A stretch of 64,000 nucleotides of DNA from Ylistrum balloti (lineage: Eukaryota), in NCBI RefSeq assembly GCF_031769215.1, contig NW_026781955.1:248001-312000 (forward strand). Reading direction: 5' to 3'. Below the pieces are notes generated by a model. The model searched no databases. It worked only from the letters and a program-made list of their open reading frames with translations, and was not told the DNA's origin. Shown here piece by piece: positions 1 through 64,000 of the stretch. A program made the position numbers and the translations under genes. Position 1 is the first letter of the stretch. Each line of letters starts with the position of its first letter.

Positions 1-592
1 AACATCAAACAAGCAAAACAACAAACAAAAAAGATCTCACAGTATATGATGGGTCGACTTAAAAGTTCTACGTCAAATCACATCTTGCGATATCGTTGGA
101 TTTTTCCTCACTAAACAACTTGCTAACATGTCTATATTTTCTGTCAATAGTGAATTGTATTATCAAATATAATTTCTAATTGTAACAGCACGATAAATCT
201 GACAATTGTTTGGGGAAAATGAAAAACTAGCAAGTAAGAGGCCTTGTCACTTCAAATTACCGGTTTTCGTTAAGTCGAAAGGCAAAAGAAAGATTCGTCT
301 ATGTGTGGTTTTCTTCTTAAGTCAGATGACGTCTGTGGAAATGCATTTAAAGCAATAAGTTTGTTCCATCCCGCAAGAATGACTTTATGGCGTCTCCTGT
401 AGATGCGTACACTTTTTAATCTTGAACAAAAATATGGTACAATAAAAATGCAATTTGATCAGCTCATCCAATCAAAAAAGTTGATGACCTTGTTCATTCT
501 CCTTCACCCTATCAACTCTTTCCTTTCGACAGTTAGCTCAGAAGCACTAATATTAGACCATATTGTTACGGTGACGTTCACAGAAAACTAAC

Positions 593-2280
593 AGTCCTTG
601 CTGTTTTCTCTGTATATGATGAGTTGAAGTGCAAGAATCCCTATGGCGTCAATTGAATATGTATGTTTGAAATTTACGATCTCATGATAGACCCTATAAA
701 CAGTTTTCTGGAATTGGTTTCACAACAAAAGCGCGTCTGATTGTCAGCTAAACACAAACTATCGAAGCAGCTGAGAACTTGAGACACAAAGGTTGATAAC
801 TTGAGGCACAAATAAAACCATTGGAAGCATTATTTATAAGCACGCCTGACCATAGACAACAAACCATATACTTACCTCCATCATGAAGTAACATTGAGAA
901 AAAAGTCATCTTGCCACTGTCCTGGATCTTCACGACATCCTGTGTAAATTCCCCAATTGTCGCGGCCATCTTCCATCTGTATTCTACAACACATTCAGTA
1001 TGTAATGTTAATCTGTTTTAATCTTAATTCCCCAGTGAGGTTTTGAAGCAAGTAATACATATATCCGGGAGATATCCGTTTCACCCTCCCCTGACTTAGC
1101 GCCAGACATATTGTGATAACACCAGGGTTATCTAAGCATAGGTACCGGCGTGATTGACGAACCGGTCAGAATATTCACTGATACTATTGTGTTGGCTTCA
1201 AAACTTTCGGGATAGATCGATGTTCGAGCGTTCCTTGGTGCTGTCAGCAACTATTTACTACCTTTAACCGTCAGTTTTTCAAATCATTCAGTTGCCTGTT
1301 ATCACAGAAGCTTGCGTGTTTCTAGGGACTAACCAAGTGCCCCACAGGATATATAATGATCGAGATAAAAGTCGTATTTTCTATACAACCAACGTTTGAT
1401 AATAAAAACTACATAAATATTTCATACAATACTTCAATGAACGTGATTTAGTTCATAAATAGAATAAAATAAATGATCAAAGAAACATTTTTCTTGAGAG
1501 CATGGTCGATCATAAAATCCATGAAAATTATCTCATAAAACAAAGAAAATACCAACATGTCAACAGAATCATAATCCAAACTTAAATTCAATAAAACAAA
1601 GATTTACTGAAAAAAAGTACATTGGGAATAAGGACATGTGTTCCGGAAGGGTAAGAGTCTTCTGCTTTGTCGAAACCATCCGCATTGTAAATCTTGATCG
1701 ATTTACGAAAGTAATGGCAAGTTCCCAAATGAGAACATGATAAATATCAACGGAACAAGCAGATATTCTAACTAGCGTCAAACACGTCCAACTTTATATC
1801 GCTTACAACTTATTCACAATTTCAACTTTATCAACAAAATAGCACGATAACTTACCGTTAAAACATTGTAAGTAATACCAAGTGCCGAGGTCTGATGAAT
1901 CCTGTGCTGGACAACGGTCCTTCTCTCTCAGATTCAAGAACGTTCGTCTTCTATCTACTCATTTTGTAGACTATACACATTTTGTAAGGTTCAATATAAC
2001 TTGAACGTTTCCGAAATTCGGTGTATCCCACTTGTAGAGTTTCGATTTCTTATCTGTCTCCACAGACAGAGTGATGTCCCTTTTTATCTTCCCTGTCTTT
2101 AATAACCAAGTGTGCGCCTCAAACCAACCATTCCTTTCATACACATGAACTGTCGTGCAATGTACAGATGTACATACCTTTTGCTTCACTCCTCTGTTGT
2201 TCCCGTGTTTCTCCTCCAATCTGCCTACAGCCTTCATCCTGTCCTCCGACCATACAATATAAAGAATTAGATCTCGGCAT
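593..2280 (-). CDS. Weak candidate multi-exon gene divergent from SKIC3, possibly lipocalin/calycin-like
   Basis: Minus-strand GT-AG exons 2280-2178, 1954-1856, 983-876 and 640-593 join in frame, all at phase 1: MPRSNSLYCMVGG...SEAK/DRRRTFLNLREKDRCPAQDSSDLGTWYYLQCFN/EYRWKMAATIGEFTQDVVKIQDSGKMTFFSMLLHDG/GILALQLIIYRENSKD. Donors are strong (GTATGT, GTAAGT, GTAAGT, GTTAGT). The acceptor at 1955 is weak, and acceptors were chosen to keep the frame open. The GTWY motif resembles lipocalin SCR1. Confidence 0.25.
1620..1700 (-). mobile_element. Short Penelope-like element 3' remnant
   Basis: gtgttccggaagggtaagagtcttctgc (about 1638-1665) matches the motif at 36552-36585 and, inverted, at 36970-37003. 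Both of those lie beside recognisable Penelope-type RT fragments. Confidence 0.35.
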
Positions 2281-3385
2281 CTTTGATGCATGGATGCTAT
2301 TGTTAAAAGGAATTATGTCTTGTATGTACACACACTAATCATCCGATGTTATCGGGATCCGATTATGATAAATGTCACCCTGTGTTCGTTTCTCTAACTA
2401 ATATAAAAAAAGTCAGTTTATTCAATCTTCCTGAGTATCACTGGTGAGTTCCTTTCAACCTGCCTTTTTTCTTGACCCCATCAACAGAACACCGCATTCT
2501 TTTTTCTCGCTTTAAGTGCTCTGTGAGCTTCCCTGGTACCTTTACATTGATACAAGCCTAACCAGTTGTCGGTCGGGACTCATTTATCAAACTTTATAAT
2601 TTGAAATTTTACAACAGTGGATAAAACTATTTTGAAATACATGGTGTATATCCTAGTGAATTTGATTTAATCGTCCCCTCTTAATTTTTCTTTTGTCCTA
2701 TTACAACGATTTTAATTACGTTTTACAGTTTTGTTTATCTGTCTATGATACAGAAGTATGTAGCTCTACAACAAACGTTGGATATTTGGTGGACATTGAT
2801 GTGCTAAGTATAAGTACATGAAGAGACAATAGAATCACTGTATTCACTGTATTAACATTTGTTTTAATAATAAATAGGTGACGTAATTGAGGGAAGACGT
2901 GTGGCGTTGTAGATGTTGTATTAATGGTGATGTATTACAAGTTACCTCCCTTCCACTTAATAAACCTTTCATTTTTTGTCACGACAATCTTTACTCGAGC
3001 TGCCGACAAGTGTTTGGTCAGCCCTCACAACACAAGCATCAAGTTCAAGAACATCAAATCAAGTTCACAAGTTCAAGATTTCAGATTCACACAAGTCAAA
3101 GTTCAATAGTTCAAGGCTAAAACAACTGTATAATTTGACCCTGGGTACTCAGGGAGTGTCAACAGTTGAAGTTCATCAATTGCTTTCATAAACTATTTGT
3201 CGCTGGGAACAGCGGACAAGTAGGCGACAAGTAGTCTAAAAAACTGTGCTATGGTTGTACTCTGCGCAAACGCCAAATAGCCAAGACATGTCATGAATAT
3301 GCTTTGGTCACCGCCACCCCGTAGTGTGGAGGGAGCCGCACAATTATAACTAGTCGTAACCTTATCCTACCTTTGTGATGAAATA

Positions 3386-3860
3386 TTACCAACATGGAAA
3401 ATACTGGATCCCCTCCCCTTTCAAGAGATATTCGAGAGCTCCCTGCAACCTATTTAAAAACACACTATTGCCCACCGGTCTGACAGGTGAACTTTATCAT
3501 CAGTGAAGAAGGTAGGTGATTCCCCTATGTCGGGGTATTTACTATAGTAACCCCTAGTGTTATAACTTCCTTCACTACAGCACTGTTTAACCTACGCCAA
3601 TATTTCTCCATGGCAGTTATATTATCCGAGCATCAATAATTCAGCCGGGCAGTATTTCTGAAAAAAATATATCTTGACACCAGGCAAAGAGATGAACAAC
3701 AACCGTAACACGCTTATAAAAGATCTACGGAAATTGGCTATAGGCACTTTCTCCACGTCATTTCCTCCATTATGGATCAACAGTACTTCAGTAAAGAGAT
3801 CTCCCTGACCAGTTGATTGATACCCAAGTCATTGTATACAAATCACACTTCCAGTTCTGT
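3386..3860 (-). pseudogene. SGNH/GDSL hydrolase ORF of the Ngaro-like element (frameshifted)
   Basis: EVLLIHNGGNDVEKVP (block III GxND, 3757-3790), KIYFFSEILP, AMEKYWRRLNSAV, GYYSKYPDIGESPTFFTDDKVHLS (block V DxxH) and VGNSVFLNRLQGALEY, spread over at least 3 frames. Confidence 0.75.
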
Positions 3861-3904
3861 AATGCCTTCGATACTGTGTTAGAAAACATAGCAAGTGACA
3901 TTCT

Positions 3905-4170
3905 TTAACCAGAGACATCTAGAAGAGTGATTACTGGAGTACGAATGTTATTATTGTATACACTACATGTATAATTCCATCGACCTGCTGCTTTTAGTCT
4001 CAGCTGAATGGCATGCTTTAAAAGCTGCTTTGCAGTCCCAGTACGGAAGGAATGGGTCTAGAGGCGAGCTGTATCTACGCCTAAACATCACAGAGCTTTT
4101 TGAGGCACAGCAGGAAATTGATATCTTGCCATAGGTTGGCACCAAAGTGACAAAACATCACATATTGCAG
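3905..4170 (-). pseudogene. Tyrosine recombinase C-terminal fragment
   Basis: FCHFG / ARYQFPAVPQKAL*CLGVDTARL*THSFRTG (HxxR box, 4037-4057) ... KAAGRWN...VYNNNIRTP*. This matches the DIRS/Ngaro YR pattern HSFRIG...GRWxSxxYxxYIR. Two in-frame stops. Confidence 0.8.
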
Positions 4171-4749
4171 GTGGACATAGCGGTGGATGATGTCCATTGT
4201 CAGGCTCAGATGGAGTTATTTATCTAAGTAATCAGACGCTTTGAATTATATAAATCATTAATTAACTATCAGCATATTTACGGTCATAATGACAAGTGAC
4301 TGCCCTTTCAGGATACCAGGATACGAAAGTCAGAACTTTTGTAGGCTATCGTAACCCTCTGTGGACTACCGTAAATTTTGTGACCTAAAATGGAACTGTA
4401 AACTCTTTTGGACTAACGAAAGACTACCGAAAACACGAGAAATCAGACCAGTCGCGGTGTACATTGTATATGTAGATAATTATATACTCAACTTGATCAG
4501 TTACATGAAAGTGGGCGCACGTGTAATGCTTATCACTTCCATTTATCCATCCGCCCATCTATCGCCACATTAGTAATCGTATTTATGAAAGTTCATCGTT
4601 CAATAAGGAAAGCATGTGTCAGCGCTAATTTGCCAAATAATTTATTGCTTAGTGCAACTCGTCATTTTGGTATTTGCAGTTTGACTGAAACTTGAGATAA
4701 CGAGTTTTGTCAAATAATGTTGTTGAAAACGTTTCGTTTGAGTATAACA

Positions 4750-4768
4750 GTGCACGTGCACGTGCGTG
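4750..4768. promoter_or_regulatory. Palindrome with two tandem CACGTG E-boxes, possible SKIC3 upstream element
   Basis: gtgcacgtgcacgtgcgtg, with CACGTG at 4753-4758 and 4759-4764, about 1 kb upstream of the first coding exon. TSS unknown. Confidence 0.25.
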
Positions 4769-5775
4769 GACATAATTAAATAGCAGAACTCTTCTGTCCA
4801 GAAGATAGAATACTGAGCGGTTTTAAGTTTTCATTTGGTAATTTAGTTTATATTTGAAAATTCAGCCCCAACAGAATAAAACAAAGTGTTTGCGGTAAAA
4901 AAAATGCTATCTCTGTGACAAATTTGCATGTGGTCTAAATCGAAAGTAGCAAAAGTAACAGGAAACGTGATGGAGTGATCGCCCTTTGGAAAAAATGGTG
5001 GCTTACACAAAATAAGTACGAGTGTAACCTATTTCTCGATTTGTGATTCGTTGTAGTACTTGTTTAGGACATAACATGAAAGCGAGTCTCCGTAATATAT
5101 ATTAATAATCCCTTCAATGAAAATGTTCTCCAAAGGCTAATTGTGACTGTTTTTTCTTCTTGTATTGCCATCATGTTATGTCGTATTTTACATGTGGAGT
5201 TTGATTCCGTCACATAAATCGTGACGTTAAACCATTTTTACACAAGATTACAACTAATAGGAATGTTATCAAATTGGAATATTTATGATTGTACATGAAT
5301 TAGGTGTTCAGCTCTATAAACCACAGCTCTCCGTCGAATTATCCAGAGATAACTCGCCCAGAAGGGATTAATTGATGAGCAAATCTGCTTTTATAACTGT
5401 GTACTTGTATGTATTTTCTTGACCTCAAAGTTAAACTTGTAATCAATGGCAAGATTGATAGGTGGTAGGAGGTTTATCAATTTGTATAAAAAAAACTATT
5501 GTCAGTTGACAGCATGTAACAATTATATAAAATAATTATATCTGGATTAGTTGAATGAGGAAAAATGTTATAATGACTGGTTAAAAAAAGTTTTATAATT
5601 TACTTGTACACCAATGTGTACAGGTTAGGAGAATGTGTCACAGTTCTAATCCATACCTTCAGATTCAAATATGTTTTCTTATATACAGTGTATATTGGTC
5701 AAGTAGTTAAAAGAAATCAAACTATCTGATGAACTTTGTTTTAGGTAAACTTCAGGAAACCATTCATATTGCATC

Positions 5776-8700
5776 ATGGACCCCAAAGAAGTCAAGGCAA
5801 CTTTGAAAAATGCCAGAGAATCAATAAGAAATAAAGAGTTCAAAGAAGCACTTAAACACTGCAAGGTTTGTCACACAATATTGTAATACATTGTAAACAA
5901 GCATATATCTCGGAGTGTAGGAGACAAAAGACACCATTCATAATCTGCTGTATATTGAGATTTACATTGAAATGATAAATCCTTATGATATGACTCGGCA
6001 TAACTTAAGTTTGTATCTAATCTGCCAACATGTCAAAACTGTTTTATGTTAGATTATTTTAGAAATTATATTGATAACAATGACCTTTGGCCTCTGTGAG
6101 GAGACTGTGAAGTGGTAGAATGTTGGTCTATGAAACCTCAGGTGAAGATGAGATGAGTTTGGTTCCATTCTCCCTACTGGTGGTGGTTTGTATTTCTCAG
6201 GAAGCTGCTGGGAAACAGACTAGACTGTGCTGACATTGATGTATCCTTGGGCAAGACACTTTACCCTAATTGCTCTGGATGCCACGAGACAGGCCTCCCA
6301 TATAATGTTCAGTGAGGTAGACCAAAGATACTATAAGGATACCTATCTCAAAATAACCTGGAATATTTCTGGGAGATAAACCCAGCACATAAACAAAGTG
6401 TTAAGTGTCCACCTTAATATTTGCAGTCTGTTTTGGCCTGTGATAAGAACAACTACAATGCATTGGTATTTGTGGGTGTCGCTGCCGAAGGACTGGACCA
6501 GATTGAGCAGGCAGTTAAAGCTTATAAAAGAGCCATAGAATCTTCTCCTGGTCAACCCTTGGCATGGCAGGGCCTAGGTGGTCTGTATGAGAAACGACCT
6601 TCAGCTGAACATGACACTGACTTGATCAGTGTTTACCAGAAGCTGCAGGAACTACATGGCAGGTATGGAGAACTCAAGTGAGGAATGTACAGATTTCTCT
6701 ATTGATAGAGTTCAATTTAGACAACCAATAAACATATCATATGAAATTGATGGTTTGGTAAACTTTACATGAATTAGATGTTCCAAAAGATTGATCAAAA
6801 GCCAGATGTTGTCTTTCTAGGTAAATATATCATGATATCAGTTTTAACTGCCACAACTTATCTCTTTTTAATTTCAAATTGTATTTTGAAAAACTGTCCT
6901 TTATGTATATTGATGACCATAGAGATTAAACCAACTTAAAACTCTGGTATTAGAATGAGTATGTATATTTCCAGATTCTGATATTTTCGTTACTTTCCAG
7001 TGACAAGGAGAAGCAGCGAGATATCCAAGTGAAACTTGCTAAGTTGTATATCAGACTTGAGGACCTAGAAAAGGTGAGAACTTTATGTAAGAGTTTGCAT
7101 TGTCAAAGTGTGATGAATAACAAAATTTTCACTCTTTTAAAATATTTCATATTCATTTTTTATACGGATAGAAAGGTACAGAGGTTGGTTTTAATTTAAA
7201 TCTTGAGCCTCAAAACACTCCAGACTGAAGTTTTAAGCAACTGATCTACCTATTCGACTATTCCCATGGTATTAGAGGCTGCTGGTCTTCATTTGAATAT
7301 ACACATGTAGCCATTGCCTTTCATTAACAACAGGAGTAGACACAAATTGTGCAACTTATGATTTCAAGGAGTTTAAAGTATTTCTCTAACATTGTATAAG
7401 AGGTTGATCTGTCACCCACAGTTTTTATCAAGTCCAATTAATTCTGCTACGTTCCTCATTCTTTCCACAAAGTCTTGTATACTGGAAAATTATGTATCTT
7501 ATAGGGCTCAGTTATCATTGACTTCACAATATATAAATATATATATAGATTTCCTGGATTTTTTTATTTCACAGGTAACTAGCTTGATGAATTCCCTTGT
7601 ACAAATTTTTAAGGTTCATGGACATTTTAATTCCTGGATGAAGTATACTAACAAAATGAACAAACATAAATTCGCCACAAAAATTGTTGAGTATATAGTA
7701 GTATTGTTGGCGTTGAAGAAAAGTTTCTGTACTTGATAATAAGCAACAATGGAATTTGGACATGAGGCCACTGGACTTACAACAAACACTGAGCAACTGC
7801 CACAGAAAAGTTCCAAAAGCAGTTAGTATGGGGTCAAAGATCACGATGATATAACACCAGTGTTTTTCACAGTGTCTTGTCTTATGTATAGTTTATTGTA
7901 GAGTAAAGATCTACAAACCATTCTCAGGTCATTTTGTGGTTTAACCTCGTTTTTTGTTGTAATACTTCAAGGGACAACAAATTTATGAAGATTTGATAAA
8001 AGGAGAACAAGATTCAGCCAGAAAAATCCAACTTCAAACTGACCTGGTGGATGTTCTGATGACAGAGAAAAAGTTGACAACTCCACAGGAACACATGGTG
8101 AGTTTGGTTTGGGTTGATATGACTTTGTAATAACTACATTTGTATACAGACAGTCTTTGCTCACAGCTTCTTTAATGAGTCACTGCACTGAGAAATCCTC
8201 ATTATACCTAACACTATAAAACGTACAAAGCTCTGTTTACTTTTAAATCTCAACCTCAAGCAGGAAGTGATAGGTAAGTATCAAGGTTTGTACTTTGGTT
8301 TGTCTAGGTCAAAAAGAAGAAAAGACTTCTTGCTAAAATGAACATCAATATCTTCCAAAGAGGGCATTGAAGAAATGGAAAGAATCACACTTATTTTAAT
8401 GAGTGTAGGAGACGACTACTTCTAATTCTTTTTGGTCATGTTTTTGAGAAAAAATGTACACAAGAAATGTTATAAAGGGTTCACCTGTTAGGCTTTGAGA
8501 TAATGCAGTTATTAACAGCAAGTTCTTACACAAAATTCCTTTCTCCTCGAAATGATTTTATGATTCATATACTTATAAATACTATGATCAAGCAATTCTT
8601 AAAATAAACTCAAAGGATGGTTTGTATTACTTCAGGACAAGAAGAAAACTTAATTAAAAATATGAAAAGTTTTCAATTGATACTGATTACTGTTAGAATA

Positions 8701-11700
8701 TGCTTCACAGTTGATGGAGCTGGTTACAACACTCACTGAAAAGGAGACCACAGTGACCTTCGCAAACCCAGATCAGTTAGTTACCAGGTACCTGGACCTT
8801 CTCATCAAGGTAGGCCAAATCTAAACAAAGCAAATCATTGGGTAGACAAGTAAATCATGATATTCAGTTGTCTATGTATTGTCCAGCATGATATGTTTGG
8901 GCTAGCAAAAAACAAAACAAAACAAAAAATAAAAAAAACAAGGAAAGACTTGTATGTGGTGAGACTTTACATAGAGAAAGACTTTAGAATTATAGAAAAT
9001 TGTTAATAAAATTACAGAAAATTGTTAATAAAATTATAGAAAATTGTTAATAAAATTATAGAAAATTGTTAATGAAATTCATTTGTATACTACACAGCAC
9101 CGTAAGGTGACCAGCTTGCCTGACCAGTGTGGTCGCCTTCAACTCATGTTTCCAGCTCTTTCCTATCCACTGGAACTTTTAATTATCCACTTCATGGAGA
9201 CAGATTCAGGTATTGTATTTCTTCTTATGCAACAAAATATTCATACTTCTTGCAACCAACTTTTTTCAAAAAAGGGATTTTTTTTTATGCTTTTTTATGG
9301 ATTATTTAACATATTATGAAGGTGTTCATTTCAACACTTGTGTTCAGTATGTGACAATGAATATCAGTTTCTGGCCTTCAATATTTTTTACCAATGACCA
9401 TACAAGTGTTTGTGTTTATATGTGAACTAAACCTGTGTGTATGTGTAAATGCAGATGTGTCACAACTTGAGAACACTGTGACTAAGCTAAATGATTTAGA
9501 TCCAAAGAGCCCATATCTTGTTGCCGCCCAGGGCTACCAGTTGCTGCGTCAGAAAATCTATGTACAAGCTCGACCACTGCTTGCTTCAGGTAGGTTTTAA
9601 AATTTAATAGCAGTTTTCTTGGGTCATATGTAAGGTCAGGGTTGTGGGGTCAAGATTGAAAGGTCAAGGGTATGAGGTCAGAGGTGAATGATGAGGGTTG
9701 TAAAGTCTGGGTTAAGATATCACAAGTGTTAGATGAGAATTATGTATGAGGTCACAGTTATGAGAGAAAGGATAGTTGTTAATGTGGCCTGTTCTATTTT
9801 CTGTTAGAGTTTTTCTTGTTTAAATGTTATCATCCCTTCACATTTAAATTTCATTGATTTTCACTCCAAATGTTCCCTTTTCTCTTTGTGATATTAAGAG
9901 TTTAAAACTGTATACATTGATTGTTTGTAGGAAGATCAAGATGATAACATTTTACAGTGTATGATGTGATTTCTACCTAAAAGTTCATTTCCCTTCGAAC
10001 ATTTTACAGTGTATGATGTGATTTCTACCTAAAAGTTCATTTCCCTTCGAACATTTTACAGTGTATGATGTGATTTCTATCTAAAAGTTCATTTCCCTTC
10101 GAACATTTTACAGTGTATGATGTGATTTCTACCTAAAAGTTCATTTCCCTTCGAACATTTTACAGTGTATGATGTGATTTCTACCTAAAAGTTCATTTCC
10201 CTTCGAACATTTTACAGTGTATGATGTGATTTCTATCTAAAAGTTCATTTCCCTTCGAACATTTTACAGTGTATGATGTGATTTCTATCTAAAAGTTCAT
10301 TTCCCTTCGAACATTTTACAGTGTATGATGTGATTTCTATCTAAAAGCGAACATTTTACAGTGTATGATGTGATTTCTACCATTTCCCTTCGAACATTTT
10401 ACAGTGTATGATGTGATTTCATTTTAATATGATGTGATTTCTATCTAAAAGTTCATTTCCCTTCATGTATAGGTATTCATAAATTTAACCCTAATCAGCC
10501 TATCTAATGCGGTGATGAATACATTTTCTTTTACAATGAAATTGAGGTTTACAGATGTATAGTAATATATACTCTTTCTATTTCTGAAGCTGCTGAGAAC
10601 CTGAAGAAGGTGGCTGTAGTACATTACTTCCTAGCTAAGGTATTGTCAGCACTGCACCTTTATAAAGAGGCACTGAAGACTTGTAATAACTGTAAGTAAA
10701 ATTCAACAGTGCCAAGGTATTATATTAAAACTAGTAAAATAATGCTTGAGTCACTGATACTGAAATTGACCGTAGACCTAAATTTAAAACTTATAAAAGG
10801 TCATTTGCTGATTTAGTGCATTGGGTGTAAATATTTTGTCGACAATTATATATGCTCTTAAAAATTTACATGAGGATGTAAGACCAATGTCATTGTTACC
10901 TCAAAACAACAATAAAGTATCTGGAGCATGTGACACCTGAAACCTGCAATTGGATTTTTTGAGACAAACTCACAAAACATGGTTTTCAGAAATGCAGACT
11001 GATGAAGATCATTTGAAAACATTTTCTGTATTTGTAGTGATCTCATTGAGAAATGTTCTGTTTTCCTTGTGCTATATGGAGTTGGATGTGCTTGATGGTC
11101 TTTAGAATGCCTGGTGGTCCTGTTGTTTTTTCCTTTGTTCTCATTTGGGAACATGACATTTCTTATTCGGATTGACCAAGATTTACATGACAGGTTTTAT
11201 TCTCCTCCTACTTTCTCAGGAGTCGTTTGTTCATGTTTTAGTTCACTTTCAGCAAAGTCGAGTTTGAATTCAAATTCTGTTGACATGTTATTTGCTGTTT
11301 AATATGTGTGATGCCTGTAGGTAGTTATCATATTCAGTTAGGAAGATTGTACTTTGATATATCAATATTATGTTTTTAAGTGAACTTACACAAGTTTTTC
11401 TTGACATGCAGGCTTTAATGTTATGCAGAAGAAGGACCGTGTGATGATATCAGGTGGTGAACTTGATGCACGTCTCTCTGTCCTACAGTCTCACATAGAC
11501 TACAGGATAGGTTCACCATCTTCAGTGGACAGAGCTATCCAAACACTTTCTCAGGTAAAAAGAGTGTCTCCAACAATCTCATATTTATTAAGTAATAGCC
11601 ACTTTACCACTTCTGATCTATCTGTATTAGAAATTTTTGAAGAATTTTTTTTGGTAAATGCAGATCACCGATTCCAAAAGTTTAATGAATCCAATAAATA

Positions 11701-14700
11701 TTTAAGTCCCAAAAATCACTGTATATCATTCTACTGATACCAATATGACACCTTGAATTCAGTTAATTACAATTTTCTAAAATCAAATAGAGACAAGATC
11801 TTCCCATTGACCTGAAGTTACTACTTGGATTTGTTTACCTGAAGGCAGGACGAGTTGAAGATGCTGAGGTGAGTAATTTTTTGTTTTGTTTTTGTTTTTT
11901 TTTTTGTAGAAAATTAAAAATGCAATTCATTTCATGTTTATTCTAGGCAAAGTTAAATTGTTTTATTGTGAAGACAATTGTGGTGAAAATTTTATCTTTG
12001 ATAGAAAATGGTGATGGGCACCAAGAATACAGCTGGTCTAGATGGATGGATTCACTTCCTCAAGGGAGACTACTCTGGCGCTATTCACAGGTACTTAATG
12101 TACATTGATTTTTTTTGTCAATAATACAGAAGCACAGAAAATTGGAATTGGAAAAAGAATATCCTGCATCATCTAAAACTAGCACACAAATTACATGTAA
12201 AAACTATGACAACATCAGAGAATTTCATGTGTTCAGTGTTTTCTTTCACAGGTTAACATTAGCTGTAGAGTCTGCTCCAGATGTCAGTGATAATCACCTC
12301 ATGCTTGGCAAAGCATTGTGGGAAATGTGGAAAGAGGAGAAGTCAAAGGAATCGGCAGAGAAAAGCTACATGTCTTTTCTAAAGGTTGGTCAAGGTCAAA
12401 CAGAGTTGCAGAAGCTAGTTTTTACTACATAGTTAGTAAGGTTGATGGAAAATTTAATTTCCTGATATTGGCAATCATAAATGATAACAAGAAATTAAAT
12501 TTTGAATAAACATTTTACAGCAACTCAAAACTTCAGGAAATACATAATGATTTCAAATACCTGTAGTGTATACATGAATATAAATGGATACATGTGTGCA
12601 TTAAATTTGATTCCGGTTTACGTGACTAAATTGTGACAACTGCGAAATATCAGTCCTGTATAATTAAACACTAATGCAGTTCTATAAAAGTCCAATGGGT
12701 AACAGTAGACAAATATGATCGTGAATTTTGAAATTATCAAACTGATATAACAGATGTTTGTTTAGATTTGAAAGTAGATACGTCTCTGCTCCATAATATA
12801 AAATTCTTTGCTTGTATTACACCAAGAATACATAAAATTCTCATTTTCCTGATTCTTTGAGTTCAGTATTGAGTTTAATACCCACATGATTATCTTTTTG
12901 TATATGTATTTGTTATTTTACCCTCATGGGGAATGTTGGAGGGGATATAGAGAGATTAAAATGACACAAGTTTTACTGATTGTGCTATTACATATTCCTG
13001 TGCATTTTACAGGCAGCAAAGTTGGACACCTATAACAGCGAGGCATTCCTGTATCTGGGCCACTTTTCCTTGGAAGTCCAGCATGACAAGGTCAAAGCCA
13101 CCAAGTGTTACCAGAAGGCATTTGACCTTGACAATGACAATGATGATGCTGGAGTAGCCCTCTGTGATCTTTTAGCCAGTACTGATCAAGAGGTCAGTTA
13201 ATGTAATGTGTCTGTCTTCTCTTTACCTGTTTATTACCTCCTCTCTGTTTTTTTGAAGATTACAGGGTATTTTGGATACAAAAATCTCAAATTCCTAAAA
13301 TTTCGCACAGTGTGATACATACTTTTATTAGGTGAATAAAAACAGATGTAGTTTAACTTCCTTATTGATGTACAGTGGAACTTCTTAAAACTGACCATGC
13401 ATGGAAAATAAATATTTGGCTGGTTTAGGGAGGGTTCAGTTTATAGAGATGAACCAAAGTAACTTGTCAGTACTTGGATACAATTGAACCGATTCTGTTA
13501 TGTACATCAGGTTATCCATTCTGTTAGCATTCGGTGCACAGGTGCAACTGAATACAGAAAAAAAACTTAACAAAGTAAAACTATTTCAGTAAAGTAAGAT
13601 ACTTGTATGTAAGTGACTTTACTCAAAAAGAAATCTGTGTGCATTGTCTCGCAATCTTATCTAACATTACATACATCTGGACCTACCACCGGTTGGATGG
13701 TAGGCTAGCATGAAAGTGTTTTCTACTGATTTCTTTGATGAAAAGCTGTTTTTGTTGATCTCTGCAAAAGATATCTTTTAAAACAGAGCTCCATTGATGT
13801 TTCCATTTTGTATATGTTAAAAAAGCATTATTCCATCACTCACAAGTTAGATGCTAAACTGCGGCTTTCTAACTCAGTACTTTATAGTTTCACTCTGTCT
13901 GTAGACATTTCTTTATAGTTTTCGCTAAGCCAATTGATGCATTCATTAGATATGGTTTCAATTTGTCATTGGGGATAACGATTTGTTATATTGTTTAATA
14001 TAATCCTCCTGTTTTGTGGAGGTATTGTGTACAAGGCCTATACATGACAGGTACGCACAGGGAACACAAAGTTTACAACTGTCATCACAGGGGTTGATTT
14101 CATGCATATGATCTGCTGATCACAAAATCAGTTCAATATTTGGAATATAGAAAGATCAGTATTGAGAAGATTTTTATCACTATAATAAAGAGAATATTGT
14201 TCTGTACATCATCATTTCATTCCCTTTCAAGAGGTGATTGGTTTTTAGAAAAATTGTTTTTGGGAAATTGCAATATATGTTCAAAACTAAAAGTTCAGTC
14301 TCTGTCAAACACAGTTAATTCATTTTTATGAATGAATAAGTTAATGTGATAGATATCCACAATAATCTTCAAAGGTTTACTCAGCATTCACCGGCTAATA
14401 CTATGTAGAAAAAGTATATAAGTTAGAGATTCCTCCTGGGTCAATGCAAGGAAATATCAAAACGTTTTCTGGGGTTTTTGGTTTTCCCTTTTAAACAATC
14501 ATTGTTGAGATTTTTACTCTAGGGGTGGAATTGTAAAGAAATTTCCCATAAGGGACAAGCTTTGCTGAGAGGTTCCCATGAGAGATGGTATTATTGAGTT
14601 TACAGATAGGGTTTCCTGTGAGGGCAGACACACTTTTGAATTTTCTTGTTTGGCAGGCACTTTTTTAAGAATCCTTATTGAGTGTGCTCTTTTGAGATAT

Positions 14701-17700
14701 TTGCTGTGGGGTATGTGTGTTCTGTGGGGGCAGGCTCTTTTAGATTTTTCCTTTGGGACAGGCTGTTTTTTGAGGTTTCCTTAAGAACAGTCTGTTTTGG
14801 GAGGTTTCAAGTGGGACAGATTATTTTGGGAGGTTTCCTAAGGGACAGGATATTTTGGAAGGTTTCCTTAGGGACAGTCTGTTTTAGGTTTCCTTAGGGA
14901 CAGGATAGTTTGGGAGATTTCATTAGGGACAGTCTGTTTTAGGTTTCCTGAGGGACAGGCTGTTTTGGAGGTTTCCTTTGGGACAGATTATTTTGGATGG
15001 TTTCCGTTTGGGACAGGCTGTTTTGGAGGTTTCCTTAGGGACAGGCTGTTTTGGAGGTTTCCATAGGGACAGGATATTTTGGCAGGTTTCCATAGGGACA
15101 GGATATTTTGGAAGGTTTCCTGTGGGAAAGTCCGTTTTGGAAGGTTTCCTGTGGGACAGTCTGTTTTGGAAGGTTTCCTGTGGGACAGCCTTTTTTGGAA
15201 GGTTTCCTGTGGGACAGTCTGTTTTGGAAGGTTTCCTTAGGGACAGGCTGTTTTGGAGGTTTCCATAGGGACAGGATATTTTGGCAGGTTTCCATAGGGA
15301 CAGGATATTTTGGAAGGTTTCCTGTGGGAAAGTCCATTTTGGAAGGTTTCCTGTGGGACAGTCTGTTTTGGAAGGTTTCCTGTGGGACAGTCTGTTTTGG
15401 AAGGTTTCCTGTGGGACAGTCTGTTTTGGAAGGTTTCCTGTGGGACAGCCTTTTTTGGAAGGTTTCCTGTGGGACAAGTTATTTTGGAGGTTTGCTTTAA
15501 AGCAGACTCTTTTTTAGATTTCTTATAGTGGCAAGCTTTAGGGGCAAGTCCCCATGAGAAATTGGGTGTTTTATCGAATTAAAAAAATTGAGTAACATGA
15601 AACATGACATCAGAAGAAAGTAGAATATTTTGATAGTGTATTTTTGTGTATTAATCTCTTTCAGGAGGATGCCCATAATATCATTGTCTCTGTTACATCT
15701 AAAGCTAGTGCTGGAAGGTAAGTATTAACATCGTCACAGAGTGTAGTCCAATTCTCAGTGAGTAATGATAGAGGCTATAGTGAGTGATCCACTGGCTCAA
15801 TAGATGTTACAAGTGTAAGAATAGATTTTGCTAATATGATATTGGTCTACGATTTTCACTATACTCTGATTAAAGTAAAGAAGTTATGATATTAAATAGA
15901 AACACAGTATGATGATGAAAACCTGTTTTTTTTCTTCAGTAGTTGATAAGTTCACTGCATTACAAGGATGTAGGTTTGTGCTAAAGTTGAAAGCTTCATG
16001 AAACTGTGTTGTTTGTCATTGATAGTGCTAAGTGGGCATGGTTACGACTGGGGCTGTACCAAGTCAACCGCGACAGTCCATCTGTGGCAATCACCAGTTT
16101 CCAGTCAGCACTGAGGGCTGACCCCAAAGACAAGTAAGTACTAAAGTGATTGACTGCTTAGTTCCTATGCAGATTGTCTAATTTTTTTGTTTGACAGTTA
16201 TATATAATACCCAGGACTACCACTTTTTTATCACCCTCTAGAAATTGTATCCTTGCTTACCAATATTCAACCCTTGAATTGATCCAGTTGTCACTTTGTA
16301 GCTGACCTAAATCTAGAAAGACATCAAAGTTTAAGTTACAACTTTGATAATATGAACATAACACTGTCATTTGGTTTTATATTTGAAACTCACATAATGA
16401 TCATCTAATTTTTCTTATTTGAAATTTTTTTATTAAAAAAATTATGGTCACTTTACTTCAATAAATGAAAAAAAAATACAAATACATTAGCTGTTTGAAG
16501 TGAATTAAAGTGCTTTGTGTTTGTTACAGTCATGTGTGGGAGTGTTTAGCTGAGGCCTACTTACACAGAGGCAGTCTTACTGCTGCCCTAAAGGCTTTCA
16601 CCAAAGCCTCAGAGGTTAGTCATTTGATAATTTTTATAGAGTCATGTGTGGGAGTGTTTAGCTGAGGCCTACTTACACAGAGGCAGTCTTACTGCTGCCC
16701 TAAAGGCTTTCACCAAAGCCTCAGAGGTTAGTCATGTGATCATTTATATAGAGTCATGTGTTGGAGTTTGTGGATGAGTCCTACTTATACAGAGGCAGTC
16801 TTACTGATGCCCTGAAGGCCTTCTTCAAGGCCTCAGTGGTAAGAGAAATAGTGTATATTCTGATACTGGTCTACATATTGTTAAAAGCAAAAACTTTCAA
16901 TTCCTTTCTTTCCCGAAAATGTATTGTACATGAACTTGAGTTCATTGATCTTCAGGAAAGCCTGTATAAATCCTTATCATTGGTGACCTTAATGATAGAA
17001 TAAAATCAGTTTTAAAAACAACAAAAATATTATGAAAAGAAGCATGGAAACACTTTTATATTTTCTAATGTTAGATATATGCACTGGGGTCAAAGAGTCA
17101 ATTCAGAAGCAGGGCTAGCTCTGACTCTAAATTTGATTCACCAAAATCTTTGTTACTTCATGTTTATTGATATATGAGTAAGAGGTATCTTTCATTTCCT
17201 TTTTATTTCAGCTGGATCCTAGTTCCTTGTATTGTCTATATCAGTAAGTACTAATGAGTGTATTCTGTGTTGTGTTTTTTGGACTATCAACAATCTATGT
17301 TATTTAGGGCCAGTTAGTATTTATATATTTCTGTAAACCATATCAACAAGATCTACATTATTGTTATGGATAAATTCCTCAGGGTTATTTATCATTGAGA
17401 ACTGGACTTTAATTTGGTCCTTTGAGGATCAAGTTATAAGTAAGCATTACAACCTTTGAGTGTTGCTACCTTGAGAAAAAAATCATTTGCGATGAAAAAC
17501 TAGGACAAAGATTATTTATTTCTTAGAATAAGAAATGGCCAAAGAAAATAAATTTTGATTTTGATTATTGAAAAGTATTTGCAATCTTGAACTGTTACTT
17601 GTCATAATCAGTAACAGTTTAAATTCTGTGCTGTTGTCAATCTGTAGTACAGTTTTAAGTTTTCGTCTTTTCCCCAGGATTGCAGCTATCAAACAGACTC

Positions 17701-20700
17701 TATGTATATATACGGAGGCCATTGTGGAGTACAAGGTTATCCTAGAACGTTCGCCCAACTATGTACCTGCTTTAAAAGGTGATTATCATTTAGTTACACT
17801 GTATTAAGTCCCTGTTTGTTATAAGCCTACAGATATTCATTGCAGTAACAGTAGAAATACCACAGATGTTATGTACTGTAAACATATATATTAACTGTCA
17901 TTTTAGTGGTTTTATGGTGCACATGTTGCACTTAAGTAGAATTACAGTAATTGCAGTGTCTGTATGTTGTATATTATAATTGTTGACGTGCAAATTCCTC
18001 ATTGCGCTAGTTTTCCCAGAATCAATAATGGGCAAGAATTGGACTGCACTAAATTAAGTACATTAATCATTATATCATTGTCCTGTGATAAATGAATTTC
18101 TTGCTTTACCAAAACTTGACAATGTGCTTACATTTGATAGCATAGAATTAAGTACACTTACAGTTACTGTATCATTGCCTTGCAATCAGACTACCTCCTT
18201 ACTTTGAATCATAAACATGTGAAGGATCCCAGGGGCCAGTTCCAGAATAAATATTTTACACTTGATTAAGCTCTTTCTTGTTTACATCTCACACCAACAT
18301 TTCTTTTACTGACATCCACAAAATTACACCTTAATTGACATACTCAAAATTACAACTTAATTGACATACTCAAAATTACAACTTAATTGACATACTCAAA
18401 ATTACAACTTAATTGACATACTCAAAATTACAACTTAATTGACATACTCAAAATTACAACTTAATTGCATAGTAAAGGTTCTGTTTCAACAGTTTGAATT
18501 GAAGAAATTATGAAAAGGTAGACGTTTAGAAGTTTATGTAATTTCCTCATTTTTTTTCATGAAATCTTTTTTCAATAACAATTTTGTAATGTTTACCTGG
18601 TACACAGGTGTTGGGGAGACATACTTATTACTGGCTAGAAATCACCTTTCTCAAAGTTTCTATGGTCGTGCCCGAGAAAATTGTGAGGATGCGCTACTAT
18701 TCCTGACCAGGTAAGGAACCAGAGGAACAAGGAATGATAAACATTTGGGACAAAGCAAAAAAAAAATCAAACCCATGTGCTATTTAAATGTAACTATTGT
18801 GTAAATGGAATGCGGACATTGTACAGAAGATGTTAACAGAATTGATTGACAATACTGTATTATGCTCTTTTACAATAAATGAAGATACATGAAGCATTAC
18901 ATATATATTTTGGTGAGTGGAAGGAGAGGATCTTGTTAGGCATCAAATCTAGTATCTTGGTACATTATTTTTGTACCAACAAAAAATGTGCAAAAATTTT
19001 ACCTAACGCTATTTAATGAAAAAGAGTGCCAAATATAAAGGCAAAAGAATTTTTCTTTTGTTTAATTCTGTCTGTTGATTATGTGTGATAGAAAATGCTT
19101 TATGATTTTATTTGTTCTATAGTATGATATCTGTAACTTTTAAACAGAGCAGCAGGTCATCGGTCTGACATGTCCTGTCTGTGGAAGTTAATGGGAGATG
19201 CCTGTACACTGATCCATGGCCTGGCACCCAAAAACTTCAGCTTCACTGTGGATAATAAACTGGTGGCAAGGGCAGGAGAGACGTGTACCTCAGGAACATC
19301 TAAGATAGGCCTCACTCAGACCCTGGAGTTGGGGGCTAGGTAGGTAGATTGGAGTACTGTTGGCACACAGGACTGAGAAAAAAACTTCAGATAGGTAAGT
19401 CACATAGGTATAGTAAAAGAATAACACCCCCCACAGAATGAGGCAGCTAGGTCGTGAAGTAAATTTCATAGGGCTGGCACAAAGCCTACAGCTGCAGGAT
19501 TAGGTAGGTGAAATAAAGGTACTGTATGGTGTACGTGATATAGAGCAGACACAGACCTTGGGGCCAGTAGAGAGGTCAGATATAGATTTGTAATACTGAG
19601 CCAATTAACACAGACCCGAAGGCTGGAGGCAAGGTAGATCACAGCCAACACATCCCCTGGGGATGGGGGCTAGGTAGATCAGAGCCAACACATCCCCTGG
19701 GGATGGGGGCTAGGTAGATCAGAGCCAACACATCCCCTGGGGATGGAGGCTAGGTAGATCACAGCCATCAGTCCCTGGGGATGGGGGCTAGGTAGATCAG
19801 AGCCAACACATCCCCTGGGGATGGGGGCTAGGTAGATCAGAGCCAGCAGACCCTGGGGATAGGGGTTAGGTAGATCAGAACGAACATAGGCCCTATAGAT
19901 AGGGGCTAGGTAGATGAGGTAGATCACAGCCAACACAGACCTGGGGTTGAAGGTGAAGTAGAAGTTGTAAAGGGACTGTATGTAGTAAAGGATTGGACAA
20001 GACCCTTGTTCTGGCAAACAGGCAAGGTATGCTTTATTGTTCAGAATAGTAAAAACTAATCAAATTTTGATATGTGGTAGTTACAGGAAAAAAATTCTTT
20101 AAAATTGAAATCTTTATTGTATCGATTTCTTATGTTGTTTGTCTGTTGTTCCGTCACTAGAATGAAAAACAAAAAAAACGTAACCATTTCTTTCTTTCCA
20201 GGTGCTATGGCAGAGCGTTGAAGGTCCTTCCAGAATGTGCCTCATTATGGCATGACCTTGGACTCAATTTTTTCTACCAATCACAGCAGTCAACACAGTC
20301 GGATGTGATTGCCACTCTGTCCACAAAATCTGTAAATGCTCTGAAGAAAGCATTGACAATTGATCCTAAAAATCATTTACACTGGAATGCTCTTGGAAGG
20401 GTATTCTGTTCAAATGGTAATTTTGTTGATGTGGTACTGTGGTGTTACTTCTTAGCAGGTGAAAAAATTTTGCTATAGTCGGCTTGTAAGTGGTAAATTT
20501 GACAAAATACAAAATATCTTTATTATTTTATTCTGTACTGTTAAAGATTTTTGTTGAAATGAACACAAACAGATTCAAGCACTGGGGGTCTCAAATTACT
20601 GTAAATGTACAAATTAACTATAACATAAACTTTTAGATTTTGTTTAAATGTGTGTATGGTTCAACTAGTCTGGCTTCAAAAGAAAAAGAACTATTGAAAA

Positions 20701-23700
20701 TTATGTGTAATTATCAAAATTTGGTTTGTGAAGTTTCACAAGTACTTGTCAATAGAAGGTACTCAAAATCTGAAAATGTACACTTCTGCATACATATAAA
20801 TTGCATGTAGGCCTTATTTGGTATGAAGGTATTAGATACACAAGTAAAAGAACTGGTATACTCTCAGTAAGAGAAAGATGGTGAATTCCAGATATGTTCA
20901 GAGATGAAATAATTTCATTTCTCGACATATATATCCAAAACTGTTTCAGTCATCAACATAACAGATGTATTGATGTAAACAGGGATGTTATTTTTTTTAT
21001 TATGAGCTGTAAATAAGCATTGTATCAGGGGAGACCTGCTAACACATTAAAAAATTTCTCAAGTCATTGTTTGTAGGTTGCCTAATATATATGTATGTTT
21101 GATTGCAGGATTTTACACCCCAGATAAGGCCCAGCACTGTTTTATCAAGTCAATACAGACTGAACCAAATGTAAGATAAATTGAAATCTTTACACGTTTT
21201 TATGATTTAGGCACTCATAGTTGAATGATATTTCTACCAAACTGTTGTTTATTTTCTCAAGTAGTTTATTGTCATAATTTATAAATCACAGACTCTTTCA
21301 TGTGTCGGATTGTAAGATAGGGATATCCAAAATACCTGATGGACACATTGTAGTATGGTTGTGATATTGTCTAGCTCAGGTTTAAGCTGATGCATTCATC
21401 ATGAGATTTAGTACCACTGAAATCCTAACCAATGGTCTGTTTCAGAAAACTCACTATTGATCTACAAAACCTAAACAGAGATTTAGTACCACTAAAATCC
21501 TAACAATAGTCTGTTCCAGAAAACTCACTATTTATCTACAAAACCTAAACAGCTATTGTTTATAAACCTGATATACTCTGTGATGAAAAGATGATGAAGT
21601 TTCACAATAGTGAAATTGAAGCCCTTGGGGATTATATTTTACCTCAAATAATAATATTGTTACATAAACATAATCATAATCTTTGATGAACATTTTTGTA
21701 TTAAGACCTTATATCTATTTTCAGAATGTCGTTGCTTGGTCTAACCTGGCGACTCTTTATTTTAAGAATAGCAACATAGAGGTAAGATCTTTGATAGTCC
21801 CTCCATCTTTCCTAAACAGATAATTTCTGTGGGTAATTGTTGTATGTTTTGTTTTTTTCATTGGTACATATGTAGTGTTATTTACTGTGTAATGGTTTTT
21901 ACCACAGCTTGCTCATGATGCCTTCAAGACTGCCCAGAGTCTAGAGCCATCCTATGTTGCCTGCTGGATTGGCCAGGTAAGTACTTATAAACTACCCTTC
22001 GGTTCTTACCGAGATAGTGAATAGTTTTGCAGAATTATAACACAGGGCTAATAAGCCATTAGCAATCACATTTATTTGTACCTATTTTTTGACATTTGAG
22101 CAGGGCCACATTTTTATGATTTTCATTAACTTCAAATTTCACTAAGGAAAGCATTACATAGGAAAATTTCCAAAAATTTCAGTTTTTACTTAACTTACAT
22201 CATGCTTTTCTATGGTAATCAAGAGTTCCCTATGTTAAGGAAGATTCGTGAAACAGGGGTCTAAGGATTCAAATTCTAAATTATTTTATGGAAATTTTAT
22301 TTGATATTGAGATGAAATTTCTCCAAATCAATTTTTAGGCCCTGATTGCAGAGACAGTTGGACATGAAGATGCAATGGACTTGTTCAGACACACCAATGA
22401 ACTGGCCAATCACGTAAGATCTTACTTGACCAGAGATTGAAAATAAATTTTTGTTTCTCTTGATGTAGGTGATAAGATTTACTTTATTTTTACACAATAG
22501 ATACAGGTTCCATTAATATACAATTAGTGAGATATCATCGCTTCAAATTTTACACATACACATGTTGTTGATGTGTATCCTGATTCATATTTCTGTTGAT
22601 AGTCCTCTGGCTACACCTTACATTAGTGTACTCACAGTTTACTAGTCATAACTGACTGGTAAAGTGGGCAGTGTTTTTATCAAGCTTGTCACCAAAAACA
22701 TCACTCAATACAAGAGCAATAAAACTTATATATAACTTATATATTACAAACTAACACTTGTTTCATAAAGTAGATTGAAGATAATTTGATCTGTAAAGCC
22801 ACTTTTGCATTTTTAGGTTGAAACGGTCGAGATGACACGAATAAATTCCACCCTAAACAAATACACATGTACCAGAAATGTTATGGGCAGAGCTAAAAAT
22901 GTATCATTATCTGTCAAATATCAAACAATGATTCAACAATAAAATATGTTCCATTTTAACCTGTACTGAATATCATAATGTTTCTAAGGTGTTTGTGACC
23001 GTTACTTTCATACAGGCAAGACTGGCCCTCTCAAATATCTTGTGCCTCAGTCTGTCAGTACCTATCATGTTCTTTCAGGTTCAGCTCGTCCAACCCTTTC
23101 AACTGCTTTAGCAAAACTGACCTAAATGTTTACGCATTTTGTAGCATATAAATACATAATGCTCATTTCCCTTTATGTAATTTTGTTATCAGGTAGAGGG
23201 AGCCACAGGGTATGCCAGCTGGGTATGTACCATGCTCAAGGACAAGAGTAAACATAATACAGAACTGTTCCGCTACTCCATCAAGCAAATGGCCGCCATA
23301 CCTGCAGCCTCAGATGCTTTGGCCAAATATCTAGGTACTGAAATATTTATAATGATTCCAAAATACTGTTGGAATGTGAAAGTAGAAATAGACTATTTAG
23401 ACCTGTTTGAGATATTCTTAAATTCTTATCTGGGAAAGAATAAATCCATATGTAACCCTGGTAAATACTAGTCACAATATACCGTTCGACTAGGGAGAAC
23501 TTCTCTGTAGCTCGATCAGTTAAACATCTAATAGAAGCCACTGGACCTGGGTTTGAATCCTAGCAGAGATTGAAATAGATAATGACCTCTGTTACATTTG
23601 TGCACATGTAGAAACTCAGGAATAATATGTGGTGTTACTTTCACAAGCATCTTCTCTTGTAATCCCTGGAAACTTGAGGACAATTTCTTTCCTGGAATGA

Positions 23701-26700
23701 GAGTGTGTAACTCTGGTAAATACTAGCTACAATATACCACACAGCTAGAAAGGACTTTTCTCAACTGTAGCTCAGTTGGTTCAGTGTCAGACTAGCTAGA
23801 ACCCATGGGTCCTGGGTTCGATCCCAAGCAGAGGCAAATGAATAACAACATTTGTTATATATATATGTTTGTATTTACACCTATCTTAGATACAAAAAAA
23901 ATACTTTGAAAGTTGTTTGAAAACTTGCTGGAAGTCACAAGTGATAATTCTATAGTAACAAAATATATATTCGATGGTAAACTGAGAGGAATTAAATAAT
24001 GGCAATAAAATTTGTTTGATGTAAAGATCATGGCACCTCAGAAGTCTGCGCAATCTAACGAAGTCTGTTTAAATTAAAGTCTGTAGACAGTACATTTTAT
24101 ATTCAGATATTATTATTTTTTTCTTGTGATATTTAGATGTTGAGAAAACCAACCCTACTGCATACAACATGTATGGCTTGCTATTGGAGCATCAAGGATT
24201 ATACAAGTTAGCTGCTCATTCTCTTTGTTCTGCTCTAGAGCTGTGTGATGACAGCACATCCCACAGACAGGAAATCAGGACCAACTATGCTCGCATTCTC
24301 TGGTGGGTGTCTGTAGTCTTAGAGATCAGAAAGCATCAGAATAAAAGTGAATGCATGACAAAAGTGTCTTTGTTGATTACTGTAAAATAATATATTTTGG
24401 GGGGTTTAACTTCCTATTTCTTTTTATGCCCCCGCCATTTATGGCCGGGGGCATATAGCGTTGCCCATGTCCGTCCGTCCCCTCCCAAATCAGTATATAC
24501 CACCTAACAACTTCATTCGGACCTTTCACTATTATTTCACATGGGGGGGGCGGGGGCATTCATGTCTTACAGACATTTTCTAGTTTTTTCATTATATTGT
24601 TGTCGCTTAATTTCATTAGATAAATAGAACTCAGAAAATCCACAAGACTATTTATTTTGTAATAAGTTATTCTGTAATAAGTCGTAAACGCCAACACATA
24701 ACTTTGTATTTTCAGCAAAAATCAACAGTATCAGGAAGCTGTAGCACAGTATGACCTTGTGGATGACCTTGTAACCTTGGAGGACTTGTGTAACAAAGGT
24801 TTAGCATTGCACAAGGCTGGGCGGTATGCAGACAGTATCCTAGGTAGATGTTTTATTAGAAACCTGACTTTAATTCTGATGGGAAATATTTTATCATTTA
24901 CTTTCTTTTTACATTCAAAGTTAATTTGTCACATTGAAAAAAGTGATATTATTTGAATCCTTATGACCCTCAAAATATATTATATTGAAAGATAGAGATA
25001 AGTTGCATGCATGTATTAAGTGATGAAACTTCTTTTTGGCCTGAAGTGTACTCCACTGCCCACACCCTTGCTGAAACAGAGGAAGAACAATCACAGGTGT
25101 CTGTTGCTATGGGAATGGTCCACTACACAGCTGGAGACCTTGAAACAACAAAGTCAATCCTCTTCCAAAGGTTTGTCAATGTTCTTATTGAGGAAAAAGG
25201 ATTCAGCGGAGATAATTGTTTTGATATCTCTCAAAATTTGGGAGAGAATATTAGTGTTACCTATTCTGTCTATTCTGTCTATTCTGTATTTATCTTTTTG
25301 ATTCCATTTTATATTTATTCTGTTACTGTTTCATCCAACAACATTGATGATGTCGACAAATTGTTTATGCCTTGGTATGAAGGTCACAGTGACCTATATT
25401 TTCTATATTTTTATATGATATGGACTGCATGATCAACTTCATTTTCATCAGAGGAGGAGTGGATGTGTAAGGCTGCTGTTCAGTCACTCTGCCTTTGGAT
25501 GTTTTTGTTATGCAATTTTGTTATATGTCTGACATTACAACTTCATGAATATGGATGATAATGTAGAAATTCATCTACTGTATGATTTCACAGTTCCCAG
25601 ATGACTCCACCCTCCAGAATGGGCCTTCTGGCTCTGTGCGCCCTGGGGATTTTACAGACAGACATAACCTTGACCTTGGCAGTCCTTCAGGAACTTTTGG
25701 CAGGAACAGGATCAACTAGTCAGTCTGACATTGCTCACCTGATGTCTACAGCTAATGCTGTTATTGAGGTAAAACTGTTAGTGTTTGACTAGTAATATGA
25801 TAAAATGTGTGTAAATCAGACTGGAACAAATATTTTAGTTTGGTATCATCACAATTTGATTTACATGATGTAATTATTTATCTGTAGGGTAATCCACAAG
25901 CAGCTAAAAACTTTGTCCAGCAGTGTGTTCATAAGTATCCTGACCAAGTGGATCTGTGGCGCCTTCTTGGGTCTGTCCTTATCACTCATTGTCGGAACAC
26001 CACAGCAGTGTCTGCTGCTACCAACTGTGTACAGATAGTCAACTCATTAGATCCAACATCACCTGTAAGTCAATGTCACCACACCCCTTAACTCAACAAT
26101 CCCTGTACATAAAGATCACCAGTCCCTTAACTCAACAATTCCTATACATTAAGGTAACCCTTCCCTTAACTCAACCATTCTTATACATTAAGGTCACCCT
26201 TCCCTTAACTCAACAATTTCTATACATTAAGGTCACACTTCCCTTAACTCAACAATTCTTATACATTAAGGTCACCCTTCCCTAAACTCAACAATTTCTA
26301 TACATTAAGGTCACCCTTCCCTTAACTCAACAATTCTTATACATTAAGGTCACCCTTCCCTTAACTCAACAATTCTTATACATTAAGGTCACCCTTCCCT
26401 TAACTCAACAATTCCTATACATTAAGGTCACCCTTCCCTAAACTCAACAATTTCTATACATTAAGGTCACACTTCCCTTAACTCAACAATTCTTATACAT
26501 TAAGGTCACCCTTCCCTAAACTCAACAATTTCTATACATTAAGGTCACCCTTCCCTTAACTCAACAATTCTTATACATTAAGGTCACCCTTCCCTTAACT
26601 CAACAATTCCTATACATTAAGGTCACCCTTCCCTAAACTCAACAATTTCTATACATTAAGGTCACACTTCCCTTAACTCAACAATTCTTATACATTAAGG

Positions 26701-29700
26701 TCACCCTTCCCTAAACTCAACAATTTCTATACATTAAGGTCACCCTTCCCTTAACTCAACAATTTCACCCTTCCCTATACTCAACAATTTCTATACATTA
26801 AGGTCACACTTCCCTTCAACTCAACAATCCCTAAACTCAACAATTTCTATACATTAAGGTCACACTTCCCTTAACTCAACAATTCTTATACATTAAGGTC
26901 ACCCTTCCCTAAACTCAACAATTTCTATACATTAAGGTCACCCTTCCCTTAACTCAACAATTCTTATACATTAAGGTCACCCTTCCCTTAACTCAACAAT
27001 TCCTATACATTAAGGTCACCCTTCCCTAAACTCAACAATTTCTATACATTAAGGTCACACTTCCCTTAACTCAACAATTCTTATACATTAAGGTCACCCT
27101 TCCCTTCCCTAAACTCAACAATTTCTATACATTAAGGTCACACTTCCCTTAACTCAACAATTCTTATACATTAAGGTCACCCTTCCCTAAACTCAACAAT
27201 TTCTATACATTAAGGTCACACTTCCCTAAACTCAACAATTTCTATACATTAAGGTCACACTTCCCTTAACTCAACAATTCTTATACATTAAGGTCAACCT
27301 TCCCTAAACTCAACAATTTCTATACATTAAGGTCACCCTTCCCTTAACTCAACAATTCTTATACATTAAGGTCACCCTTCCCTTAACTCAACAATTCCTA
27401 TACATTAAGGTCACTAAACTCAACAATTTCTATACATTAAGGTCACACTTCCCTTAACTCAACAATTCTTATACATTAAGGTCACCCTTCCCTAAACTCA
27501 ACAACTACAACAATTCAACAATTTCTATACATTAAGGTACAGGTCACACTTCCCTTCAACAATTTCTATACATTAAGGTCACCCTTCCCTTAACTCAACA
27601 ATTCTTATACATTAAGGTCACCCTTCCCTTAACTCAACAATTTTTATACATTAAGGTCACCCTTCCCTTAACTCAACAATTTCTATACATTAAGGTCACC
27701 CTTCCCTTAACTCAACAATTCTTATACATTAAGGTCACCCTTCCCTTAACTCAACAATTCCTATACATTAAGGTCACCCTTCCCTAAACTCAACAATTTC
27801 TATACATTAAGGTCACACTTCCCTTAACTCAACAATTCTTATACATTAAGGTCACCCTTCCCTAAACTCAACAATTTCTATACATTAAGGTCACACTTCC
27901 CTTAACTCAACAATTCTTATACATTAAGGTCACCCTTCCCTTAACTCAACAATTCCTATACATTAAGGTCACCCTTCCCTTAACTCAACAATTCTTATAC
28001 ATTAAGGTCACCCTTCCCTTAACTCAACAATTCCTATACATTAAGGTCACCCTTCCCTAAACTCAACAATTCCTATACATTAAGGTCACCCTTCCCTTAA
28101 CTCAACAATTCTTATACATTAAGGTCACCCTTCCCTTAACTCAACAATTCCTGTACGTTAAGGATACCACTCCCTTAACTCAACAATTCTTGTCTGTTAA
28201 GGTCACCACTCCCTTAACTCAACAATTACTGTACATTAATGTCACCACATCCTTAACTCAACAATTCCTGTATGTTAAGGTCACCACTCCGTTAACTCAA
28301 TCTTAACTCAACCATTCCTGTATGTAAAGGTCACCACTCCCTTAACTCAACTTTACCTATAAGACAAAGTCACCATTCTCTTAACTCTTTACGTGTAAGT
28401 CAAGACCTCACCCTTCACTCAACTTCAATTTAATTTAGTCCACTGTAATTTTGCTGTTGTTTAGGATATGATTATATGGTTATGTAAGTGATGATAATTA
28501 CCATCTAAATAACACAACTTCTTTGTAAATTTGATCACTCTATGTTCCTGACATGATGTAATTTGCCATGTTGTTGTAATGTTTCTTTTTAATCATACCC
28601 TATATTTTTTTGCCAAATTTTGTTAAGTTTTAAATTTTGAACAGATTTTTTATTCTGTTTTCAGGATATAATGAAGCTGGTGACCAGTGGTCAGTTAGCT
28701 GGTGGACAGCACAGTCGGACCAAAAGAAATGGGATATTGTCCAGTGCCCAGAGAGCAGTACATCTGAATCCAGGTACAGTTGTAAAAACAGGGGTATATC
28801 TTATTCCTATTACTACCAGTTTGAGTTGGCTCAAGTAGAGGCCAATTTGGTTTGAAGTTTTATATGACTGGCAATAGAAATTGATACTTGTTCAAATAGG
28901 TTGCATTTGATTATAATTAAGAACATTTTGAAGTAGTTTTTGTCACCCAGCTTTCACATTCTGATGGAAATTTTGACTAACTAGTATAGGATAAAGTAAC
29001 ATTAAAGGTTATGATCAGTGTCACCGTTATTAATAGATGATAAAATGTGAGATCTTTCTACCAGTTAATAGGATCTTGCTTAAATTCATATATCTGACCT
29101 TTAAAAATTGGTTAAATAAGTAATTGAAAATTATTACAACAATATGGATTTCTCATTACAGCCCAGATGGAGAACTGGTGTAACTTGACAGCAGCTCTCC
29201 ATAGTCACTCTGTGTTCCACGATGACAAGGTTGACAAACTCAGTAAACTTACCCTCCTTTACCTCAACTGGATCTCGTCAACATTCACAGGTATAAAAGT
29301 TCTAACATGAAACTTGATTTATGTACCACTGTTTTTATGGAGGGGATTTATAGTGTTACCTATATCAGTCCATCATTCCCTGCTGCATCCCATGTTCCGA
29401 GTTAATGTTATATCTTGAAAACCTCCAGCAAAATTCGGTTCATATTTACCCTACAGAATAATAACATCAAGGTTTACCCCTTATAATCATATTCTTGGCT
29501 TCTTTATAGAATTGGGAACAATTATGTCTTATAGACATTTTCTAGTTTTATGTATTATTGACTGAATGATATATATATAATCAACATTATAATTACATTT
29601 AACTATCAATAACATTTTCTAGCATATGATAAGTTTATGCAAAGAGGAAGTTTTTTTATTTTTTTTTTTTTTCTAAACTTTTCAAAATACCAGTTAACTC

Positions 29701-32700
29701 AAAATAATTTATGTCTCTTTACCATTATTAACGTTGTTATCTCCCTTTATGTTCCTCACTTTGTTATGTCATATTGTTGTACCCAAAACATTAAAAACAG
29801 TTGCAACTCGGCTTGAAAGTGATAGCTGAACTAAATGTATTTGCTGTTAGGATTTTATATTTCTACATATTTAGATAATGCACAAAGTCTTTTTTTACTT
29901 GATTGAACATTAAACTGTGTTGTATGTTAAAAAACCTGATACTTACAAGCTTGAAGATTAGATTTCAAAACAAAGATTACCTTTACTTATGGAAAGGTAT
30001 TATTGATAAAAAATCATGATATCAAAATACGTCTTTAAAGATTGAAAAAAAAATGTTTCTTAAAATAGCACTTGGAATTTTTTTTTTGTTTTCATCAGAA
30101 GCTCCAAGCTCATTGACTTGTTGGTGTAAAAGACAGAAAGTTGTTTCCCTTGTTGGGTCTGGAAGAGTTGATGAAGCAGCAGACTTACTTTGCCAGGTGA
30201 GTTCTGTGATATCTATATGATATGTATATGTGTATTTCATATCTGGATCTGGTTTATGTTGTGTAAGGCAAGCACTGCTTATGTAAATTAATGGCCAATG
30301 AATACACAATCACACTTATTATCGACAGTCATTTTGTGCACAACATTATAAAGTAAGGGGGAGCCGAACAGTGTTACCTATGTCTGTCCTGTCTCATTCA
30401 GAATCAATGTCATATTTTGAGAAAATTTCAACAAATTTGGTTAATATTTCCCCCGTTTTATCATAACATCTCCTTCTATACCTTACCGTATTAAGCTAGT
30501 TTGAAATCTTCTTTAAATGCAACACTGCTTATATGCACAAAAGGAGGAGCATTTGTGTGATACAGTATTTTCTAAATGTTTTTTTTTTTTTTTTTTGGAA
30601 ACTGAAGTTTTTGTAAAAGTATGAAAACTGAGATACTTCCCATCAAATCTGATTGGTACATAAAGTATGTGTATTGTATGTACATTATGTAGGAAAAGTA
30701 GTCCGCTGAAATTTTACATACAAAATTTTATGTAATATGAAGGAGATGAAGAATTGAACTCTGAGTCACAATTTTTAAGAAATTAAAAAAGTTATTGGTG
30801 AATTATGGTGTAACAGGAAATCAATTGATATTCAGTTAAAGAATTGTGAAGATCAGGATCTGGTGGATTTTGCTTTGATCATGGAAACGGTAATAAATGG
30901 AGACATAGGGGCCATGTCAGAACATCTGCTGCAGTCACGAGATAACACCTTTCTTCTTGAGGCTTTGTTGGAGACGTGTGAACAGGAAGGAGTCACAGTA
31001 AACCTGAATGATATCTTGGGCGAGGAGGATCAGAAGGACAGCGGGTGAGGAAAGACAATGGTGTAGATAATATATATCTGTCACTTTAATTGACAGAAAC
31101 ATACACATGGAGTAGTGTCAACGGAAAACACCACTAGGAGCACACATTAAAGTGACAAGCTGATCTTAACACTAAACCGTGACACTTGATTTTTTATTTA
31201 CTGGTATTGTCTCTGTTGTGATAAAGAATAATTAAGATTTTGAATTTTCTGACCATATGTAAAGTTGTTTTTGTTTCTTTGTTTATTATATATTTCACAG
31301 ACATTTCTGACTTCCTATTTTCAGAAGGAGAATTGACTTTGTGTGTAAAGTACTACATGTATATTACATGTACAAGCAGGCAAAGGTAACTATGTCTATT
31401 ATTGTAACCATCAGTAAGTGATTAAGAGTGCCTACAATAAATTTATCACTATTCTGGAGAAAGGCTGATATACATGATTTAATGTCCTTAATATGTATAC
31501 ACTGCTCTCTCTTACATACTTACAGATGGTATTGTCTCACACTGTACACCTTCATACCCTCTCCATTATACCCTCCCCATTATACCCTCTCCTCATTATA
31601 CCCTCTCTCCATTATACCCTCTCCATTATACCCTCCCCATTATACCCTCCCCATTATACCCTCCCCATTATACCCTCTCCATTATACCCTCTCCATTATA
31701 CCCTCCCCATTATACCCTCTCCATTATACCCTCTCCATTATACCCTCCCCATTATACCCTCTCCTCATTATACCCTCTCTCCATTATACCTTCTCCATTA
31801 TACCCTCCCCAATATACCCTCCCCATTATACCCTCTCCTCATTATACCCTCTCCTCATTATACCCTCTCAATTATTCCCTCCCCATTATACCCTCTCCAT
31901 TATACCCTCCCCATTATACCCTCTCCATTATACCCTCCCCATTATACCTTCCCCATTATACCCTCCCCATTATACCCTCTCCTCATTATACCCTCTCTCC
32001 ATTATACCCTCCCCATTATACCCTCCCCATTATACCCTCCCCATTATACCCTCCCCATTATACCCTCTCTCCTCATTATACCCTCTCTCCATTATACCCT
32101 CCCAATTATACCCTCCCCATTATACCCTCTCTCCATTATACCCTCCTCATGACCCACATCCTCTCCTGGATACATCTTTATTTTATTGTCTTATGGTGGA
32201 AGATAATGAAAATACCATAATCCATTTCAGAAACACTAATTTGTTTTATCAAGGGAAGACAGTGTGTATATAGGTGTCTATATTCTCACAATTAGAGGAG
32301 ATTATCAGACAATCATTGTCACAAGTGTGTGTAAGATGTAAATTAGTTGTTTTGAGGAAATTTTGGTGTATTATTGTCAAAACTTCATTCACAATCACAA
32401 TGTCTTGTCCTTGATTTTGTCATCATAAGAATGAGGATGTTTCTGTGTTATGGTTCTCTGTAACTTTGTCCACAACTGATATCACAACTTTTATCTTCAA
32501 ATAGAGGACTGGTCTACAGGATAACAAAGATTTTGAGGAGACATTGAAGAAGGCCGTGACAGAAGTACAAATGTTAGACTCCCACTGTCTCCCAGTAATG
32601 TTGATCCTTGCAGCAGCCAATTTGACAATCAATCCCAGGTACATAAATGTTTCCATGACTACACAGCTGTCCAGGCTCCACATAAAGGGCTGGTTTGGAC

Positions 32701-35311
32701 AGTTGACACCATTTAATGGTTACTTTTGTTCTGCTGTAGTAAAAGCCAACTCACTTTGGTAGCTTCTAGTGAACATATTAAGTGAAACCAGAAGCTTTGT
32801 CTAGACAGCGATAGTTCAATAAAATGGTCTACTTTGGTTGATGTTTAACCTCTAAATGCATTATCATTATTCTAAAACAGAGCAATGATTGGTTGATGTT
32901 TAACCTCTTGATGCATTATCATTATTCTGAAACAGAGCAATGATTGGTTGATGTTTAACCTCTTCATGCATTATCATTATTCTAAAACAGAGCAATGATT
33001 GGTTGATGTTTAACCTCTTCATGCATTATCATTATTCTAAAACAGAGCAGTGATTGGTTGATGTTTAACCTCTTCATGCATTATCATTATTCTAAAACAG
33101 AGCAATGATTGGTTGATGTTTAACCTCTTCATGCATTATCATTATTCTAAAACAGAGCAATGATTGGTTGATGTTTAACCTCTTCATGCATTATCATTAT
33201 TCTAAAACAGAGCAGTGATTGGTTGATGTTTAACCTCTTCATGCATTATCATTATTCTAAAACAGAGCAGTGATTGGTTAGTGTTTAACATCTGTACATG
33301 CATATTACTTTAAAACATGGCAGTGATTGGTCGGTCTTTGTCGGCATATGTAAAGACAATAGATTGAACAGTCTAAGTATAGTAAATGGTGTATGACCCA
33401 ACTCTCTGGTTCTTGTCTGATATTGAAATAAAAGAGTTTTATAGATAGACCTTTGCACTACATGATTTTTTAAAGATACATTACGGTAGTATGAAAACTC
33501 TGACTTCATGACAAAAATGTAAAGACTCCCAACATGACACTGACTGATGTTCTACCACCAGAGTGTTTAATACCAATATATTTTTGTGTTGCATTTTGAA
33601 TGTTTAAAAATCATCCCTAAGTAAGAAGACTTTGTGATTTTAGGCTTACCAAGCACTGTGTAGTGAAAGTAAGCGAGGGAAGACATCTACAAATAGATAA
33701 AGGTGATGAAGTCTCCATAGCAAGATGTCTTCTCATCAAACTCATATACAACCCTAGCAAAGAGTCAGAAGCACTCAAGGTAGGTACAGTATATTGATGT
33801 GTATATTGAAGTAAGCCCTTGAAAAAGCAGTAAATAACAACAATTGAATTCCATCTGCAGTCATATGTTGCTATACCCTGATATCAGTCAGATAACCTTG
33901 ACAAATGTATGTAAATTGTATTAACAAATAGAGAGAACTGTAGTTACTTAATTAAAATATTTTTAATTGGTAAATTTATAATGGGAAGTCTGGAGCGATA
34001 TTTAGAATAGATTATGATCATATTTTACCTTACATGTCAGAAATGCATTGAAATAAAGAATTTTGATTATTAGAATACTGGACTTTAAATCCTAAGTGTC
34101 TGTTATTATGTCTCCTCTTCAAAAGGGAGGAGACATGGTGTTTTAATACAACTTCTTCTGGTCTTCCTCTGGCTCTTCCAATAATTTCTTGTGGAGGCAA
34201 TGAATTTCTACCCATTTAAAGATATCTTAATAAAAGATGGTGTTTGCCTGTATCACCTAAAACTAAAGTGCAGTACACTATTGCTAGGCCACTGAGATCT
34301 TATTTATACAGGAAATGACCCAACTTAAAGCCCTGTCTAACTCCAGCCGAAATATTATATTCTTTTTAGGAATTTTACTTGCTTTGCAATGTAGATACAC
34401 AATGCTTTATGTAACTGCTACACGATTTACATTATGTTGTTGGTAAGCAATGTAATTAAAAAGTCCTTGTTTGCTACACAATCATTTAATTAAAAAAGTC
34501 CACCACAAATATATAACAAATATTGTTTTTCTTTAAGATGCATCTACATTATCAGACCAATATTTTTGATAAAAATGATTGATTAGTACTTTTTTACATT
34601 CTGTATGTATTTAATGACATTTTAACCAGTAATCTTATTACATATAAATAGATATATACACTTGGTGATGGTGGACAAGTCACAACACCTGTTCCTCAAA
34701 TATGTACAAATTGTAATGAATATTTGACATTCTGCTAGCTCTTAGTCTTGTTTTTCAATATTTTTAACCAGTTCTGATGAAGAACCATACTATCATTATA
34801 TGTGTAATACTTGCTATGTTTAGTATATACACTTGTCTGTACTGTACCTACCAAAGTTACCAACATCATTAACAGTAACGCAATGTCAAATAAAATTGAT
34901 AACATTAATAGTAATTTTTTTGCCAAACCCATCCTACTACTAAAGCAGCTACCAGCAGATTTACATATTTGCTTGAAAGGCAAGACATGTTTTTGACACA
35001 ACTCAGAAATTGCTCAATAAAATTTCTCCTATAAAATGTGTTTGGACATGAAATTTTCGTAGAAGAAAAATTATATTAATTAGTATTTATTTGAAAAGAA
35101 TCTCATTTTACCTCATGTCTGATAAATGGTGAACAAACAGTTATTAACATCAGTATATTTAATAAGTGGACAACAGTACTTAAAATACATGATTCTTTAT
35201 GCATACTGCATTGTTTTATTTGTTTTTTTGTAGAAACTTTTGACAGAAGCAGAAGTGGAAGGAGATGTTGCTGCTCTCAATTTCTACCGTTTTCTCTCTA
35301 GCAGCAAGTGA
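5776..35311 (+). CDS. SKIC3: Superkiller complex protein 3 (SKI3/TTC37, TPR scaffold of the SKI complex); 39 coding exons, 4611 nt, about 1536 aa
   Basis: N-terminus [30 protein letters not shown], plus [67 protein letters not shown] and AMDLFRH, all match TTC37 as recalled. GT-AG exons with consistent phases: 5776-5865, 6427-6662, 7001-7073, 7972-8097, 8711-8809, 9098-9209, 9455-9589, 10590-10691, 11412-11554, 11791-11868, 12005-12090, 12252-12384, 13013-13192, 15665-15717, 16026-16133, 16530-16614, 17212-17243, 17678-17778, 18608-18710, 19148-19339, 20202-20416, 21109-21170, 21725-21781, 21908-21976, 22339-22413, 23193-23334, 24137-24302, 24716-24843, 25047-25170, 25594-25768, 25888-26064, 28665-28773, 29162-29290, 30099-30196, 30836-31044, 31325-31385, 32505-32638, 33644-33779, 35234-35311 (TGA). 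Exons 35-36 are the least certain. An acceptor at 5744 implies an upstream UTR exon. Confidence 0.95.
6100..6310 (+). mobile_element. Degenerate CORE-type tRNA-derived SINE
   Basis: gtatccttgggcaagacactttaccctaattgct (6241-6274) resembles the CORE domain (CCTTGGGCAAGxCACTT). A decayed tRNA-like head lies upstream. Confidence 0.5.
8994..9079. repeat. 22-bp tandem repeat x4
   Basis: agaaaattgttaataaaattat at 8994, 9016, 9038 and 9060, just before the exon 6 acceptor. Confidence 0.9.
9947..10465. repeat. 52-bp minisatellite, about 10 copies
   Basis: Unit acattttacagtgtatgatgtgatttcta(c/t)ctaaaagttcatttcccttcga. The last copies are partially deleted. Confidence 0.95.
14545..15560. repeat. 29-bp minisatellite with a 202-bp (7-mer) higher-order repeat
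   Basis: Unit ggaaggtttcctgtgggacagtctgtttt. The variant tgtgggaaag recurs at 15121 and 15323. Flanks are degenerate. Confidence 0.95.
16530..16838 (+). repeat. Tandem triplication of SKIC3 coding exon 16 (112-bp period)
   Basis: 85-nt exon at 16530-16614, identical copy at 16642-16726, diverged copy at 16754-16838 (14 differences). Each copy is preceded by AG and followed by GT. Confidence 0.95.
18310..18467. repeat. 26-bp tandem repeat, about 6 copies
   Basis: Unit tgacatactcaaaattacaacttaat. Confidence 0.9.
19620..19960. repeat. 40-bp G-rich minisatellite, about 8 copies, derived from the exon 20/intron junction
   Basis: Unit gtagatcagagccaacacatcccctggggatgggggctag. It shares 21/23 nt with the exon end and donor ccctggagttgggggctag|gtag. 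Confidence 0.9.
21403..21551. repeat. 75-bp direct duplication
   Basis: gagatttagtaccact...ctacaaaacctaaacag starting at 21403 and 21478. Confidence 0.85.
23450..23850 (+). mobile_element. Tandem pair of tRNA-derived SINE-like heads (about 255-bp period)
   Basis: Copy 2 has A-box tagctcagttgg (23768) and B-box gggttcgatccc (23814). Copy 1 is decayed (tagctcgatcag, gggtttgaatcc). Both are preceded by ctggtaaatactag..acaatatacc. The acceptor stem does not pair. Confidence 0.6.
24421..24583 (+). mobile_element. Short non-autonomous Helentron-associated (HINE-like) element
   Basis: T-run, 5' hairpin tgccccc...gggggca, GTCC microsatellite, 3' gggggcatt subterminal repeat and tgtcttacagacattttctagtt end, in a T-rich insertion context. 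Confidence 0.65.
26061..28430. repeat. 39-bp satellite, about 60 copies, filling SKIC3 intron 31
   Basis: Unit ttaactcaacaattcttatacattaaggtcacccttccc with alternating variants (taaactcaacaatttcta, gtcacactt). Homogeneous core with diverged edge units. Confidence 0.97.
29332..29546 (+). mobile_element. Degenerate HINE-like element of the same family as 24421-24583
   Basis: Starts tttttatgg..gggg..tatagtgttacc and ends tgtcttatagacattttctagttt, the same 3' end as the 24421 copy. Confidence 0.5.
31552..32148. repeat. About 15-bp C-rich minisatellite, about 40 copies
   Basis: Unit cattataccctcccc / cattataccctctc(c). The + strand has no G through the array. Confidence 0.95.
32835..33330. repeat. 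55-bp minisatellite, about 9 copies
   Basis: Unit tggttgatgtttaacctcttcatgcattatcattattctaaaacagagca(a/g)tgat at 32835, 32890 and onward. Confidence 0.95.
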
Positions 35312-36551
35312 CGAGTCTCTATGGACCGAATGTGTTAATAATGCTGGATGATTTTTCTGATAATCCTAAAAAACAAAGAGTACATTGTTAGAGTACAGAT
35401 TGTATATATAATAGACCTTCTGATAGTTGTTGCAGTTGTTATACAAACTACAGTAATGCATGAATACTTGGAATACTTATCGGTTGAGTAAAGTTTAATG
35501 GTATTTTTTCATTGATAAAATTTTATGACAATTTACAAGGACATTGTTACTTAAGATATGATTGCACAGTGCAGTTATTGAGCAGTGCTAAAAACCTCCT
35601 GTTACAGATTCTTTATATGATAAGTGTTTAATCCCAGATGAGTAATGATGTCTGTGTTTGTGTTTATTGATAGGTAATGTCAATGTTGCTGTTTCTATTG
35701 TTATAATGATGTTGTCATGGACACATTAAAATTTGCATATTTAAGAATGGTAACATTTTATTTTTACCCTCCACCCATAAAATTTGGAAAATTGCCAATT
35801 TTCTCCATTTCCATATTTTTTTTTTCTGAAACTTTAATTATTTTTAGAAAATTAGTGTGTGCGTCAATTTTGTGTTCTATAAATGTAATTTACAATGACC
35901 TTTATTACTTAGTAATGAAGCCAGCCTCACTTATTCATTATTGCTGGAGCACAATCTAAAGAAAATAACTTTATCCTGCAACTAGCACTGCCATTGTCAG
36001 AATACACCTTACACATATATTTTACTGTATTCGGCAGGGACAGAAAACAACTGTATTAAAGCATGTGCATTAATTTGACAGAATTACTTTCTGAATTTAC
36101 TTGGAAATTACATTTAACAATATAACTGTGAAAAGAAGCGATTTTATATGTTGTAATTAACAGTTAATTTACCAAAATTCATAAAATCACTGTTATATCT
36201 GAGGATATGGGTTTTCCCTTGTTTATATCAGATTAACCAACTGGAAAAGAATCTATAAACAATGTTTTGTTGCTGGCTTGACTTTTGGTTTTTCAACCAA
36301 ACCTTTGTGAAAGTTTCCTTCTTCCATTCTTATTATTACGAAATCAAGGTTACAACCTGTTTACGATACTGAATATTCCAGGAGTGGAATTGATGTACTG
36401 TACATTTTGAAGAACCGAGAAGAGCTTAAATTACAAGAAAGAAATACCAACATGTTGACAAAATCTTTTATTCTAACTCAAATTTGATTAAACTAGAGCA
36501 AAATATGAACACTAGAAAGATGTTCACAGAGAAAAAAAAATACAAGAATAC

Positions 36552-37420
36552 GACCAGGTGTTCCAGATGGGTGAGCGTCTACTGCTTTATCAACAACAAA
36601 CAACAACCTCCATGTACACTGTAAATCTTCATTGATCCCAGTAAATCAAAGTAAGAAATGTCCCATCCAAATCTGAGGAACCACATTATATATGCTTACA
36701 TACATCTTCTTATTGCATTAGGAAACTTCCTAATGAGATTTTGAATACTTTAAAGTGCTGTGTCGTGAGTTAAAGTCAGCTGTGAACAGCTTACTCAAAA
36801 ATCGTGATATTGGAAACAAGCCCTTAAAAATCGAACCAATGCGACATGAAAACAACATGTATAATTGAAATTACCTCTCTAATGCAGCTTGGTGGAAAGC
36901 TGTCCTTGTTGGTTGGAAGTGTCTGTCATTTCTGATATCCAAGTAAACATGGTGGGAATAGTCGATTAAGCAGAATACGCTTACTCTTCTGGAACACCAG
37001 ACCTTATTCTTGTACTTTTTCAGGAGTTTCTGTTTAAATCTTTCTTTTGTTCATATTTTGCCCACGTTTTATTGAATTTGAGGTAGGATTATGATAATGT
37101 TGCTATTAACTTGTCGTTTTTACTGGTGGATATAAATGATGTATAAAGAAAAGACATCATAAATATATCTAAAAGTTAAAGTGAGATTAAACGAATTGGC
37201 AAGGTCTTTGCGACCTGCTTTGATAAGCTCTTAGATAAATTCAGCCTCTTATGAAAACCAAAGTATGTAGGCCAAGATAGGGACACAGCTGGTTCCCAAT
37301 ACCAATAGCCTGTTTTTACCATCAATCTTGATAATTTGCTTCTAAAAATCTGTCTTCCATAGATGCGTTTGGTTTTTTGCACTTCAGACTACCTACCTCG
37401 TTCCTTTTTTTCACAAAAGT
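36552..37420 (-). mobile_element. Decayed Penelope-like element RT fragment and 3' tail
   Basis: Minus-strand KQAIGI/GTSCVPILAYILWFS*EAEFI*ELIKAGRKDLANSFNLT (37320-37185) matches the PLE RT pattern GIPMGTNCAPLLADLFLYSYEAEF. Downstream is CFQYHDF...NLIRKF (about 36830-36720). A 34-bp inverted pair lies at 36552-36585 and 36970-37003. Confidence 0.65.
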
Positions 37421-38689
37421 CGTGAATCAAACAATATGAGAAATGAAAGAAGATGGATATCGTGCATAGATGTAAAAAACAAAAGCTATCTGCCGTAAAC
37501 TGATAACTAACATAAATTTCATATTTGGGAAAGGAACTTTTGAAAGTGCGAGCGTCAAATATTTACCCATGCTTGTTTGGTTATCTCAACATTTGATCAT
37601 CAAATATTCTACAATAAAATTTCTAACAAAGAATAGTCATTGCCTGAATAAAATGTTACGTTAACAACTTCTTTTCAACAGTCATTCATGCTTATATAAG
37701 CAACTAAAAGTAGGCTAGGTTTTACATATAAAATAAATGTCCACGATTAAATAATTTCATATATAAAGTTTACCTCAGAAAGTTTTAAATCGCTGTTAAA
37801 TTTTGGATTGTTTTAATTCAGGGTAGACGCTGTTTAATTAGTCTAATATATTTGCGTTTCCGCGAGTTCGACATGAACGGTATAAAATGTTTTTATTACA
37901 AAGGATTATCTATGTTATAAATGGCCGTGGAAATATACAACTGAACAAATAGAGACATTATCAGATATTTTTAACAATTCTCAAGTTATTTGCATACCTC
38001 TGGAAATCAACAGTGTCAATTTCTTTATCGTCTTAACCTGATATAATTTAAGTAAAAGGTTAATAAAACCAAGAGTACAAAGTCATTCAATTTTGTGTTA
38101 AGTTGATGATGTAATTTATTGACCATTTTCCATCGTTTATGTCATCCGATATTGGAAATTGAGAACGCGGTAGACTCTTTTAAATCAGAAACTTTTCATA
38201 CAACGAAACTCGTTTTTTTCCATGGGTAGAAAAGCATCTTCTGAAAATATATGTGTATACAATGTTTGGGACATTTAGTCTGAGACTAATCAAAGAATTG
38301 TACAATGTGCATGTTTTGAAATCTTCTATATTTTTCTAATTTCTTTTATTTAAAAAGTAATAATTAATACACACGATAACAGAATATTACAACAAATAGA
38401 TTTTAAATACATATATACAATAGCTAAAGTTAATAAGTTAGGAAATATTGAATAGTTGTCTGTAAGTCTCAATAATTACATTTTCTAAATATCAACATAA
38501 TTTTTATTCAGTCTCAATATTGAAGAAAACGGGTGTAAATTGTCATTAAGAACGTTTGATTTGTCCACTCTGTACACTACCACACTCCTTTCCAAACCGA
38601 GGAATGCATTTGTGTTCTTGATATGAGAGCATTCTTTTCAAAGAAAGATGAACGGGTATACAGATATAAAGGTGTGAAATATGAAGGAT

Positions 38690-39090
38690 TTTTTGTGGAA
38701 AATGTGTACAAATCAAAGAAAATATACGAAAGAAGAAAGATCTTCCAACAGACTATTTACATGTGGGAACAAGCTGTACTCCTCGTTTGGCTGACTTGCT
38801 CGAAGTTCATGTCAAAACAGGTCACAAAGACCCTGAGGAATCCCTTTATTTCATTTTCAGATATTTTGATGATGTCTTGTCTGTGATAAATAAGATATTT
38901 AATAATTACTATTTCCAACTTATAAACTCACCTGAATTTGAGATCAAGGACACGATAGACTCTTCTACATAAGCCGCTTAACTTGATCTTTTCCTAAAAT
39001 GAAATCAGCAGGAACAGTTTTTACTAAGCTGTATAAGCGTGATGACTTCTATTTCCATTCTCCATGTCCGCAGAGCACAACCTCTTTATT
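38690..39090 (+). mobile_element. Decayed Penelope-like element RT fragment
   Basis: KIFQQTI / MGTSCTPRLADLL ... FRYFDDVLS ... EFEIKDTIDSST*AA.LDL ... TKLYKRDDFYF. These are the PLE RT core motifs (YIDD-like, KRDDFNF). Confidence 0.75.
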
Positions 39091-39129
39091 TCCTGCTTGG
39101 TGTGAGTGGAAGAGTGACCTTGTTCGAAA

Positions 39130-39425
39130 TATAATCCTCGTGAAATTATACACGACCTGGACAAACGCGAAATATTATTCCCGTTATAAATATACAGGAC
39201 CTTGAAAAACGCGAATTTACTCCCCGTGAAATTATACACGACCTGGACAAACGCGAAATATTATCCCCGTCATAAATTTACTCCCCATGAAATTATACAC
39301 GACCTGGACAAACGCGAAATATTCCCGTCATAAATATACAGGTCCTTGAAAAATGCGAATTTACTCCCCGTGAAATTATACGACCTGGACAAACGCGAAA
39401 TATAATCTCCGTGATAAATATACAA
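39130..39425. repeat. Dimeric (about 84 bp; two related 41-43-bp subunits) tandem repeat
   Basis: Subunit A cccgtgaaattatacacgacctggacaaacgcgaaatattat alternates with subunit B cccgt(t/c)ataaatatacagg(a/t)ccttgaaaaa(c/t)gcgaatttact. Confidence 0.85.
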
Positions 39426-40553
39426 TCGTTATAATGTAGCTATATATAGCTATTTCTGAAGAGAAGAAGACTATGTTTGTTCTGCTGATTTTTAAGGAAG
39501 AGAAAGATTCGTATAAAGCTACCTAAAAGTCTTTCAAGAGAGAATATCAGAAATCCATTTTATTTTTTTTAAGAACCAGTCTGTTATTTACTATAAAGAT
39601 TATCAATAATTATTGGATACAAATCTGTTCAAATAGCTTATTTTTAACTTTTACTTGTCACATTTAGTATAAAATAATTCATCAGTAAAAGCAACCGTGT
39701 GGTCTGCATGCATGTAGCTTTGCCAATGTTGCGTCGATCCTGTCGGGTATACAGAAAAAAAGTAATATCTTTTTTATCAATCAATATCACAGGAATTTAT
39801 TTAATTCATTTTGTTATCAATCAAGAGATCCAAAGAACACAACGTTAGATAGTTTCACGGTTGAATGACAAGCACGAAATTAATAATGAGAGATGTAAAA
39901 TTAAATTGTTATTGAGAATATGTGTCGATTTTGAAATTCGTTACGGTCATATCATCTATAAACCTTGCAAACTTCCGCACAAGTATTGCTCAACGACGGA
40001 TCCATTGTGTTTCAGTCAGTTCATTGGTTTTCTGTTTTGATATTTTTATATAAAAATAAAGTTGGAAAAAAGTTTTAACCTTAATTTGTTATCGTCCAGA
40101 ATAGAAATGCTATCAATTCACGAAATTTTTCATAAACGTCTTCTCTTGCTTGTCAGGTATTATTTAAAAACTTTCTAACAATGCTTGGAAGTAACATCCA
40201 ATAAGGAGCGGAATGGATGAGCTATCAACCGTCTCCCGGACTGCCGGAAGTGGAAGAGCACTAAAGGAAGAAAAACACAACGTGATAACAGGGCAGTTGA
40301 TAAATTAACTATCATTAAAACATCCTTAGTCTCTGTTAAAAGATAATATCGTTTTTAACAAATATTTACGCTTGTAAACTACCGTAATATTCTTGTTACC
40401 GTTCTTCGTTTGTATCTCACAGAATACAAGTGTCTAGATATCTCTAAATATTGGAACAACTGTTCAAAAGTGTATCTATATGAAGTATTCTGATGCACAG
40501 CCTCTTTACAACACTAAATGACTTAATAGATCGCGGATTTATTTTGTAATCGT

Positions 40554-41834
40554 TTATGTAATAGAGATAAAAAACCACATTGCCAAAACTACAGCGACTG
40601 TAGAGAAGAAGCAGAAACAGAATCTGTCCAGAGCCGAAGAAAAGTCGACCCAGGTAAATATTTCATCAACCTTGGCTTCATATTCACAACTTTCCGTAAA
40701 CTTCTCCTTCGCTATGTAGACTGGTGGTAATTGAGCATTGTTATCCGACTTCCTGCTCATGGGGGTTATTTTCTGTGTATCTTTAACCCTGTTTTTTGCC
40801 GCATTGCTTCCACAACAGAAACTTACTCTCTTAGTGATTCTGATGAATCGTTGGATGCGCGGAGACACGTCCATGTTTTGGGGCCGATCATGAATTCGGA
40901 CCTGGACAGCGGTCAGTATGACGATTGAAGTCCCCTTGATGACTAGGATAATGAGATACACGGCCAAATAGGATGTGGTGCGAGAGTTGACGGGTAAAGA
41001 AGAACTGAATATGGTCAGCAAAACGGCAAACGCCAGATAAACTGTCATACTGTATCCCATTTTCTCTCCACTATTAACAGGAATGATGAAAGTAAATATA
41101 CTCAAGACAGAAAGTAAGATGATTGGACATATTAGGGTAAGCATGTAATGTTGGGGGCGTCGGTCCAGTGTTAAGAGGATGATCGCGTGTCCTAATACGA
41201 GTTCTATTGTGGCGGAGCGGAGTTCCCACACACCATTGGCTTCGTAAGACAACAGATTTATGGCGGGGTCCCTTAATACGAATTTCAAGTCTTGTGATTC
41301 TGTTGTCCACATTCTGAATACCAGTTTGCAAACTTGTGTATCAAATGGGAATTTTGTTATATCAATCTCGCACATGGTTTCGAGTACTTCGAACGGTTTC
41401 CATTTTGTTACACCGGAAGACCGTATTTTCACCAAAATGACGTCATCGCCAAGTTCTTTTAATTTTGTAAAGCCATTTTGAAGAGAGATGTCCGGTTTCC
41501 ACACATCGTTCTGGGGCATGTAAAAGTAAGAGATGTTACTAAAGTCAGCCTCCTCCCACGACATAAACGTGTTATTCCATTCCAACGTCAGGTGTGCGAT
41601 AGTTGTTAGTTTTTCCTCAATCTCTTCTAGACTAATGAGTCCATGAAGAGAGAATGAAAAAAATATAGGTAGCGGCCTGTTTTTGTTAACGCGGGGTAGA
41701 ATGGACTTCTGGTAGGAACGCTTGTTAAATATCTCGTTATGTAACTTTTTGTAGTCCGATCCAATTTGGGCAAGACTGACCTCTGCCAAGGATACAAGTA
41801 CCAACTGAACAATCACTGTCCGTTTGCTGATCAT
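40554..41834 (-). CDS. Divergent nAChR-like Cys-loop receptor subunit, A-type (A1), single coding exon, 426 aa
   Basis: First ATG at 41834 (the ORF track starts at an upstream TTG). Signal peptide, WKPDISLQN, Cys-loop CEIDITKFPFDTQVC, RRP, M1-M4, and PVNSGEKMG filter. No vicinal CC. Confidence 0.93.
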   Translation of the reverse strand: MISKRTVIVQLVLVSLAEVSLAQIGSDYKKLHNEIFNKRSYQKSILPRVNKNRPLPIFFSFSLHGLISLEEIEEKLTTIAHLTLEWNNTFMSWEEADFSNISYFYMPQNDVWKPDISLQNGFTKLKELGDDVILVKIRSSGVTKWKPFEVLETMCEIDITKFPFDTQVCKLVFRMWTTESQDLKFVLRDPAINLLSYEANGVWELRSATIELVLGHAIILLTLDRRPQHYMLTLICPIILLSVLSIFTFIIPVNSGEKMGYSMTVYLAFAVLLTIFSSSLPVNSRTTSYLAVYLIILVIKGTSIVILTAVQVRIHDRPQNMDVSPRIQRFIRITKRVSFCCGSNAAKNRVKDTQKITPMSRKSDNNAQLPPVYIAKEKFTESCEYEAKVDEIFTWVDFSSALDRFCFCFFSTVAVVLAMWFFISIT

Positions 41835-41968
41835 GGTTGAAATGCTCAAGACGAGTCAATGGTACAGTGGTGACTCTGTTACCTCCTGTCATGTGTTAAT
41901 ACCCTATGTTGGAATTTGATATCCCAGTTATTCAGGATTCTTGTTGTCATGTAAACTAAGGCTGATGC

Positions 41969-41976
41969 CTTTTATA
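41969..41976 (-). promoter_or_regulatory. Candidate TATA box of A1
   Basis: TATAAAAG on the minus strand, 135 bp upstream of the ATG. The homologous site upstream of pseudo-A2 (about 50165) reads GATAAAAG. Confidence 0.35.
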
Positions 41977-43169
41977 TCTGAATAAATTTTAAACTAATTC
42001 ATTTTCGTTGTTTCTTACAATCATCTGTTCAGAGAGGTACACTTTTACTACAATGAAGCAATGCATACGAACATTCACTGATCAGAGTTTTAGCTATTGA
42101 CTTAATATTCGTTTTGCAAATTGAAGTATATCTGTTGAGACAGAGTTTGTATTTTGCATATGATCGGTTTCATTAATTGTTTGATTGCGTAGTGATCGTA
42201 AGTGATAAGAACTTTTGAAATTACACAGATGTACTATTGTGAACCTCAGTGCGTTTAGATGAAATCGTGTACCCAGGAGACCATCACCAGTTGATTGTCT
42301 GTTTCACTGAAACCTTTTGTATCAGAAATTACATTTGATCATCAGTTATGAAACCAACTGATATCAGATGATTGGCAGGTTTATTTCTCATGATGGATTA
42401 TTGTATAAACAAGCAGGGTACATCGGTCTGATAAAATCGGAATTTCGACCCAGAGTGATGAAACGTAGTCTAAATACAGAGAAAAAATATTTACATAAAA
42501 ATACCACAAATACAATCAAATCAATTGTTCCGGAAGAGTTGGCGTCTTTGCTTCAATGAATACATCAACTGGGTAAATATGAAAATCTCCGACAAATCGA
42601 GGGACCATATTTCAGTCGATAGCACGTTGATCTAAGCAACATCGTGTGGAGACCCGTGGTGTATTGTTCGACTCTCTCTATCACAAATTAAATATTTAAA
42701 TAAAAACAATTATTGGACACCACAAGCTTAATAACCATTTGTCTTGGTATATATTTTGTACGATTTGGTTTATCACATTGTCTAGATACTTTTGGAAGCG
42801 TTCGTGAAAGCGGTTTTTTATGAGAATGATAAAAAAATCTAAATTTGCGATAATCCCCCGCTGTATTGCGGGCTTTAATGATGTCACAAAACCATGAAGC
42901 AATGATGTTACAACTGAAACAACCTTCAACCAATCATAGCTCTGCTAGGTCATATCACATGGTATGTGTCACAAAAATATCCCACGTGATAAGCATGGAA
43001 TTTCTGTGATAAGTTTAAATTCCTCTGACGACTAAGGGGGAATGATTAAAGCATGCGCATTTTTTAAGAATTCAAGAGACCTTTACACAATTCGAAAAGT
43101 AGATTTTTTTTCAACATAATGTTTAACTGAATAATACTTACAAGAATAGTTTTAAGGGAAGCTAAAACT

Positions 43170-43900
43170 GAACAAGTGAAAGAACTGAAATCCGTAAATA
43201 CTAGGATAAGTCTGGTATCTGATTGTTTCAGTACTGAATTCTACATTTCCTAAAGGACATGGATGTTTTTCTACCACGTGTCCTTTGTCTGTAATTCAAA
43301 AGAATTATTTCTTGTATTCCAAAGGAGAAGGCAAAACTGGCAACCTATTTCTTTATTAAATGTCCACTACAAGATATCCACTTTAGTTTAAGTAACAGAA
43401 TTATAAATATGCTGCCGAATATTCGAAATAGAACACAATCAGGTTTTATAAAAGGCTGGTTCCTTAGCATCACTGACTAGTTCTAGAAGGACAAAACAGT
43501 TGTATCATGTTAACTCTATTGTTTAACGTTAATGTTATAAAGTTACTAAAGTGTGCTATTCACTCGTGTGTCTTTATTACAATCTTCTAATACTAACACT
43601 GGGCGCCTCTGGAGGACATTATGACATTATTAGAAAAAAAATATTGTTTATCCTCGAATGAATTGACATTTGACTCAAAGGAGCGGAGTTTCATTAGTAA
43701 AGTTTTAACATCTTTTTAATTGTTGAAGTTTTGTTTTAAATCCAAAAGAGGTTTACTTAGCAGTGGTGTCTTATCAATTAGGTCGAGGTTGTCGTCAAGG
43801 TGACCCATTGCTACCATACATCTTTACAATTGGAGCGAAACTTTTATTCTTATCATTGAAATCTAATAACAAAATTGTCAAATTGGTCAATATATTGACA
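43170..43900 (+). mobile_element. Decayed L1/Tx1-clade LINE RT fragment
   Basis: SDCFSTEFY, SCIPK, NWQPISLLNVHYKIS, GFIKG, FDSKERSFISKVL and GRGCRQGDPLLPYIF appear in the expected order with frameshifts. Confidence 0.75.
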
Positions 43901-45936
43901 GTGCTTAATATCTTATACTTGATAGCAACATTCATAAATGTACAAACTTATGCATGGACTTTCACCAAAATACTAACAAAATGTTATTAATCTCGTTGTC
44001 AATAACTAAAATGATAACCTATTTTTCTCAGATCACCTAGGCCTTTTGATACGCCATTATGCACAACCAATAATTAATTCTACAGTTTTCTCTCAAATGA
44101 GTCTCACAACTAACACTGTTAATTCTGATTTTCTTAATTCCCCTCCTGCAGTATCTAACAGATATTGAATAAAGATAGAATGTATAGTGAAACTGTGTTG
44201 TCTCTGTTATTGAATCAGAGGGTAACAGAAGTGCTAATGCTGTTCTACGTGTATGTATATAATGAATGTACCTGTACATGTACATTCATGTGTGTGTGTG
44301 AATGTGTATGAGCTGTTATCATCACGAGTTACTTCCTTTAAACATTGTTAAATCTTAGTCAGAATTATCTGAAATCATGTCATATAACTGATTATCTATT
44401 AATAATTTAATTGATTATCCATTAACCCTTCATTGTTAGTCCTACTTTGACTTTTGATGGAGATAATTTATGTAGGCAGCCTGTAATTCGATCCAATTGA
44501 CTATGCAATCTCAAAATAGACTTTGATGAAATAAACTAGTCACTCACTGCAGTTTATTTATTGGAAGGTTTTAACCTAGTGTCTGGACTAATGGTAAAGT
44601 TTCACAATAGTTTACTCTGTACTGCATGGGAAATACAAAAATTACAAATGAAAGATTGTGCTATGATTTGAAGATAACATGATAAAATGCAAACTTCAAA
44701 AATGGATCATATCATTTTGGAAGTAACCTATAGTAGAGTCGTGAACTCTTACAATACTGGATAACTAACATTAATTGGGCATGTTACAATTATGAAAAAA
44801 ATATTGTATACCAGATCGGTGCATCTGTTTTCCACCTTTCCAAAGCTTTATGGAATATATTGAAACAAGTTAAAACCAAGGAAGTTTGAAAATATATTAA
44901 CATCCTTTTTGAGATATCTGATTAAAGCTTTGTTAGAAAGCCAAAGTGGGTCAGATACGTTGTCGGAAGATGTATTGTAGAGCCAAGTAAATTCTGTGCC
45001 AGGTTGAAATGTAAAGCTATGTATCCTGTGGAAAACACTAAATGGTTTGGGTACAGTTGATGATCATTTCAATAATGGGATAGTTACATCTATATATAAG
45101 TATATATAAGTCTATTGAAATGGAAATCTTATAGAAATAGACGACAATTTTAACAATTAGATATACAGTAAAAAACGTACATACTTTACTATATAGAATT
45201 AGTCATAAAACTCATTCTTCATATTGATAGAAAAATAAAACTTAATTGAGGAATACATAGACATTGTACCTTTCCATGGGCAGTGGAAATTCTAATCGGC
45301 TTTTCGGAATCCTGACGAACCCGAGAAGGACAAAACATCCGTATACGACTGTTTAATTCAGTTTTTAGGTTTATTGTCTGATAGTGTACAAATGATCAAA
45401 AATTAAAACTGTAATCAAATGAAAATGAAATAAAAAATACTGAATACTGCATAACCGTCGTCTTAACATTATCAACAAGACGCATTGCATTCTAATAGTT
45501 GCCATTTGATTTCTGATATTGATTATTCTTCTTATGTGTGACAAAAATATCTAAGATAGTTTTCACTATTGGTATGTAATAACGAAACGGTTTGATATTT
45601 TATATAATGTTTACTTGAAACTATCCCTTTGTCGTATGACTCAGGGTAAGGGTCTTCAATTACCCACTATGTCAAAGATCTTTTACAGTATCCATCTGTA
45701 GATTTTAGAGAAAAAAACACAAAATATTCAACGCAATCAATACTGTTTTCAAATGCTATACTCACACTATAAACATTCAAAATGAAGTTTTAAGCTCGAT
45801 TTAAACTTCTAATGTCACTACTTTCAGATGTCCAGATGTCTGAGTTTAAAGAGAACACCAGCTTATCACTACGCTATAAGCACTCTTTTGATTTTTTAAG
45901 CCATTTTGTCAGTAATTTCGTATATTGATGAATTGA

Positions 45937-47214
45937 TCATTGAAGTGCAGCGAAAAATACAATAGCCAAAATAATGTCAACGACACAGAAGAAACAGAAA
46001 AAGAAACCATCCAGAGCAGCACACGCGTTGGCCCATGTATACATATCGTTTTCGTCCCCCTCCTCGACACTTAGCTCCTCTAATGGTAGCTTGGATGAGT
46101 TTTTTTGCACTGCTGGGAGGTTTGGGGAAGAAAGGACGTCATTGTTAGATTTCTTTTTTGCATGTCCCTCCTTTGGTTTCACCCGTTTCGAAGAATATGC
46201 ACATATCTTCCTACTGATTCTGATAGCAAATCGCATGCTCCAAGGCAAACTCTTTTCCTTTGGTCGATGATGCAATCGAACTTGAGCGGCAGTTACCATA
46301 ACAATCACAGTTCCTTTAATCAGCAAGCTTATTACAAAAACAGCCAAGTAGGACGTAGTGCGGGAGTTGATAGGTAAAGACGAATTTACAATGGTAAGGA
46401 AAACGGCAAAGGCTAAATACGCGGTCATGCTGTACCCCATTTTCTCTCCACTATCGACAGGAATGACGAATGTGAAAATGTCCAGAAGAGACAGCAAGAT
46501 AATAGGACAGATAAGGGTAAGCAAATAATATTCGGGCCTTCGTTCTAGTGACAATAAGACAATGAAGTTGTCATTTTCTAGCAACGCTTTGGATGAGCTG
46601 ATGTCCCACTCACCGTTTTCCTTGTAAAAGGTTAGATTCAGTGCAGGTTCTGTTAACGCGAATCTCGCGTCCATTGGTTGTGATGTCCACATCCGAAATA
46701 CTATCCTGCAGATTTGTGTGTCAAATGGGAATTTAGTAATGTTTATATCACATTTGGTCTCGAAAACTTCAAACGGTCTCCACAAAATTTTTCCATTGTG
46801 CAATATCATCACCAGAATCACGTCGTCGCCGAGTTCTTTCAGTTTAGTGAATCCATTGTTTAATGAGACGTCTGGCTTCCACACTTCGTTCTGAGGCATG
46901 TAAACATAGGAAATATTATTGAAATCCCTTTTGTTCCAACTCAAAAACCCGTCTTCCCATTCTAGCCTCAAATAAGCAGTGGTTGTTAGTTTTCCCTCCA
47001 CCTCGTCCAGGTTGTTGATGCCATGCAGAAAGAAAGCAATATGTATTTTGGTGGGCTCTTTTGAACTCTCGAAAGGTGGGACGACTTTCTTGTAATTACG
47101 TTTGTCAAACAACTCATCGTATAAATTCTTGAGATCCATTCTTGTATGGGTAAGAACTATTTGAACCACAGATATCAGTGTAAGTAGAGCAAGTATTGTC
47201 CTCCTCCTTGCCAT
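45937..47214 (-). CDS. Divergent nAChR-like Cys-loop receptor subunit, B-type (B1), single coding exon, 425 aa
   Basis: Signal peptide, WKPDVSLNN, CDINITKFPFDTQIC, RRP, M1-M4 and PVDSGEKMG. No vicinal CC. Confidence 0.93.
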   Translation of the reverse strand: MARRRTILALLTLISVVQIVLTHTRMDLKNLYDELFDKRNYKKVVPPFESSKEPTKIHIAFFLHGINNLDEVEGKLTTTAYLRLEWEDGFLSWNKRDFNNISYVYMPQNEVWKPDVSLNNGFTKLKELGDDVILVMILHNGKILWRPFEVFETKCDINITKFPFDTQICRIVFRMWTSQPMDARFALTEPALNLTFYKENGEWDISSSKALLENDNFIVLLSLERRPEYYLLTLICPIILLSLLDIFTFVIPVDSGEKMGYSMTAYLAFAVFLTIVNSSLPINSRTTSYLAVFVISLLIKGTVIVMVTAAQVRLHHRPKEKSLPWSMRFAIRISRKICAYSSKRVKPKEGHAKKKSNNDVLSSPNLPAVQKNSSKLPLEELSVEEGDENDMYTWANACAALDGFFFCFFCVVDIILAIVFFAALQ

Positions 47215-47899
47215 CGTGATGATATTGACTGTATGAAACAGGTCTGTGAAGACAATAACAGCTAGATTTGTTTTTTTAAATTAGTGTGTTTTGCATCAAT
47301 GCTTTGCCATAAATTTTTATGTTCACACGCCCCGATGCTGTTACATGTATCGATTACATTACAAAGCAAGGTCAGGTGAACACCACACACTTTGTTTTCA
47401 TAAACCTGCATTATTCGTTACACTTGAAGACCTATACAACAATGCACTGAAGTAATAAACATAGTGTACAAGAGTCATTCTATTTCAATTAAAAACCAAT
47501 TTATTTATTTATTGAACTCTAGTTTCGATTTGATGATCAGTATGATAACAACTATGAACAATTATAGAAAGTGCACTAGAATAAAGTAAGGACTGCAATG
47601 TCCCATGACTGGAATAATGTGACGTATATAACGTACATGACGTTTGTGACGTTAGGCTATCAGATAAATTGTACTGCTCTTTGGAATTTACATGGAAATA
47701 TTATCATTGATGTAGAACAATTGTCCCAGGGGACTGTCGCTATTGTTTTATATGTTTGTTGATGTTGATGAGAAATCGTAACATGGAAATAACAATTATG
47801 ACAATATCTCTAAATGTTTTTACCAAGGGAACGCCATTTAAAGGATTTGTGGCATGGCGACACACGATCGATTTTCCATTTTTTGGTTTTCAGTTTAAA

Positions 47900-48260
47900 T
47901 TAAATAATGAATCTAAAGTACACAGTGAAACATTTATTTTTCTTGAAAAAGATGACATATGCGATTGCAGTGCCACCTGCAAGAGATTTCCTGACATTCT
48001 TATAACCGTACTGCACTAAATATTCGAAAGCTAACACAGGGAATTCAAGGGAAGATTCTTCAATCTTAGTCCTTCGACCTCTTAGACAGTTCAGACTCGT
48101 TTCGTACACGTTTTGCTAAATCATTTCCTGTATTTAGCCACAACTTCATTCTACCAACGGAAACTTCTTTTTGGGATCTGATGAAGAGAACACGGGCCCA
48201 CATAAGCAATTAACGTTTGCCAAAACAATTTTAAGCAAACAGCTGATATTACATAAAATA
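47900..48260 (-). mobile_element. Possible heavily decayed CR1/L2-type LINE fragment
   Basis: Minus-strand pieces GP..IP, SGNL..RW..AYVIFFKKNK..YFRFI loosely resemble the pre-RT region (GPDxIP...WKxANVxPIFKKG..NYRPISL). Confidence 0.25.
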
Positions 48261-49749
48261 GTTTGATGTCAACTCGGTTTTGAAATAGAAAAAAATCTTA
48301 ACTGTTTTAATCTAGAATGGTAAGATTAATAACCCATCGTGTAATAGGGATATATCTGACAGCACAGGTTTCCTCAAGGCGCTCTCCTTGGTCTAGTCCA
48401 ATCAAAATAATATGTCTGTATCGAGTTTTTTTTAATGTATATGTCTTGTTAGATGAAAAATAAAGCTGCGTTGCTTCGTTAAGATTTACAATTTTATATT
48501 TTAAATGGGAAATCCTGTTAATAATACGGGTACATACGACAACAAACTCATATGGCATCCTACTTACTTCAAAATAAATATCAATTAAAAAATAAAAGAT
48601 GTCATTTTTTGAAACTGGTTTTCCTGTTCAAGTGTGTTTTTACATATAACGTCTACATTGAAAACCAATTATTACGTAGAACATCTAAAGGTAACTATGT
48701 ATGCTGCTGAAAATGGTCAATATGTTGCCATATGACAAGTTAACGGTGCGTGAGATAATGGAATTCGTTGTATTTAGTGTAGAGCTGCTTTAAATAATTT
48801 GTTTTCATTAAAGTACCCTATCATGCAACACCTTATTTGAGAAAGATATATTAACAATTATTTGGAAAAAGCAGGAGACTTCAATTGTCAGAATTAAATA
48901 TGACTGCTTATCTGTCATTTGGTTGTTTGATTGGTTACAAATATGCACATCTAGGTCTAATACAAAAAATCATGTAAAAACTGGAGAGCGATTAATCCTA
49001 CACTTAATAAGTTATTTTTTGTTGTATGATTCTACCATGTACTCTCAGTGCTTTGGTATTCAGTCAAAATTAGAGGGTAGACGAAAAGCAGTCCAAAACT
49101 CTTGGCAGATGGGGGGCATGATTGCTTTTGATATGCAATTTGTTTTAAAATCATACCACATTAGCCGATTATCGTATATCATTTTAAAGGCCATTACATA
49201 TGCTGTTTATCAGCGTAACTGGATTGTGATTTGAAAGAAATTTTCTTATGACCTAAGTCAGAGAAAAGGCCCACAGGGTTCCTTTTTTTCTAGTATCGGT
49301 GTAGGTGGCACTGCAGTCAGAATAATGGTTCAACATGTGTTTAACTGTTGTTATAATTTTTGCTTTAATGCAGTTGGCTAATTTAGATAAAAAATATTTT
49401 CACAAATATTACAGGCCCTTTTTCACCCTTTATGCAACATCTCTTGTGCAAAATTTCAAAAGTAATGAAAATTGTTGGTTGACCAGTTTCCGAGCCTTTC
49501 GTAATCAAATAGAAAAATAACCTTGAATATAAAGTGAAGACTTATCTCAATCTTACACCACTGTGTCTTTTGGTTTTGAATAAGATATCGAAATGTTTAA
49601 GGTCGTGAATGGCCTGTACCCCAAGACCCTAAAATAGAAAGTTTGCTGACTTTTTATCTTCTTGGCTTGATGCCTTTTGCCTCAACATCATATCAACGAT
49701 GAACATAGTAGACAGAAATACTAGGAAACTACTGTGTTTTGGTTTTATA

Positions 49750-50180
49750 GAAAATATCAATTGTTAACGCATGTGCAAGGACTGGAATCAAACGTTGTAT
49801 AACCATGAACATGAAAGAGGGGTCACATTAGATAACGCCCTGTCTTTGTTAACGCTGGAGAGAATGGTCTTCTGATATGAACGCTTGTTAAATATGTAGT
49901 TATATAACGTTTTGTAGTCCAATCCCATTTGCTTAAGACTGATCTTTGCCATGGATACGAATGTTAACAAAACAACCGTTCCTTCATTGTTGAAATGCTG
50001 CTTTTGCAATCCTTGATAAAGTCAATGCTCAAGATGGGTCAATTATTTATTGTTAGCTCAGTTACCTCCTGTTAAAATAATATGTGTAATTTCATATCCC
50101 AGTGGTTCAGGGTTATCGTTTTCTCCGTTCCACAAAGATTTGTTGTGTGAATCAATACTGGTGCCTTTTATCGTAATTTA
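49750..50180 (-). pseudogene. Truncated A-type receptor pseudogene (pseudo-A2)
   Basis: KISLKQMGLDYKTLYNYIFNKRSYQKTIL..VNKDR aligns to A1 EVSLAQIGSDYKKLHNEIFNKRSYQKSIL..VNKNR. The homologous ATG (49987) reaches TAA after 7 codons. Homology ends after about 70 codons. Upstream motifs (acaggaggtaac, ctgggatat, ataaaaggc) are shared with A1. Confidence 0.85.
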
Positions 50181-52591
50181 GATTTTTAGAATCGCAATAT
50201 TTTAGCCTCCTTCTATCATTCAAAAGGCAACATGTATCGTGTCGTATTTTATGATTATTTAGAATTATAACTTAAGATAAATTAGGTTTTCAAATTTGCC
50301 GAAATAGGACAATATTTTCTTATTTCAAGGCGATTTTCCGCTTTGTGATTGAATATTCTTTCTTTCGATGTTATTCGAACGATAATGAAGCCAAGGTTTA
50401 GCAACGATCAACATAAGACAGACAGTGTCATTGATCAGTTGGCAAATCAGGTACTCGACCAAGTGAAATGAACTCCGTAAGTTTTCAGAGATAGACGCAT
50501 AAACGACGTCTAAGAAATGACATCTTACAGCCCTCATTGCTAGATGAGTCAGAAGAGTTATAGCACAGTCAATGATACGTTTGTAATACAAGGACATTTC
50601 ATATAGCACAAGAGAGATCCTGACGTTGCTATGATCCAGCCTTTTGTGAGTGGAAATTGAACAGTGCCAAACATCTCGAATTCTACGTCTCCGATTTCCA
50701 CTTGTGAAATATCAGCATACTAATTTCTTTTCTGATAGATATTCCCGAGCTACATGATCAAAATGTTTTTTGTTATTCAAAGACAACATTACGTATAGAC
50801 ATGTAAGTAATTTAAAGGATTTCTGAGGAGCTCTTTCAGTTTCTAGTGAAAACGTATGTTCGGTCATGAAGGGACGCAATTAATTACCTATCATGAATGC
50901 GAAATCAATAAGTATTCTGTTAATGATTTTTTTATTTACTGCGAAACTTCACTTATAGACCACTTCATTACAAAACCATTATTCAATTGTTATAAAAAAA
51001 ACTAGACGTATACCAAGTCTGGCATCCTGCTATTAAGATTCGATTTGTCTGAAACCCAAGGTGATATTAAAGAGAGGTTTCACTGTTACAGAATATAATT
51101 CTTACCAAGACCACATATAGGATTTTCTTGAATACATTATTTCATTGATTCTATCAAATTCCATATCATAGTACTTTCCTCGAATTGTCTGGAGTTCCTT
51201 ACCAATATTTGGTAAAATAAATAGCAGAGAACAAAGATTGAAGGGAGAATCAGACAAGGAATGAAACCGTCACGAACCAGAAAAAACAGTGCGTCATCAC
51301 AAATAAAGACAAATTACTACATGCCAACTTTGCGAAAGGACGCGTATTTCAAGTTTTGAAAAATCGTGCTATATTCATTGGCAATATTATAAAATATGTG
51401 ATGTTTAATTGCGCCTGTTACGATACAAAACATCTATATCATTCATGTATTTTTTAATGAAAGATAGAGTGTCAGAGAATATTCTTACATTCATTTGCTA
51501 CGTAGTCTTTCAATAATTTGATTTCACATTACAAGTTCTAAAGCGATATAGAATATAAAAACTAGGTTAGAAAATAAACCGGATACTTCCTCGCCTCCAC
51601 TTGAAGCATATAAACATTTTCACGAAATATTCATAAGATGGACAGAGCATGGGATGAAAAAAAATCAACAAATATGTATTAGAGATTGCAAATAATTGAC
51701 ACAGCTGGTGTACATTCAATACCAGACATTCCCTGGAACCTGCATGTCACGTTTTAATTCATTCGAATAGTTCTTTAATACTGATTTGCTGACGTCCTTT
51801 CAAGATTTTCAGATGTATGAAAATACTAGTTCACCTCTTTTTGTAGATTTGACATTTCTTTCAATCAAATCGAATTTTCTTGTGTTGCCTCATAGATTTC
51901 CAAATTAAGGAACTTCACAGCATTAACTGGTTTCAGAAGGATGAAACAGTGGTATGATGCAGTTTGGTTCATTGTTTGATTCTACTGTATCTAACTTTGT
52001 ATTGAAAAGTGTATCTTTTGTATAACAATAAAAACTGTAGGTGGTTTTCATTTTAAGGGTCTGATGTTTGTTGTTACCTGCCACGTTGTAATAGTACGTG
52101 TATATTTAATATTCAGGTATATTAAACATTGCGTAGTCATAGAGGGACGTAAAAACATTGTAATGCAGATCAATTAATTATTTGGGACTACTATATCAGA
52201 TTCTAAATTTGAATTGAAATATGCTGTTTACTTTTATGTCTTTTGTACAACCAAAGGGAGATTACTTTTAAAGTTAAAATGTTAAAAGAACGCACTCTTA
52301 TATGGAATGACATTTTCCCTCTGCTTCAAGACTCCAAAAAAGGATCAGCATATCATAGAAGACTTTGGTCATCGATCTTATTTATGAATAGAGCAAAATA
52401 TTTCTTACAATCCATACTGTAATCAGTATGTTATACTCAATTTGTAGACAGTTTTACTCATATAAGTTTAAAACATCAACATTTTAGGTATCTGGATTGA
52501 CACAAATTATAGGCTTATCACGTTCTTACTATCAATGTCAGTGATCATAAATCACATTATCCATTATGTCATGGATATAATGAAACACTGT

Positions 52592-53884
52592 TCAAGGAAG
52601 TGCCGCGAAAAATACGATCGACAAAATAACAGCAACAACAAAAAAGAAACAGAAAAAGAAACCATCCAGAGCATCACAAGCATTTGCCCAGGTATAAATA
52701 TCATTTTCGTCCTCTTTGACGTCACTTCGTCCGTCAAGTGGTAGTTTGGATGGTTCAGAATGTTTCTGCGCTATAGTTAGGTGTTGAGAGTCTTGGACGT
52801 CAACCTTCAATTTCTCCTTCTTTGTATTATCCGTGTTTGGTTTTACACGTGTCGAAGAACAAGAACGCATCCACCGACTGATCTCGATAACACGTCGCAA
52901 GTATTGAGGAAGGTCTGTTTTACTTGTGCGTTGATGAACTCGCACTTGGATAGCAGTTACCATAACGATGGTAGTACCTTTTATCAGCAAGCTGATAACA
53001 AAAACAGCCATGTAGGAAGTAGTGCGAGAGTTGATAGGTAAGGACGAATTTATAATGGTAAAAAAAACAGCGAATGCTACATATGCGGTCATGCTGTATC
53101 CCAATTTTTCTCCACTATTGGCAGGAATAACGAATGTGAAGATGTCCAGAAGAGACAGCAAGATAATGGGACAGAGGAGAGAAAGAATATAATACTGGGG
53201 TCTTCGATCCAGTGTCAGTAAAACAACGACGTTGCCATTTTGTAGCATAACCTCGGCTGAGTCGAGGTCCCAAACACTGCTTTCTTTATAAGTATCCATT
53301 TTCAGCGCGGGTTCAGATAACTCGAATTTCACGTCGAGTGGTTGTGATGCCCATAGCCGAAATACCAACTTGCATACTTGAGTGTCAAATGGGAATTTTG
53401 TAATGTCTATATCACAATTGGTCTCAAACACTTCAAACGGCCTCCACACTATGTTTCCAGTGTGCATTATCGTCACTTGGATCACTTCGTCGCCTAGTTC
53501 CCTCAGTTTGTTGAACCCATTGTTCAATGAGACGTCTGGCTTCCATACTTCGTTCTGAGGCATGTAAATATAGGAAATGTTATTGAAATCTTTCTTGTTC
53601 CAGGTCAAAAACGCGTCATGCCACTCTAGGGTCAGATGTGCTGTCGTTGCTAATTTCCCTTGCACCTCATTGAGACTGTTAATACCGTATAAATCGACAG
53701 TAACGCGTACATTGATTGGCTGTTTTAGACTTTCAAAAGGTGGGACGACTTTCTGGTAGTTACGTTTGTTCAGTAACTCGTCGTACAAATTCTTGAGGTC
53801 CATTCCTGTCTGGGTAAGACCTATTTGAACCACAGAAATCAGTGTAAATATAACAGTTAATGTCTGCCTCCATGCCATCTGCAT
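52592..53884 (-). CDS. Divergent nAChR-like Cys-loop receptor subunit, B-type (B2), single coding exon, 430 aa (428 from the second Met at 53878)
   Basis: Signal peptide, CDIDITKFPFDTQVC, PANSGEKLG, M2 9' = Val and M1-M4. No vicinal CC. Confidence 0.93.
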   Translation of the reverse strand: MQMAWRQTLTVIFTLISVVQIGLTQTGMDLKNLYDELLNKRNYQKVVPPFESLKQPINVRVTVDLYGINSLNEVQGKLATTAHLTLEWHDAFLTWNKKDFNNISYIYMPQNEVWKPDVSLNNGFNKLRELGDEVIQVTIMHTGNIVWRPFEVFETNCDIDITKFPFDTQVCKLVFRLWASQPLDVKFELSEPALKMDTYKESSVWDLDSAEVMLQNGNVVVLLTLDRRPQYYILSLLCPIILLSLLDIFTFVIPANSGEKLGYSMTAYVAFAVFFTIINSSLPINSRTTSYMAVFVISLLIKGTTIVMVTAIQVRVHQRTSKTDLPQYLRRVIEISRWMRSCSSTRVKPNTDNTKKEKLKVDVQDSQHLTIAQKHSEPSKLPLDGRSDVKEDENDIYTWANACDALDGFFFCFFFVVAVILSIVFFAALP

Positions 53885-55169
53885 GATGCTGACTGTTTAA
53901 AACAGGTCTGTGAAGACAATAGTAACTTGTTCTAAACTGTTTTGTTTCAGTGTGTTATTCAAACATTTTTCTCTGTTCATCTTGACACTCTCCAATGCTT
54001 TATTGATGTATTGTCATGTGAACACACAGCCATCACCGAATTGACAGGTCTACTTTCTCTATGAAATCCCTACTGAAGCGTTCTGATTATTCATAGTACG
54101 ACAGAGCTCTCTAAATAGATATAAAAAAATGTACAAATAATCAATCTGTAGCAAAACATAATAATAAACTCAATGCTTGCTTTGATGACCAACATGACAA
54201 TAACCTCAAATAATAACAGAAATGTACCAGAATTGATTAAACACTTCAATCTCCCTTGACTGATATAATGTTAGATCAATATTGTAACATAATCAGAGAA
54301 GGTGATACCGAATATTATTAATGTTTTTTTGTTTGTTGATATTTATCAGAAATCATGTCTAACAAATAAATATTGTGATGACTATACCTCTTAATGGCTA
54401 TACTGGGAATGTCATTCCATTATGTGAATTATTTTTAAAAACCGATGAAAATTGTTGGCACCTCATTTTATGAGTTCGGCATATTTAAACAGAGCCTGAA
54501 GTCCTATTTTAATTTCAACGATGACTGGTTTTTTAATAGAAAATAACAAATTGTTAACGCATGTTCAGGTACTGGAACCCAAAACCTTATAATTAAAACT
54601 TGTTGCTCTAGTTTTTCTTGTTTAGGTGCTACAAATGTGTTTTAACCGTAATATTAACGATTAAGACAAACGGTAATTAGGATTACGTTAAATATGAAAA
54701 AGGTACGAAATGATTTTTCATGGAAAACTGGATGTCTTTATAAGTACTTAATCAATTGTGAACAGGTATCTGTTTTGATTTTTAATCTTGATGATAGTCA
54801 TTTAGAAAAAAAGCGAAAAAGTAAATGCCTTATTACACAGAGGCCATCCTTCACTTAAAGCTTTTAATGACACTTCTAAAATTATTGGTGATATAACGAA
54901 TATTTTAATTGACTGTTAGGCAGATGATCGACATAAACATTGGATATATCCATGACACTGACATATCAAAACCTAAAATTCAAATTACCTGCTGAAAAAA
55001 AATTCTGATAAAACATATTAAATGATTGTTAAAGTAAGAGTATTTACCAAGCAGGAGAGAAAAAAAGTTTAATTGTCTGAAGCTGGCAGCTGCTCAAATC
55101 CAGTTTATGTACGAAACGTGTAAGTGTGTTTGGACATATTCTTTCACAGAAATAGTAAAAATACATCGT

Positions 55170-55400
55170 TAGTACCATGTGTTTGTTAAAATGGAGTAAA
55201 ATGACATTCTAGTACGATAACTGGGTACTAACCAGCCTTTTTGGACAAGACTAACCTTTGTCCAATATACAGCTACGAACAACATAAATACTGTCCGCCT
55301 GCTGAGCATTTGAGGAAATGTTGCTTTTGGAATCCCTGATCGACTTATGCTTAGGACGGGTAATTGATTCATTGATGACTCAGTTACATCATGCAAAATT
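55170..55400 (-). pseudogene. Truncated A-type receptor pseudogene (pseudo-A3)
   Basis: ATG at 55309: MLSRRTVFMLFVAVYWTKVSLVQKG aligns to A1 MISKRTVIVQLVLVSLAEVSLAQIG, then decays. The upstream gtaactgagtca motif is shared with A1 and pseudo-A2. A detached homologous piece at about 54545-54580 matches about 49758-49790. Confidence 0.7.
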
Positions 55401-57329
55401 AAAGGTAATATGTGTCGATGAATCGAGGCTAGTAGTAGTAAATCTTAGAATAATCAGTTGAGAGAGCTACACTTGCTGTATAGAGAAACAGTAGATATAT
55501 TTTCGGTGATAATCATTTCAGTTTTTTGTCATGTTTAGCAAATTGAAAAACCTGTTTTGAGAGATACCATTTAATTAATGTGTAATTATTACATATATAT
55601 ATAATAATAAAAATACATATATGTATTCAAAACAAAGGAACACAAATGATATAAAATATAAATATAAAAGAATTCACTGCTTTATGACACATTAGATGTT
55701 TGAACACAGATACGGGTATGGTTGTATTTCCAATTTACCGTTCGGTGAGACAAGGCGTCATCACCTTCATTATGTGTTGTTAACATTGACCAACACCTTT
55801 TGTGTTCCTGATCCTTCTGTTTGTTTCGGTTAAGCATCAGATCATGATGCTGCTTTGATTCTGCCTATTATGATTTGAGATCCTACTCGTTGTTTGGTTC
55901 ATAAGATACCAAATCTTCCATGTTAGGTTTTTCAAAAATTGTTTATCGTCTCTAACATTTTCTTTCATGTTTTCTTTTTCTTAAAACAGCGATATCTTCT
56001 ATGCAAGGGACTTCGCTCTGGAAATACAGAACTGAAGTCCCTCCCTCCAAGTCCACCCCAAGAATGCACCATTCTATCTTCCCTGTGTCCATGAATTTAC
56101 AATGTAAGAAATATATATATATGTGTTTGAATGGTAGAAATATTTGACGCCGACGTACCCTCCCTTGGCAACAGTTCCAGGTCACGTAATGTGCTCACAA
56201 TGATTAATTAGATTCCATTTAATTGAAAACATGCATGTTTTCATAAAATTTTCTATTAATGTTTTTGTCTTTATGTATAATTATAATTTTAAAATTCAGT
56301 TAATGTTAATTTTTGCTGATAAGGTTTTTTCAACTGAAAGAGAGTAGATGGAAACTTGACAAATGAGGGCACAGCCCAATTAAATATCCGTTTCAGTGCA
56401 AAGTAATCAGTTTGCAACAGCGACAAATCAAACAGACAACAGACCATGGCACTATACGCATCGTTATCAGAAAATTATTATTTGTTTATCTCAGTGCTCG
56501 AGATCAAATCGTTTACCCAAGAGATAAACGCTGTCGCCATTTTCTGTTATAAAACATTTCATATAGTTACATATTAACGTGGGTGTTCTGATTTTTCTTG
56601 TTGTCACCTCAGCTTTGAATGTGGTTTTAATATAAATGCAATACAAATGTTTTACTCATACCGACTCTGATAAAAATGTGACAAAATCAAAATGTCACCA
56701 AAGTATGTCTTGGATCTAGGACATTTAGTTTTCAATAACGGTGTTGCACCAGAAGAAATGGAAACTAAGAGGTGGTACAAACATGTTATGAAAAGAAAAT
56801 ATACTCTGCTAATGAATTAATTGTTCAAAATATACGACAAATTCTGTGTGACGTGTTATTGTGTTTTACTATACAGATACTTACAAACGTTTCTGATAAT
56901 GTACAGTGTGTAAACATGAGTGTTTTGGAAAGTAACCTTACAACATATGAGTTTATGAAACTTTGAAAATAAAGATTCTTAATACCAAAACGAGAATATC
57001 AACTGTACGTCTAACTCAACATAGAAGGAATGAAAGAAACATTAAAAAATGAATTACTTAAGTAGATGCAATTGCGAAAATACCTTGAAGATAAACCCAA
57101 ATGTACCAGAAATGGCTTTGTTGACGACACCGACCATGTAACGTAAACGTAAGCAAATTTAAATTACTAATGTCAAATCATCATAGCAAACACGCCAGCA
57201 TTACCATCGTACACAAAAAAATCATTGTCATAATTTTATCAGCATTTTCCCTCTGAAATCATACTAACGATTATAAAACGGTTTACCAATCTTCTTCGTC
57301 AATCTGCATCTCTCAACGTAAGCTATACT

Positions 57330-57540
57330 TCGGACCTATGTGTGGTTCGATTCCTTATCCGGTGGCTTTTGTTTTACTTTGCTGACATATTTGTGTCCTT
57401 TATCAAATTGTTTACCCTGGTTACTCTCATTGAATTGCAATGAGCTCCCACATTAAGTTGGGTACCATATAGCCATACACTGCTACACGAACACACTACT
57501 TCATAATTACCTTGGTAAATCCTGAGGCAATAAACACAGC
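57330..57540 (+). mobile_element. Degenerate tRNA-derived SINE
   Basis: B-box ggttcgattcc (about 57345), then gtgtcctt..aa..tttaccct (CORE-like) and gggtacc. Confidence 0.4.
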
Positions 57541-59429
57541 AATCATCTCTTGAAACCCCTAATGTTTTTTTCTATTTTCTTACGTCTCTCATTTTTCAAT
57601 GAAATTGGTACATAACCACCCCAACACCCAAAAAAGGAAAAAAAAAAAGAAAAAAAGACAGAAATATCACAATCTAATCATGAATATTTATTAAGATTGA
57701 AATCGAAATTACCGCCCGTATCGCGCAGCTTCTAGATATGATAACCACCGGTTTATTGTTATAAAACAAACAACCTTATTCAGTGACTGAAAATATTGAC
57801 AAAATAAACCGTAAGCAAAGTCTGCATGCTTAGGCATTCTCACTATTCAGACCATCTCGCTATGAAGACTTCCCAGCCCACAAGTGTTTTTAAATAGAGC
57901 GTTCACTGCAGTAGAACATAATTCATTAACACTTACATCAATTTTCTGAAACTTGATTCCATTGATTCATGTTCAAGAGTACTTTCATCTGACAACAAGA
58001 CAAGACCTTTCGACACTTTTCGGCAAAACGAATAGTGAAGATCAAAATATAGCATGATGTATGAAACCGTCATTTCCATTGTAAATATAAAACTAGAGTC
58101 TACAGGTCATCGCGTCATCACAAAGGGTCACAAACTGCTAGGTAACACTAAAACGAATGCATGTATAAGAAAACGTTTTAACTACGGATTATGTTCATCA
58201 GCAAGAAATTATATAATGTGATTTTGTTACGACAGGAATAATGTTCATATCAAAATTATGAATATCTTACCGCAGATTTAGTTACTTTCTAAAGAAAGAT
58301 TGTTTCTCAACTGATATTTGTATGTTCATGCTTAACTTGCCAAACGGGGAAAACACTCAATACCGAAGTTAGATTTCTATATCCGATCGCTTTGCCATCT
58401 TATAGAGGAGCAACTCAGTTTAAGCAATTTCTTTATTTCAACTTTTTTCACTCAACAAGTTCTAATACAGATGTATAATATGAAATTAGGTTTGGAAAAC
58501 AAGCTAAAACAGTGTCTCTATCCCTCACTTTGATGCTACAGCAATATGTGAATATTTACACTAAACTTCGGTGAGATGGGACACAACATTTGATAACAAA
58601 CAATATTTATGCCAGTCTCCTATTAATGACAGCAAGAAGTTTCATTTGGAAGCAAAAAATCGTATATCATTACCTACATAGTTTTCAATCTATATAGTAA
58701 TTTATATACATAGAAGAAATAATAATTAGTTTAGTGTAGGAGGCTTAGTTCTCTTTCATTACTACAACGTCACATGAATTTCTTAAATTTCCAAGCTTCC
58801 CCCACTGCGATGGATTCTGAGTGCGTCTAGTTTCTCTCAGACTTAAAATGAAATATATGTTTATTGCTAATATTGGAATTTCGAATTTATAAATTAGTAA
58901 ACGTTAGGTACCTGCGTTTAGCGGCACTGACGGGTCCTTGCTTATCAGATATACAAATCATATGAAATCTATTGATTTATGCGGCTTGTGCTATCGAGAT
59001 TTTTACATCTTGTTTTTCTTCACTCGACAACCAGGTTTCTCAGTTTAGTCCCATGTCATCACAGACAAGTCCTCGAAGGACGAAACAGTTCTATAATGCA
59101 GTTAATCCTGGGTTTTCTGGTTTTTGTTAATTTGTGATATTCAAGGACAATCTAAGGGAGATAATCCTTACTATTGAAATGTAATGAATGAAACAGTTTT
59201 ATTTCCTCAACAAGAATTACTCCTCGTATCACACAATTATTTTGTATCGCTGTTATTGACAGGGCAAGTTCAATATAGCCCATGCAGTTATCAAATTGTT
59301 TACGCAAACTGTAGACATTTAAAATAAAGCGACTCTTAAACATCACAACTTTCAAGTGTCTGAGATAATACAGATCTGCTAATCAGTTTACAACGGTCCT
59401 TGTTTTCAGTCACGTGATCAGTCGTTTCG

Positions 59430-60737
59430 TTAATACAATGATGCAGTGTTCAAAGAAATACCGCAAAAAAATATGATAGTCATAAAAAAAGCTGCAACAA
59501 AGAAGAAACAGAAAAAGAAACCATCTAGAGCAGCACAAGCGTTGGCCCATGTATACATATCGTTTTTCTCTTCCTCTTCATCCTCACTTCGCTCATCTAA
59601 GGGTAGTTTTGATGATTCTTTCTTCGATGCTGGAAGGTGTTGGGAGTTGTGGACGTCAATGTTTGATTCCTGATTGTTTACGTTATCCGTTTGTGGTTTT
59701 ACACGTGTCGTAAAACATGCACGTATCCACCTACTAAACCTGATAAAATGTCTCAAGCACCTGGGAAGGTCCTTGTCATTTCGACGATGATGCAGTCGAA
59801 CTTGAACAGCAGTTACAACAACAATGGCAGTTCCTTTGACCAGTAAACTTACGACAAAAACAGCCAAGTAGGACGTAGTGCGGGAGTTGATAGGTAAAGA
59901 CGAACGGATAATGGTAAGGAAAACGGCAAAGGCTAAATACGCGGTCATGCTGTACCCCATTTTCTCTCCACTATCGACAGGAATGACGAATGTAAAAATG
60001 TCTAGAAGAGACAGCAAGATAATAGGACAGATAAGGGTAAGCAAATAATATTCGGGCCTTCTATTTAGTGACAATAAGACAATGAAGTTGCCATTTTCTA
60101 GAACAATATTTGCGGAGTGGAGGTCCCACACACTATTTTCTTCGTAAGTGTCAAGATGCAGTGTTACCGGTTCGTTTAACTTGAATTTCACGTCTTGTGG
60201 TTGCAATGTCCATAACCGAAATATCAACTTGCAGACTTGAGTGTCAAATGGGAATTTAGTAATGTTTATATCACATTTGGTCTCGAACACTTCCATTGGA
60301 TTCCATATCACTTTTCCAGTGTTCATTACCGTCACTTGGATCACGTCGTCGCCTAGTTCCTTCAGTTTGGTGAAACCATTGTTCAATGAGACGTCTGGCT
60401 TCCATACTTCGTTCTGAGGCATGTAAATATAGGAAATGTTACTAAAATCTTTCCTGTTCCAGGTTAAAAATGCGTCTTGCCACTCTAGTGTCAGATGTGC
60501 TGTCGTTGCTAATTTCCCCTCCACGTCATCCAGACTGTTAATACCGTGTAGATGGAAAGCAACACGTACAGTGATGGCCTCTTTTAGGCTTTCATAAGGT
60601 GGGGTGACTTTCTGGTATTTGCGCTTGTTCATTAACTCATCGTATAAATTCTTGAGGTCAATTCCTGTCTGAGTAATAACTATTTGAACCAAAGAAATCA
60701 GTGTGAGTAGAGCAAGTACTATCCGCCTCGGTGCCAT
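59430..60737 (-). CDS. Divergent nAChR-like Cys-loop receptor subunit, B-type (B3), single coding exon, 435 aa
   Basis: Signal peptide, CDINITKFPFDTQVC, PVDSGEKMG and M1-M4. The C-terminus is extended by a +1 shift in a T7 run. Confidence 0.92.
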   Translation of the reverse strand: MAPRRIVLALLTLISLVQIVITQTGIDLKNLYDELMNKRKYQKVTPPYESLKEAITVRVAFHLHGINSLDDVEGKLATTAHLTLEWQDAFLTWNRKDFSNISYIYMPQNEVWKPDVSLNNGFTKLKELGDDVIQVTVMNTGKVIWNPMEVFETKCDINITKFPFDTQVCKLIFRLWTLQPQDVKFKLNEPVTLHLDTYEENSVWDLHSANIVLENGNFIVLLSLNRRPEYYLLTLICPIILLSLLDIFTFVIPVDSGEKMGYSMTAYLAFAVFLTIIRSSLPINSRTTSYLAVFVVSLLVKGTAIVVVTAVQVRLHHRRNDKDLPRCLRHFIRFSRWIRACFTTRVKPQTDNVNNQESNIDVHNSQHLPASKKESSKLPLDERSEDEEEEKNDMYTWANACAALDGFFFCFFFVAAFFMTIIFFCGISLNTASLY

Positions 60738-62809
60738 CGTGACAGTGAAGACAATGGCAGTATGAAATCGGTTCGTATTTTAAAATGGTTTGTTTTAATC
60801 TATTTTTCAAATCATTGTCTGCATCTTTTCATGTTACGTTTCTGTGTCAATATCGGTGACAGTACAATCATTGTCAGGTGGACACATGATGTCCTTTTGT
60901 ATCTTTTCTGTATAAATGACATTGATATCAAATCGCAGGCCCAAGAGACTGTCTATGATTATTTTTACTTGCTAAAATATATCTATTTGCATTCGATGAG
61001 ACAGCGCATCCAATATATAAATATCAAGACGACAACATCTATTAATGACTGCCTAGGGAGCGTCATTCCATTTCATGCACAATTTTCAAAACAAATAAAA
61101 CATTTGCTTCATCACGATTTTACGTCACAAACGGACTTTTCACAGCAGAACTGAAGTGAGGGCTTCATATCAACATGATTGCTCTCATGCTAGGACTCAA
61201 AGTCCTGACCCTCATATCAGAAGTATGTTATTTTTCATTGCTTTTCTTGCTTCTACCTCTTTTTATTTTTCTATTTTCTCTGTCAATATGAAAATTTGTG
61301 TTGATTTATCCCGAAAATATATCTTTATGAACATTGTATTGTATTCGAGAGGGCTAAACTGTTGGAGGTATACGTTGTATATATTTATTTTTTTTAATTA
61401 AACATAAATAATTATTTTTTCTTACTTATTATAAAATACGCTAGTAGTATAATAATTATTAGCTGTTTTAGAATTTAGAATCTTAGATGATAGTCGTACC
61501 GAAAAAAAGTGTCCTCTAGAAAACCATTCATTTATTATCTTAGGACAAACTCGCATTAAATCTTGTAATAACAATTAACATTAACACAAATATAACGTGA
61601 AATTCAGTTACGTATTGATGTCGCTGTGACTTCTAGGAGCAGCAGCAGTTCCAGACGATTAAAGTAGCAGAGGTGATATTTAGGTATATAGTATTTCCAA
61701 CCTGTACCGAATTATATATTACCAACAAATATGAAAATATATCTCATATTCAGGAGCCTGTTGTTTCACCGGAAGTGATTAAGATGCATATTACTCATTA
61801 CTGAGATCGTGTATTTATCAAATTCAAGATAATCAGAAATAGATTGTTTTTTGAGTACATTTTCAAAAGATTTCAATTGATGAATTAATAAATGACGTTA
61901 GAATATTCAATACAGGAGCGATCTGTCAGTGACCTGGGACCCTCTGTATTAAATATTGTTGAATTGATAATAAAACAAGAACTTATGTTATGCATCATCA
62001 CGAATTCTTTGGCAAACATTTTAATTATCACCTTTTATCCATTAAATCGAAATTCGTGTAATCAGATACCAAGGTGAATACACAAGAATACATTCCAACA
62101 ATGGGATATTAACCTGCCATTCAAGAAAATAAAGCCTCTTTCAGAGGATTAAGGTAAAATCTATGTTGAATAGAGCCCCGCCATTAACAAGTACATTCAG
62201 CTGAAATCAACACTATTGCAGCTCTTCTACCTCTGTGCTATGAAAACAACATTTTAGGAGTGTTCTGGCAAATCGGTGCTATTCATTTTAGGAATATTTT
62301 CGTTCTGATTTGGATGGAAATTGGTCAGCTCTATTATATGGAAGACAACTTAATTAATTAGCCACTATCGACCAGCTGGTAAAAACCGACCAGTACTAAA
62401 GCCATGGTGTAGCTTTTTCATATGCACCTAGCGTTGCAATAGAGGTAAGACAAGGAAACATTTGTATATATTTTTCTTTAATTCAACCATTTTGTTTATG
62501 TGTATACCTTACTGTTTGAATAATCAAACTCTGTGTTTTTGTTTCATCTCATCTCATTATTTTTTTGTTTTTAGCAATATCAGCACTTGAACTTTCGACA
62601 CGTTTGATTTAAAACACCAACAAAAAAGCAATTTATTTTGAGTAATTGTGTTCGACAATATGAATGTTTAAGAAAAATAATCATTAAGTTTTTATTAAGC
62701 TCTGTTGTGAATTCTGATTTCCTGACAAATATACTATATCGTTACTAATCGAAATATGATTGAAAGGATCACTGCCAAATATTCTGTTTCATAAGTGTAT
62801 CAATTAATA

Positions 62810-63895
62810 CTGGTTAGGATTCCTGACAGCTATAGTACACCATTATTGTATCGAGATATGATGGTAAGGATACCTGACAACTATAGTACACCATTATTGT
62901 ATCGAGATATGATGGTAAGGATTCCTGACAGCTATAGTACACCATTATTGTATCGAGATATGATGGTAAGGATACCTGACAACTATAGTACACCATTATT
63001 GTATCGAGATATGATGGTAAGGATTCCTGACAACTATAGTACACCATTATTGTATCGAGATATGATGGTAAGGATACCTGACAACTATAGTACACCATTA
63101 TTGTATCGAGATATGATGGTAAGGATTCCTGACAACTATAGTACAACATTATTGTATCGAGATATGATGGTAAGGATTCCTGACAACTATAGTACAACAT
63201 TATTGAATCGAGATATGATGGTAAGGATACCTGACAACTATAGTACAACATTATTGTATCGAGATATGATGGTAAGGATACCTGACAGCTATAATACACC
63301 ATTATCGTATCGAGATATGATGGTTAGGACTCCTGACAGCTATAATACACCATTATCGTATCGAGATATGATGGTTAGGACTCCTGACAGCTATAATACA
63401 CCATTATCGTATCGAGTTATGATGGTTAGGACTCCTGACAGCGTATCGAGTTATGATGGTTAGGACTCCTGACAGCTATAATACACCATTATCGTATCGA
63501 GATATGATGGTTAGGACTCCTGACAGCTATAATACAACATAATCGTATCGAAATATGATGGTTAGGACTCCTGACAGATATAATACATCATTACTGTATC
63601 GAGATATGATGGTAAGGATACCTCGAAGCTATAATACACAATTATCGTATCGAGATATGATGGTTAGGACTCCTGACAGCTATAATACATCATTATCGTA
63701 TCGAGATATGATGGTTAGGACTCCTGACAGCTATAATACATCATTATTGTATCGAGATATGATGGTTAGGACTCCTGACAGATATAATACACCATTATCG
63801 TATCGAGATATGATGGTTAGGACTCCTGACAGATATAATACATCATTATTGTATCAGGATATGATGGTTAGGATCCCTGACAGCTATACATCATT
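62810..63895. repeat. 51-bp satellite, about 21 copies, two variant blocks
   Basis: Unit tatgatggtaaggatacctgacaactatagtacaccattattgtatcgaga on the left, shifting to gttaggactc / taatac / tcgtat variants after about 63300. Confidence 0.97.
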
Positions 63896-64000
63896 ATGTA
63901 AACATTTTGTAGTTATATAATTTGTTAAAGTGACATATTGCTTTTAATTGTGTACATCAGGAAGGTCATTTAATATTCTAGTCGTGTAATGATTTACAAA

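What the first reader, a model, noticed from the sequence alone, without database searches (positions are those of the whole stretch)
40554..60737. Tandem cluster of intronless, non-cholinergic nAChR-like channels: candidate chemosensory receptor system
Seen: four intact single-exon paralogs on one strand at 5.4-6.9-kb spacing plus two pseudogenes. All have a signal peptide, Cys-loop, four TM helices and a GEK cation filter, but a degenerate ACh site. Established: canonical nAChR genes are intron-rich; bivalves have large nAChR expansions that include intronless tandem copies; cephalopod chemotactile receptors are intronless, clustered nAChR derivatives that lost ACh binding and sense poorly soluble compounds. 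Inference: this is an independent or related birth-and-death family that detects non-ACh ligands, possibly as A/B heteropentamers. The function is not demonstrable from sequence.
Basis: partly seen in the sequence, partly recalled or inferred. Interest (0 to 1): 0.8.

Follow-up and report, generated by a model that had tools for sequence, protein, structure and literature searches.

The report
Scallop orphan nicotinic-like channel gene array
Four intact neighbouring scallop genes encode nicotinic-receptor-like cation-channel subunits that lack the normal acetylcholine pocket; they are real and under selection, but they belong to a published bivalve-wide gene expansion, and the proposed smell/taste role remains untested.

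Summary
Four intact, same-strand, single-coding-exon Cys-loop receptor genes (A1, B1, B2, B3; 425-435 aa) lie at the stated coordinates, with two short dead-copy relics between B1 and B2. Each gene has a signal peptide, a C-x13-C Cys-loop, M1-M4, a GEK/9'-Leu cation-type pore and intact gating-coupling residues. The classical ACh site is gone: no loop-A Tyr, no loop-C Tyr/Cys-Cys/Tyr, and loop-D Trp replaced by His/Tyr. Loop C is an 11-residue-shortened stub. The loop-B Trp is retained. dN/dS of 0.3-0.37 and conserved synteny with Pecten and Mizuhopecten show functional, old genes. B1-B3 form a lineage-specific (or conversion-homogenised) group, and B3 is a B2/B1 mosaic.

This is a pectinid subclade of the intronless, tandem nAChR expansion already described in bivalves (Jiao 2019). 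This scan has noted many similar arrays on other DNA of the same genome. The proteins are no closer to octopus/squid chemotactile receptors (20-26 % identity) than to human alpha7/beta2 (25-26 %), so any resemblance is parallel rather than shared ancestry. No window of the ligand domain shows omega >1. No RNA data exist for this species. A chemosensory role is possible but unsupported; an accessory non-alpha subunit role is at least as likely.

The parts
40554..41834 (-). A1: intact single-exon CDS, 426 aa, A-type nAChR-like subunit; last gene of the array, next to a convergent TPR gene
   Evidence: ORF; Pfam PF02931 E 2.6e-36 and PF02932 E 9.4e-14; identical to database protein P0009; sister to Pecten P0012 with SH-aLRT 99
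45937..47214 (-). B1: intact single-exon CDS, 425 aa. The deposited model P0003 starts at Met26 and so lacks the signal peptide.
   Evidence: a second DNA data set shows no stop or frameshift, only a 6-bp in-frame insertion
49830..50123 (-). Relic 1: N-terminal piece (aa 13-61) plus 5' flank of a dead A-type copy
   Evidence: tblastn to A1 gives 61 % over 49 aa, E 9e-15; blastn 41666-41948 against 49829-50123 gives 70 %; family HMM iE 4e-5
50361..50672 (-). Relic 2: badly decayed beta10-M1...M3 piece of another dead copy (M2 deleted, more B-like). It lies upstream of relic 1 on the minus strand, so it comes from a different gene.
   Evidence: tblastn to B1 aa 272-318 gives 36 %, E 2e-4; HMM positions 276-327, iE 0.07, against noise of iE about 3 in 40 kb of control sequence
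52592..53884 (-). B2: intact single-exon CDS, 430 aa
   Evidence: identical to P0002
59430..60737 (-). B3: intact single-exon CDS, 435 aa; first gene of the array. It is a mosaic: LBD codons 31-150 are B2-like and M1-M3 is B1-like.
   Evidence: identical to P0001; nt identity 92-94 % to B1 in codons 211-300 with dS 0.20, and 85-91 % to B2 in codons 31-150; AF2 model pLDDT 88.4
60231..60275 (-). B3 Cys-loop (codons 155-169, C-x13-C with FPFD)
   Evidence: both Cys residues and P163, F164, D165 and Q167 are invariant in 61 relatives
60060..60128 (-). B3 beta9-loop C-beta10 (codons 204-226): 21 residues between the GxW Trp and the pre-M1 Arg, with a 2-residue hairpin turn and no Cys-Cys or Tyr
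   Evidence: 21 residues in this clade, 25-26 in other bivalve relatives; DSSP gives E204-214 and E217-226
59898..59972 (-). B3 M2 pore helix (codons 256-280): -2'G, -1'E, 0'K, 9'L, 13'V, 20'S; cation-type filter
   Evidence: E258 invariant, L268 and V272 at least 90 % conserved

Best explanation
The region is a four-gene tandem array, ordered B3, B2, two dead relics, B1, A1 on the minus strand. Each gene has an intronless coding sequence and encodes a nicotinic-type Cys-loop receptor subunit. The genome is a scallop assembly (GCA_031769215.1). The array is a pectinid-specific subclade of the large intronless, tandemly duplicated nAChR-like expansion already described in bivalves.

Shown here:
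- Each gene encodes a complete subunit with conserved gating-coupling elements (Cys-loop FPFD, pre-M1 Arg, M2-M3 Pro) and a cation-type pore (GEK, 9' Leu).
- The genes are under purifying selection.
- The locus is syntenic in other scallops.
- The classical acetylcholine aromatic box and loop-C lid are absent.
- The array evolved by tandem duplication, gene conversion and gene death.

Inferred: the subunits assemble into pentameric cation channels that are not opened by acetylcholine through the classical site. Their true agonist, partners and tissue are unknown.
For: Gene integrity: Pfam LBD plus TM domains. AF2 pLDDT 88.4 with the full pLGIC topology. Z 32, rmsd 2.1 A over 343 residues to nAChR structures.

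Conserved residues: invariant C155, C169, P163-F164-D165, R226, E258 and P282 across 61 relatives.

Selection: dN/dS is 0.30-0.37 overall and 0.14-0.21 in M1-M3.

Phylogeny: a clade of 12 with SH-aLRT 100 holds the window's four genes, pectinid proteins and two unlabelled Logan sequences. A1 is sister to Pecten P0012. B1-3 are monophyletic and sister to the Pecten/Argopecten B genes.

Synteny: Pecten has a same-strand three-gene array followed by a convergent TPR gene. An exon of that TPR gene matches window 33639-33790 at 92 % aa. Mizuhopecten has the same A-type/TPR junction.

ACh site: losses at loops A, C and D in all four genes and in more than 100 bivalve relatives.

Known phenomenon: PMC6896357.
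Against: No expression data exist for this species, so function as expressed channels is inferred only from selection and conservation.

The loop-B Trp is retained and B1 has Tyr at the loop-D position, so some cation-pi ligand binding cannot be excluded.

The Pecten A-type ortholog carries a frame change. This could be an assembly error, or it could mean the A gene is dispensable.

B1-3 monophyly may partly reflect gene conversion rather than recent duplication.
Confidence: 0.8

Rival explanations
1. One reading: the array is an ionotropic chemosensory receptor system, functionally parallel to cephalopod chemotactile receptors. It would detect non-ACh, possibly poorly soluble, environmental compounds, perhaps as A/B heteropentamers.
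For: Shared traits with CRs: intronless, clustered, ACh site lost, loop C shortened. PMC11536092 states that CRT1's loop C is short relative to other Cys-loop receptors.

Within the ectodomain, variability is highest in loops C, F, B and E.

Bivalve nAChR-like genes as a class are most expressed in gill, a water-facing organ (PMC6896357).

A 2026 preprint raises the same idea for divergent molluscan clades (PMC13174522).
Against: There is no expression or ligand evidence at all.

No 30-codon window reaches omega 1; the ectodomain maximum is about 0.48. By contrast, CR pocket residues are reported to be under positive selection (bioRxiv 10.1101/2025.03.03.641191).

There is no special similarity to CRT1/CRB1.

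Loops C and F are the most variable parts of any pLGIC family, so one search is weak evidence.

About a hundred genes in this genome share the same traits according to earlier unchecked scan notes, so the traits are not specific to a sensory subfamily.

A evolves as fast as B, unlike a co-receptor.
Confidence: 0.15
2. They are derived non-alpha (beta-like) accessory subunits. They would co-assemble with alpha-type subunits encoded elsewhere and diversify the kinetics, conductance or localisation of otherwise ACh-gated receptors, so the system would remain cholinergic.
For: The best solved matches for the ligand-binding domain are the vertebrate non-alpha subunits beta4 and beta2 (E about 1e-25), followed by the gamma, beta1 and epsilon chains. 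For the whole protein the best matches are the Torpedo beta chain and beta4/beta2.

The retained FR(L/M)W loop-B motif resembles that of beta2 (from memory of the beta2 sequence).

Most bivalve nAChR-like genes are non-alpha (99 of 132 in C. gigas, PMC6896357).
Against: The loop-D Trp that beta2-type complementary faces use is replaced by H/N/Q/Y and varies within the clade.

Loop C is 7 residues shorter than in Torpedo beta.

No alpha-type member occurs anywhere in the 100+ closest relatives, so the radiation as a whole has no in-family partner.
Confidence: 0.2
3. They are channels gated by ions or protons rather than by an organic ligand, like the zinc-activated channel ZAC or bacterial GLIC, which also have very short C loops.
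For: ZAC's loop C is reported as much shorter than in other Cys-loop receptors (PMC11536092). Here loop C is a 2-residue turn. His occupies the loop-D position in three of the four genes.
Against: Only 18-20 % structure-based identity to ZAC, with lower Z than to nAChRs. No conserved acidic or His cluster was identified. This is analogy only.
Confidence: 0.05
4. They are unexpressed retrocopies drifting towards pseudogenes.
For: Two dead relics lie in the same array. Jiao 2019 reports that more intron-poor than intron-rich copies have no or low expression. The Pecten A-type gene has a frame change.
Against: The four ORFs of 425-435 codons are intact in 31-39 % GC DNA. dN/dS is 0.3, and 0.14-0.21 in the pore. 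Orthologs and synteny are conserved across scallop genera at dS above 1. A second haplotype or individual has no disabling change in B1.
Confidence: 0.03

Closest known systems
Bivalve intronless, tandemly arrayed nAChR-like gene expansion (Jiao et al. 2019, BMC Genomics, PMC6896357)
   Same: Intronless coding sequences, same-strand tandem arrays, stepwise lineage-specific duplication with gene loss, loss of principal ACh-binding residues, bivalve host. Phylogenetically nested among scallop, mussel, oyster and unionid members.
   Different: This is a pectinid-specific subclade on a long stem branch (0.71 substitutions per site). It has a further 4-5-residue shortening of loop C (21 against 25-26 residues) and loss of the aromatic residue at the loop-D position. 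The paper did not describe this locus or species.
Cephalopod chemotactile receptors CRT1/CRB1 (PDB 9E6B/8EIS, 8EIZ)
   Same: nAChR-derived, intronless, clustered, ACh-insensitive pocket, shortened loop C, cation channels (PMC11526382, PMC11536092).
   Different: No specific relatedness: 26 % and 20 % structure-based identity with Z 22-23, against 26 % and Z 29.6 for human alpha7. No cephalopod hit was listed in the homology searches. No sign of omega above 1. No ligand or sensory-organ expression is known.
Alpo4, orphan nAChR-like receptor of the annelid Alvinella pompejana (PDB 8BX5; PMC10338036)
   Same: A lophotrochozoan nAChR-like subunit without the loop-C Cys-Cys, with the loop-B Trp retained, and unresponsive to ACh or 5-HT as far as tested; an orphan. 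Z 26.2, 23 % identity.
   Different: Alpo4 keeps the aromatic residues of loops A, C and D and a full-length loop C, and has a Met ring constricting the pore. The scallop proteins lack those aromatic residues, have a stub loop C and have a conventional 9'L/13'V pore.
Vertebrate non-alpha nAChR subunits (beta2, beta4, muscle beta1)
   Same: Best sequence matches among solved structures. No loop-C Cys pair; GEK filter; same fold (Z 29-32).
   Different: About 25 % identity. Loop C is 7 residues shorter than in Torpedo beta. The loop-D Trp is lost. The intracellular loop is short (about 75 aa). The coding sequence is intronless.
Zinc-activated channel ZAC (PDB 8WGE, 8YX6)
   Same: A cationic Cys-loop receptor with an unusually short loop C and a non-neurotransmitter agonist.
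   Different: 18-20 % identity. Vertebrate lineage. No evidence of metal or proton gating here.

Membership tests
Cys-loop pentameric ligand-gated ion channel superfamily | Extracellular LBD (PF02931) followed by a four-helix TM domain (PF02932) | tested here: met
   All four proteins pass both Pfam cut-offs. The AF2 model shows a beta-sandwich plus M1-M4. Z 32 to nAChR structures.
Cys-loop pentameric ligand-gated ion channel superfamily | Disulfide Cys-loop C-x13-C with the FPFD coupling motif | tested here: met
   C155 and C169 with FPFD in all four genes; invariant in 61 relatives.
Cation-selective nicotinic-type branch | -1' Glu (GEK) without a -2' Pro insertion; 9' Leu gate | tested here: met
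   M2 reads GEK(M/L)GYSMT(A/V)Y(L/V)AFAV in all four genes. The nearest solved structures are nAChRs. Ion selectivity itself was not measured.
ACh-binding (alpha-type) nAChR subunit | Vicinal Cys-Cys at the tip of loop C | tested here: not met
   No Cys in the 21-residue beta9-beta10 span of any of the four genes.
ACh-binding (alpha-type) nAChR subunit | Aromatic box: loop A Tyr, loop B Trp, two loop C Tyr | tested here: not met
   Loop A is N/Q. The loop C tyrosines are absent and the loop is truncated. Only the loop B Trp (W176 in B3) is kept.
Bivalve intronless tandem nAChR-like expansion (Jiao 2019) | Intronless coding sequence | tested here: met
   There are uninterrupted ORFs from ATG to stop, and the Pecten orthologs P0004 and P0005 are also single-exon. 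A 5'-UTR intron cannot be excluded without RNA.
Bivalve intronless tandem nAChR-like expansion (Jiao 2019) | Tandem same-strand arrangement and nesting among bivalve paralogs in a tree | tested here: met
   Four genes on one strand at 5.4-6.9 kb spacing. The clade is nested within scallop, mussel, oyster and unionid sequences, with gastropod sequences as outgroup.
Cephalopod chemotactile receptors (CRs) | Membership of the CR clade (closer to CRT1/CRB1 than to canonical nAChRs) | tested here: not met
   CRT1 gives 26 % identity at Z 22.3 and CRB1 gives 20 % at Z 23.1. Human alpha7 gives 26 % at Z 29.6 and beta2 gives 25 %. CRs are absent from the top 60 PDB sequence hits. No cephalopod hit was listed. 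A formal tree that includes CRs could not be built here.
Cephalopod chemotactile receptors (CRs) | Activation by poorly soluble hydrophobic compounds and insensitivity to ACh | not testable with these tools
   Requires electrophysiology.
Cephalopod chemotactile receptors (CRs) | Expression in peripheral sensory epithelium | not testable with these tools
   No RNA run exists for this organism. The only holder, X1, is genomic DNA.
Cephalopod chemotactile receptors (CRs) | Diversifying selection on pocket residues | tested here: inconclusive
   The sliding-window omega maximum in the LBD is about 0.48, and no window reaches 1. Site models with dense sampling were not run.

The most novel reading that the evidence does not exclude
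The pectinid-specific subclade with a stub loop C and no aromatic box forms A/B cation channels that act as peripheral sensors of environmental cues (organic compounds, or ions/pH as in ZAC). This would be an independent, convergent recruitment of nAChR-derived channels for sensing in bivalves, parallel to cephalopod chemotactile receptors.
Probability: 0.15. Interest if true: 0.7.

Novelty: new member of a known kind. Interest (0 to 1): 0.3.

Why it matters
If these channels have a non-cholinergic agonist, they would help explain why bivalves keep a hundred or more nicotinic-like genes, and would be a second, independent case of neurotransmitter receptors turned into other kinds of sensors. 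As it stands, the locus is a clean, well-conserved example: an A/B pair, a stub loop C, gene conversion and dead relics. It could serve as a compact test set of four genes for de-orphanising the bivalve expansion. It does not add a new kind of system.

Tried and rejected
1. Tree with cephalopod CRs. I could not import CR sequences. Two word-index searches, one with B3 and one with the nearest gastropod relative P0101, listed no cephalopod protein. As a substitute I used the cluster-representative structural search, which lists CRT1, CRB1, Alpo4 and ZAC side by side.

2. Expression. The runs search found only one holder, and it proved to be genomic DNA. The two Logan contigs carrying clade members P0010 and P0011 have no poly(A) tail and carry an opposite-strand ORF, so they cannot be called transcripts.

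3. Third relic at 55235-55309 (A-type signal-peptide-like, tblastn E 0.077). The family HMM does not support it, so I left it as a weak candidate.

4. A as a conserved co-receptor. Rejected: A1 to its Mizuhopecten ortholog has dN 0.27, the same as B3 to its Pecten counterpart.

5. Window-level positive selection in the LBD. Not seen.

6. Papers. Van Giesen 2020 and Allard 2023 are not held. Searches for a scallop nAChR expression survey and for the assembly accession found nothing useful. A search for the octopus genome paper's text on atypical nAChR-like genes also found nothing useful.

7. The large representative protein search was not used. The claim does not rest on absence of relatives.

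Full report
OBSERVATION. They are the only ORFs of 300 codons or more in the 64 kb; the other long ORFs are translated minisatellites. A1's biological start is the ATG at 41834, giving 426 aa, identical to database protein P0009. B2 and B3 are identical to P0002 and P0001. The deposited B1 model (P0003) begins at Met26 and so lacks the signal peptide that the full ORF encodes. All four match Pfam Neur_chan_LBD (E 1e-36 to 1e-41) and Neur_chan_memb. B-B identity is 67-70 % and A-B identity is 48-51 %. Start-to-start spacing is 5.4, 6.7 and 6.9 kb.

ANATOMY. An AlphaFold2 model of B3 built on 61 relatives is confident (pLDDT 88.4, pTM 0.77). It shows an N-terminal hydrophobic helix (residues 2-21, the signal peptide), the alpha1 helix, a ten-strand beta-sandwich, M1 (228-251), M2 (259-280), M3 (290-316), an MX helix, a disordered loop of about 55 residues, and MA/M4 (397-434). 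It superposes on nAChR structures at Z 32 with rmsd 2.1 A over 343 residues.

The Cys-loop is C-x13-C with FPFD. M2 reads GEK-M-G-Y-S-M-T-A-Y-L(9')-A-F-A-V(13'), with Ser at 20'. Columns invariant across 61 relatives include both Cys-loop cysteines, P163-F164-D165, the pre-M1 Arg226, the -1' Glu258 and the M2-M3 Pro282. The machinery that couples the ligand domain to a cation-type pore is therefore conserved.

THE ACh SITE. I mapped positions using the HMMER alignment to the Torpedo beta chain, the motif spacing WxPD+4 for loop A, and second Cys-loop Cys +7 for loop B. The loop-A Tyr is Asn (B genes) or Gln (A1). The loop-B Trp is retained in all four. The loop-D Trp is His (A1, B2, B3) or Tyr (B1). 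Between the GxW Trp and the pre-M1 Arg there are only 21 residues, with no Cys-Cys and no Tyr. The same span is 28 residues in Torpedo beta and 32 in Torpedo alpha1 (my count from memory). In the model, beta9 (204-214) and beta10 (217-226) are joined by a two-residue turn, so there is no loop-C lid.

This is not special to the locus. All of the more than 100 nearest relatives from scallops, mussels, oysters and unionids lack the Cys pair and the loop-A Tyr, and nearly all keep the loop-B Trp. Their loop-C span is 25-26 residues; the window's clade has lost a further 4-5.

RELICS. tblastn, blastn and a family HMM run over all six-frame peptides agree on two relics between B1 and B2. The first is an A-type N-terminal piece with its 5' flank at 49830-50123 (E 9e-15; HMM iE 4e-5). 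The second is a badly decayed beta10-M3 piece with M2 deleted at 50361-50672 (E 2e-4; HMM iE 0.07). The best noise hits in the 40 kb control region have iE about 3. On the minus strand the M3 relic lies upstream of the N-terminal relic, so they derive from two different dead copies. The original array therefore had at least six genes, and the order (B-like relic, A-type relic, B1, A1) fits duplication of a B+A unit. That last point is inference. A third candidate at 55235-55309 is not supported by the HMM.

EXTENT AND ORIGIN. The window comes from assembly GCA_031769215.1, contig JAUZWB010000211.1. The only other gene called within 10 kb upstream of B3 has a CUB domain. No further LGIC sequence exists in window 1-40.5 kb. 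The array is therefore complete as four genes.

The closest named proteins are automatic 'nAChR subunit-like' models from Pecten maximus, Mizuhopecten yessoensis and Argopecten irradians at 55-58 % identity. In a tree of 59 sequences (IQ-TREE, LG+C20, quick search with SH-aLRT support only), the window's genes fall in a clade of 12 with support 100 on a long stem. That clade contains only pectinid sequences plus two unlabelled Logan contigs. A1 is sister to Pecten P0012 (99), with Mizuhopecten P0006 next. B1-B3 are monophyletic (99) and sister to Pecten P0004/P0005 plus Argopecten P0008.

Pecten has a same-strand array P0005-P0004-P0012 followed by a convergent TPR gene. An exon of that TPR gene matches window 33639-33790 on the plus strand at 92 % aa identity. 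In Mizuhopecten, A-type P0006 is likewise next to the convergent TPR gene. The A/B split and the locus thus predate these scallop lineages, and B genes duplicated, or were homogenised, separately in each.

SELECTION AND CONVERSION. Nei-Gojobori dN/dS between B paralogs is 0.30-0.37 overall. By domain it is 0.23-0.37 in the LBD, 0.14-0.21 in M1-M3 and 0.38-0.61 in the intracellular loop, with dS 0.48-0.64. At ortholog level dS is above 1 with dN/dS 0.15-0.19. The genes are therefore functional and old.

Similarity between paralogs ends within about 45 bp of the CDS, as expected for neutral spacers at this dS.

B3 is a mosaic. Codons 211-300 are 92-94 % identical to B1 (dS 0.20), while codons 31-150 are 85-91 % identical to B2. 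This agrees with an earlier first-reader note, and it cautions that B monophyly may partly reflect concerted evolution.

In pooled sliding windows of 30 codons, no window reaches omega 1. The LBD maximum of 0.40-0.48 lies over loops E, B, F and C, which are also the most variable ectodomain segments by entropy. A1 and its Mizuhopecten ortholog differ as much (dN 0.27) as B3 and its Pecten counterpart (0.27), so A is not a slowly evolving co-receptor.

INDEPENDENT DATA. The only public run holding the locus is genomic DNA. It gives even depth of about 10x across genes and spacers, and its contigs tile 45500-51499. It supports the assembly and shows 0.5 % differences. In B1 there are six synonymous and six replacement codon changes and one in-frame 6-bp insertion, with no disabling change. 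Codons 276-277 switch from VN to the B3 state IR. No RNA run exists, so expression is untested.

COMPARISON WITH KNOWN SYSTEMS. Jiao et al. 2019 (PMC6896357) reported 99-217 nAChR genes in bivalves. [quoted passage not shown] The Alpo4 study classified Pecten and Mizuhopecten sequences into mollusc-specific families and discussed orphan, ACh-insensitive lophotrochozoan receptors (PMC10338036). A 2026 preprint places CRs as a mainly cephalopod clade, with a broader 'CR-like' clade, and suggests that divergent clades may be chemosensory (PMC13174522). Earlier notes of this scan list many similar arrays on other DNA of this same genome, and their follow-ups reached the same reading.

In the cluster-representative structural search, the model is as similar to human alpha7 (26 % identity, Z 29.6), beta2 (25 %) and 5-HT3A (25 %) as it is to octopus CRT1 (26 % over 286 residues, Z 22.3). 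It is more similar to those than to squid CRB1 (20 %), Alpo4 (23 %) or ZAC (18-20 %). With the LBD alone, the best solved sequence matches are beta4 and beta2 (E about 1e-25), and no CR is in the top 60. The cluster is therefore not a member of the CR family. The shared traits (intronless, clustered, lost ACh box, short loop C; PMC11536092) are parallel.

MECHANISM AND VERDICT. Shown: complete nAChR-type subunits under selection, with a cation-type pore and intact coupling elements, no classical ACh site and a stub loop C, evolving by tandem duplication, conversion and death at a locus conserved among scallops.

Inferred: they form pentameric cation channels that are not opened by ACh through the classical pocket (confidence 0.8 for this overall reading, including membership of the published expansion).

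What opens them is unknown. I put about 0.2 on an accessory non-alpha role in cholinergic heteromers, about 0.15 on environmental chemosensing, about 0.05 on ion or pH gating and about 0.03 on silent decay; the rest is an unidentified endogenous ligand. The finding is real but ordinary for a bivalve genome: a new member of a known kind.

Noticed in passing
window 59430-60737 compared with 45937-47214 and 52592-53884: B3 is a mosaic. M1-M3 (codons 211-300) is 92-94 % nt identical to B1 (dS 0.20), while LBD codons 31-150 are 85-91 % identical to B2. This indicates gene conversion across 6.7-13.5 kb.
   Followed up: yes
window 45937-47214 (B1) in run X1: SNP density in the second DNA data set is about 3x higher in the B1 CDS (15 in 1278 bp) than in the spacers (17 in 4722 bp). 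Codons 276-277 change from VN to the B3 state IR, and codon 81 (the loop-D position) changes Y to F. There is a 6-bp in-frame insertion after 46095. These could be segregating conversion tracts or cross-assembly of paralogs.
   Followed up: partly
window 33639-33790 and 35216-35311, plus strand: Exons of a large TPR-repeat gene, convergent with A1, match the gene that flanks the Pecten array (92 % aa over 50 residues). The same neighbour flanks the Mizuhopecten A-type gene. The ORF at 25007-25432 may be another exon of this gene.
   Followed up: partly
L002:13655-14963 (Pecten maximus LR736846.1): The Pecten A-type ortholog is conserved end to end with an intact Cys-loop. Its reading frame changes near 14052 (frame 3 to frame 1), and the RefSeq-style model P0012 (392 aa) hides this by skipping the Cys-loop region. 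This is either an assembly indel or a recent pseudogene.
   Followed up: partly
window 45937-47214: The deposited protein model for B1 (P0003, 400 aa) starts at internal Met26 and lacks the signal peptide that the full 425-codon ORF provides.
   Followed up: yes
window 47215-47257, 53885-53921, 60738-60742: About 40 nt directly upstream of the ATG are conserved among the B genes (they translate as ..IVFTDLF..), and similarity stops beyond that. This may be a short 5' UTR or the 3' end of a 5'-UTR intron.
   Followed up: no
window 55235-55309, minus strand: A weak A-type signal-peptide-like relic (48 % over 25 aa, E 0.077) lies between B3 and B2. The family HMM does not support it.
   Followed up: partly
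window 9946-10347, 14747-15498, 19624-19915, 26085-28300, 31554-32145, 32834-33303, 62811-63888: There are several large minisatellites with periods of 52, 29, 40, 39, 14, 55 and 51 bp. The 39-bp array spans 2.2 kb and has a strong C-over-G skew. These arrays produce the long repeat-derived ORFs listed.
   Followed up: no
L006:6663-7886 (Argopecten irradians CM084273.1): In Argopecten the B-type gene P0008 has a partial LBD-only gene (248 aa) on the opposite strand 2 kb upstream, so the array is rearranged or decaying in that species.
   Followed up: no
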